Positions 1 through 32,000 of a DNA stretch of 32,000 nt are shown piece by piece. The DNA is from Candidatus Pelagibacter ubique HTCC1062 (GTDB lineage Bacteria; Pseudomonadota; Alphaproteobacteria; Pelagibacterales; Pelagibacteraceae), in contig NC_007205.1 in assembly GCF_000012345.1 (NCBI RefSeq), positions 900,001 to 932,000 on the forward strand. Direction: 5' to 3'. The translations under genes were made by a program, and so were the position numbers. Below the pieces are notes generated by a model. The model made no database searches, had not been told where the DNA came from, and was given only the letters and a program-made list of their open reading frames with translations. Position 1 is the first letter of the stretch. Each line of letters starts with the position of its first letter.

Positions 1-1
1 C

Positions 2-3000
2 ACTAGTTTTGATTTTACAGTAAATGATGGCGATGCAGATAGTGCCTCAGCTAATACAATTACAGTCAATGTAACAGCAGTTAACGATGCACCTGTTGCA
101 GATAACGAAACTAATTCAGTCAATGAAGATGCAACATTAACCGTTACCGATGGAACTTCAGATGTTTTACATGGAGACACTGATACTGAAAATGATGCAT
201 TAACCGTTACCCAAATTGCAGTAACAGGTGCATCTGCTTCATCAGTTGCAGGAAGTAGTACTTACAATAGTAACGGAACATCAAAAACAGGTACTTATGG
301 TACTTTAGTAATTGGTGCGGATGGTACTTATACTTATACAGCAGATCAATCAGCTGCTGATGACCTTGATGCTGGAGATACCGCAACCGATAGTTTTACT
401 TACACGGTTTCAGATGGAACCGCAACGGATACTGCAACAATTACAATAACAGTGACAGGTATCAATGATGTACCAGAAGCTGCAGATAAAACTGTAACTA
501 CAAATGAGGATACAGCTTATGTATTTTCAGCATCAGATTTTGGCTACACAGATGCAGATGATGATGATGCGTTAGTAAGTGTAAAAATTACAGGATTAGA
601 ATCTGCTGGTGCTTTACAATATAACAATGGATCAGCTTGGGTAGATGTAACTGAAAATCAAGTGATAACAGCAACGGATATCGGTAATAATAAATTGAGA
701 TTTAACCCAGCTGCAAATGAAAATGGATCTTCTTACACTAGTTTTGATTTTACAGTAAATGATGGCGATGCAGACAGTGCCTCAGCTAATACAATTACAG
801 TCAATGTAACAGCAGTTAACGATGCACCAACTGCAAGAGGTGACACTGGTATTGTAAATGAAGATGTAACGTTAACAGTTTCTAATAGTAGTAATGCAAC
901 AACAAGTGTTACTGCAGCTTCATTTGTTAGATCTAAATCTTTAGGGGATGCAGGATATCAAAGTCAGGAAACAAAATTTAGTCCTGATGGAACAAAAATG
1001 TTTGTGCTTGATACTTATCAAAATACAAATGAAATTCATCAATATACATTAACAACCGCCTTTGATATTTCTAGTGCTTCATTTGATGGTGCAGATGAAA
1101 CTTTTGACCTTAGTAATGAGAATTCTTCATCGAGTAATTTCACATTTAATAATGATGGAACCAAATTCTATTCAGCTTATTCGGGTAGATTATATGAATA
1201 TGACGTATCAACTGCTTATGATATTTCCACAAGTTCTTATAATAATAATTTCTTTGATTTAATACTGGAGTACCCAAATACTCGTAATATGGGTAGTGGT
1301 GTAAACGTAGCATTTAATAGCGATGGAACCAAATTATTTGCGCTAGATGCACAACAACGTGAAGTGCATGAATACTCTCTTTCAACTGCCTTTGATGTAA
1401 CTTCAGCATCTCGTACAAATAATTATGTAAGTGTTGGCACTCAAGAAGCAAGTCCATACGGTTTTGCATTTAGCAATGATGGAAAAAAAATGTTTATATC
1501 TGGATTGGGAAAGGATGTTAATGAATATACACTCTCAACTGGTTTTGACTTATCATCTACTTTTGAGTTTGTAGGTAGTTTTGATGTTTCATCTAAAGAT
1601 TGGTATCCACTCGGTATTACATTTAACAATGATGGTACAAAAATGTTTGTGACAGGCTCACAACAAGATAAACTTTTTGAATATTCGCTTACTACTCCTT
1701 TCAGCTTAATAGATGTATCAGGTGAACATTCAGGAGATGTCATTAACACAAGTTCAACAGATAATTATGATACAGACCCTGAGGGCGACGCACTAACGGT
1801 TACAACTTACTCTCATACATCAGCAACAGATCAAGATGGGGGTAGTATATCTTCAACAAGCAGTACTGGAACAGCTGGAACCAACAATGTTACAGGTTAT
1901 TATGGAACATTGGATTTAGAAGGTAATGGTTCTTACACTTATACTGCAGATCTAACAGTAACTCAGGCCTTAGATTCAGGAGATACTGTAACAGATATAT
2001 TTACTTATACTGTAGATGATGGAAATGGTGGAACTGATACAGTAACTATAACAATTACAGTAATTGGTATGAATGATGCTCCAGTTGCACAAAATGATGT
2101 TGGAGTTATTGTCGAAGATGGAACTTTAACAGTTTCAAATGGTGCTAATGCCAATGTTTCAGGTTCTTATGATGCAACAGGTGAACATTCTGGTGATGTA
2201 ATTGATACTAGTTCAAGTTCTCATACAGATAGTGATGCCGATGCTAGTGCATCTCTAACAGTTTCAGCAATTAGAACAGGCTCAAGCGAAGGTTCAGGAA
2301 CCGCTGGTTCAATTGGTTCAGCTTTAACGGGTACTTATGGTCAATTAACCATTGCAGCAGATGGCTCTTATTCTTATGTAGCTAATCAAGATGCAGCGGT
2401 AGGTGACTCAGTCACAGAATCATTTAATTACACATTATCAGATGGAACAGCAACAGACATTGGAGTAATTACAATTACAATTCTTGGAGTTAATGATGCA
2501 GGTTTCATTAAAGAAGGTGGAACTTTAACTGTTGCAAATAGTGCAGCCGCTAACTCTGGAGCAAGCACCGGTAATCATACTGGAGATATTACTGATAATG
2601 GTAGCAATATTACTAGTATCACTGCAACGACAGCAGGTGGAAATGCACAAACAACTTTTTCAAGTAACTCTGAAACAGTGACAGGTGAGTACGGTACTTT
2701 AACAATTAACTCTGATGGTTCTTACTCTTATGTTGCAAACTCAAATATATCAGGCCTTGATGCAGGAGATGCAAATATAAAGGATGTCTTCACTTATATC
2801 GTTTCAGATGGCTCCACTACATCTACTGCAACCCTTACAATGAATATTATTGCTAGCCAAGATCTAACTGCACGAGATGATAATGGTACTGTAAATGAAG
2901 ATGCAACGTTAGAAGTTGATGATGGTGATAATTTAACAACTGTTGCACCAGCATCTTACGATGATAGCGATAGCTTTACTATTGCAGGTTCAGATTCAAA

Positions 3001-6000
3001 TCCTGTTACTACTCAAAGTACTTTTAACGATTTACTTTTTAATCCTGATGGAACAAAAATGTACACATTAGGATCTGCTTCTGGTCTCTCTGGTAGAAGC
3101 CTTTTTCAATACACATTATCAATTCCTTTTGACGTATCAACTGCTTCAGTTTCAAGTAATGATAATGCTGATGTTGGAGGCTCATGGACTACAGACAACG
3201 AAGCTATGAGATTTAATAATGACGGAACAAAGCTTTTTGTTCTTTTTGATTCTCCTAATCAAAATACTTCAAGTTATATGTATCAATACACTTTAAGCAC
3301 CCCTTACGATATTACCAGCACTGTAACAGCGGGTAATTCCCTCCGGTTAGGGAATCAGTATAAAAATTATAGAACATTTCTTTTTAATGACGATGGTTCA
3401 GAGATGTTTATTAGTGAAGTTAGTGGTATATACAAATATACTTTAAGTACTTCTTTTGATACTTCAACTGCTTCAAAAACTTCTTCATATTTGTCTGCAA
3501 GTGTTACTGGTATGCAATATAATAACGATGGTACAAAGTTATTTACAGTTTATCAAACAACAACAATTGGTTCTACAGCAAAAATATCACAGTGGTCATT
3601 GTCAACTGCTTATGATCTTATGACTGCAAGTTCAAATAGCACCTATTTTGATACTGGTGAAGCTACTGGTTCTCTTGGTAATGGAGTCCCTACTCAATTT
3701 ATCACTTTTAACAATGATGGATCAAAATTCTTTAGTTTTAATGGTAGTAGTGATCCAGCAAAAATTAAAGAATGGAATCTAGCTTCACCTTTTAATGTAG
3801 TAAATGTTAGCGGCGAACATTCAGGAGATGTCATTAACACAAGTTCAACTGCTAATTATGATACAGACCCTGATAGCGATACTCTTACAGTTACTGCGAT
3901 TAGAACAGGATCAAGTGAGGGATCGGGTACCGTAGGATCTGTTGGTTCAGCTTTAACAGGAACATACGGTCAATTAACAATTGCTGCAAATGGATCATAT
4001 ACCTATGTAGCAAATCAAGATGCAGCGGATGCATTGGATCCAGGTGATGTGGTAACTGACACTTTTAATTATACAGTTTCAGATGGACAAGGTGAAACGG
4101 ATATTGCAGTTTTAACTATTACTGTTAATGGAATTAATGATACACCTGTTGCAGATGCTGAAACAGGTTCAGTTGATACAACTCAAACTTTAACAGTCAC
4201 TGATGGTACTTCAGATCTTTTACATGGGGATACGGATGCAGATGCTAGTGCTTCATTAAGTGTATCGAGTATTGTTGCAACCACAGCAAGTGGAAGCGCA
4301 ACTGCTGTTAATCCAGGAACTGCTTATAATTCAGGTTACACATCAGTTACTGGCAGTAAGGGAACTTTGAGAGTTGGTGCAGACGGTACTTATCAATACA
4401 TTGCAGGTTCAAGTACTGGTACCGATGTTTTTACTTACACATTATCAGATGGAACAGCAACACATACAGCTACTTTAACAATTACAGTTAATAGTAGTAA
4501 CAATGCTCCTTCAGCTGTTGCAGATACTGATAGTGTTAATGAAGATGCAACAGTTACTCAAAGCTCAGGTTCAGGTTTATTAAATGCAGATGATTCAGAT
4601 GCTGATGGTGATAGTTTAACGGTTACTCAAATTAAAAAAGATGGTGGAAGTAATTCATCCGTATCTGGAGGAAGCTCATATAATTCAAGCGGAACATCAG
4701 TCACAGGAACCTATGGAACATTAACGGTTGGAGCTGATGGAACTTATACATATGTTGCGGATCAAGCTGCAGCTGATGCTTTAGATGCAAGCGACACTGT
4801 TACAGATGTATTTACTTATACTATTTCAGACGGCAATGGTGGAACAGATACTGCAAATTTAACTATTACAGTCACAGGTGTTAATGATGCACCTTCAGCT
4901 ACAAATGACACAGGGTCAGTTAATGAAGATGCAACTTTAACAGTTTCAACAGCATCAAGTGGTGTAACTCAAGATAATGATACAGATGCGGACGCCGATG
5001 ATAGCGCATCATCATTGGTTATTACTCAAATTAAAAAAGATGGTGGATCAAATAGTTCAGTTAGTGGAGGAACCAATCATAGCAACGGAACTTCGGTTAC
5101 AGGAACTTATGGGACATTAGTCATTGGTGCTAATGGAACTTATACTTATGTAGCTGATCAAGATGCAGCGGATGCATTAGATGCAAGCGACACTGTTACA
5201 GATGTATTTACTTATACAGTTTCAGATGGAAATGGTGGAACAGATACTGCCAATATTACAATTACTGTTACAGGAGTGAACGATGACCCAATTGGAGTTA
5301 ATGATACAGATAGTGTTAACGAAGATGCAACTATAACTGAAAGCTCAGGATCAGAATTATTAGTTGCTGATGATACAGATGCAGATGATAGTTCATCTTT
5401 AACGGTGACACAAATTAAAGTCACAGGTGGATCAAATAGTTCTGTTGCTGGAAGTAGTACTTATAATAGTAATTTTACAACAGTTACTGGAACTTATGGA
5501 ACATTAAAAGTTGGTGCTGATGGATCTTATACTTATGTTGCAGATCAAGCTGCAGCGGATGCACTAGATGTTGGTGATAATGTGACAGATAGTTTTACTT
5601 ATACAGTCTCAGATGGAACAGCAACATCTACAGCAACATTAATAATTACAGTAACTGGTATCAATGATGTACCAGTTGCAGTTAATGATACAGATGCTGT
5701 AAATGAAGATGCAACTATAACTGAAAGCTCAGGATCAGAATTATTAGTTGCTGATGATACAGATGCAGATGATAGTTCATCTTTAACGGTGACACAAATT
5801 AAAGTCACAGGTGGATCAAATAGTTCTGTTGCTGGAAGTAGTACTTATAATAGTAATTTTACAACAGTTACTGGAACTTATGGAACATTAAAAGTTGGAG
5901 CTGATGGATCTTATACTTATGTTGCAGATCAAGCAGCAGCTGATGCGCTAGATGCAAGTGATACTGTGACAGATAGTTTTACTTATACCGTATCAGATAA

Positions 6001-9000
6001 TACATGGTTTGATACAGCTACATTAATAATTACAGTAACTGGTATCAATGATGTACCAGAAGCTGCAGATAAAACTGTAACTACAAACGAAGATACTCCT
6101 TATGTATTTTCAGCAAATGATTTTGGCTACACAGATGCAGATGACGATGATGCGTTAGTAAGTGTAAAAATTACAGGATTAGAAGATGCAGGTGCTTTAC
6201 AATATAATAATGGTAGTGCTTGGGTAGATGTAACTGAAAATCAAGTGATAACAGCAACGGATATCGGTAATAATAAATTGAGATTTAACCCAGCTGCAAA
6301 TGAAAATGGATCTTCTTACACTAGTTTTGATTTTACAGTAAATGATGGCGATGCAGATAGTGCCTCAGCTAATACAATTACAGTCAATGTAACAGCAGTT
6401 AACGATGCACCTGTTGCAGATGATGAAACAGGAGCTGTTAATGAAGATGCAACATTAACTGTTACGGATGGAACCTCAGATGTTTTACACGGAGATACAG
6501 ACGCAGATAGTGATACTTTAACAGTTACAACTTATTCTCATACATCAGCTACAAATCAAAGTGGTGGAAATGCATCATCTGCAAACGGAAACAGTGGAAC
6601 AGCAGGAACAAATGCTGTCGTAGGTTATTATGGTACATTAACTTTAGCAGCGGATGGAACTTATACTTATGCAGCTGATCAAAGTGCTGCAGATGATTTA
6701 GATGCTTCAGACACTGCAACAGATGTCTTTACCTATACACTATCAGATGGAACCGCAACGGATACTGCAACAATTACAATAACAGTGACAGGTATCAATG
6801 ATGCTCCAGCTGCAGTCAATGATACTGATGCTGTAAATGAAGATGCAACAGTTACCAGAACTTCAGGTGATAATTTATTAATGGCAGATGATAGTGATGC
6901 TGATGATGATGATAGTTTTACCGTTACACAAATTGCAGTAACAGGTGGATCAAATAATGCAGTTACTGCAAGCAGTACTTATAATTCTGGTTCACCAGAA
7001 ACGGTAACAGGAACTTATGGTACACTTACTGTTGGTGCTAATGGAACATATACTTACGTTGCAGATCAATCAGCGTCTGATGATTTAGATGCTTCAGACA
7101 CTGCAACAGATAGTTTCACTTATACAATATCGGATGGAACAACAACAGACACTGCAACATTAATCTTTACGGTAACAGGAATTAATGATGTACCAACTGC
7201 TGCAGATAAAACTGTAACTACAAATGAGGATACAGCTTATGTATTTTCAGCATCAGATTTTGGCTACACAGATGCAGATGACGATGATGCGTTAGTAAGT
7301 GTAAAAATTACAGGATTAGAAGATGCAGGTGCTTTACAATATAATAATGGTAGTGCTTGGGTAGATGTAACTGAAAATCAAGTGATAACAGCAACTGACA
7401 TTGCTGCTAATAAATTAAGATTTAACCCAGCTGCAAATGAAAATGGATCTTCTTACACTAGTTTTGATTTTACAGTAAATGATGGCGATGCAGATAGTGC
7501 CTCAGCTAATACAATTACAGTCAATGTAACAGCAGTTAACGATGCACCTGTTGCAGATGATGAAACTAATTCAGTCAATGAAGATGCAACATTAACCGTT
7601 ACCGATGGATCGTCAGATGTTTTACATGGAGATACCGATGTTGATAGTGGCGATACTTTAACAGTTACAACTTATTCTCATACATCAGCTACAAATCAAA
7701 GTGGTGGAAATGCATCATCTGCAAACGGAAACAGTGGAACAGCAGGAACAAATGCTGTCGTAGGTTATTATGGTACATTAACTTTAGCAGCGGATGGAAC
7801 TTATACTTATGCAGCTGATCAAAGTGCTGCAGATGATTTAGATGCTTCAGACACTGCAACAGATGTCTTTACCTATACACTATCAGATGGAACCGCAACG
7901 GATACTGCAACAATTACAATAACAGTGACAGGAATTAACGATGCTCCAGTTGCAGTCAACGATACTGATGCAGTTAACGAAGATGCAACAGTTACCAGAA
8001 CTTCAGGTGATAATTTATTAATGGCAGATGATAGTGATGCTGATGATGATGATAGTTTTACCGTAACTCAAATTGCAGTAACAGGAGCTTCTAATTCTTC
8101 AGTTGCAAGCTCAAGTTCTTATAATAGCAATTTTACTTCAATTACTGGAACTTATGGAACATTAAAAGTGGGTGCTGATGGTACTTATACATATGTAGCC
8201 GATCAAAGTGCAGCTGATGATTTAGACTTAAATGATACTGCAACAGATAGTTTCACTTACACAATTTCAGATGGTGATACTACTGACACTGCAACATTAA
8301 TCTTTACGGTTACAGGAATTAACGATGCTCCAGTTGCAGTTGATGATACTGATGCTGTTAACGAAGATGCGACAGTTACAAGAAGTTCAGGATCAAGTTT
8401 ATTAATGGATGATGATAGTGATGCTGATGATGATGATGCATTTACAGTTACACAAATAGCAGTAACAGGTAGCTCCAATAATGCAGTTACTGCAAGCAGT
8501 ACTTATAATTCTGGTTCACCAGAAACGGTAACAGGAACTTATGGTACACTTACTGTTGGAGCTGATGGTACTTATACATATGTAGCTGATCAAAATGCTG
8601 CTGATGATTTAGATGCTTCAGACACTGCAACAGATAGTTTCACTTATACAATATCGGATGGAACAGCAACAGACACTGCAACATTAATCTTTACAGTAAC
8701 TGGTGTTAATGATGTACCAGAAGCTGCAGATAAAACTGTAACTACAAATGAGGATACAGCTTATGTATTTTCAGCATCAGATTTTGGCTACACAGATGCA
8801 GATGACGATGATGTGTTAGTAAGTGTAAAAATTACAACATTAGAAAGTGCTGGTGCATTACAATATTATAATGGTAGCGCTTGGGTAGATGTAACCTTAA
8901 ATCAAGTAATAACAGCAACAGACATTGCTGCTAATAAGTTGAGATTAAATCCAGCTACTAATGAAAATGGTTCGCCTTACACTACTTTTAATTTTACAGT

Positions 9001-12000
9001 AAATGATGGGGATGCAGATAGCGCAACTCCAAATACAATTACGGTAAATGTTACAAATGTAAATAACGCACCTGTTGCAGATAATGAAACTAATTCAGTT
9101 AATGAAGATGCAACAGTCACAGTCACAGATGGAACGTCTGATGTTTTACATGGAGATACGGATGCAGATAGTGGTGATACCTTAACAGTAACTCAAATTG
9201 CAGTAACAGGTGGATCAAATAGTTCAGTTGCTGGAAGCAGTGCTTATAACAGCAATTTTACTTCAGTTACTGGAACTTATGGAACATTAAAAATAGGTGC
9301 TAATGGAACATATACTTATGTAGCTGATCAATCAGCGTCTGATGATTTAGATGCTTCAGACACTGCAACAGATAGTTTCACTTACACAGTTTCAGATGGA
9401 ACAGCGACAGACACTGCAACATTAATCTTTACAGTAACAGGAATTAACGATGCTCCAGTTGCAGTCAACGATACTGATGCAGTTAACGAAGATGCAACAG
9501 TTACCAGAACTTCAGGTGATAATTTATTAATGGCTGATGACAGCGATGCTGATGATGATGATAGTTTCACAGTAACTCAAATAGCAGTTACTGGTAGCTC
9601 TGATAACGCAGTTACTGCAAATAGTACTTATAATTCTGGTTCACCAGAAACAGTAACAGGAACTTATGGTACACTTACTGTTGGTGCTAATGGAACATAT
9701 ACATATGTAGCTGATCAAAATGCTGCTGATGATTTAGATTTAAACGACCAAGTAACAGATAGTTTCACATATACAATATCGGATGGAACAGCGACAGACA
9801 CTGCAACATTAATCTTTACAGTAACAGGAATTAACGATGCTCCAGTTGCACAAAATGATGTAGGAGTTATTGTCGAAGATGGAACTTTAACAGTTTCAAA
9901 TGGTGCTAATGCCAATTTATCAGGAAGTTATGATGCAACAGGTGAACACTCTGGTGATATTATTGATACTAGTTCAAGTTCTCATACAGATAGTGATGCT
10001 GATGATAGTGCATCTCTAACTGTTACTGCAATTAGAGTAGGCTCAAGTGAAGGTTCAGGAACAGCAGGATCCATTGGATCTGCTTTAACGGGAACGTATG
10101 GTCAATTAACCATTGCAGCAGATGGTTCTTATTCTTATGTAGCCAATCAAGATGAAGCGGATGCATTAGATGCAGGTGACTCAGTCACAGACTCATTTAA
10201 TTATACATTATCAGATGGAACAGCAACAGATATTGGAGTAATTACAATTACAATTCTTGGAGCAAACGATGCTCCCGTTGCTAATAACGATACTGGTTCA
10301 GTAAATGAAGACGCAACCTTGACAGTTTCCTCAGCTTCAAGTGGAGTTACACAAGATAACGATACAGATGTAGATGGTGATGATACAGTTTCATCTTTAA
10401 CAGTTACACAAATAGCTGTTACTGGAAGTTCAAACTCAAGTGTTACTTCAAGTACTACTTATTCTAATGGAACTTCTGTAACGGGAACTTATGGTACACT
10501 GGTTATTGGCGCAAATGGTACTTATACATATGTAGCTGATCAAAGTGCTGCAGATGATTTAGATTTAAATGATACTGCAACAGATAGTTTCACTTACACA
10601 GTTTCAGACGGAACAACAACAGACACTGCAACATTAATCTTTACAGTGACAGGTATCAATGATGCTCCAGTTGCAGTCAATGACACCGATGCATTAAATG
10701 AAGATGCAACAGTTACCAGAAGTTCAGGTGATAATTTATTAATGGCAGATGATAGTGATGCTGATGATGATGATAGTTTTACTGTTACACAAATTGCAGT
10801 AACAGGTGGATCAAATTCAAGTGTAAACTCAAGCACTACTTATTCTAATGGAACTTCAGTAACTGGAACATACGGTACTCTAGTTGTTGGAGCTGACGGA
10901 TCATATACATATGAAGCAGATCAAAGTGCTGCTGATGATTTAGATTTAAACGACCAAGTAACAGATAGTTTTACATATACAATATCGGATGGAACGGCAA
11001 CAGACACTGCAACATTAATCTTTACAGTGACAGGAATTAACGATGCTCCAGTTGCAGTCAATGATACTGATGCTGTTAATGAAGATGCCACAGTAACCAG
11101 AAGTTCAGGCTCAAGTTTATTAATGGCAGATGATAGTGATGCTGATGATGATGATGCATTTACAGTAACTCAAATTGCAGTAACAGGTGGATCCAATAGT
11201 TCAGTTGCTGGAAGTAGTACTTATAACAATAATTTTACCTCAGTTACTGGAACTTATGGAACATTAAAAGTTGGTGCAGATGGAACATATACATATGTAG
11301 CCGATCAAAGTGCTGCTGATGATTTAGATGCTTCAGACACTGCAACAGATAGTTTCACTTACACAGTTTCAGATGGAACAGCGACAGACACTGCAACATT
11401 AATCTTTACAGTAACTGGTGTTAATGATGTACCAACAGCTTCAGATAAAACAATTTCTACTGCAGAAGATACCCCTTACGTATTTTCAACTTCTGATTTT
11501 GGATACACAGATGCAGATGATGACGATGCATTAGTAAGTGTGAAAATTACAACATTAGAAGACGCTGGTGCCTTACAATATTATAATGGTAGCGCTTGGG
11601 TAGATGTAACTTTAAATCAGGTGATAACAGCAACAGACATTGCTGCTAATAAATTAAGATTAAATCCTACTGCAGATGAGAATGGATCTCCTTATACAAC
11701 AATTGGTTTTTCTGTAAATGATGGTGATGCAGATAGCGCAACTCCAAATACAATTACGGTAAACGTTACTGCTGTTAATGATGCTCCAGTAGCTGACAAC
11801 GAAACTAATTCAGTGAATGAAGATGCAACAGTAACTGTGACTGATGGAACCTCAGATGTTTTACATGGAGATACTGATGTTGATAGTGGTGATACCTTAA
11901 CAGTAACTCAAATTGCAGTAACAGGTGGATCAAACAGTTCAGTTGCAAGCTCAAGTTCTTACAATAGTAATTTTACTTCAATTACTGGAACTTATGGAAC

Positions 12001-15000
12001 ATTAAAAGTTGGTGCTGATGGTACTTACACTTACGTTGCAGATCAAAGTGCAGCTGATGATTTAGATGCTTCAGATACTGCAACAGATAGTTTCACTTAT
12101 ACAGTTTCAGACGGAACAGCTACTGACACTGCAACATTAATCTTTACAGTGACAGGAATTAACGATGCTCCTGTAGCAGTTAACGATAGCGATGTAGTTA
12201 ATGAGGACGCAACAGTAACACAAACTTCAGGCTCAAGTTTATTAATGGCAGATGATAGTGATGCTGATGATGATGATAGTTTTACTGTTACACAAATTGC
12301 ACTAACAGGTGGATCAAACAGTTCAGTTGCAAGCTCAAGTTCTTACAATAGTAATTTTACTTCAATTACTGGAACTTATGGAACATTAAAAGTTGGTGCT
12401 GATGGTACTTACACTTACGTTGCAGATCAAAGTGCAGCTGATGATTTAGATGCTTCAGATACTGCAACAGATAGTTTCACTTATACAGTTTCAGACGGAA
12501 CAGCTACGGATACAGCTACATTAATCTTTACAGTGACAGGTATCAATGATGCTCCCGTTGCAGTCAACGATACTGATGCATTAAATGAAGATGCCACAGT
12601 AACCAGAAGTTCAGGCTCAAGTTTATTAATGGCAGATGATAGTGATGCTGATGATGATGATGCATTTACAGTAACTCAAATTGCAGTAACAGGTGGATCA
12701 AACAGTTCAGTTGCAAGCTCAAGTTCTTATAATTCAAGTGGGACTCAAGTTACAGGTACATACGGTACACTTACTGTTGGTGCTGATGGTACTTATACAT
12801 ATGTAGCCGATCAAAGTGCAGCTGATGATTTAGATGCCTCAGATTCTGTAACAGATAGTTTCACTTACACAATTTCAGATGGTGATACTACTGACACTGC
12901 AACATTAATCTTTACAGTAACCGGAATTAATGATGTGCCAACTGCATCTGATAATGCAGTTACTACAAACGAAGATACCCCTTATGTATTTTCAGCATCA
13001 GATTTTGGATACACAGATGCAGATGATGATGATGCATTAGTAAGTGTAAAAATTACAACTTTAGAAGATGCTGGTGCATTACAATATTATAATGGTAGCG
13101 CTTGGGTAGATGTAACTTTAAATCAGGTGATAACAGCAACAGACATTGCTGCTAATAAATTAAGATTAAATCCTACTGCAGATGAGAATGGATCTCCTTA
13201 CACTACTTTTAATTTTACAGTAAATGATGGGGATGCAAGTAGTTCAACACCTAATACTATTACGGTAAATGTAACAGCAGTTAATGATACTCCAACAGCT
13301 ACTGATGATACAGCTAGTGTTAATGAAGATGCTACTACAACCATTTCATCTGCATCAAGTGGAGTAATAGATGACAATGATACAGATCCAGATTCATCAG
13401 ATACTTTAACTTTAACTAACGTTGCTCATACAAATGGAAACACAGAAAGCGTTACATCGAGCACCACTTATTTAAATGGTCAATCAATTACTGGAACTTA
13501 TGGTGCTTTAACAGTGGGTGCTGATGGAACATATACATATGTAGCAGATCAAAGTGCTGCTGATGATTTAGATGCTTCAGATACTGCAACAGATGTCTTT
13601 ACCTATACACTATCAGATGGAACAGCAACCGATACTGCAACAATTACAATTACTATTACTGGTGTTAACGATGCTCCCGTTGCAGTCAATGATACTGATG
13701 CTGTTAACGAAGATGCAACAGTTACCAGAACTTCAGGTGATAATTTATTAATGGCAGATGATAGTGATGCTGATGATGATGATAGTTTTACCGTAACTCA
13801 AATTGCAGTAACAGGAGCTTCTAATTCTTCAGTTGCAAGCTCAAGTTCTTATAATAGCAATTTTACTTCAATTACTGGAACTTATGGAACATTAAAAGTT
13901 GGTGCTGATGGAACATACACTTACGTTGCAGATCAAAGTGCTGCTGATGATTTAGATGCTTCAGATACTGCAACAGATAGTTTCACTTATACAGTTTCAG
14001 ATGGAACAGCGACAGACACTGCAACATTAATCTTTACAGTGACAGGAATTAATGATGCTCCAGTTGCGGATAATGAAACAAATTCAGTAAATGAAGATGC
14101 AACACTTACAGTCACAGATGGAACTTCAGATGTTTTACATGGAGATACGGATGCAGATGACAGCGCATCTCTAACAGTTTCAGCAATTAGAACTGGAGCG
14201 GAAGGCGGAAGTGGAACTGCAGGCTCAATTGGTTCTGGTTTAACTGGTACTTATGGAACTTTAACTTTAGCAAGTGATGGAACATATACATATGTAGCCG
14301 ATCAAAGTGCTTCAGATGATTTAGACGCTTCAGACACTGCAACAGATGTATTTACCTATACAGTTTCAGATGGAACCGCAACGGATACAGCAACAATTAC
14401 AATTACTATTACTGGTGTTAACGATGCTCCAGTTGCAGTCAATGATACTGATGCTGTTAACGAAGATGCGACAGTTACAAGAAGTTCAGGATCAAGTTTA
14501 TTAATGGATGATGATAGTGATGCTGATGATGATGATGCATTTACAGTTACACAAATAGCAGTAACAGGTAGCTCCAATAATGCAGTTACTGCAAGCAGTA
14601 CTTATAATTCTGGTTCACCAGAAACGGTAACAGGAACTTATGGTACACTTACTGTTGGAGCTGATGGTACTTATACATATGTAGCTGATCAAAATGCTGC
14701 TGATGATTTAGATGCTTCAGACACTGCAACAGATAGTTTCACTTATACAATATCGGATGGAACAGCAACAGACACTGCAACATTAATCTTTACAGTAACT
14801 GGTGTTAATGATGTACCAGAAGCTGCAGATAAAACTGTAACTACAAATGAGGATACAGCTTATGTATTTTCAGCATCAGATTTTGGCTACACAGATGCAG
14901 ATGACGATGATGTGTTAGTAAGTGTAAAAATTACAACATTAGAAAGTGCTGGTGCATTACAATATTATAATGGTAGCGCTTGGGTAGATGTAACCTTAAA

Positions 15001-17707
15001 TCAAGTAATAACTGCAACCGATATCTCAAATAATTATTTAAGATTAAATCCTACTGAAAATGAAACAGGCTCACCCTATACAACAATTGGTTTTTCTGTA
15101 AATGATGGAGATGCGGACAGTTCATCTTCGTATACAATGACCGTTAATGTAATCAATACAAATGATGCTCCAGTAGCTGACAACGAAATTAATTCAGTGA
15201 ATGAAGATGCAACGGTCACAGTCACCGATGGAACTTCAGATGTTTTACATGGAGATACGGATGCTGATAGTGACACTTTAACAGTAACTCAAATTGCAGT
15301 AACAGGTGGATCCAATAGTTCAGTTGCTGGAAGTAGTACTTATAACAGCAATTTTACCTCAGTTACTGGAACTTATGGAACATTAAAAATAGGAGCTAAC
15401 GGAACATACACTTACGTTGCAGATCAATCAGCGTCAGACGATTTAGATGCCTCAGATACTGCAACAGATAGTTTCACTTACACAGTTTCAGATAGTAATG
15501 CGACAGACACTGCAACATTAATCTTTACAGTAACTGGTGTTAATGATGTGCCAACAGCATCAAACAATGCAGTTTCAACAGAAGAGGATACACCATATGT
15601 ATTTTCAACATCTGATTTTGGCTACACAGATGCAGATGATGACGATGCATTAGTAAGTGTAAAAATTACAACATTAGAAGACGCTGGTGCGTTGCAGTAT
15701 TACAATGGATCAAACTGGGTAGATGTAACCTTAAATCAAGTAATAACTGCAACAGATATCTCAAATAGTTATTTAAGATTAAATCCTACTGCAGATGAAA
15801 ATGGATCTCCTTATACAACAATTGGTTTCTCTGTAAATGATGGCGATGCAGATAGTGCTTCAAGTTACACTATGACAATTAACGTAACCGCTATAAATGA
15901 TAATCCAGTTGCTGATAATGAAACGAATACCGCAACAGAAGGCACTACTACAACAGTCACAGACGGGACTTCAGATATTCTCTATGGCGACACAGATACA
16001 GAGGGAGATACATTAGAAATATCAGGCATAAGAACAGGAACAGAGTCTGGCTCTGGAACATTTGGAGCAATAGCTACACCTTTAACTGGTACTTATGGAT
16101 CTTTAACAATTAATTCAGATGGAACATATAGTTATACGCCTAATGATGTTTTAGGTAGTGGAGAAACTGGAATAGATTATTTTACATATACAGTTTCAGA
16201 CGGTAATGGTGGAACAGATACAGGACAACTTACTATAACGGTTACAGGTGCTAATGATGCCCCAGTTGGTGTTAATGATAGTAATACAATTGATATAGCA
16301 GCAACTTCAACTTTAACAGTCACAAATGACTCTGAAAAAGATGTGTTAACTAACGATACTGATCCAGACTCAAATGATACATCAATAGTAACCGAGATAA
16401 GAACAGGATCAACTGAAGGCTCAGGTACTGCTGGAACATTAGGGGAGGCATTAATTGGAACTTATGGTTCTTTGATAATGAACTCAAATGGTAGTTACAC
16501 ATATATAGTTAATGAAGGTTTAAAAGATACATTGGATCCAGGTGAAATAGTTTATGAATATTTTAATTATACAGTTAGAGATGGTAGTGGTGTTACGGAT
16601 ACAAGTTCAATTGTATTAAAATTACAAAATGGTGGTGGTGTTGTTAAAGAAATTAGAGAAAAGAAAGCTGAAAGAATTATTATAAATCAAGCTAGAATGG
16701 AAGCAAGAGTTCAAGTTGAAAATACTTTCACAGAACTAAATCAATCAACAGAATTTGATTTAAATAATTTTGAATTTGAACAAACTGCAAGAAAAACAGA
16801 TTATTCCCAAGGTCTTAAATTAGTTGATTTAGTTGCCGAAACAGACTCTCTTCAAATTTCTGAAGGAGAACTTTCAAACCTTAAAGTTAAAGACAAACAA
16901 GAAGGTTTAAAATTGAAATTTGGTGTCATGAATGAAGCCGACAATGAGATTGTTAAATTTGATGGAAAAATGAGTGATGGTTCTGCATTACCTGAGTGGA
17001 TTAAAATTAATCCTAAAACAGGTCAAACAACCACAAATATTCCAGAAGGTGTAGATAAAGTTGAAATTATGATTATTGCAACGGATAAAAACAATGAAAC
17101 TCGAGAAATTGCAGTTGAGATTGATCCTGAAAAAATAAAACAAGATAGAAAAATTATCAAACAAGCAAAAAGAACAAATTCTTCAATTACTGTTAATGAA
17201 GATGGTACGGTTAATATTGTAAAACAAAATGAAGATGGATTAGTTGAAAGATCATTTAACAAAACATTAAATTTTAACAATCCAGCAGATATCAATGAAA
17301 TTATTGAAACGTTTAAACCAGAAACAATTTTTCAACTTAAACCTTTAAATATTGGAAATGATTTAATTATAGATTTACCCAATGAGCTAAAAGGTAATTT
17401 TAATAATACTAAACTTGTTCTTAAAGATGGAACCGAAGTACCTGACTGGCTTGAGTATGATCCTGTAACGGGTCAAATTATTGCAGAAAATCCACCTGAA
17501 GATGTTTCTCAATTAGAATTAAAACTTATTATTGAGCAAGATGGAAAAATTATTGTAAAAGATTTAGAAGTTGATTTACAAGAGCAAAATGTATCCCAAA
17601 ATTTTGATGGGGGTGAAAATAATAGATTTGTTACTTTAAGCGACCAATTAGATAAAGAATTTAATGATTGGGAAGATTATGGTAATGACCTTATTAATAG
17701 ACTATAA
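2..17707 (+). CDS. Giant acidic repeat protein, a candidate VCBS-type / bacterial cadherin-like surface adhesin. It is 5'-truncated by the window edge, with at least 5,901 codons in the window.
   Basis: The frame of the 452..17707 ORF stays open back to nt 2: nt 2-451 translate as ...TSFDFTVNDGDADSASANTITVNVTAVNDAPVADNETNSVNEDATLTVTDG..., the same repeat units seen downstream. The GTG at 452 is therefore internal. Stop is TAA at 17705-17707. The recurring unit ...VTGTYGTLxVGADGTYTYVADQSAADDLDASDTATDSFTYTVSDGTATDTATLIFTVTGINDAPVA matches the VCBS repeat consensus (TIGR01965 type) with cadherin-like DxNDxAP linkers. Differences between copies are mostly synonymous (GGT/GGA, AAT/AAC, ATC/ATT), which argues for a translated gene under purifying selection. 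Confidence 0.93.
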   Translation, partial: TSFDFTVNDGDADSASANTITVNVTAVNDAPVADNETNSVNEDATLTVTDGTSDVLHGDTDTENDALTVTQIAVTGASASSVAGSSTYNSNGTSKTGTYGTLVIGADGTYTYTADQSAADDLDAGDTATDSFTYTVSDGTATDTATITITVTGINDVPEAADKTVTTNEDTAYVFSASDFGYTDADDDDALVSVKITGLESAGALQYNNGSAWVDVTENQVITATDIGNNKLRFNPAANENGSSYTSFDFTVNDGDADSASANTITVNVTAVNDAPTARGDTGIVNEDVTLTVSNSSNATTSVTAASFVRSKSLGDAGYQSQETKFSPDGTKMFVLDTYQNTNEIHQYTLTTAFDISSASFDGADETFDLSNENSSSSNFTFNNDGTKFYSAYSGRLYEYDVSTAYDISTSSYNNNFFDLILEYPNTRNMGSGVNVAFNSDGTKLFALDAQQREVHEYSLSTAFDVTSASRTNNYVSVGTQEASPYGFAFSNDGKKMFISGLGKDVNEYTLSTGFDLSSTFEFVGSFDVSSKDWYPLGITFNNDGTKMFVTGSQQDKLFEYSLTTPFSLIDVSGEHSGDVINTSSTDNYDTDPEGDALTVTTYSHTSATDQDGGSISSTSSTGTAGTNNVTGYYGTLDLEGNGSYTYTADLTVTQALDSGDTVTDIFTYTVDDGNGGTDTVTITITVIGMNDAPVAQNDVGVIVEDGTLTVSNGANANVSGSYDATGEHSGDVIDTSSSSHTDSDADASASLTVSAIRTGSSEGSGTAGSIGSALTGTYGQLTIAADGSYSYVANQDAAVGDSVTESFNYTLSDGTATDIGVITITILGVNDAGFIKEGGTLTVANSAAANSGASTGNHTGDITDNGSNITSITATTAGGNAQTTFSSNSETVTGEYGTLTINSDGSYSYVANSNISGLDAGDANIKDVFTYIVSDGSTTSTATLTMNIIASQDLTARDDNGTVNEDATLEVDDGDNLTTVAPASYDDSDSFTIAGSDSNPVTTQSTFNDLLFNPDGTKMYTLGSASGLSGRSLFQYTLSIPFDVSTASVSSNDNADVGGSWTTDNEAMRFNNDGTKLFVLFDSPNQNTSSYMYQYTLSTPYDITSTVTAGNSLRLGNQYKNYRTFLFNDDGSEMFISEVSGIYKYTLSTSFDTSTASKTSSYLSASVTGMQYNNDGTKLFTVYQTTTIGSTAKISQWSLSTAYDLMTASSNSTYFDTGEATGSLGNGVPTQFITFNNDGSKFFSFNGSSDPAKIKEWNLASPFNVVNVSGEHSGDVINTSSTANYDTDPDSDTLTVTAIRTGSSEGSGTVGSVGSALTGTYGQLTIAANGSYTYVANQDAADALDPGDVVTDTFNYTVSDGQGETDIAVLTITVNGINDTPVADAETGSVDTTQTLTVTDGTSDLLHGDTDADASASLSVSSIVATTASGSATAVNPGTAYNSGYTSVTGSKGTLRVGADGTYQYIAGSSTGTDVFTYTLSDGTATHTATLTITVNSSNNAPSAVADTDSVNEDATVTQSSGSGLLNADDSDADGDSLTVTQIKKDGGSNSSVSGGSSYNSSGTSVTGTYGTLTVGADGTYTYVADQAAADALDASDTVTDVFTYTISDGNGGTDTANLTITVTGVNDAPSATNDTGSVNEDATLTVSTASSGVTQDNDTDADADDSASSLVITQIKKDGGSNSSVSGGTNHSNGTSVTGTYGTLVIGANGTYTYVADQDAADALDASDTVTDVFTYTVSDGNGGTDTANITITVTGVNDDPIGVNDTDSVNEDATITESSGSELLVADDTDADDSSSLTVTQIKVTGGSNSSVAGSSTYNSNFTTVTGTYGTLKVGADGSYTYVADQAAADALDVGDNVTDSFTYTVSDGTATSTATLIITVTGINDVPVAVNDTDAVNEDATITESSGSELLVADDTDADDSSSLTVTQIKVTGGSNSSVAGSSTYNSNFTTVTGTYGTLKVGADGSYTYVADQAAADALDASDTVTDSFTYTVSDNTWFDTATLIITVTGINDVPEAADKTVTTNEDTPYVFSANDFGYTDADDDDALVSVKITGLEDAGALQYNNGSAWVDVTENQVITATDIGNNKLRFNPAANENGSSYTSFDFTVNDGDADSASANTITVNVTAVNDAPVADDETGAVNEDATLTVTDGTSDVLHGDTDADSDTLTVTTYSHTSATNQSGGNASSANGNSGTAGTNAVVGYYGTLTLAADGTYTYAADQSAADDLDASDTATDVFTYTLSDGTATDTATITITVTGINDAPAAVNDTDAVNEDATVTRTSGDNLLMADDSDADDDDSFTVTQIAVTGGSNNAVTASSTYNSGSPETVTGTYGTLTVGANGTYTYVADQSASDDLDASDTATDSFTYTISDGTTTDTATLIFTVTGINDVPTAADKTVTTNEDTAYVFSASDFGYTDADDDDALVSVKITGLEDAGALQYNNGSAWVDVTENQVITATDIAANKLRFNPAANENGSSYTSFDFTVNDGDADSASANTITVNVTAVNDAPVADDETNSVNEDATLTVTDGSSDVLHGDTDVDSGDTLTVTTYSHTSATNQSGGNASSANGNSGTAGTNAVVGYYGTLTLAADGTYTYAADQSAADDLDASDTATDVFTYTLSDGTATDTATITITVTGINDAPVAVNDTDAVNEDATVTRTSGDNLLMADDSDADDDDSFTVTQIAVTGASNSSVASSSSYNSNFTSITGTYGTLKVGADGTYTYVADQSAADDLDLNDTATDSFTYTISDGDTTDTATLIFTVTGINDAPVAVDDTDAVNEDATVTRSSGSSLLMDDDSDADDDDAFTVTQIAVTGSSNNAVTASSTYNSGSPETVTGTYGTLTVGADGTYTYVADQNAADDLDASDTATDSFTYTISDGTATDTATLIFTVTGVNDVPEAADKTVTTNEDTAYVFSASDFGYTDADDDDVLVSVKITTLESAGALQYYNGSAWVDVTLNQVITATDIAANKLRLNPATNENGSPYTTFNFTVNDGDADSATPNTITVNVTNVNNAPVADNETNSVNEDATVTVTDGTSDVLHGDTDADSGDTLTVTQIAVTGGSNSSVAGSSAYNSNFTSVTGTYGTLKIGANGTYTYVADQSASDDLDASDTATDSFTYTVSDGTATDTATLIFTVTGINDAPVAVNDTDAVNEDATVTRTSGDNLLMADDSDADDDDSFTVTQIAVTGSSDNAVTANSTYNSGSPETVTGTYGTLTVGANGTYTYVADQNAADDLDLNDQVTDSFTYTISDGTATDTATLIFTVTGINDAPVAQNDVGVIVEDGTLTVSNGANANLSGSYDATGEHSGDIIDTSSSSHTDSDADDSASLTVTAIRVGSSEGSGTAGSIGSALTGTYGQLTIAADGSYSYVANQDEADALDAGDSVTDSFNYTLSDGTATDIGVITITILGANDAPVANNDTGSVNEDATLTVSSASSGVTQDNDTDVDGDDTVSSLTVTQIAVTGSSNSSVTSSTTYSNGTSVTGTYGTLVIGANGTYTYVADQSAADDLDLNDTATDSFTYTVSDGTTTDTATLIFTVTGINDAPVAVNDTDALNEDATVTRSSGDNLLMADDSDADDDDSFTVTQIAVTGGSNSSVNSSTTYSNGTSVTGTYGTLVVGADGSYTYEADQSAADDLDLNDQVTDSFTYTISDGTATDTATLIFTVTGINDAPVAVNDTDAVNEDATVTRSSGSSLLMADDSDADDDDAFTVTQIAVTGGSNSSVAGSSTYNNNFTSVTGTYGTLKVGADGTYTYVADQSAADDLDASDTATDSFTYTVSDGTATDTATLIFTVTGVNDVPTASDKTISTAEDTPYVFSTSDFGYTDADDDDALVSVKITTLEDAGALQYYNGSAWVDVTLNQVITATDIAANKLRLNPTADENGSPYTTIGFSVNDGDADSATPNTITVNVTAVNDAPVADNETNSVNEDATVTVTDGTSDVLHGDTDVDSGDTLTVTQIAVTGGSNSSVASSSSYNSNFTSITGTYGTLKVGADGTYTYVADQSAADDLDASDTATDSFTYTVSDGTATDTATLIFTVTGINDAPVAVNDSDVVNEDATVTQTSGSSLLMADDSDADDDDSFTVTQIALTGGSNSSVASSSSYNSNFTSITGTYGTLKVGADGTYTYVADQSAADDLDASDTATDSFTYTVSDGTATDTATLIFTVTGINDAPVAVNDTDALNEDATVTRSSGSSLLMADDSDADDDDAFTVTQIAVTGGSNSSVASSSSYNSSGTQVTGTYGTLTVGADGTYTYVADQSAADDLDASDSVTDSFTYTISDGDTTDTATLIFTVTGINDVPTASDNAVTTNEDTPYVFSASDFGYTDADDDDALVSVKITTLEDAGALQYYNGSAWVDVTLNQVITATDIAANKLRLNPTADENGSPYTTFNFTVNDGDASSSTPNTITVNVTAVNDTPTATDDTASVNEDATTTISSASSGVIDDNDTDPDSSDTLTLTNVAHTNGNTESVTSSTTYLNGQSITGTYGALTVGADGTYTYVADQSAADDLDASDTATDVFTYTLSDGTATDTATITITITGVNDAPVAVNDTDAVNEDATVTRTSGDNLLMADDSDADDDDSFTVTQIAVTGASNSSVASSSSYNSNFTSITGTYGTLKVGADGTYTYVADQSAADDLDASDTATDSFTYTVSDGTATDTATLIFTVTGINDAPVADNETNSVNEDATLTVTDGTSDVLHGDTDADDSASLTVSAIRTGAEGGSGTAGSIGSGLTGTYGTLTLASDGTYTYVADQSASDDLDASDTATDVFTYTVSDGTATDTATITITITGVNDAPVAVNDTDAVNEDATVTRSSGSSLLMDDDSDADDDDAFTVTQIAVTGSSNNAVTASSTYNSGSPETVTGTYGTLTVGADGTYTYVADQNAADDLDASDTATDSFTYTISDGTATDTATLIFTVTGVNDVPEAADKTVTTNEDTAYVFSASDFGYTDADDDDVLVSVKITTLESAGALQYYNGSAWVDVTLNQVITATDISNNYLRLNPTENETGSPYTTIGFSVNDGDADSSSSYTMTVNVINTNDAPVADNEINSVNEDATVTVTDGTSDVLHGDTDADSDTLTVTQIAVTGGSNSSVAGSSTYNSNFTSVTGTYGTLKIGANGTYTYVADQSASDDLDASDTATDSFTYTVSDSNATDTATLIFTVTGVNDVPTASNNAVSTEEDTPYVFSTSDFGYTDADDDDALVSVKITTLEDAGALQYYNGSNWVDVTLNQVITATDISNSYLRLNPTADENGSPYTTIGFSVNDGDADSASSYTMTINVTAINDNPVADNETNTATEGTTTTVTDGTSDILYGDTDTEGDTLEISGIRTGTESGSGTFGAIATPLTGTYGSLTINSDGTYSYTPNDVLGSGETGIDYFTYTVSDGNGGTDTGQLTITVTGANDAPVGVNDSNTIDIAATSTLTVTNDSEKDVLTNDTDPDSNDTSIVTEIRTGSTEGSGTAGTLGEALIGTYGSLIMNSNGSYTYIVNEGLKDTLDPGEIVYEYFNYTVRDGSGVTDTSSIVLKLQNGGGVVKEIREKKAERIIINQARMEARVQVENTFTELNQSTEFDLNNFEFEQTARKTDYSQGLKLVDLVAETDSLQISEGELSNLKVKDKQEGLKLKFGVMNEADNEIVKFDGKMSDGSALPEWIKINPKTGQTTTNIPEGVDKVEIMIIATDKNNETREIAVEIDPEKIKQDRKIIKQAKRTNSSITVNEDGTVNIVKQNEDGLVERSFNKTLNFNNPADINEIIETFKPETIFQLKPLNIGNDLIIDLPNELKGNFNNTKLVLKDGTEVPDWLEYDPVTGQIIAENPPEDVSQLELKLIIEQDGKIIVKDLEVDLQEQNVSQNFDGGENNRFVTLSDQLDKEFNDWEDYGNDLINRL
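920..1715 (+). other. Five-bladed beta-propeller-like module 1, nested inside a VCBS-like module of the giant protein
   Basis: Five ~50-aa repeats share the motif F(S/N)xDG(T/K)K(M/L)F...(H/Y/N/F)(Q/E)Y(T/S/D)L(S/T)T(A/G/P)FD(I/V/L)S(S/T). The cores are FSPDGTKMFVLD..IHQYTLTTAFDISSAS, FNNDGTKFYSAY..LYEYDVSTAYDISTSS, FNSDGTKLFALD..VHEYSLSTAFDVTSAS, FSNDGKKMFISG..VNEYTLSTGFDLSST and FNNDGTKMFVTG..LFEYSLTTPFSLIDVS. Boundaries are approximate. Confidence 0.6.
2990..3810 (+). other. Five-bladed beta-propeller-like module 2, nested inside a VCBS-like module of the giant protein
   Basis: A second set of five blades is present: FNPDGTKMYTLG..LFQYTLSIPFDVSTAS, FNNDGTKLFVLF..MYQYTLSTPYDITST, FNDDGSEMFISE..IYKYTLSTSFDTSTAS, YNNDGTKLFTVY..ISQWSLSTAYDLMTAS and FNNDGSKFFSFN..IKEWNLASPFNVVNVS. 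As in module 1, it is followed by SGEHSGDVINTSST.NYDTDP. Boundaries are approximate. Confidence 0.6.
5321..5898 (+). repeat. Adjacent tandem duplication with a 384-nt period
   Basis: 5321-5514 equals 5705-5898 (194 bp identical by eye). Both encode EDATITESSGSELLVADDTDADDSSSLTVTQIKVTGGSNSSVAGSSTYNSNFTTVTGTYGTLKVG. Confidence 0.85.
6512..6792 (+). repeat. 281-bp direct repeat, copy A (identical by eye to 7652..7932), part of a ~1.14-kb super-repeat
   Basis: Both copies encode ...DTLTVTTYSHTSATNQSGGNASSANGNSGTAGTNAVVGYYGTLTLAADGTYTYAADQSAADDLDASDTATDVFTYTLSDGTATDTATITITVTG. The offset is 1,140 nt. The flanking segments 6841-6914 and 7981-8054 are also identical. Confidence 0.85.
7652..7932 (+). 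repeat. 281-bp direct repeat, copy B (partner of 6512..6792)
   Basis: See copy A. Confidence 0.85.
7973..8169 (+). repeat. 197-bp dispersed intragenic repeat (partner 13703..13899, offset 5,730 nt)
   Basis: The stretch gttaacgaagatgcaacagttaccagaacttcaggtgataatttattaatggcagatgatagtgatgctgatgatgatgatagttttaccgtaactcaaattgcagtaacaggagcttctaattcttcagttgcaagc... is identical in both places by eye. Confidence 0.8.
8343..8913 (+). repeat. Long intragenic direct repeat, copy A (~571 bp, identical by eye to 14442..15012)
   Basis: I aligned 8343-8913 against 14442-15012 base by base and found no mismatch. The offset is 6,099 nt (2,033 codons, in frame). Identity breaks at 8914 (a) versus 15013 (t). 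Confidence 0.85.
11919..12507 (+). repeat. Adjacent tandem duplication with a 384-nt period
   Basis: 11919-12123 equals 12303-12507 (205 bp identical by eye). Both encode TGGSNSSVASSSSYNSNFTSITGTYGTLKVGADGTYTYVADQSAADDLDASDTATDSFTYTVSDGTAT. Confidence 0.85.
14442..15012 (+). repeat. Long intragenic direct repeat, copy B (partner of 8343..8913)
   Basis: Same comparison as for copy A. The repeat spans the end of one VCBS module, a whole VCBS module, and the first ~2/3 of a cadherin-like module. Confidence 0.85.
16630..17707 (+). other. Non-repetitive C-terminal region of the giant protein (~359 aa): a charged helical segment plus two dystroglycan-type cadherin-like / He_PIG-like motifs
   Basis: The repeat array ends at ...VLKLQNGGGVVKEIREKKAERIIINQARMEARVQ. 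Two related segments follow: DGSALPEWIKINPKTGQTTTNIPEGVDKVEIMIIATD (about nt 16975-17090) and DGTEVPDWLEYDPVTGQIIAENPPEDVSQLELKLIIEQD (about nt 17425-17545). Both resemble the LP.WL.(F/I).P.TG.(L/I).G.P signature of CADG/He_PIG Ig-like domains. I saw no GGxGxDxUx RTX nonapeptides. Confidence 0.55.
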
Positions 17708-17721
17708 AATAACTTAGCCTC

Positions 17722-18435
17722 ATGAAACAATTACTATTTATATTATTTATTTATTTATCATTTTTAAACCCTGTTCATTCTGAAGAAAGGGAAGCTCGAG
17801 GTTTAGTGAGCGCAACGGAGAAAGTTTCCATTTCCAGTGAAATTGCTGCAAGAGTTCAAAGTATTAATTTTTTATTAGGAGATGCTTTTAAAGAAGGGGA
17901 TGTGCTGATTAGTTTTGATTGTGAAATTTATAAAGCACAAAAAGATGTAATTAAAGCCGAACATGAGAGTGCAAGAATACAATTAGAAAATGATAAAGAG
18001 TTATTAGAACTAAGATCAATTGGTAAACTCCAATACCAATTAACAGTTTCAAATTATGAAAAGGCTAAAGCAGAATTGAGTATTGCAACTTTAAATGTGG
18101 ATCGATGTGAAATCATTGCTCCTTATGATGGAAAAGTGATGGATGTTTATACAACTATTTTTACCAGTATAGAACAAAGACAACCCTTAATGGACATTGT
18201 TGGGGATGGATTATTAGAAGCTGAAATTGTTGCTCCAAGTAATTGGCTTAAATGGTTAAAAAAAGGACATAACGTAAAAATCATTATTGATGAAACTGGA
18301 GAAACGTTAGATGCAACCGTTATTAGTTTAGGAGCTACAGTGGATGCAATTAGTCAAACAATAGAATTAAAAGCACAGTTTAATGAAAAATACGATTCAT
18401 TAATACCTGGAATGAGTGGGATCGTTAAATTTTGA
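17722..18435 (+). CDS. Secreted membrane-fusion (periplasmic adaptor) protein of the HlyD / RND-MFP family, 237 aa
   Basis: ATG lies 14 nt after the giant-gene stop. There is a Sec-type signal peptide, MKQLLFILFIYLSFLNPVHS|EE, with no lipobox Cys. The protein has split lipoyl-like halves typical of MFPs (ISSEIAARVQSINFLLGDAFKEGDVLISFD ... CEIIAPYDGKVMDVY) flanking a short coiled-coil hairpin (YKAQKDVIKAEHESARIQLENDKELLE...YEKAKAELSIATLNV), followed by a beta-barrel-like tail. Confidence 0.8.
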   Translation: MKQLLFILFIYLSFLNPVHSEEREARGLVSATEKVSISSEIAARVQSINFLLGDAFKEGDVLISFDCEIYKAQKDVIKAEHESARIQLENDKELLELRSIGKLQYQLTVSNYEKAKAELSIATLNVDRCEIIAPYDGKVMDVYTTIFTSIEQRQPLMDIVGDGLLEAEIVAPSNWLKWLKKGHNVKIIIDETGETLDATVISLGATVDAISQTIELKAQFNEKYDSLIPGMSGIVKF

Positions 18436-19766
18436 GTGAAGATAAAAACATAAAAGTTGCTCGGTTATTTGGTTTAGAAAAAAAAGCAAGAGAAGCAAGA
18501 TCTCAAGACGAACTACATTTTGTAATCGCAAATGAGACAAGACAAATTATCGATTATATCAGTGCGTTTTTATTATTAAAAACACCAGCGGATAAATTTA
18601 ATATTAAAGCAACCTCTGATTTAGCTACAGTTGATAGAACGTCACCTTTACTTACTTTTATAGAAAACTTTGTGAACAACGATAAATCGTTAAGTGATAA
18701 AGAAATTCAAAATTTAGAATTAGACAAAATTGCTAAAAATATTAATTCTGAGAAACCAAAAAATTTACCCGAAAACATTTTATTTATTCCAATTATTTCA
18801 CCTCAAAAAGGCCTACAAGGTTATTTATTATTAGTAAGAAGTGAAAAATTTTCTGAAAACGAAATTGAACTTGCCGGACATTTGTCTTCAACTTATGGTC
18901 ATGCTTTTAATTCGTTCTTAAAAGATTTTTCAATTAAAAATCATTATAAAAAATATTTAACTGGAAAAAAATCATGGAAAATTTATGCAGCTATTTTTAT
19001 AATTTTAATTTTACCTATTCGAATAACTAGTACGGCTCCAGTTGAGGTTATAGCAAAAAATCCAAGCTTAGTTACTTCACCATTTGATGGGGTGGTTAAA
19101 AATATTGTAGCAAGTAATAACGATAAAATTAAGCAAGGTGATTTATTGGTTTTATTAGAAGATATCGAACTTAAGAATAATTTAAATATTACAAACCAAT
19201 CCCTTCAAGTAGCTCAAAAAGAACTTCTTCGAAGCAGACAATCATCCTTTACGAATAATGAGGAAAAAGCTCGATTAGCAGAATTAGTGGCACAAGTAGA
19301 ATTAAAAAAAGTAGAAGTAGCATCAGCACAAGAAAAGCTAAAAAATACAAAATTATTTGCAAAACAAAAAGGAATTGCAATTGTAGATCAAAAAAATGAT
19401 TGGCAAGGACGACCCGTTGCAGTGGGTGAAAAAATTATGACTGTTGCAAATCCTGATGAAGTTGAGTTTTTGATATGGTTGCCGGTTAAAGACTCGTTAG
19501 TTATTAAAGAAAATTCTAAAGTTAAAGTGTTTTTAGACATCAATCCAATTAGCTCGTTAAAAGGAAAACTTTTAAGATCTTCTTACGAACCTTCTTTGTC
19601 TCCTGAAGAAATATTATCTTATAAATTAGGAGCTAGTTTTGAGGGAAAAAAACCTCCAAGAATAGGATTGAGAGGAACGGCTAAAGTTTATGGTTCAAGA
19701 GTTTTTCTATTCTATTATGTTCTTAGAAAACCAATTACTTTTGTAAGACAATTAATAGGAATATGA
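18432..19766 (+). CDS. Membrane-anchored MFP/HlyD-family protein with an N-terminal cytoplasmic GAF-like domain, 444 aa
   Basis: A TTG start overlaps the upstream TGA (TTGA), and there is no in-frame ATG for more than 300 codons. The first ~170 aa resemble a GAF fold pattern (SQDELHFVIANETRQIIDYISAFLLLK ... LQGYLLLVRSEKFSENEIELAGHLSSTYGHAF). A single TM helix follows (WKIYAAIFIILILPI). The rest has MFP motifs: VTSPFDGVVKNIVASNNDKIKQGDLLVLLED, a coiled coil (NQSLQVAQKELLRSRQ...ELVAQVELKKVEVASAQEKL) and LFAKQKGIAIV. The GAF call is pattern recognition only. Confidence 0.72.
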   Translation: MSEDKNIKVARLFGLEKKAREARSQDELHFVIANETRQIIDYISAFLLLKTPADKFNIKATSDLATVDRTSPLLTFIENFVNNDKSLSDKEIQNLELDKIAKNINSEKPKNLPENILFIPIISPQKGLQGYLLLVRSEKFSENEIELAGHLSSTYGHAFNSFLKDFSIKNHYKKYLTGKKSWKIYAAIFIILILPIRITSTAPVEVIAKNPSLVTSPFDGVVKNIVASNNDKIKQGDLLVLLEDIELKNNLNITNQSLQVAQKELLRSRQSSFTNNEEKARLAELVAQVELKKVEVASAQEKLKNTKLFAKQKGIAIVDQKNDWQGRPVAVGEKIMTVANPDEVEFLIWLPVKDSLVIKENSKVKVFLDINPISSLKGKLLRSSYEPSLSPEEILSYKLGASFEGKKPPRIGLRGTAKVYGSRVFLFYYVLRKPITFVRQLIGI

Positions 19767-21865
19767 TCGTTCCTTATCTAAGACAAGATTTAGAAGTTTT
19801 TCGTGGTAATAGCCGTGAAGATGGTTCGCCCGCATGGCTTTTATATGATGCAATTCGAAATAAATACTTCACACTTGGTTTAACTGCTTTTAAACTTATT
19901 AAAAACTGGAGTGGAGGTGAAGATATTAAAAACTTTGAAAAGAAAATTAATTCATCAGGAATTGAAACCAATGAAGATGAAATAAAAAGTTTTATTAGTT
20001 TTCTTCACCAAAATAATTTAATTGTCCAACCTTCTGGTCAAAACGTTAGCTATTTACTACAACAAAAAAATAGCATGAAGAAGAGCTGGTTATTATATTT
20101 AATACACAGTTATCTATTTTTTAAAATTCCATTATTTAAACCAGACAATTGGCTTTCTAAAACTTTAAAATATGTAAAATATTTTGGTTCAAAACGATTT
20201 AGAAATATTACTTACTTCTTTGGTTTTGTTGGTTTATTTTTAGTCGCTCAACAATTTGAAACCTTTAAAAGCACTTTTCTTTATTTCTTTTCTTTTCAAG
20301 GGTTAATGCTTTATTTCTTAACTTTAGTTTTTGTAAAATGTCTTCATGAGTTAGGACATGCTTATATTGCAAAACACTATGGTTGCAGAGTATCTGCGAT
20401 TGGAATAGCTTTTTTAGTTTTTTTTCCATTTTTATATACCGATACAACTGATGCCTGGAGACTTAGAAATCACAAAGAAAGATTATTAATAAACTTTGGT
20501 GGTATACTTACAGAATTACATCTAGCGTTATTTGCAACTTTTATTTGGGGAATTTTACCTGAGGGTGGATTTAAAAGTGCAGCCTTTTTCATTGCAACAA
20601 CATCATGGATTTCATCCTTAACAATTAATGTAAGTCCTTTCATGAGATTTGATGGCTACTATGTTTTTTCCGATTGGTTAAAAGCTGAAAATTTACAACC
20701 TCGTTCATTTGCTCTTGCAAGGTGGAAAATAAGGGAAACTTTATTTGGTCTTAATCATAGTCCTCCAGAAGAAATTAACCCCTCAAGAAGATGGACTTTT
20801 ATCGTTTATGCTTGGGCGACATGGCTGTATCGATTTTTTCTATTTTTAGGTATTGCACTTTTAGTTTATCACCTAGCATTTAAATTTTTAGGAATCATAC
20901 TGTTTGCGGTTGAAATTTATTGGTTCATTATGTTACCGGTAATTCGTGAAGTGAATAATTGGTACAAATTAAAATCTGAAATAAAATTTAACAAACAAAC
21001 CAAAAGAACTTTAATCATTATTACTGCTTTATTAATGGTTTTATTCTTACCCTGGAAGTCATCTTTAAAAATACCTGCAGTATATATTTCTGAGCAGTAT
21101 TTAAAAATTTACGCACCTTATCCTTCAATGATTAAAAGAATATTAGTTGAAAAAGATGATGAAGTTGAAAAAGGACAAAATCTAATTGAACTTTATTCGC
21201 CTGATTTAGAGAATGAAATTATTTCATTAAGAAGAAATATAAAACTAATCAAGACAAAGATTAATCGATTAAGTAATTCAGCAGGAAATATGGATCAATA
21301 CTTAACGTTACAACAAAGATTAATTGCTCTACAAACAGAATTATCTGGTCTTACAAAAGTTCAAAATAAGCTTTTAATTAAAGCACCCATTAAAGGAAAG
21401 ATAAAAGATTTTTATAATTTATCTGAAGATATGTGGGTTAGTAATTTAGATCAACTTTTAGGTATTGTTCAATTCGGTACTGGAAAAGTAAAAGGATTTA
21501 TTAAAGAAGAACAAATAGATCGATTTTTAGAAAAAAACCCAGCTGTCTTTATTCCAAACGATGGAATTCATGATAAAGTTTATTTAGTTTCAAAATCACT
21601 AGATTTATCTGCTGTTAATAATCTTCCTTACATTTCATTAAGCTCAATTCATAATGGTCCAGTTGCTATAAGAAATTTTACAGGAGGAAAATTTCAATAT
21701 CGTCCACAAACAGCACATTATATTGCAGACTTCAAACTTGCGAAACGTAGTAAAATTCAATTCGAATTACCTGGTTATGTTCATATTGAAGGGAGTCGAT
21801 ACAGCCCTTTTACAAAATTGTTTAAAAATATTATTGCTATTCTTGTAAGAGAAAGTGGTTTTTAA
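19763..21865 (+). CDS. Fusion protein: PqqD/RRE-like N-domain, polytopic M50 (site-2 protease family) zinc metalloprotease, and C-terminal MFP/HlyD-like periplasmic domain, 700 aa
   Basis: ATG overlaps the upstream stop (ATGA). The HExxH motif sits in a TM helix (VKCLHELGHAYIAKHYG), and the second S2P motif NxxPxxxxDG is present (INVSPFMRFDGYY). There are about 8-9 hydrophobic helices. The C-terminal ~250 aa have a lipoyl-like/coiled-coil/lipoyl-like MFP layout (IYAPYPSMIKRILVEKDDEVEKGQNLIELYS ... LENEIISLRRNIKLIKTKINRL...LQQRLIALQTELSGL ... LIKAPIKGKIKDF). The N-terminus LRQDLEVFRGNSREDGSPAWLLYDAIRNKYFTLGLTAFKLIKNW...EDEIKSFISFLHQNNLI resembles PqqD-like peptide-binding domains. Confidence 0.85.
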   Translation: MIVPYLRQDLEVFRGNSREDGSPAWLLYDAIRNKYFTLGLTAFKLIKNWSGGEDIKNFEKKINSSGIETNEDEIKSFISFLHQNNLIVQPSGQNVSYLLQQKNSMKKSWLLYLIHSYLFFKIPLFKPDNWLSKTLKYVKYFGSKRFRNITYFFGFVGLFLVAQQFETFKSTFLYFFSFQGLMLYFLTLVFVKCLHELGHAYIAKHYGCRVSAIGIAFLVFFPFLYTDTTDAWRLRNHKERLLINFGGILTELHLALFATFIWGILPEGGFKSAAFFIATTSWISSLTINVSPFMRFDGYYVFSDWLKAENLQPRSFALARWKIRETLFGLNHSPPEEINPSRRWTFIVYAWATWLYRFFLFLGIALLVYHLAFKFLGIILFAVEIYWFIMLPVIREVNNWYKLKSEIKFNKQTKRTLIIITALLMVLFLPWKSSLKIPAVYISEQYLKIYAPYPSMIKRILVEKDDEVEKGQNLIELYSPDLENEIISLRRNIKLIKTKINRLSNSAGNMDQYLTLQQRLIALQTELSGLTKVQNKLLIKAPIKGKIKDFYNLSEDMWVSNLDQLLGIVQFGTGKVKGFIKEEQIDRFLEKNPAVFIPNDGIHDKVYLVSKSLDLSAVNNLPYISLSSIHNGPVAIRNFTGGKFQYRPQTAHYIADFKLAKRSKIQFELPGYVHIEGSRYSPFTKLFKNIIAILVRESGF

Positions 21866-21942
21866 ATATCATTAGTTTATTAAACCTAAAATGGACGTCT
21901 TTTGATATAAAAAGATACATCAAATCAATTATAATTTTAAAA

Positions 21943-22563
21943 ATGAAAGTTATAAATAATAAAAAAGGTTTTACCTTAATTGAATTATTAGTGGTAGTTG
22001 CCATCATTGGTATTTTATCATCTGTCGGGGTTGTTGCTTATAATGGGTATACAGCTGGGGCTAAAGAATCAGCTTGCAAAGGTAATTTTAGAACCATAGT
22101 TAAATCTGTTTATGAAAATATAATGTGGTGTGAGCTTAACCCAACAATTAATTTTTTGTGGAATAATGAACAATCTTGGGAATTTGATTGTGATACTATG
22201 TTCTATAACGGCATGTCAGTTGCGTCTCAGTGGGGGTACACGACAACTGAACAATTAGTCAGTCTTACTGTAAGAGATATTTCTAGTCAAGATAGTCATA
22301 GAAAACCAGACTCAAATATAGGTTCAAGAACAACACTTAAAACGATGACTAATCCCTACACTGGTTCTGGTTCTGTTTCTGGTGGTACTGCAAGGAGGGA
22401 AATTTATGATGGAGATAGATATGATATGAGAGGTAGTGTATCTCTTTTAAAAAGAGATAGTAGTGGAAATGAATTAAGCAATAATTGGCAGCAAGAGGGA
22501 CAACTGTATCTAATAACTAAATGTCGTGATAAAGTGATAGAATACGAATTTGATATCTATTGA
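21943..22563 (+). CDS. Type IV pilin-like protein (prepilin with N-terminal cleavage/methylation motif), 206 aa
   Basis: The class III signal MKVINNKKG|FTLIELLVVVAIIGILSSVGVVAYNGY is present, with G-1, F+1, E+5 and a hydrophobic alpha1-N helix. The variable C-terminal globular part has 4 Cys. Confidence 0.85.
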   Translation: MKVINNKKGFTLIELLVVVAIIGILSSVGVVAYNGYTAGAKESACKGNFRTIVKSVYENIMWCELNPTINFLWNNEQSWEFDCDTMFYNGMSVASQWGYTTTEQLVSLTVRDISSQDSHRKPDSNIGSRTTLKTMTNPYTGSGSVSGGTARREIYDGDRYDMRGSVSLLKRDSSGNELSNNWQQEGQLYLITKCRDKVIEYEFDIY

Positions 22564-22650
22564 AAATTTATATGTTTTCTTAAAATGGATAAATAATTAA
22601 CATAAAATACTTCTTTCCATTTTCATATTTAATGTCTATAAGATACTACC

Positions 22651-24267
22651 ATGGCGCGATATATCTTTGTCACCGGCGGTGTGGTTTCTTCCCTTGGTAA
22701 AGGTCTCTCTTCAGCATCATTAGCTTATCTATTACAATCAAGAGGTTACAAAGTTAGAATTAGAAAACTAGATCCGTATTTAAATGTGGATCCAGGAACT
22801 ATGAGCCCATTTCAACATGGAGAAGTTTTTGTAACCGATGATGGAGCTGAAACAGATTTAGATTTAGGTCACTATGAAAGATTTTCAGGAGTGTCTGCAA
22901 AAAAATCAGATAATATTACAACAGGAAAAATTTATAGCGATGTTCTTAGAAAAGAAAGAAAAGGAGAATATTTAGGAAAAACTGTCCAAGTTATTCCACA
23001 TATTACTGATCGTATAAAACAATTTATCAAACACGATTCATCCAAAGAAGATTTTGTTATTTGTGAAATAGGTGGAATAGTAGGGGATATAGAAAGCCTG
23101 CCATTTGTAGAGGCGATTAGACAATTTGCAAATGATGTGGGTAAAAAAAATGCATTATTCATTCATTTAACCTTAGTTCCTTACTTAAAAGCATCGGATG
23201 AAATAAAAACAAAACCAACCCAACACTCAGTTAAAGAATTAAGAAGTATAGGTATTCAACCAGATATCATCATTTGTAGATCGGAAAGACCTATTCCATT
23301 AGATCATAGAAAAAAAATATCATTATTTTGTAATGTGGATATTAAAAATGTTATTGAGACAGTAGATGTAAGAACTATTTATGAAGCTCCAATGAGCTTT
23401 TTTAAAGAAAAATTAGATTTGCAAGTTTTAAATTATTTTAAATTAAAATCAAAAAAACCTGCAAACTTAAATCCTTGGAAAAAAATAACTAAAATAATTT
23501 TACATAATAAAAAACAAGTTAATATTGCAATCATTGGAAAATACGTGGAGTTAAAAGATGCTTATAAATCTTTAGATGAAGCATTAACCCATGGAGGAAT
23601 TGATAATAAAGTTAAAGTCAATTTAGTTAGAATAGATTCTGAAAAATTAAAAATTTCTGAAATTAAGAAGAAGCTTAAAAATATTTCAGGCATATTAATT
23701 CCCGGTGGATTTGGTAAAAGAGGCACAGATGGAAAAATTGAAGCTATCAAACACGCCAGACTAAATAAAATTCCATTCCTTGGAATTTGTTATGGAATGC
23801 AAATGGCCATCATTGAATTTGCAAGAAATCAATTGAATTTAAAAAATGCTACCTCAAGTGAGTTTGATAAAAAAGGATTACCTATTATTGGATTAATCAA
23901 TGAATGGACCAAAGATGGTAAAAAGATTAAAGGAACCGATAAAGATTTAGGAGGCACAATGAGACTGGGTTCTTATGATGCAAAACTAAAAGATAATTCA
24001 AAAATCAGTAAAATTTATAAATCCAAATTAATTAAAGAGAGACACAGACATAGATATGAAGTCAATATTGCTTTTAAAGATAAATTTGAAAAAAAAGGGA
24101 TGATTTTTTCAGGGTTATCGCCTGATAATAAGTTACCTGAGATTATAGAGTTAAAAAATCACCCATGGTTTATAGGGGTTCAGTTTCACCCTGAATTTAA
24201 ATCTAGACCTTTAGCTCCTCATCCTTTATTCTCTTCATTTATCAAGGCAGCTAAAAATCATAAATGA
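22651..24267 (+). CDS. pyrG: CTP synthase
   Basis: The N-terminus [18 protein letters not shown] is canonical. The synthetase domain includes [34 protein letters not shown]. The C-terminal glutamine amidotransferase domain includes GICYGMQ...RHRHRYEVN...HPEFKSRP. Confidence 0.98.
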
Positions 24268-25088
24268 GTAGTAAAAAAGTTAATTGCGGAAATATAGAAA
24301 TTTCAAACGATAATAAGATTTGTATTATTGCTGGACCTTGTCAGCTTGAAACTGAACAACATGCAATGGACATGGCAGGTAAAATTCAAGAAATTACAAA
24401 AAAATTAGGTCTTGGATTTATCTATAAAACTTCATTTGATAAAGCGAATAGAACCAGTTTAAAAGGGCAAAGAGGGGCCGGTTTAGAAGCTTCCCTTCCC
24501 GTATTTGATAAAATTAAAAAAGAACTCAACGTTCCAATTTTAACCGACATTCATAACGCAGAACAATGTTCATTATTAAAAGATCATGTTGATATTTTGC
24601 AAATACCTGCATTTCTATGTAGGCAAACGGATCTGTTAATCGCTGCTGCAAAAACGAATAAAATTATAAATGTTAAAAAAGGTCAATTCCTAGCACCATG
24701 GGATATGGTTAATGTTACAAAAAAAATTTCAGACTCGGGTAATAATAACATTTTAGTTACAGAAAGAGGAGCAAGCTTTGGTTATAATACTCTTGTCTCT
24801 GACATGAGATCTCTACCCATAATGGCAAAAAATGGTTATCCTGTTATTTTTGATGCCACACATTCAGTTCAACAACCTGGAGGCCTAGGCGAGACTAGTG
24901 GTGGTCAAAGAGAGTTTGTTGAGTACTTAGCAAGAGCTGCGGTTGCTGTAGGTGTTGCGGGTGTTTTTATTGAAACACATCAAGACCCAGATAATGCTCC
25001 ATCTGATGGACCTAACATGGTTCCATTAGATAAATTAGAAAAATTATTATCTCAATTATTTGAAATAGATAATCTGATTAAAAAATAA
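24264..25088 (+). CDS. kdsA: 3-deoxy-8-phosphooctulonate (KDO-8-P) synthase
   Basis: Matches KdsA along its full length: [88 protein letters not shown]. The start overlaps the pyrG stop (ATGA). Confidence 0.97.
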
Positions 25089-26345
25089 ATGAGTAAGATT
25101 TTAAAGATTAAAGCTCGTCAAGTTTTTGATAGTAGAGGAAACCCCACAATTGAAGCTGAAGTTTATTCAAAAAAATTAAGTGCGTCTGCCATTTGTCCAT
25201 CGGGTGCTTCAACCGGAACTTATGAAGCATTTGAAAAAAGAGACGATAACAATAAAAAATATTTAGGTAAAAGTGTTTTAGGTACAGTCAATTTAGTTAA
25301 TACGAAAATTTCAAAAAAATTAATAGGTACAAATATTCATGATCAAACACGTATTGATACAATCTTAATTAATCTTGATGGTACTAGGCAAAAAACAAAT
25401 TTAGGTGCTAATGCAATTTTAGCTGTATCAATGGCTGCTAAAAAGCTTTCAGCAAAGATTAAGAATGTTCCACTGTATAAAACTTTTTTAGTAAAAAATA
25501 ATTATAAATTACCATATCCATTAATGAATATTATTAATGGTGGAGCACATGCTAATAACGGATTAAGAATTCAAGAGTTCATGATTAGACCCGATAAAGC
25601 TAAAAACTTTTCAGAAGCTATGAGAATATGCTTTGTTGTAATTAATAACTTAAAAAAGCTAATTATAAAGAAAGGGTTGTCAACATCTGTAGGAGATGAG
25701 GGGGGCTTTGCTCCAATGATTAGTAATAATGAAAAAGCTTTAGATTTAGTTGTTGCTGCAATTAATAAGTCTGGTTTTAAAAATGGCAAAGATGTTTCGA
25801 TTTGCTTAGATGTAGCGGCAAATGAATTAATGAAGAAAGATAAGTATTCTATTCATTCAAAAAAATTTGTTTCGGTAGATCAATCTATTAAAGAATATAA
25901 GAAAATAATAAATAAATACAAAATTAAATCTATTGAAGATCCATTTGGAGAAAATGATTGGATGGCATGGAGTAAATTAATGAAAAATACTAATAATGTG
26001 CAAATAGTTGGAGATGATTTGTATGTAACTAATTTAGAAAGACTTAAAAAAGGCTTTTTAAATAATTCTTCAAACTCTATATTAATTAAACTCAATCAAA
26101 TTGGTACGGTATCTGAAACACTTGAAGTTATAAAGTTTGCACAAATTATTGGATATAAAACAATAATTTCTCATAGATCTGGAGATAGCGAAGACACTTT
26201 TATAGCAGACCTGGCTGTAGGTACAAATTCAAATCAAATAAAAACTGGATCTTTAGCTAGATCAGAACGTGTTGCAAAATATAATCAATTATTACGTATA
26301 GAAGAAGAACTTGGAAAAAAAGCATCAATGAGTAAAATTCATTAA
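25089..26345 (+). CDS. eno: Enolase (phosphopyruvate hydratase)
   Basis: Matches enolase: IKARQVFDSRGNPTIEAEV, GASTGTYEA.E.RD, NIINGG.HA.N.L.IQEFMI, VGDEGGFAP, IEDP..E.DW..W, IVGDDL.VTN, ILIKLNQIGT..ET, SHRSG..EDTFIADLAV. Confidence 0.98.
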   Translation: MSKILKIKARQVFDSRGNPTIEAEVYSKKLSASAICPSGASTGTYEAFEKRDDNNKKYLGKSVLGTVNLVNTKISKKLIGTNIHDQTRIDTILINLDGTRQKTNLGANAILAVSMAAKKLSAKIKNVPLYKTFLVKNNYKLPYPLMNIINGGAHANNGLRIQEFMIRPDKAKNFSEAMRICFVVINNLKKLIIKKGLSTSVGDEGGFAPMISNNEKALDLVVAAINKSGFKNGKDVSICLDVAANELMKKDKYSIHSKKFVSVDQSIKEYKKIINKYKIKSIEDPFGENDWMAWSKLMKNTNNVQIVGDDLYVTNLERLKKGFLNNSSNSILIKLNQIGTVSETLEVIKFAQIIGYKTIISHRSGDSEDTFIADLAVGTNSNQIKTGSLARSERVAKYNQLLRIEEELGKKASMSKIH

Positions 26346-26647
26346 TGCTGGGGAAATTAAAAAAAAATTATTTTTTATTAATCTCTACTTTTTTAATACT
26401 TTATTTTTTCTTTAACCTTCTAGATGGTGAAAGAGGTCTTTTTTCTTATTTTAAAAAAAAAGAAATTTTAGTTAATTTAAAAATTGAAGAAGCTAATTTA
26501 TCTAATAAAATCAAAGAGCTTGAATTTAAAAACTCTCTATTAAGTACTAAATTAGACCTAGATTATGTTGAAACCTTAATTAGAGAAAAATTTATGTTTG
26601 GCAAAGAAGGAGAGACCCTTTATATAATTAAAAAGAATGACAACTAA
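26345..26647 (+). CDS. ftsB: Septum formation initiator, FtsB/DivIC family, 100 aa
   Basis: The protein has a single N-terminal TM helix ([18 protein letters not shown]), a coiled coil ([22 protein letters not shown]), and a C-terminal [13 protein letters not shown].....GE motif. It lies immediately after eno, as in many proteobacteria. The start overlaps the eno stop (TAATG). Confidence 0.8.
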
Positions 26648-27563
26648 GCCAAGACATCCAGAAAAAGTTAACAAACCTTTAAATCCAATCAAAAAAAAAC
26701 CTGATTGGATAAGATCTAAACTTGTTAATAGTAAAGAGTTTTTTCTAACAAAAACAATTGTTAATAATAATAATTTAGTAACGGTATGTCAGGAAGCTAA
26801 CTGTCCAAATATCACAGAATGTTGGAGCAAAAGACATGCAACATTTATGATAATGGGTGATACTTGCACAAGAGCATGTGCTTTTTGCGATGTAAAAACA
26901 GGTAGGCCTGGAAAACTAGACTCATTAGAACCCGTTAAAATAGCTGAAGCCGTAAAAAAATTAAATTTAAAACATGTCGTAATCACTTCTGTTGATAGAG
27001 ATGATCTCGACGATGGAGGATCAAATCATTTTTTTGAGGTAATTGATCAAACAAGAAAAAGAAATCCTAATACATCAATTGAGGTTTTAACACCTGATTT
27101 TCTAAGAAAAGGAGATGCTTATAAAAAAGTACTAGAAGCTAATCCTGATGTTTTTAATCATAACATTGAAACTGTGCCTAGACTTTATTTAAAAGTAAGA
27201 CCAGGCTCTAGATATTTTTCATCATTAGAACTCTTAAAGAATGCAAAATTAGTTAATAAAAATGTTTTCACAAAATCAGGATTAATGGTTGGATTAGGTG
27301 AGAATAAAGAGGAGATCATTCAAGTGATGGATGATCTAAAAGCAGCTGATGTAGATTTTTTAACTATTGGTCAATACTTACAACCCTCTGTAAGACACCA
27401 CCCCTTAGATCGTTATTACCATCCAGATGAATTTAAAGAGTTAGAAACTATTGCAAAATCAAAAGGATTTTTATTAGTTTCATCGACACCTTTAACTAGA
27501 TCTTCATATCATGCAGATGAAGATTTTGCTAAACTTCAACTAAATAGAATTAACAATCATTAA
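26637..27563 (+). CDS. lipA: Lipoyl synthase (radical SAM)
   Basis: Both Fe-S cluster motifs are present: [13 protein letters not shown] (CX4CX5C) and [10 protein letters not shown] (CX3CX2C). The C-terminal SSY motif is also present. The gene overlaps ftsB by 11 nt. Confidence 0.97.
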
Positions 27564-28000
27564 TGCCTAAGGCATCAGTTAAAAGAAGTATAAATAAAAA
27601 AAAAAATAAACTTATTGAGTTTGTTTTGGATATCGAAAAATATCCAGAATTCATCCCTTTTTGCCTAGACTCAAAAGTCTACGATAGAAAAGATGAAAAT
27701 AATCAAATTTTAATCATAGCAGATTTAACAATTGGAAAGGGTCCTTTTAGCGATACTTATAAAAGTGACGTTAGATTTAATAAAAAAGATGACACGATTA
27801 ATGTTACTAATTTAGATGGACCACTAAAACATTTACAAAATAATTGGAAATTTATAGAAAATAATAACATCACTGAGGTTTATTTTGATGTTGATTTTGA
27901 AATTAAAAATAAGTTTTTAAATTTGTTAATGGAAAAATCTTTTGAATTTGGTTTAAATAAAATTGCTGATGCTTTTCAAAAAAGAGCTGAAACAGTATAA
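27563..28000 (+). CDS. SRPBCC-fold protein, RatA / COQ10-like (cyclase/dehydrase family), 145 aa
   Basis: The motifs YPEFIPFCLDSKV and LQNNWKF are typical of the RatA/COQ10 START-like family. A position directly after lipA is common in Alphaproteobacteria. The start overlaps the lipA stop (TAATG). Confidence 0.8.
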   Translation: MPKASVKRSINKKKNKLIEFVLDIEKYPEFIPFCLDSKVYDRKDENNQILIIADLTIGKGPFSDTYKSDVRFNKKDDTINVTNLDGPLKHLQNNWKFIENNNITEVYFDVDFEIKNKFLNLLMEKSFEFGLNKIADAFQKRAETV

Positions 28001-28017
28001 AAAATTTAAAAAACTGC

Positions 28018-28476
28018 TCAAATTAAAGAGCTAACAATATCCAAGGCCCTTTTAACTGAAGCTTTTTGAATTGAGCTTCTTGTTTTTTGTTTAAAAATAT
28101 TTTTTGTTATCACCAATTTATTGGATCTTTTTACTCCTATATAGACTAATCCGATGGGTTTGTTTTTAGTTGCGCCATTAGGACCTGCAATTCCAGTGAC
28201 AGATACATTTATTTGAGCTTTAGAAATCTTTGTTAAATTTTTAACCATAGCCTCACAACATTCAGCACTAACAGCACCATATTTCTTAATAATATTTTTA
28301 TTTACTTTTAAAATATTGATTTTTGCTTGATTAGAATAGGTAATAAGACCTATGTTAAATACTTTAGATGCACCACTAATAGAAGTAATAGATGCAGCTA
28401 ACAGCCCTCCTGTGCAAGACTCGGCAAAAGATATTTTAAGTTTTTTTTTGATTAATTTTTTTACAATATTTTTCAT
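28018..28476 (-). CDS. pncC: CinA C-terminal-domain protein / nicotinamide-nucleotide amidohydrolase (PncC-like)
   Basis: Matches the family: AESCTGGLLAASITSISGAS.VF..G.ITYSN.AK, KYGAVS.E, VS.TGIAGP.GA...KP.GLVYIG. I prefer the ATG at 28476-28474, which overlaps the pgpA TAA by 1 nt (TAATG). The ORF track extends to 28509, adding 11 unconserved residues. Confidence 0.88.
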   Translation of the reverse strand: MKNIVKKLIKKKLKISFAESCTGGLLAASITSISGASKVFNIGLITYSNQAKINILKVNKNIIKKYGAVSAECCEAMVKNLTKISKAQINVSVTGIAGPNGATKNKPIGLVYIGVKRSNKLVITKNIFKQKTRSSIQKASVKRALDIVSSLI

Positions 28477-28979
28477 TATAAAATATAATTCTTTAAAATC
28501 ATGAAACATACAAGGGTTAGAACCACATAAAAACCAGCACAGATATCATCCATAATTACACCAAAACTATTCTTAAAGTTTTTATCAAAAAAGTTTACAG
28601 GAAATGGCTTCATGATATCAAAATATCTAAAAAGAATAAAAAATAGAGCATAATAAACGATAGCTTCACCACCATCTTTTGTTGTTCCATGTGATATCTC
28701 ATAAAGATATATAGGAATTGATTGACCTAAAAATTCATCAATTATTATTTCACCAGGATCCTTATTTTCACTATTTTCTATATAACTTGAAACAGCATAA
28801 AATGAGTAAATAAATATTATTATCAATCCAAATAAAATTATATTTGGTGAAATATTTAAAGTGTGAAATAGATAATAAAGAATAATTACAGTCGCCAGTG
28901 ACCCAAATGTTCCAGGCATATATTTAATTTTACCAAGACCAAACATAGTAACTAATAATGAGTTGAAGGAATTAATCAT
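28476..28979 (-). CDS. pgpA: Phosphatidylglycerophosphatase A
   Basis: PgpA signatures are present: FGLGKIKYMPGTFGSLA, IIIDEF.GQ, FRYFDIMKPFP and DD..AG, plus hydrophobic helices. The gene overlaps ispDF by 8 nt. Confidence 0.9.
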   Translation of the reverse strand: MINSFNSLLVTMFGLGKIKYMPGTFGSLATVIILYYLFHTLNISPNIILFGLIIIFIYSFYAVSSYIENSENKDPGEIIIDEFLGQSIPIYLYEISHGTTKDGGEAIVYYALFFILFRYFDIMKPFPVNFFDKNFKNSFGVIMDDICAGFYVVLTLVCFMILKNYIL

Positions 28980-30087
28980 TTTTAATAACTGAGGCTATAA
29001 CTTCACAAGCTATAGCTTTTTCTTTACCAATTACACCTAACTTTTCAGTTGTTTTACCTTTTATATTAATTTGAGTGGGAGAGATATTACAAATTTTTGC
29101 AATACAGTTTAATATTTGTTTTTTATATTTTTGAATTTTAGGTTTTTGAGTAATGATATTAATATCAAGATTATTTATTAGATAACCTTTTTTTAGAGTT
29201 TGCTTAATTATTTCACTTAATAGAATTGTAGATCTAATATTTTTAAATTTCTTATTCTTATCTGAGAATTTTTCACCAATATCACCCATAGAACACGCTC
29301 CAAGTATAGCATCTGTTACAGCATGTAACACAGGATCTCCATCAGAATGACCTAATGTGCCAATAGGTGAGGGTATTTTAACCCCACCTAAATAAAGTTT
29401 TTTGTTAGGCACTAACCTATGAACATCAAAACCTATTCCAAATTTTATTAAATTATTAAATTTAATATCTGAATTTATTGTAATTTTATTATTAGTAGTT
29501 TCGCCCTTTATAATCTTTATTTTTTTACCAGCTCTTACAAATAAGTTAGCATCATCAGTAACTTCCTCACTTTTATTATTTTGAAGTTCAAAAAGTTTTT
29601 TATAGTTAAATGCTTGAGGTGTTTGGATTAAGTAAATATTTTCTCTTTTTAAATTTTTAACATTATTCGATATTTTCTGCTTAACTGTATCTGCAGTTTG
29701 AATTGCGGGAATTACACAATCATTTAATTTTAATTCATTCATTAATTTATTTAAAAGTTTTAAAGAAAAATTTGGTCTTGCAGCATCATGAATTATTACA
29801 TTTTTAAAATTATTTTCTTTAATACTTTTTAAGGCATTATAAGCAGACTCTGCTCTTGTTTTTCCACCTGTGATAATTCTGATGTTTTTAATATTAAGTT
29901 TCTTGATAAAATTTTTGTGTTTTTTATTTACTACCAGAACAATTTTATTAAATTTATTAAAAACTTTAGCTTTATCAATTGAATGCAATAATAAAGGTTT
30001 ACCTTTATAATTTGTGTAGGGTTTTGGAGTATTTGAATTAAATCTTTTACTTTCACCTCCAGCAAGTATTATAAAGCAACTATTCAT
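28972..30087 (-). CDS. ispDF: Bifunctional 2-C-methyl-D-erythritol 4-phosphate cytidylyltransferase / 2-C-methyl-D-erythritol 2,4-cyclodiphosphate synthase
   Basis: The N-terminal IspD part includes ILAGGESKRF, GG.TR..S and IHDAARP. The C-terminal IspF part includes GIGFDVHRL, GHSDGDPVLHAVTDAILGA...GDIG..F and ATT.E.LG. I chose the ATG at 30087 (MNSCFIILAGG). The ORF-track start at 30105 is a GTG six codons upstream. Confidence 0.95.
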   Translation of the reverse strand: MNSCFIILAGGESKRFNSNTPKPYTNYKGKPLLLHSIDKAKVFNKFNKIVLVVNKKHKNFIKKLNIKNIRIITGGKTRAESAYNALKSIKENNFKNVIIHDAARPNFSLKLLNKLMNELKLNDCVIPAIQTADTVKQKISNNVKNLKRENIYLIQTPQAFNYKKLFELQNNKSEEVTDDANLFVRAGKKIKIIKGETTNNKITINSDIKFNNLIKFGIGFDVHRLVPNKKLYLGGVKIPSPIGTLGHSDGDPVLHAVTDAILGACSMGDIGEKFSDKNKKFKNIRSTILLSEIIKQTLKKGYLINNLDINIITQKPKIQKYKKQILNCIAKICNISPTQINIKGKTTEKLGVIGKEKAIACEVIASVIKND

Positions 30088-30120
30088 GATAAAAATATAT
30101 AACACATTATTTTGTTCAAA

Positions 30121-31902
30121 ATGATTGATTTTATTAAAAAAAATATATTCATCATTCTAGTATTTTTAATTACTTTATTCATAGGTTTTATAACTTTTTT
30201 AACGTTTATTGATAAAAGTTTTTTAAAATTATCTGATGACAATCTCCAACTATTATTAATTGGAAATATTGCATTGTTAATACTTCTTTTTTTTATGATA
30301 TTTTCAGAAGTAAGAAATTCTTTAAAGATAGATGTTGATGTAAGTGGCTCTAAAGCCAATAGAAAATATATAACATTCTTTGCATTATTTACTTTAATTC
30401 CTTCGATTTTAATTTCTTTATTTTCATTATTTCTCCTTTCATTTGCTCTTGATAAATATTTAGATAAAAAAATAACAACAGCTGTTAATAATTCTTATGA
30501 AATTGCAAAAAGCTATACTGAGGAAGTTAGAACAAAAACACAATCAGAAATAATTTTAATAGCATTTGATTTAAACAAAAGTATCAATTTTTTAAATACA
30601 AATATTAATCAATTTAAAAGTTTTCTTAAAACTCAAAAACTAATTAGAGGTATGGATGAAGTTCATATTATTGAAGGTAATGGAAATTTATATTTATCAA
30701 CTTTAGAAGATACTACTTTATATACACCTCCTTTAAGTGATGCTTTAGAAATGGTCCAAAATGATAAAAGACCACTTAAGATTATTAATGCTTATAAAAA
30801 TCAAACAGCATCTATTATAAAGCTTGAAAACTTTGAAGGTAAGTATTTATATATTGTAAAGTATTTAGATAAAAAAATTTCTCAATATTTACTAGAATCT
30901 CAAGAAGCTCTTAATTTTTACTACACAGTTTTAAATAAACAAACCGGGATTAAGATATCATTTGTATTTATTTATCTAGTTATAGTTTCACTATTATTAT
31001 TTTTATCCATATCAATAGCTATAAGATTTTCATCAAGATTTTTTAGGTCTATTAATAATTTAATTATTGCATCATCCAATATTGGAAAAGGTAATCTAGA
31101 TATTAAAGTACCAGAAATTAAAACTGATAAAGACATGGAGATTTTAAATCAAAATTTTAATTTAATGATAGATAAATTAAAATCACAACAAGAAAAAATT
31201 ATAATAAAAGAAAGACACGAAGCTTGGGAAAATTTAGCTAGAAAATTAGCTCATGAAATTAAAAATCCACTCACACCTATTCAATTAACTATCGATAAAT
31301 TGAAAAATAAATATTCTGAAAAAATAGCAGATCATGAAAAAGAAGATTTTTCCAAAAGTTTATTAATTATTGGAAAGCAAATTAAACAAATTGAAAATTT
31401 AGTTAATGAATTTTCTGATTTTGCAAGAATGCCAAAACCAATTCTCAAAAATAACAACCTAGTTTCTTTGATAAAAGATAATGTTAAATTAATAAATGAA
31501 TTAGATAATGAAATCATAATTGATTTTAAATCAAGTAAATCTAAAATTCTTTTAAACTCTGATAGTGAACAATTAAGCAGAGTTTTCTTCAATTTAATTA
31601 AAAATTCTATTGAAAGTATACAGGATAAGAAAATTAATAATGTTAATTTTAATGGAAAAATCGATATCTCTATAAATGAGAATGAGGAAATAATTAACTT
31701 CATAATTATCGATAATGGATTAGGATTTGGAATATTTAAAAACAATATAAAAGACATTCTAAATCCTTATTTTACAACTAAAAAAAAAGGTACGGGCTTA
31801 GGTTTATCTATTGTTAATAAAATAATAAATGATCATAATGGTAAAATAAATTTTATATCACTTGAAATGGGTGCAAAAATTGAAATTACATTTACAAAAT
31901 AA
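30121..31902 (+). CDS. ntrY: Sensor histidine kinase, NtrY-like
   Basis: The protein has multiple N-terminal TM helices, an extracytoplasmic segment, a TM helix and a HAMP-like region (FFRSINNLIIASSNIGKGNLDIKVP...MEILNQNFNLMIDKL). The H-box LAHEIKNPLTPIQL is characteristic of NtrY. HATPase N/G boxes are present (FFNLIKNSIES, DNGLGF, TTKKKGTGLGLSIV). A response-regulator gene follows. I prefer the ATG at 30121; the ORF-track start at 30112 is a TTG. Confidence 0.85.
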   Translation: MIDFIKKNIFIILVFLITLFIGFITFLTFIDKSFLKLSDDNLQLLLIGNIALLILLFFMIFSEVRNSLKIDVDVSGSKANRKYITFFALFTLIPSILISLFSLFLLSFALDKYLDKKITTAVNNSYEIAKSYTEEVRTKTQSEIILIAFDLNKSINFLNTNINQFKSFLKTQKLIRGMDEVHIIEGNGNLYLSTLEDTTLYTPPLSDALEMVQNDKRPLKIINAYKNQTASIIKLENFEGKYLYIVKYLDKKISQYLLESQEALNFYYTVLNKQTGIKISFVFIYLVIVSLLLFLSISIAIRFSSRFFRSINNLIIASSNIGKGNLDIKVPEIKTDKDMEILNQNFNLMIDKLKSQQEKIIIKERHEAWENLARKLAHEIKNPLTPIQLTIDKLKNKYSEKIADHEKEDFSKSLLIIGKQIKQIENLVNEFSDFARMPKPILKNNNLVSLIKDNVKLINELDNEIIIDFKSSKSKILLNSDSEQLSRVFFNLIKNSIESIQDKKINNVNFNGKIDISINENEEIINFIIIDNGLGFGIFKNNIKDILNPYFTTKKKGTGLGLSIVNKIINDHNGKINFISLEMGAKIEITFTK

Positions 31903-32000
31903 TGAGTACTGAAATATTAATTATTGATGATAATGCAGATATTAGAAACATTATTAATGATCTAATAATTGAAGCTGGTTACAAAACAAGATTAGCTGCA
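31902..32000 (+). CDS. ntrX: Response regulator receiver domain, NtrX-like, 3'-truncated by the window edge
   Basis: ATG overlaps the ntrY TAA by 1 nt (TAATG). The translation MSTEILIIDDNADIRNIINDLIIEAGYKTRLAA is a typical REC-domain N-terminus with an acidic DD pair. Only 33 codons are visible, so the ntrX name rests on its position after ntrY. Confidence 0.7.
   Translation, partial: MSTEILIIDDNADIRNIINDLIIEAGYKTRLAA

What the first reader, a model, noticed from the sequence alone, without database searches (positions are those of the whole stretch)
2..17707. Giant ORF of more than 5,900 codons with no Cys seen and a strongly acidic composition, occupying over half the window of an otherwise streamlined genome
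The ORF is open from the first in-frame codon of the window, so its true length is larger. If the host genome is SAR11-sized (~1.3 Mb), this single gene is more than 1.3% of it, a striking investment alongside 1-nt gene overlaps elsewhere in the window. Reading the translation by eye I found no cysteine at all. Asp, Thr, Ala, Ser, Gly, Val and Asn dominate, with DADDDD, DTDADxD and cadherin-like xNDAPxA linkers that are classic Ca2+-binding features, and seawater holds about 10 mM Ca2+. If each of the ~40 modules folds as an Ig/cadherin-like beta-sandwich of about 4-5 nm, the extended molecule would be on the order of 150-200 nm. That is comparable to the width of a SAR11 cell. From memory, unverified here, cultured Ca. 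Pelagibacter genomes carry one ORF of more than 7,000 codons with no assigned function.
Basis: partly seen in the sequence, partly recalled or inferred. Interest (0 to 1): 0.65.

Follow-up and report, generated by a model that had tools for sequence, protein, structure and literature searches.

The report
Giant cysteine-free surface fibre gene, SAR11
More than half of this window is one intact gene for a huge, acidic, cysteine-free chain of calcium-type adhesin modules in a SAR11 ocean bacterium, and it always sits beside an undescribed envelope-spanning gene set (outer-membrane channel, three adaptor proteins, a membrane protease) that probably exports or processes it.

Summary
Frame 2 is open from nt 2 to a stop at 17705-17707: 5,901 codons, 0 Cys (about 48 expected), pI 4.05. 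It holds 42 VCBS/bacterial-cadherin modules, two propeller-like inserts and a 358-aa non-repeat tail. The organism is SAR11 (Pelagibacteraceae).

The 5' end lies outside the window. In the closest relative and in all complete homologues the protein starts with a conserved LEPR-XLL leader plus a DUF4347 domain, which models as caspase-like with a conserved His/Cys pair.

The new result is the context. In about 60 SAR11 genomes, and in Colwellia, Marinomonas, Azospirillum and others, such giant Cys-poor proteins sit next to four genes: a TolC-family channel, two HlyD-type adaptors, and an adaptor fused to an M50 intramembrane zinc protease. The catalytic motifs of that protease are invariant in 81 of 81 homologues. 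There are no RTX repeats, no autotransporter barrel, and no ABC exporter in the cluster.

Best reading: a secreted, Ca2+-stiffened surface fibre of about 150-250 nm, handled by a type-1-like machine that includes a leader-type protease. Its length varies widely between relatives (about 1,300 to over 5,900 aa). What the fibre does for the cell (adhesion or a protective coat) is unresolved.

The parts
2..17707 (+). 3' 5,901 codons plus stop of the giant gene. The 5' end lies outside the window.
   Evidence: Open frame, 0 Cys, pI 4.05. VCBS, Cadherin_4, Big_9 and tandem-95 HMM hits.
2..16630 (+). Array of 42 beta-sandwich modules of two alternating types: a roughly 128-140-aa VCBS/Cadherin_4 type and a 118-aa Cadherin_3/5 type carrying DADDDD. 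They are joined by xNDAPxA linkers.
   Evidence: Self-profile segmentation, alignment A3, PDB homologues 6xi1, 9y9w, 5k8g and 6x5v. DNA identity between copies is 71-90%.
1139..1726 (+). Insert 1: about 4 blade-like repeats (FNNDGTK[LM]F...YEYSLSTxFD). Beta-propeller-like, a candidate ligand-binding domain.
   Evidence: Gap in the module array at aa 394-568, sequence, sub-threshold SGL, Vgb_lyase and PD40 hits.
3029..3796 (+). Insert 2: about 5-6 blade-like repeats of the same kind.
   Evidence: Gap at aa 1079-1261, sequence, sub-threshold WDR55 and DUF5122 propeller hits.
16631..17704 (+). Non-repeat, K/E-rich C-terminal tail of 358 aa, conserved in all SAR11 homologues at 24-98% identity.
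   Evidence: The AF2 model shows a helix, two Ig/dystroglycan-cadherin-like sandwiches and a terminal helix, with mean pLDDT 58.8. Foldseek returns only tandem Ig/cadherin hits and no beta-barrel.
16907..17122 (+). Tail Ig-like domain 1 (motif LPEWIKINPKTG).
   Evidence: pLDDT 74-83. Weak He_PIG and RibLong hits. Invariant G117, P121, W123, T130 and G131.
17327..17575 (+). Tail Ig-like domain 2 (motif VPDWLEYDPVTG).
   Evidence: pLDDT 70-80. Invariant G267, P271 and W273.
17627..17704 (+). Extreme C-terminal motif F[VIA][SP]Lx[DE]Q[LI]x7-8[DN]YGxx[LIF], a predicted helix. Candidate secretion or docking signal.
   Evidence: Conserved between SAR11, Colwellia, Marinomonas and Halopseudomonas. 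Invariant F333, Q339, L340, Y350 and G351.
17722..18435 (+). Adaptor 1: a 237-aa HlyD/RND-MFP-type periplasmic protein with a cleavable signal peptide. It starts 14 nt after the giant gene's stop.
   Evidence: HlyD_3 and HlyD_D23; TIGR01730 at 103 bits against a cut-off of 94.9. Signal peptide seen in the sequence. Syntenic in all SAR11 loci.
18432..19766 (+). Adaptor 2: 444 aa, with a cytoplasmic N-domain of about 180 aa (weakly GAF-like), one TM segment and a HlyD periplasmic part. It overlaps adaptor 1 by 4 nt.
   Evidence: Weak matches to EmrA and LipC.
19763..21865 (+). 700-aa fusion: a conserved cytoplasmic N-domain, a polytopic M50 (site-2-protease-type) zinc protease (HELGH at aa 195; NVSPFMRFDG at aa 289-298) and a HlyD-type periplasmic adaptor.
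   Evidence: Peptidase_M50 plus HlyD. daptide_HExxH at 131.7 bits, below cut-off. Motifs invariant in 81 of 81 homologues. JGI name 'putative peptide zinc metalloprotease protein'. At least 2,901 50%-identity clusters at E<=1e-30.
21943..22563 (+). Type IV pilin-like gene of 206 aa. It is a neighbour and its membership of the system is doubtful, because it is absent at this position in most other SAR11 loci.
   Evidence: N_methyl and TIGR02532 hits. Present in sibling contigs L083 and L085-L090 but not found in L001-L080.

Best explanation
The ORF encodes the C-terminal 5,901 residues of a giant extracellular or cell-surface fibre of SAR11, probably about 6,700-7,300 aa in full. The family architecture is as follows.
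- A basic N-terminal leader (..[LF]IxALE[PQ]R[IVLM][ML][LF]DGA[AG]..).
- A DUF4347 alpha/beta domain, which holds the only conserved Cys.
- A variable number of Ca2+-type VCBS/cadherin-like beta-sandwich modules, 42 here, with two propeller-like inserts.
- A tail with two Ig-like domains.
- A conserved C-terminal helix motif.

Shown: the domain content, the lack of Cys and the acidity. Also shown is strict synteny with a five-gene module that recurs across Alpha- and Gammaproteobacteria: TolC-family channel, giant gene, HlyD-type adaptor, HlyD-type adaptor with a cytoplasmic domain, and adaptor fused to an M50 intramembrane zinc protease with intact catalytic motifs.

Inferred: the protein crosses the envelope unfolded in one step through a channel built from the TolC-like protein and the adaptors. 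This would resemble type 1 secretion but have no ABC gene in the cluster. The M50 domain, which resembles YydH and daptide-type leader proteases, recognises and probably cleaves one of the two conserved termini. The N-terminal leader is the better candidate: it is 75% identical between SAR11 and Colwellia, whereas the protease itself is only about 40% identical. The Asp-rich modules then fold and stiffen on meeting about 10 mM Ca2+ in seawater, giving a rod of roughly 150-250 nm.

The role on the cell is either adhesion through the propeller or Ig-like domains, or a protective spacer against phages and grazers. This is not resolved. The extreme length polymorphism between close relatives favours a surface structure under diversifying pressure.
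For: - Domain identity.
- Cys-free and acidic composition.
- Tail and C-terminal motif conservation.
- N-terminal leader plus DUF4347 in every homologue whose 5' end is visible. These include the closest relative L081 (91.7% nt identity over 9.3 kb) and Colwellia, Marinomonas and L020.
- Synteny of giant gene, adaptor, adaptor and M50-adaptor in every SAR11 locus with enough upstream sequence.
- TolC-family gene next to the 5' end of the giant gene wherever that end is visible.
- The same trio plus TolC-like gene plus a Cys-poor (0-3 Cys), DTSGANV-rich giant ORF in Chromatiales, Halopseudomonas, Azospirillum, Rhodospirillaceae, Colwellia and Marinomonas.
- HExxH and NxxPxxxxDG invariant in 81 of 81 homologues, with the M50 half far more conserved than the adaptor half.
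- 14-nt gap and 4-nt overlaps, and no terminator-like site between the genes.
- Joint decay of the giant gene and adaptor 2 in strain Uisw_114.
- No fused ABC exporter in 80 of 81 loci. The complete cluster in L081 is flanked by sox genes on one side and, by the window, by pilin and pyrG on the other.
- Length range of about 1,300 aa to over 5,900 aa among relatives.
Against: - No experiment or expression data were available.
- No energy source (ABC, RND or MFS) is encoded in the cluster. An ABC exporter elsewhere in the genome cannot be excluded, because no whole SAR11 genome could be scanned.
- The window lacks the N-terminus, so leader and DUF4347 are inferred from relatives.
- Cleavage by the M50 domain is pure inference. 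The idea that its cytoplasmic N-domain is a leader-binding (RRE-like) domain found no support in Pfam or PDB sequence searches.
- The tail model is of low confidence overall (pLDDT 58.8).
- Ca2+ binding is by homology and motif only.
- Some 'short' homologues come from short-read assemblies that may have collapsed repeats. One, L084/P0204, clearly has a junk N-terminus.
Confidence: 0.6

Rival explanations
1. It is an ordinary type 1 secretion (LapA/SiiE-like) adhesin. Export would be driven by a HlyB-type ABC transporter encoded elsewhere in the genome. The neighbouring adaptors and M50 protease would be accessory, for example a release or retention control analogous to LapG/LapD.
For: The modules are homologous to extender repeats of solved T1SS adhesins. 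TolC-family and HlyD-family genes are adjacent. The protein is Cys-free and acidic with a conserved C-terminal segment. One locus, L067, has a fused ABC exporter 3 kb downstream.
Against: There are no GGxGxD RTX repeats. No fused ABC exporter is present in 80 of 81 loci, although T1SS ABC and MFP genes are normally co-encoded. The N-terminus is LEPR-XLL plus DUF4347 rather than a LapA-type retention module, and no LapG or LapD was seen. Three adaptor-type proteins instead of one is not the T1SS pattern.
Confidence: 0.25
2. The TolC-like, adaptor and M50 genes form an unrelated efflux or peptide-export system that merely neighbours the giant gene. The giant protein would reach the surface by another route, or not at all.
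For: NCBI and JGI name the neighbours generically as efflux adaptor subunits and peptide zinc metalloprotease. The M50 domain resembles small-peptide (RiPP) leader proteases.
Against: Synteny is kept from SAR11 to Gammaproteobacteria while flanking genes differ completely. The gene junctions are translationally coupled. The giant gene and adaptor 2 decay together in Uisw_114. The conserved leader and C-terminal motifs of the giant protein co-occur with the trio.
Confidence: 0.06
3. It is a pseudogene or an assembly artefact of a repeat array.
For: Repeat arrays are prone to mis-assembly. Related assemblies show fragmented or collapsed versions (L081, L082, L084, L016, L070).
Against: 5,901 codons carry no stop, while the other two frames carry 797 and 429. 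Repeat copies are only 71-90% identical, so each is unique in sequence. The 3' 9.3 kb is collinear with an independent contig at 91.7% identity. The tail and motifs are under clear conservation.
Confidence: 0.02
4. It is a type V autotransporter adhesin, like the large 'autotransporter adhesin' genes reported in coastal SAR11 and in HVR1 of HTCC1062.
For: SAR11 genomes do carry autotransporter adhesins next to pilin genes, and a pilin gene lies downstream here.
Against: No autotransporter beta-barrel or beta-helix appears in any HMM search or in the tail model. The published SAR11 autotransporters are 5-9.5 kb and have a barrel, a linker and beta-helices.
Confidence: 0.01

Closest known systems
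RTX/LapA-type giant adhesins secreted by type 1 systems (LapA, MpIBP, Aeromonas large adhesin 6xi1, SiiE)
   Same: They are also megadalton, acidic and Cys-poor, with tandem Ca2+-type Ig/cadherin-like extender modules. The repeat profile here hits 6xi1 at E 1e-28 and MpIBP 5k8g/6x5v. Both have non-repeat domains embedded in the array, and TolC-family and HlyD-family genes next to the structural gene.
   Different: This protein has no RTX nonapeptide block (0 GGxGxD). The cluster has no ABC exporter gene. It has three adaptor-type proteins, one of them fused to an M50 intramembrane protease. The N-terminus is LEPR-XLL plus DUF4347 rather than a LapA-type retention module, and there is no LapG or LapD.
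LEPR-XLL (NF012209, 'LEPR-8K') / DUF4347 (PF14252) giant proteins as catalogued by NCBIfam and Pfam
   Same: Complete SAR11, Colwellia and Marinomonas homologues carry exactly this N-terminus.
   Different: These catalogue entries carry no function. Neither the link to a TolC, adaptor and M50 gene set nor the caspase-like model of DUF4347 was found in any searchable paper.
Leader-processing membrane M50 proteases of peptide (RiPP) export loci (YydH-type, K16922; daptide HExxH protease NF041824)
   Same: It is a polytopic HExxH / NxxPxxxxDG zinc protease encoded next to its presumed substrate and export components. JGI names it 'putative peptide zinc metalloprotease protein'. The match to daptide_HExxH has E 3.5e-38.
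   Different: The score of 131.7 bits is far below the family cut-off of 300. The protease is fused to a HlyD-type adaptor, and the presumed substrate is a protein of 1,300 to over 6,000 aa rather than a short peptide.
Giant cell-surface proteins of marine Synechococcus (SwmB, 10,791 aa)
   Same: A giant repetitive surface protein in an abundant marine picoplankter, tied in the literature to motility and grazing evasion.
   Different: Homology was not tested here. The host is a cyanobacterium, and no M50-adaptor link is known to me.
SAR11 type V autotransporter adhesins (HVR1 of HTCC1062; coastal Pelagibacteraceae, K19231)
   Same: A large surface adhesin candidate in SAR11, near pilin genes and in or next to hypervariable regions.
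   Different: Those have a beta-barrel translocator and a beta-helix passenger and are 5-9.5 kb. This gene has neither feature.

Membership tests
VCBS / bacterial cadherin-like tandem-repeat proteins (TIGR01965, PF17803, PF17963, NF012211) | Tandem modules matching the family HMMs above curated cut-offs | tested here: met
   Cadherin_4 607.5 and 715.3 bits (cut-off 25.1). VCBS 534.8 and 587.6 bits (cut-off 15.5). tandem-95 382.2 and 380.7 bits (cut-off 90)..
RTX / LapA-type T1SS adhesins | Block of RTX nonapeptide repeats (GGxGxD) before the C-terminal signal | tested here: not met
   0 matches in 5,901 aa. 0-1 in the non-SAR11 giant ORFs.
RTX / LapA-type T1SS adhesins | Dedicated HlyB-type ABC exporter co-encoded with the adaptor and channel | tested here: not met
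   None in the window. A Walker-A/LSGGQ scan of 81 loci found only stand-alone 255-340-aa ATPases several kb away and one fused exporter, in L067. The L081 cluster is flanked by sox genes. The rest of the genome was not searchable.
RTX / LapA-type T1SS adhesins | Adjacent membrane-fusion (HlyD) and TolC-family genes | tested here: met
   Three HlyD-type proteins lie downstream. An OEP-family gene lies at the 5' side in relatives. The TolC-like gene itself is outside the window.
RTX / LapA-type T1SS adhesins | Extender of Ca2+-dependent Ig-like repeats homologous to solved adhesin extenders | tested here: met
   The profile of 25 modules hits 6xi1 (E 1e-28), 9y9w, 5k8g and 6x5v. Ca2+ binding itself was not tested.
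RTX / LapA-type T1SS adhesins | N-terminal retention module with a LapG site, plus LapG/LapD | tested here: not met
   Relatives start with LEPR-XLL plus DUF4347. No LapG- or LapD-like gene is present in the window or the loci. The window's own N-terminus is missing.
LEPR-XLL / DUF4347 giant proteins | N-terminal LEPR-XLL motif (NF012209) followed by DUF4347 (PF14252) | not testable with these tools
   The 5' end lies outside the window. The feature is met in the closest relative L081 and in L011 (LEPR-8K 17.5 bits against cut-off 17; DUF4347 E 7e-52). It is also met in L072, L080 and L020.
BapA/Bap/LapF large adhesins (NF045619 adhes_GNV_Cterm) | Match to the family model above cut-off across the model | tested here: inconclusive
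   Summed scores of 493 and 534 bits exceed the cut-off of 180. They come from 15-16 repeated matches, and the best stretches shown cover only profile positions 124-235 and 97-229 of 458. The model's C-terminal part is not matched by the tail.
Type V autotransporter adhesins | C-terminal beta-barrel translocator and beta-helical passenger | tested here: not met
   No such Pfam or NCBIfam hit. The tail model consists of Ig-like sandwiches and helices.
M50 / site-2-protease family (neighbour gene 19763-21865) | HExxH in a TM helix plus NxxPxxxxDG in a later TM helix | tested here: met
   HELGH at aa 195-199 and NVSPFMRFDG at aa 289-298. PF02163 at 36.5 bits, cut-off 27.2. Invariant in 81 of 81 homologues.
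Daptide biosynthesis intramembrane metalloprotease (NF041824) | Score above the equivalog cut-off | tested here: not met
   131.7 bits against a cut-off of 300.

The most novel reading that the evidence does not exclude
The locus exemplifies an undescribed envelope-spanning machine dedicated to giant LEPR-XLL/DUF4347 proteins. Its parts are a long TolC-family channel, three HlyD-type adaptors, and an M50 intramembrane protease fused to one of the adaptors. It would export and leader-process megadalton, Cys-free, Ca2+-folding fibres without a cluster-encoded ABC ATPase, possibly using extracellular Ca2+-driven folding as the ratchet. The machine is present in SAR11, the most abundant bacterial lineage in the sea. 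The fusion protein family comprises at least 2,901 50%-identity clusters at E<=1e-30. Its N-terminal DUF4347 would be a caspase-like (clan CD-type) His/Cys domain for autoprocessing or retention.
Probability: 0.3. Interest if true: 0.85.

Novelty: new variant of a known kind. Interest (0 to 1): 0.62.

Why it matters
SAR11 cells are the textbook case of genome streamlining, yet this lineage spends 1.2-1.4% of its genome on a single gene, more if the missing 5' end is counted. It also keeps a dedicated five-gene module for that gene across deep SAR11 divergences. That argues for a strong, unrecognised selective role at the cell surface of the ocean's most abundant heterotroph, such as attachment, phage or grazer avoidance, or cation and nutrient capture.

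If the co-conserved TolC, adaptor and M50 set is the export and processing machine, it would be a new variant of one-step secretion. It would have a built-in intramembrane leader protease and no dedicated ATPase gene. The question can be tested in culturable Marinomonas and Colwellia, which carry the same module.

It would also give first functional hypotheses for two 'unknown' catalogue entries, LEPR-XLL and DUF4347.

Tried and rejected
1. Full-length homologues by protein search. The tool returned only proteins up to about 1.75 times the query length. The true N-terminus of this exact gene was therefore not recovered, and the source contig is hidden in look-ups.

2. The 'autotransporter adhesin' of coastal SAR11 (Tucker/Freel 2025) and the HVR1 autotransporters (Wilhelm 2007). 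Both papers were read, and these are a different gene family with a barrel and a beta-helix.

3. RTX motifs: none.

4. ABC exporter in the cluster: none, apart from one distant case in L067.

5. RRE/PqqD-like leader-binding idea for the N-domain of the M50 fusion. There was no Pfam hit and no significant PDB sequence hit. The idea is untested rather than refuted.

6. The 1,631-aa 'short allele' P0204/L084, which shares an identical adaptor 1 and is 96% identical to the giant protein over the aligned part. It has a junk N-terminus and 4.7x short-read coverage, so I treat it as a collapsed assembly.

7. Higher GC of the repeat region (36-38% against 22-31%) as a sign of transfer. The D/T/A/G/S/V-rich composition is a plausible cause, and I did not pursue it.

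8. Rfam gathering-threshold search of the window and terminator scan of 17000-23000: nothing.

9. Ten literature searches found no description of an M50-adaptor system, of DUF4347 function, or of the SAR11 giant gene.
Full report
**1. Observation**

Frame 2 of the + strand is open from nt 2 to the stop at 17705-17707, which is 5,901 sense codons. Frames 1 and 3 of the same stretch contain 797 and 429 stops. With the region's base composition, the chance of no stop in 5,901 codons is about 1e-199.

The translation has no cysteine. The 14 other genes of the window have 0.81% Cys, so about 48 are expected and the Poisson P is about 1e-21. Thr, Asp, Ser, Ala, Val, Gly and Asn make up 74% of residues. 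pI is 4.05 and basic minus acidic residues is -773. The 1-nt and 4-nt gene overlaps downstream are also real.

Repeat copies are 71-90% identical at DNA level, and none is near-identical. The 3' 9.3 kb of the gene plus the next two genes is collinear, at 91.7% identity, with an independent metagenome contig (L081). I see no sign of an assembly artefact or a pseudogene.

**2. Organism**

The downstream proteins are 85% identical to Ca. Pelagibacter sp. HIMB1493 and HIMB1748. All of the roughly 60 best genome hits are Pelagibacteraceae.

The exact adaptor 1 protein occurs in 384 blocks of public assemblies, so this is an abundant population. The exact adaptor 1 and M50 proteins also lie on a contig of 1,308,759 nt. 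From memory, unverified here, that is the published genome size of Ca. P. ubique HTCC1062.

The 17.7 kb in the window is 1.23-1.36% of the SAR11 genome or contig sizes seen.

**3. Anatomy of the protein**

A self-derived profile splits residues 1-5543 into 42 modules. There are two alternating types:
- a 128-140-aa VCBS/Cadherin_4 type (..NEDAT..GDTDAD..LTVT..GTYGTL..ADGTYTY..FTYTVSDG..TDTAT..TVTGxNDAPVA);
- a 118-aa Cadherin_3/5 type carrying DADDDD.

Pfam and NCBIfam scores are far above cut-offs: Cadherin_4 607 and 715 bits, VCBS 535 and 588 bits, tandem-95 382 and 381 bits. A profile of 25 modules finds solved relatives among giant adhesins. These are 6xi1 (four tandem extender repeats, E 1e-28), a 'cadherin domain protein' 9y9w, and the Marinomonas ice-binding adhesin 5k8g/6x5v.

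Two gaps in the array (aa 394-568 and 1079-1261) consist of blade-like repeats of about 45-50 aa (FNNDGTK[LM]F...YEYSLSTxFD). Only sub-threshold beta-propeller matches were found for them. They are candidates for ligand-binding inserts.

The last 358 residues are not repeats. They are K/E-rich and conserved in all SAR11 homologues at 24-98% identity. They model as a helix, two Ig/dystroglycan-cadherin-like sandwiches (pLDDT 70-83), an acidic linker and a terminal helix. Foldseek returns only tandem Ig or cadherin structures and no barrel.

The extreme C-terminus carries a motif, F[VIA][SP]Lx[DE]Q[LI]x7-8[DN]YGxx[LIF]. It is shared with the giant proteins of Colwellia, Marinomonas and Halopseudomonas. 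There is no GGxGxD RTX repeat.

**4. The missing N-terminus**

Complete homologues are visible in many SAR11 loci, with lengths of 1,649 to 2,373 aa. In the closest relative, L081, the gene spans about 5,650 codons but is broken by frameshifts typical of long-read errors.

All of them begin with a basic stretch and the motif [LF]IxALE[PQ]R[IVLM][ML][LF]DGA[AG]. This matches NCBIfam LEPR-XLL at 17.5 bits against a cut-off of 17. A low-complexity linker follows, and then DUF4347 (PF14252, E 7e-52). The same N-terminus occurs in Colwellia and Marinomonas.

The 24-residue leader is 75% identical between SAR11 locus L022 and Colwellia (my count on the alignment). The M50 fusion protein is only about 40% identical between the window and Colwellia.

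DUF4347 holds the only conserved Cys of these proteins. An AF2 model built on 62 sequences has a confident core (pLDDT 87-97). Its best PDB matches are mostly caspases-3, -6, -7 and -8. These matches are weak (E about 2e-3, probability up to 1.0, about 124 columns), and a few Rossmann-type folds are interleaved among them. The conserved pattern is an invariant His-Gly at the end of one strand and a nearly invariant Tyr-Gly-Cys at the end of the next-but-one strand, 43 residues later. That is the clan-CD pattern as I know it. This is a lead, not a demonstration. One solved 'DUF4347 domain-containing protein' exists (9qpe chain G), and no function is recorded in the papers I could search.

Window position 3500 corresponds to a point about 830 codons into the L081 gene, and everything before it in the window is extra modules. 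I therefore estimate at least 6,700 aa for this gene.

**5. Genomic context, the main new result**

Three genes follow the stop codon after 14 nt, coupled to each other by 4-nt overlaps and with no terminator-like site:
- a 237-aa HlyD/RND-MFP-type adaptor with a signal peptide;
- a 444-aa adaptor with a cytoplasmic domain of about 180 aa (weakly GAF-like) and one TM segment;
- a 700-aa fusion of a conserved cytoplasmic domain, a polytopic M50 zinc protease and a HlyD-type adaptor.

A scan of one genome per species returned more than 545 relatives of the fusion protein. In every SAR11 locus with enough upstream sequence, the order 'giant gene with this tail, adaptor, adaptor, M50-adaptor' is kept, down to 46% identity of the fusion protein. 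Wherever the 5' end of the giant gene is visible, a long (843-905 aa) TolC-family gene lies next to it. It is usually divergent, but in L081 it is on the same strand.

Outside SAR11 the same trio sits beside giant, Cys-poor (0-3 Cys), DTSGANV-rich ORFs without RTX motifs, and a TolC-like gene accompanies it in most of these loci. The lineages include Chromatiales, Halopseudomonas, Azospirillum, Rhodospirillaceae, Colwellia and Marinomonas.

The flanking genes differ from lineage to lineage: photolyase, Ldh_2 or sox genes elsewhere, and pilin and pyrG here. The five genes therefore travel together as a unit.

In strain Uisw_114 both the giant gene and adaptor 2 are split. In Uisw_116 the giant gene is short and split.

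HExxH and NxxPxxxxDG are invariant in 81 of 81 homologues, and almost all invariant positions lie in the N-domain and protease half. The fusion family is large: 2,901 50%-identity clusters at E<=1e-30, and nearly all of the top 150 hits span about 700 aa.

Only generic names exist in public annotation: 'efflux RND transporter periplasmic adaptor subunit', 'peptidase M50' and 'putative peptide zinc metalloprotease protein'. The nearest curated model is the daptide leader protease, at 131.7 bits against a cut-off of 300.

No ABC exporter belongs to the module. A motif scan of 81 loci found only stand-alone ATPases several kb away, plus one fused exporter in L067.

**6. Mechanism**

Shown:
- It is a giant, intact, conserved, Cys-free, acidic tandem array of adhesin-type beta-sandwich modules with conserved termini.
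- It is genetically linked to a TolC-family channel, three adaptor-type proteins and an apparently active intramembrane zinc protease.

Inferred, with my probabilities:
- The protein is extracellular or surface-bound and Ca2+-stiffened (about 0.85).
- The adjacent module is its export and processing machine (about 0.65).
- The M50 domain cleaves the N-terminal leader, by analogy with YydH and daptide-type proteases and because the leader and the protease half are the most conserved parts (about 0.4).
- Export needs no dedicated ABC transporter (about 0.3).

The lack of Cys fits a protein that never folds in the oxidising periplasm, and the Asp-rich linkers fit folding after exit into about 10 mM Ca2+. 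At 4-5 nm per module, which is an assumption, 42 modules give roughly 170-210 nm, and more with the missing part.

The function on the cell is open. It could be adhesion through the propeller-like and Ig-like domains, or a protective spacer. Length varies strongly between relatives:
- about 1,300 aa (P0234, P0239-P0242);
- 1,649-2,373 aa;
- about 5,650 aa (L081);
- more than 5,901 aa here.

The repeat order also differs from the 92%-identical relative. Both suggest rapid change, although some short forms may be short-read collapses.

**7. Comparison with what is known**

The protein works most like the RTX/LapA class of T1SS adhesins, but it fails three defining features that were tested: RTX repeats, a co-encoded ABC exporter, and a LapA-type retention module with LapG/LapD. 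I therefore do not file it as a member of that class.

It belongs to the VCBS/bacterial-cadherin repeat proteins. By its relatives' N-termini, it also belongs to the uncharacterised LEPR-XLL/DUF4347 giant proteins.

It is not the 'autotransporter adhesin' described for coastal SAR11 or for HVR1.

In ten searches I found no paper describing the M50-adaptor module or a function for DUF4347.

**8. Verdict**

The giant gene itself is a new member of a known kind, since such proteins are already deposited under generic names. Its conserved partnership with a TolC, adaptor and M50-protease module that has no ABC gene is, as far as I could find, an undescribed variant of one-step secretion. Hence my rating of 'new variant of a known kind' and moderate-to-high interest.

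Noticed in passing
window 19763-21865; loci L001-L080: The roughly 700-aa fusion of a cytoplasmic domain, an M50 protease and a HlyD adaptor is a large family. It has 10,998 50%-identity clusters at E<=1e-3 and 2,901 at E<=1e-30, and nearly all of the top 150 hits are full length. HExxH and NxxPxxxxDG are invariant in 81 of 81 homologues. There is no specific curated family and no literature that I could find.
   Followed up: partly
relatives only: L011 1207-1900, L081 6344-7100, P0078, P0085: DUF4347, the N-terminal domain of this protein family, models confidently (core pLDDT 87-97). Its best PDB matches are mostly caspases. It has an invariant His-Gly and a nearly invariant Tyr-Gly-Cys at the ends of two strands, 43 residues apart. 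This makes it a candidate clan-CD-like protease or retention domain.
   Followed up: partly
window 1139-1726 and 3029-3796: Two inserts of blade-like repeats (FNNDGTK[LM]F...YEYSLSTxFD) interrupt the module array. They have only sub-threshold beta-propeller matches and may be ligand-binding domains.
   Followed up: partly
window 21943-22563; L085 6594-8000; L086 5916-8747: A type IV pilin-like gene follows the module. In sibling contigs with the identical adaptor 1, this spot holds a variable cassette: a second pilin, or a pilin, a bacterial globin, a SpoIIE phosphatase and a pilin. That gene content matches the list given for hypervariable region HVR4 of HTCC1062 by Wilhelm et al. 2007. The module therefore abuts a hypervariable spot.
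   Followed up: partly
L016 (Ca. Pelagibacter sp. Uisw_114) 2721-10004; L070 (Uisw_116) 4276-7934: In these two complete genomes the giant gene is short and split (388+997+94 aa and 798+413 aa). In Uisw_114 adaptor 2 is also split (358+94 aa). This is either decay of the whole system or sequencing errors.
   Followed up: no
L062 267-2798 (-), L070 1386-4103 (-), L064 5682-7787: The TolC-family protein of the module is unusually long (702-905 aa). OEP-domain matches lie only in its N-terminal part. The Chromatiales version carries a weak, sub-threshold match to a SPOR (peptidoglycan-binding) domain at its C-terminus (19.3 bits, cut-off 21). The SAR11 extension has no match.
   Followed up: no
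window 18432-18980: The cytoplasmic N-domain of adaptor 2 gives weak GAF-like matches (GAF_2 E 0.09, CodY-GAF E 0.12). It might be a small-molecule sensor, an idea prompted by LapD-type control.
   Followed up: no
L020 (CAYXZV010000035.1): A contig binned as 'Methanosarcinales archaeon' carries the bacterial module. Its M50 fusion is 53% identical to the window's, and it also has a TolC-like gene and a LEPR-XLL N-terminus. It is almost certainly a mis-binned proteobacterial contig.
   Followed up: no
L084 1212-6107 (P0204): A 1,631-aa 'allele', 96% identical to the window protein over the aligned part, has a nonsensical Cys-rich N-terminal extension and comes from a short-read contig at 4.7x coverage. 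This is an example of repeat collapse and a warning for length comparisons that use SAGs and MAGs.
   Followed up: yes
window 1-16000 versus 16000-32000: The repeat region has 36-38% GC, against 22-31% for the rest of the window. The codons for D, T, A, G, S and V could account for this, so I did not take it as a sign of transfer.
   Followed up: no

Follow-up and report, generated by a model that had tools for sequence, protein, structure and literature searches.

A conserved five-gene module genetically couples an M50 protease and two further membrane-fusion proteins to giant LEPR-XLL proteins

In Candidatus Pelagibacter ubique HTCC1062, three overlapping genes follow directly on a gene for a giant repeat protein. 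Comparison across genomes shows that they are part of a conserved, genetically coupled set of five, comprising a TolC-family outer-membrane factor (OMF), the proteins we term p1, p2 and p3, and a giant protein with an N-terminal LEPR motif. On the evidence of its sequence, p3 is a member of peptidase family M50 (site-2 protease) with its catalytic residues intact. The module is widespread and unstudied, no paper describing these five genes together having been found in the literature, and it possibly represents a novel route for the export or processing of giant proteins.

Architecture of the triad

The sequence analysed, which we refer to as the window, is a stretch of 32,000 nucleotides (NC_007205.1:900001-932000). 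Direct reading places the start of the three overlapping genes 14 nt 3' of the stop codon of the giant ORF. The assigned features are as follows:

2..17707, + strand: giant substrate gene, 3' part; frame open from window position 2
17705-17707, + strand: TAA stop of the giant frame
17708..17721, + strand: 14-nt spacer from giant stop to p1 start (direct sequence reading)
17722..18435, + strand: p1, soluble periplasmic membrane-fusion protein (MFP), 237 aa (HlyD_3, HlyD_D23, TIGR01730)
17722-17781, + strand: p1 Sec-type signal peptide, residues 1-20
18432..19766, + strand: p2, GAF-TM-MFP, 444 aa; TTG start within a TTGA overlap
18432-18926, + strand: p2 predicted cytoplasmic GAF-like domain
18981-19037, + strand: p2 TM segment (hydropathy scan)
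19038-19763, + strand: p2 periplasmic MFP (HlyD_3, HlyD_D23)
19763..21865, + strand: p3, fusion of RRE(PqqD)-like domain, M50 site-2 protease and MFP, 700 aa; ATGA overlap with p2
19763-20032, + strand: p3 predicted RRE-like domain
about 20144-21052, + strand: p3 polytopic M50 core (Peptidase_M50)
20345..20359, + strand: p3 HELGH zinc-binding/catalytic motif, residues 195-199 (regular expression)
20627..20656, + strand: p3 second M50 motif, N289-x-x-P292-x-x-x-F296-D297-G298, third zinc ligand region (columns invariant in the alignment)
21053-21862, + strand: p3 periplasmic MFP (HlyD_3, fold match)

An earlier reading made without database searches (hereafter the sequence-only reading) had described three overlapping genes starting 14 bp past the giant stop with no hairpin in between, and its coordinates and junctions are exact. 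No terminator-like site was detected in positions 17000-23000. The order p1-p2-p3 recurs in dozens of unrelated lineages, and thus the arrangement is not the result of chance. Profile searches of the kind which that reading had called for place the MFP and M50 assignments above the Pfam cutoffs.

The N-terminus of p1 is a Sec-type signal, MKQLLFILFIYLSFLNPVHS, from which a lipobox Cys is absent. The protein exceeds the cutoffs of HlyD_3 (53 bits), HlyD_D23 (38 bits) and TIGR01730 RND_mfp (103 bits), so that its description as a soluble secreted MFP is borne out. p2 is above cutoff for both HlyD_3 and HlyD_D23, and a hydropathy scan gives a single TM segment at residues 184-202; the C-terminal half of its AF2 model (pLDDT 87) matches MacA by Foldseek (E = 8e-16). 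The N-terminus of p2 matched nothing in a Pfam scan of the whole protein. Searched alone, this fragment gave GAF_2 at E = 0.08, below cutoff, and homologous N-terminal fragments matched GAF_2 in 7 of 12 cases (best E = 1e-4) and GAF in 6 of 12. Comparison with the PDB returned weak matches, nearly all of them to GAF domains, and the predicted succession of secondary-structure elements is consistent with a GAF fold. Of the proposed GAF-MFP assignment of p2, the MFP part holds, and the GAF part is predicted from sub-threshold profile matches and secondary structure.

Peptidase_M50 (PF02163) matches p3 with 36.5 bits against a cutoff of 27.2. In an alignment of 58 p3 homologues, H195, E196 and H199 of the HELGH motif are invariant, as are N289, P292, F296, D297 and G298, and the AF2 model (pLDDT 85) contains the polytopic helices. 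The C-terminus scores above cutoff with HlyD_3 (24.3 bits, cutoff 22.2) and below it with HlyD_D23 (28.6 bits, cutoff 30), and its fold resembles EmrA, MacA and MexA by Foldseek; for the C-termini of p2 and p3 together, the best matches are MacA, EmrA, MexA and AcrA (E = 1e-12 to 1e-16). With both Peptidase_M50 and HlyD_3 above cutoff, the assignment of p3 as an M50 protease fused to an MFP stands.

The N-terminus of p3 is modelled by AF2 (pLDDT ~85) as strands at residues 11-14, 25-29 and 34-38 followed by helices at 40-47, 55-64 and 71-83. PqqD (PF05402) is the sole Pfam family matched repeatedly by p3 N-terminal fragments (3 of 20, best E = 8e-4, sub-threshold), and a profile of the region found no match among PDB sequences. 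Distant p3 homologues are named PqqD family by PGAP. The AF2 arrangement, the fragment matches and the PGAP names together support the hint of PqqD in the sequence-only reading, and point to an RRE-like domain. JGI names p3 a 'putative peptide zinc metalloprotease' (YydH-like). The NCBIfam model for daptide RRE-S2P leader peptidases, NF041824, matches residues 31-392 with 131.7 bits, and the RRE-like region shares homology with that peptidase. As this is below the equivalog cutoff of 300, and no daptide biosynthetic genes lie nearby, we rejected an identification of p3 as the daptide biosynthesis intramembrane metalloprotease.

The module and its giant partner across genomes

The p3 family comprises 2,901 clusters at 50% identity (E <= 1e-30), the best 150 of which are all about 700 aa in length, and its members are encoded in at least 596 species. 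The module is found in Pseudomonadota, Nitrospirota and Campylobacterota. The sequence-only reading had expected such clusters in proteobacteria and cyanobacteria; this is right for Pseudomonadota, and in cyanobacteria the sole match is a partial M50. Among 82 p3-anchored loci, 81 have p2 next to p3, 69 have p1 and 51 a TolC-family OMF, while 59 contain a giant ORF or an N-terminus with LEPR. Where at least 5 kb was visible on both flanks, the giant gene was found in 32 of 34 loci. A deep sister branch (~23% identity) likewise adjoins giants, of 8.8-12.9 thousand aa, and PGAP gives one of these the name LEPR-XLL. The suggested link of the triad to the giant gene is thereby upheld.

The OMF emerged from clustering of the locus ORFs, in which the recurrent neighbour family F2 proved to be Pfam OEP. 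It is a dedicated TolC-family, OEP-domain lipoprotein and the fifth conserved member of the module. In SAR11 relatives it is divergent and lies upstream of the giant gene, that is, outside the window. Elsewhere the giant gene is often within the operon, in the order OMF-p1-giant-p2-p3. PGAP-annotated loci with all five genes are known from Kosakonia, from Azospirillum brasilense Sp7 and from plasmids of E. coli. One such plasmid, of type IncF and 69 kb, carries the module between IS elements and has no annotated ABC exporter.

Coupling was also evident in the reverse direction. System genes were present in 49 of 75 metagenome loci anchored on LEPR, the remaining 26 being cut off, and in all 12 of those with at least 3 kb visible downstream. 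Four of five DUF4347 proteins without LEPR had no system genes, and the leaderless DUF4347 proteins of Phaeobacter and Dolichospermum have no system. There are also LEPR/DUF4347 genes that stand alone, as orphans, on other replicons.

The giant ORF in the window encodes at least 5,901 aa with 0 Cys, 15.5% D+E and 2.4% K+R, matching its earlier description as Cys-free, hyper-acidic and longer than 5,900 aa. Its repeats belong to Cadherin_4, Big_9 and Cadherin_5 (Pfam), and the visible 5,901 aa contain neither RTX nonapeptides (GGxGxD repeats) nor a TM-like segment. The N-terminus of this giant, like the OMF gene, falls beyond the left edge of the window, and the leader is known from relatives. 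SAR11 relatives with complete giant genes begin ALEPRxMLDGAA, followed by DUF4347. An LEPR-type N-terminal motif is present in 33 giants, six from SAR11 and 27 from Gammaproteobacteria, Alphaproteobacteria, Nitrospira and Arcobacter, with the consensus ALEPRxMFDGAAxATA (NCBIfam LEPR-XLL), then an acidic linker, then DUF4347. NF012209 (LEPR-XLL) is above cutoff in two of four giants tested, and DUF4347, which has a conserved SHG...YGC pattern and weak Peptidase_C80 matches, was found in five of five (E = 1e-36 to 1e-55). Thus it is the N-terminal LEPR-XLL leader, with DUF4347 behind it, that the machine tracks, and not the VCBS/cadherin repeats to which the sequence-only reading had tied it.

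At the other end of the giants, 24 of 36 proteins have a hydrophobic-x-x-Q-[LV] signature, with a helix after it, at a distance of 23-34 residues from the terminus, compared with 3.7% of internal windows; the motif FVTLSDQL...DYGNDLINRL of the window's giant fits this signature. Nitrospira giants have TM-like hydrophobic segments at the end. A published Vibrio LEPR-XLL protein carries C-terminal RTX and serralysin domains (PMC10868602). Both that protein and the conserved C-terminal motif fit classical, C-terminus-first type 1 secretion, and count against the model that we set out below.

No conserved ABC, RND or MFS pump was found near the module, and no ABC gene lies beside the triad in the window. 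Across 162 loci of very different lineages, there is no exporter-type ABC protein within about 10 kb. ABC-ATPase motifs (Walker A + LSGGQ) occur in only 8 of the 82 p3-anchored loci and in 3 of 80 reverse-test loci, never adjacent, and the ORFs that contain them are of 255-359 aa, except for one of 466 aa cut by a contig end. A regular pairing with a conventional ABC or RND pump, which the sequence-only reading held would tell against a dedicated machine, is therefore not seen. The same reading had stated that neither pump nor OMF is encoded: the absence of a pump is upheld, and the absence of an OMF is true of the window only. Considered as a type 1 secretion system, the loci have a TolC-family OMF in the related cases (51 of 82; absent from the window) and no HlyB-type ABC component, the gene for which may be distant. 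To our knowledge, every known case of protein export through TolC depends on an ABC transporter, which might here be encoded at another locus.

Export, tethering and other readings of the module

We infer that the machine acts in the export, processing, anchoring or release of the giant, and that the giant would pass through the OMF and be cleaved by p3. It is on balance probable, if only just, that p1-p2-p3 make up those parts of a machine for giant, acidic, repeat-rich LEPR-XLL surface proteins that lie in the inner membrane and the periplasm. We lean to a similar, slight degree towards a five-component envelope machine, TolC-linked and without an ABC transporter, in which the giant's LEPR leader is bound and cut by the RRE-site-2 protease during export or release.

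In such a machine, the predicted cytoplasmic RRE/PqqD-like domain of p3 would bind the LEPR leader, in the way that RiPP leaders are bound by MpaP and other fusions of an RRE with a site-2 protease, and the M50 core would then make its cut in this leader, close to the face of the membrane or at it. A periplasmic tunnel would be built jointly by p1 (soluble MFP), p2 (GAF-anchored MFP) and the MFP domain of p3, and would dock on the dedicated TolC-like lipoprotein, so that unfolded cargo would pass or be held across both membranes. The GAF domain of p2 would be a cytoplasmic gate sensing ligand or substrate, and what it reads may be a small-molecule signal or the hydrophobic-x-x-Q-L motif at the C-terminus of the cargo. 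Because the module contains no ATPase, directionality would need a source other than ATP, for which candidates are the proton-motive force and the extracellular folding, driven by Ca2+, of the acidic cadherin/Ig repeats. We put forward more tentatively, and consider less than probable, the stronger proposal of a new diderm secretion pathway. Here a hetero-oligomer of three MFPs around the RRE-guided site-2 protease would replace the ABC transporter, recognise and cleave the LEPR leader and, needing no ATP, thread proteins 2,000-13,000 residues long through a private TolC-like channel, driven by proton-motive force, extracellular Ca2+-dependent folding, or both.

Alternatively, the giants could be type 1 secretion substrates of the classical kind, exported C-terminus first by an HlyB-type ABC transporter whose gene is unlinked, with the triad and OMF serving as adaptors and channel and the M50 protease only trimming or releasing the LEPR end in the manner of LapG/LapD. 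The C-terminal signature, so much more frequent at the end of the giants than internally, speaks for this explanation, as does the resemblance of the cargo to T1SS adhesins in its acidic cadherin/Ig repeats and its lack of Cys in the visible part; so too does the LEPR-XLL protein with a C-terminal RTX domain, and T1SS genes can be unlinked from those of their substrates, for example in Legionella (PMC7730722). However, we consider it rather unlikely, given that exporter-type ABC proteins are missing within about 10 kb in so many lineages, that three MFP-containing proteins and a private OMF are kept without the pump they normally serve, that on E. coli plasmids all five genes travel together as one cassette flanked by IS elements, and that the visible giant is without RTX nonapeptides.

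An anchoring or regulated-release device in place of a conduit, with the N-terminus of the giant tethered at the inner membrane or the TolC-like pore until intramembrane cleavage sheds the protein on a signal read by GAF, would make sense of the predicted sensor-type domain of p2 and of the terminal TM-like segments in Nitrospira giants, which suggest membrane tethering. Further points in its favour are the G-A-A within the N-terminal motif, which may resemble the di-alanine site of LapA cut by LapG, and the SHG...YGC pattern and Peptidase_C80 matches of DUF4347, which hint at more processing steps. Yet it leaves unexplained how a protein of 2,000-13,000 aa without a Sec-type signal crosses the inner membrane, and it largely overlaps our main model, cleavage at the LEPR end being common to both; as a separate explanation it appears improbable. 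We regard as very improbable indeed that the triad is an ordinary efflux and processing system for small molecules or RiPP-like peptides, with adjacency to the giant coincidental or reflecting mere co-regulation in a variable genomic island. The YydH-like JGI name, a RiPP leader peptidase as the closest curated family to p3, and MFP structures nearest to the drug-pump adaptors MacA, EmrA and MexA speak for such a system. Against this, adjacency to LEPR giants extends across phyla, holds in both test directions and in two deep branches, and the giant gene is often inside the operon; moreover, no family of RiPP tailoring enzymes recurs among the neighbour clusters of the 82 loci, a search that covered ORFs longer than short precursors.

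Relation to known systems and significance

The proposed machine shares with the T1SS of giant adhesins (LapA-LapBCE with LapG/LapD; SiiE-SiiCDF; HlyA-HlyBD-TolC) a dedicated TolC-family OMF and HlyD-type MFPs beside a giant, acidic Ig/cadherin-repeat protein without a Sec signal, as well as a logic of N-terminal processing or retention and a conserved C-terminal region. It differs in having no ABC transporter in or near the module, three MFP-containing proteins rather than one, an M50 intramembrane protease as its polytopic inner-membrane component, and a cargo marked by the LEPR-XLL leader rather than RTX repeats. LapG is a periplasmic cysteine protease, whereas the protease here is integral to the machine. 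With PCATs for double-glycine-leader bacteriocins (e.g. CvaAB-TolC) it has in common a leader peptidase fused to the export apparatus, a cargo whose N-terminal leader ends in small residues, and a Gram-negative route completed by MFP and TolC. The peptidase of a PCAT, however, is a C39 cysteine protease fused to an ABC transporter and acting on a peptide, whereas here it would be an RRE-guided M50 metalloprotease (the RRE being predicted), fused to an MFP, with a cargo of thousands of residues.

RRE-site-2-protease enzymes of RiPP pathways, such as daptide MpaP and epipeptide EpeP/YydH, remove leader peptides, and resemble p3 in placing an N-terminal PqqD/RRE-like domain, predicted in p3, before a polytopic M50 core. 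Unlike them, p3 is below the NF041824 equivalog cutoff, has a C-terminal periplasmic MFP domain, and is found in diderms, alongside giant proteins and a private OMF. Leader removal by this enzyme class depends on the RRE (bioRxiv 10.1101/2023.03.08.531785), and EpeP has been proposed to combine cleavage with export (PMC10885120). Finally, MacAB-TolC and EmrAB-TolC are the efflux pumps whose adaptors, with MexA and AcrA, superpose best on the periplasmic domains of p2 and p3; p1 passes the RND_mfp threshold, and the OMF partner is conserved in both cases. In contrast to these pumps, the module has no ABC, MFS or RND component, its adaptors are fused to protease and predicted GAF modules, and it is coupled to a protein cargo.

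If our inference is right, the making of one class of giant surface proteins is governed by a gene cassette that is very common. TolC-type channels would then be fed by an intramembrane protease in place of an energised pump, LEPR-XLL and DUF4347 would gain a function, and leader recognition of the RiPP style would be tied to the export of megadalton proteins. SAR11 is the most abundant marine bacterium, and the role of its hypervariable giant gene, whether in adhesion or in shielding from phage and grazers, would become testable through a defined machinery. Carriers of the cassette include, besides SAR11, Nitrospira nitrifiers and plant-associated Azospirillum, Pseudomonas and rhizobia. In E. 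coli and Citrobacter it is also present, on plasmid islands flanked by IS elements, and the E. coli version offers an immediate genetic model.

The giant gene and the three-gene run

On re-reading the sequence, the coordinates and junctions that the sequence-only reading had given for the three genes downstream of the giant gene proved exact. The features, in window positions, are:

2-17707, + strand: giant reading frame, 3' part; stop-free from position 2, stop codon at 17705-17707
17722-18435, + strand: p1, a soluble membrane-fusion protein (MFP), 237 aa
18432-19766, + strand: p2, a protein with a putative GAF domain, a TM helix and an MFP domain, 444 aa; TTG start within a TTGA overlap
19763-21865, + strand: p3, an RRE(PqqD)-like domain with an M50 site-2 protease (S2P) and an MFP, 700 aa; ATGA overlap with p2

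The giant ORF was called at 452-17707 with a GTG start, yet the same frame runs without a stop back to position 2, and thus the gene clearly extends past the left window edge. Its product (at least 5,901 residues within the window) contains no Cys, 15.5% Asp+Glu and 2.4% Lys+Arg, and its repeats are of the Cadherin_4, Big_9 and Cadherin_5 families. A 14-nt spacer separates the giant stop from the p1 start, stop and start codons overlap along p1, p2 and p3, and no terminator-like structure was found in window 17000-23000, in agreement with the earlier remark that no hairpin lies between the giant gene and the triad. Proteins nearly identical to p3 come from Candidatus Pelagibacter isolates.

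GC content ranges from 22 to 39% across the window, and is clearly higher in the giant gene (0.33-0.39) than in the rest (0.22-0.34). The giant gene also contains long near-identical internal blocks, for example repeated VNDVPEAADKTVTTNEDTAYVFSASDFGYTDADDDD units. Gene content downstream of the triad varies among SAR11 strains, which is consistent with a hypervariable island.

Domain architecture of p1, p2 and p3

An MFP domain had been proposed for all three products and an M50 protease for p3, and both proposals are upheld. p1 has a signal peptide of Sec type that lacks a lipobox, and scores above threshold for three MFP models (HlyD_3, HlyD_D23 and TIGR01730). p2 has a single transmembrane helix at residues 184-202 and an MFP at its C-terminus, the best structural match to its AF2 model (pLDDT 87) being MacA (Foldseek, E = 8e-16). 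The last 270 residues of p3 also adopt an MFP fold in the AF2 model, matching EmrA, MacA and MexA in Foldseek with E about 1e-12. p3 passes the Peptidase_M50 threshold, and its HELGH at 195-199 and its N289..P292..F296-D297-G298 motif are invariant across 58 homologues.

Full-length models of p2 and p3 returned MFP structures alone in Foldseek, so that their N-terminal domains could not be classified by this route; the GAF (p2) and RRE (p3; a RiPP-leader-binding-type domain) assignments are sub-threshold profile matches. As for the suggestion that the cytoplasmic N-terminus of p2 (170 residues) is a sensor-like GAF domain, the window protein itself falls below the GAF threshold, but 7 of 12 N-terminal fragments of its homologues match GAF_2 (best E = 1e-4), and the weak PDB matches of this region are almost all GAF domains. 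In the first ~90 residues of p3, three strands are predicted ahead of three helices. Among Pfam families, only PqqD is matched repeatedly by p3 N-terminal fragments (3/20, best E = 8e-4), and more distant p3 homologues are named "PqqD family protein" by PGAP. A profile of this region gave no match to PDB sequences, and phmmer of p3 against the PDB returned only lipoyl-domain matches and one weak match to MjS2P. NCBIfam release 20 holds no dedicated models for p1-p3; residues 31-392 of p3 match its daptide RRE-S2P leader peptidase model with 131 bits, under the equivalog cutoff. Daptide leaders are removed by an enzyme of this class, in which an RRE is joined to a site-2 protease (bioRxiv 10.1101/2023.03.08.531785), and the related enzyme EpeP is thought both to cleave and to export its own peptide (PMC10885120).

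The module and its putative giant cargo

The p3 family comprises 2,901 clusters at 50% identity (E <= 1e-30), the best 150 of which have a uniform length of about 700 aa. When one genome per species was scanned, at least 596 species had relatives, among them Pelagibacterales, many Gamma- and Alphaproteobacteria, Nitrospira, Zetaproteobacteria and Arcobacter. ORF calling was simple and produced artefactual long antisense ORFs in several GC-rich loci, hence family-derived HMMs were run against six-frame translations of 82 p3-anchored loci; the loci compared (80 + 80) are the best-scoring matches rather than a random sample. p2 adjoins p3 in 81 of the 82 loci, and 69 contain p1. A fourth conserved gene, present in 51/82, encodes a TolC-family outer-membrane factor (OMF; Pfam OEP) with a lipoprotein signal. 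It lies directly upstream of p1 in most lineages, and divergent and upstream of the giant gene in seven SAR11 loci; for this window, the position corresponding to the SAR11 arrangement is past the left edge.

The earlier remark that neither a pump nor an OMF is encoded here is, for the OMF, true of the window only. ORFs with both Walker A and LSGGQ motifs occur at 8/82 p3-anchored and 3/80 cargo-anchored loci, and at none of these 82 + 80 loci do they adjoin the module; a pump may still lie elsewhere in the genome. Most are of 255-359 aa, and one of 466 aa is cut by a contig end. Clustering of neighbouring ORFs revealed no further family conserved across loci.

In RefSeq annotation, giant, TolC-family, RND-adaptor, HlyD and HlyD genes stand consecutively, in that order, in Azospirillum brasilense Sp7, on a Kosakonia plasmid and on E. 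coli IncHI1B/IncF plasmids. The 69-kb E. coli IncF plasmid carries them between ISKpn26 and IS1B, with no ABC exporter annotated on it. The plasmid-borne E. coli p3 copies were detected by tblastn; they are too divergent as DNA for blastn, which matched nothing in complete E. coli genomes when queried with Kosakonia p3.

A giant gene, taken as an uninterrupted frame of 1,000 codons or more or as the recognisable start of a giant protein in the available flanks, lies near the triad at 59 of 82 loci, and at 32 of the 34 where each flank extends for at least 5 kb, which bears out the linkage proposed from the sequence. Loci lacking one mostly run into a contig end. The position of the giant gene relative to the triad varies (upstream, downstream or divergent), and many Gammaproteobacteria as well as Arcobacter have it inside the operon (OMF-p1-giant-p2-p3). 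Some loci have two or three giants.

Thirty-three complete giants, drawn from all of these lineages, can be aligned at the N-terminus on ALEPRxMFDGAAxATA; beyond it come an acidic linker, which varies, and a domain that is conserved. The leader is LEPR-XLL (NCBIfam NF012209; above cutoff in 2/4 tested) and the domain is DUF4347 (Pfam; E = 1e-36 to 1e-55 in 5/5 tested). The E. coli plasmid giant has the same type of start, FALESRQLFDGAA. Scanning metagenome contigs in reverse, with the cargo N-terminus as anchor, OMF, p1, p2 or p3 genes were found in the available DNA of 49/75 LEPR anchors, and in 12/12 of those with at least 3 kb visible past the giant gene; contig ends cut off the remaining 26. 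Four of five DUF4347 proteins without the LEPR motif lack system genes, which are likewise absent from the neighbourhood of the Phaeobacter and Dolichospermum plasmid proteins that have the domain at their very start. Thus, the machine tracks the leader, and not the repeats or DUF4347 alone: the proposed tie to giant proteins stands, but the tie to a repeat type does not. Orphan LEPR giants lie on other replicons of system-bearing genomes.

A sister branch at about 23% identity (loci L087, L089 and L090) has the same RRE-M50-MFP plan and also stands beside three giants, all on plasmids:

Methylosinus: LamG protein, 8,847 aa
Pseudosulfitobacter: PGAP-named LEPR-XLL protein, 12,919 aa
Mesorhizobium: Ig-like protein, 10,519 aa

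The coupling of machine and giant is therefore old. The sister loci also have MFPs, with TolC in Methylosinus and DUF3467 or SapC in individual loci; those of Methylosinus and Pseudosulfitobacter add a prepilin-peptidase-like protein (about 640-675 aa).

This prepilin-peptidase-like gene may be set against a type IV pilin-like gene 77 nt past the window's p3 (21943-22563, + strand, 206 aa; N_methyl E = 2e-9; sequence KKGFTLIELLVVVAIIG). The latter probably does not belong to the module, as pilin-like genes occur only here and, about 6 kb off, at the SAR11 locus L006. Small phage-tail-collar-type proteins, annotated 'tail fiber protein', lie between or after module genes (L085:16128-18235, L054, and Pseudomonas L064, L066, L067, L071 and L074), with three copies in Kosakonia, and Pseudomonas loci have sulfotransferase-like and GNAT-like genes close by. 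Each is limited to a few related genomes (Pseudomonas, Enterobacteriaceae), and we reject them as core parts; they could serve as additional cargo or as modifiers.

Several features of individual components deserve mention. SAR11 OMFs are 740-840 aa (L013:267-2798 (-), L006:132-2363 (-)) and extend past the OEP domains with a cadherin-like segment (LPSWITFLPSQ) and a long coiled-coil tail rich in Lys and Glu, unusual among TolC-family proteins. In the DUF4347 of the giants of L010, L018, L034, L066, L068 and L088 (first ~300 aa), the residues SHG...G and YGC are invariant (H110, G111 and C153 in A7, our alignment of giant N-termini), and a tail, ADVAAS.D.TG...GGDW.LE, is conserved. With weak Peptidase_C80 matches in 2/5 tested (E = 0.03-0.05), the domain could be a cysteine protease of clan-CD type that cleaves itself.

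Proposed export route and the classical alternative

Direct observation gives a component list with its architectures, an intact protease site, coupling to LEPR giants in both directions and no linked pump. Judging from the genes, the cytoplasmic RRE-like domain of p3 would bind the LEPR leader and the M50 core would cleave it, the three MFP domains would bridge to the private OMF, and the GAF domain of p2 might gate or sense. Transport could be powered by the proton-motive force, by extracellular folding, or by the two together.

The main competing explanation is classical type 1 secretion (T1SS) through an unlinked ABC transporter, with p3 acting only as a release or processing protease. Such a route would suit the conservation of a C-terminal motif among the giants: hydrophobic-x-x-Q-[LV], 23-34 residues before the end, occurs in 24/36 giant C-termini, the window's included, compared with 3.7% of internal windows. 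A LEPR-XLL protein with an RTX C-terminus is also on record (PMC10868602). However, no ORF with ABC-ATPase motifs adjoins the module at any of the 82 + 80 loci. We rate the module as a variant form of TolC-dependent protein export; that it represents a categorically new, ATP-independent secretion route seems to us less likely than not.

The module's parts are of known kinds. Full-text searches of the literature gave no description of the module; LEPR-XLL and DUF4347 are named there in passing only, and matches to M50 with HlyD were spurious (residue numbers, journal codes). The DDxP giant-protein paper assumes classical T1SS and leaves the module unmentioned. A graspetide survey followed as a lead had no bearing, and the cyanobacterial bacteriocin clusters rely on C39-ABC transporters instead of M50. 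As far as we could find, the pump-less assembly of RRE-S2P-MFP, two further MFPs, a private OMF and a LEPR giant is undescribed.

Two further observations concern the ends of the giants and a plasmid neighbour. The Nitrospira LEPR giants (L023 and L034, Nitrospirales) lack hydrophobic-x-x-Q-L; they end in a hydrophobic, TM-like segment, or two, with basic residues behind, suggesting another mode of C-terminal anchoring. In E. coli NZ_CP081687, a diguanylate cyclase gene (L094:8006-9388) shares a small plasmid with the five-gene cassette, which could matter should the GAF domain or the release step answer cyclic nucleotides.
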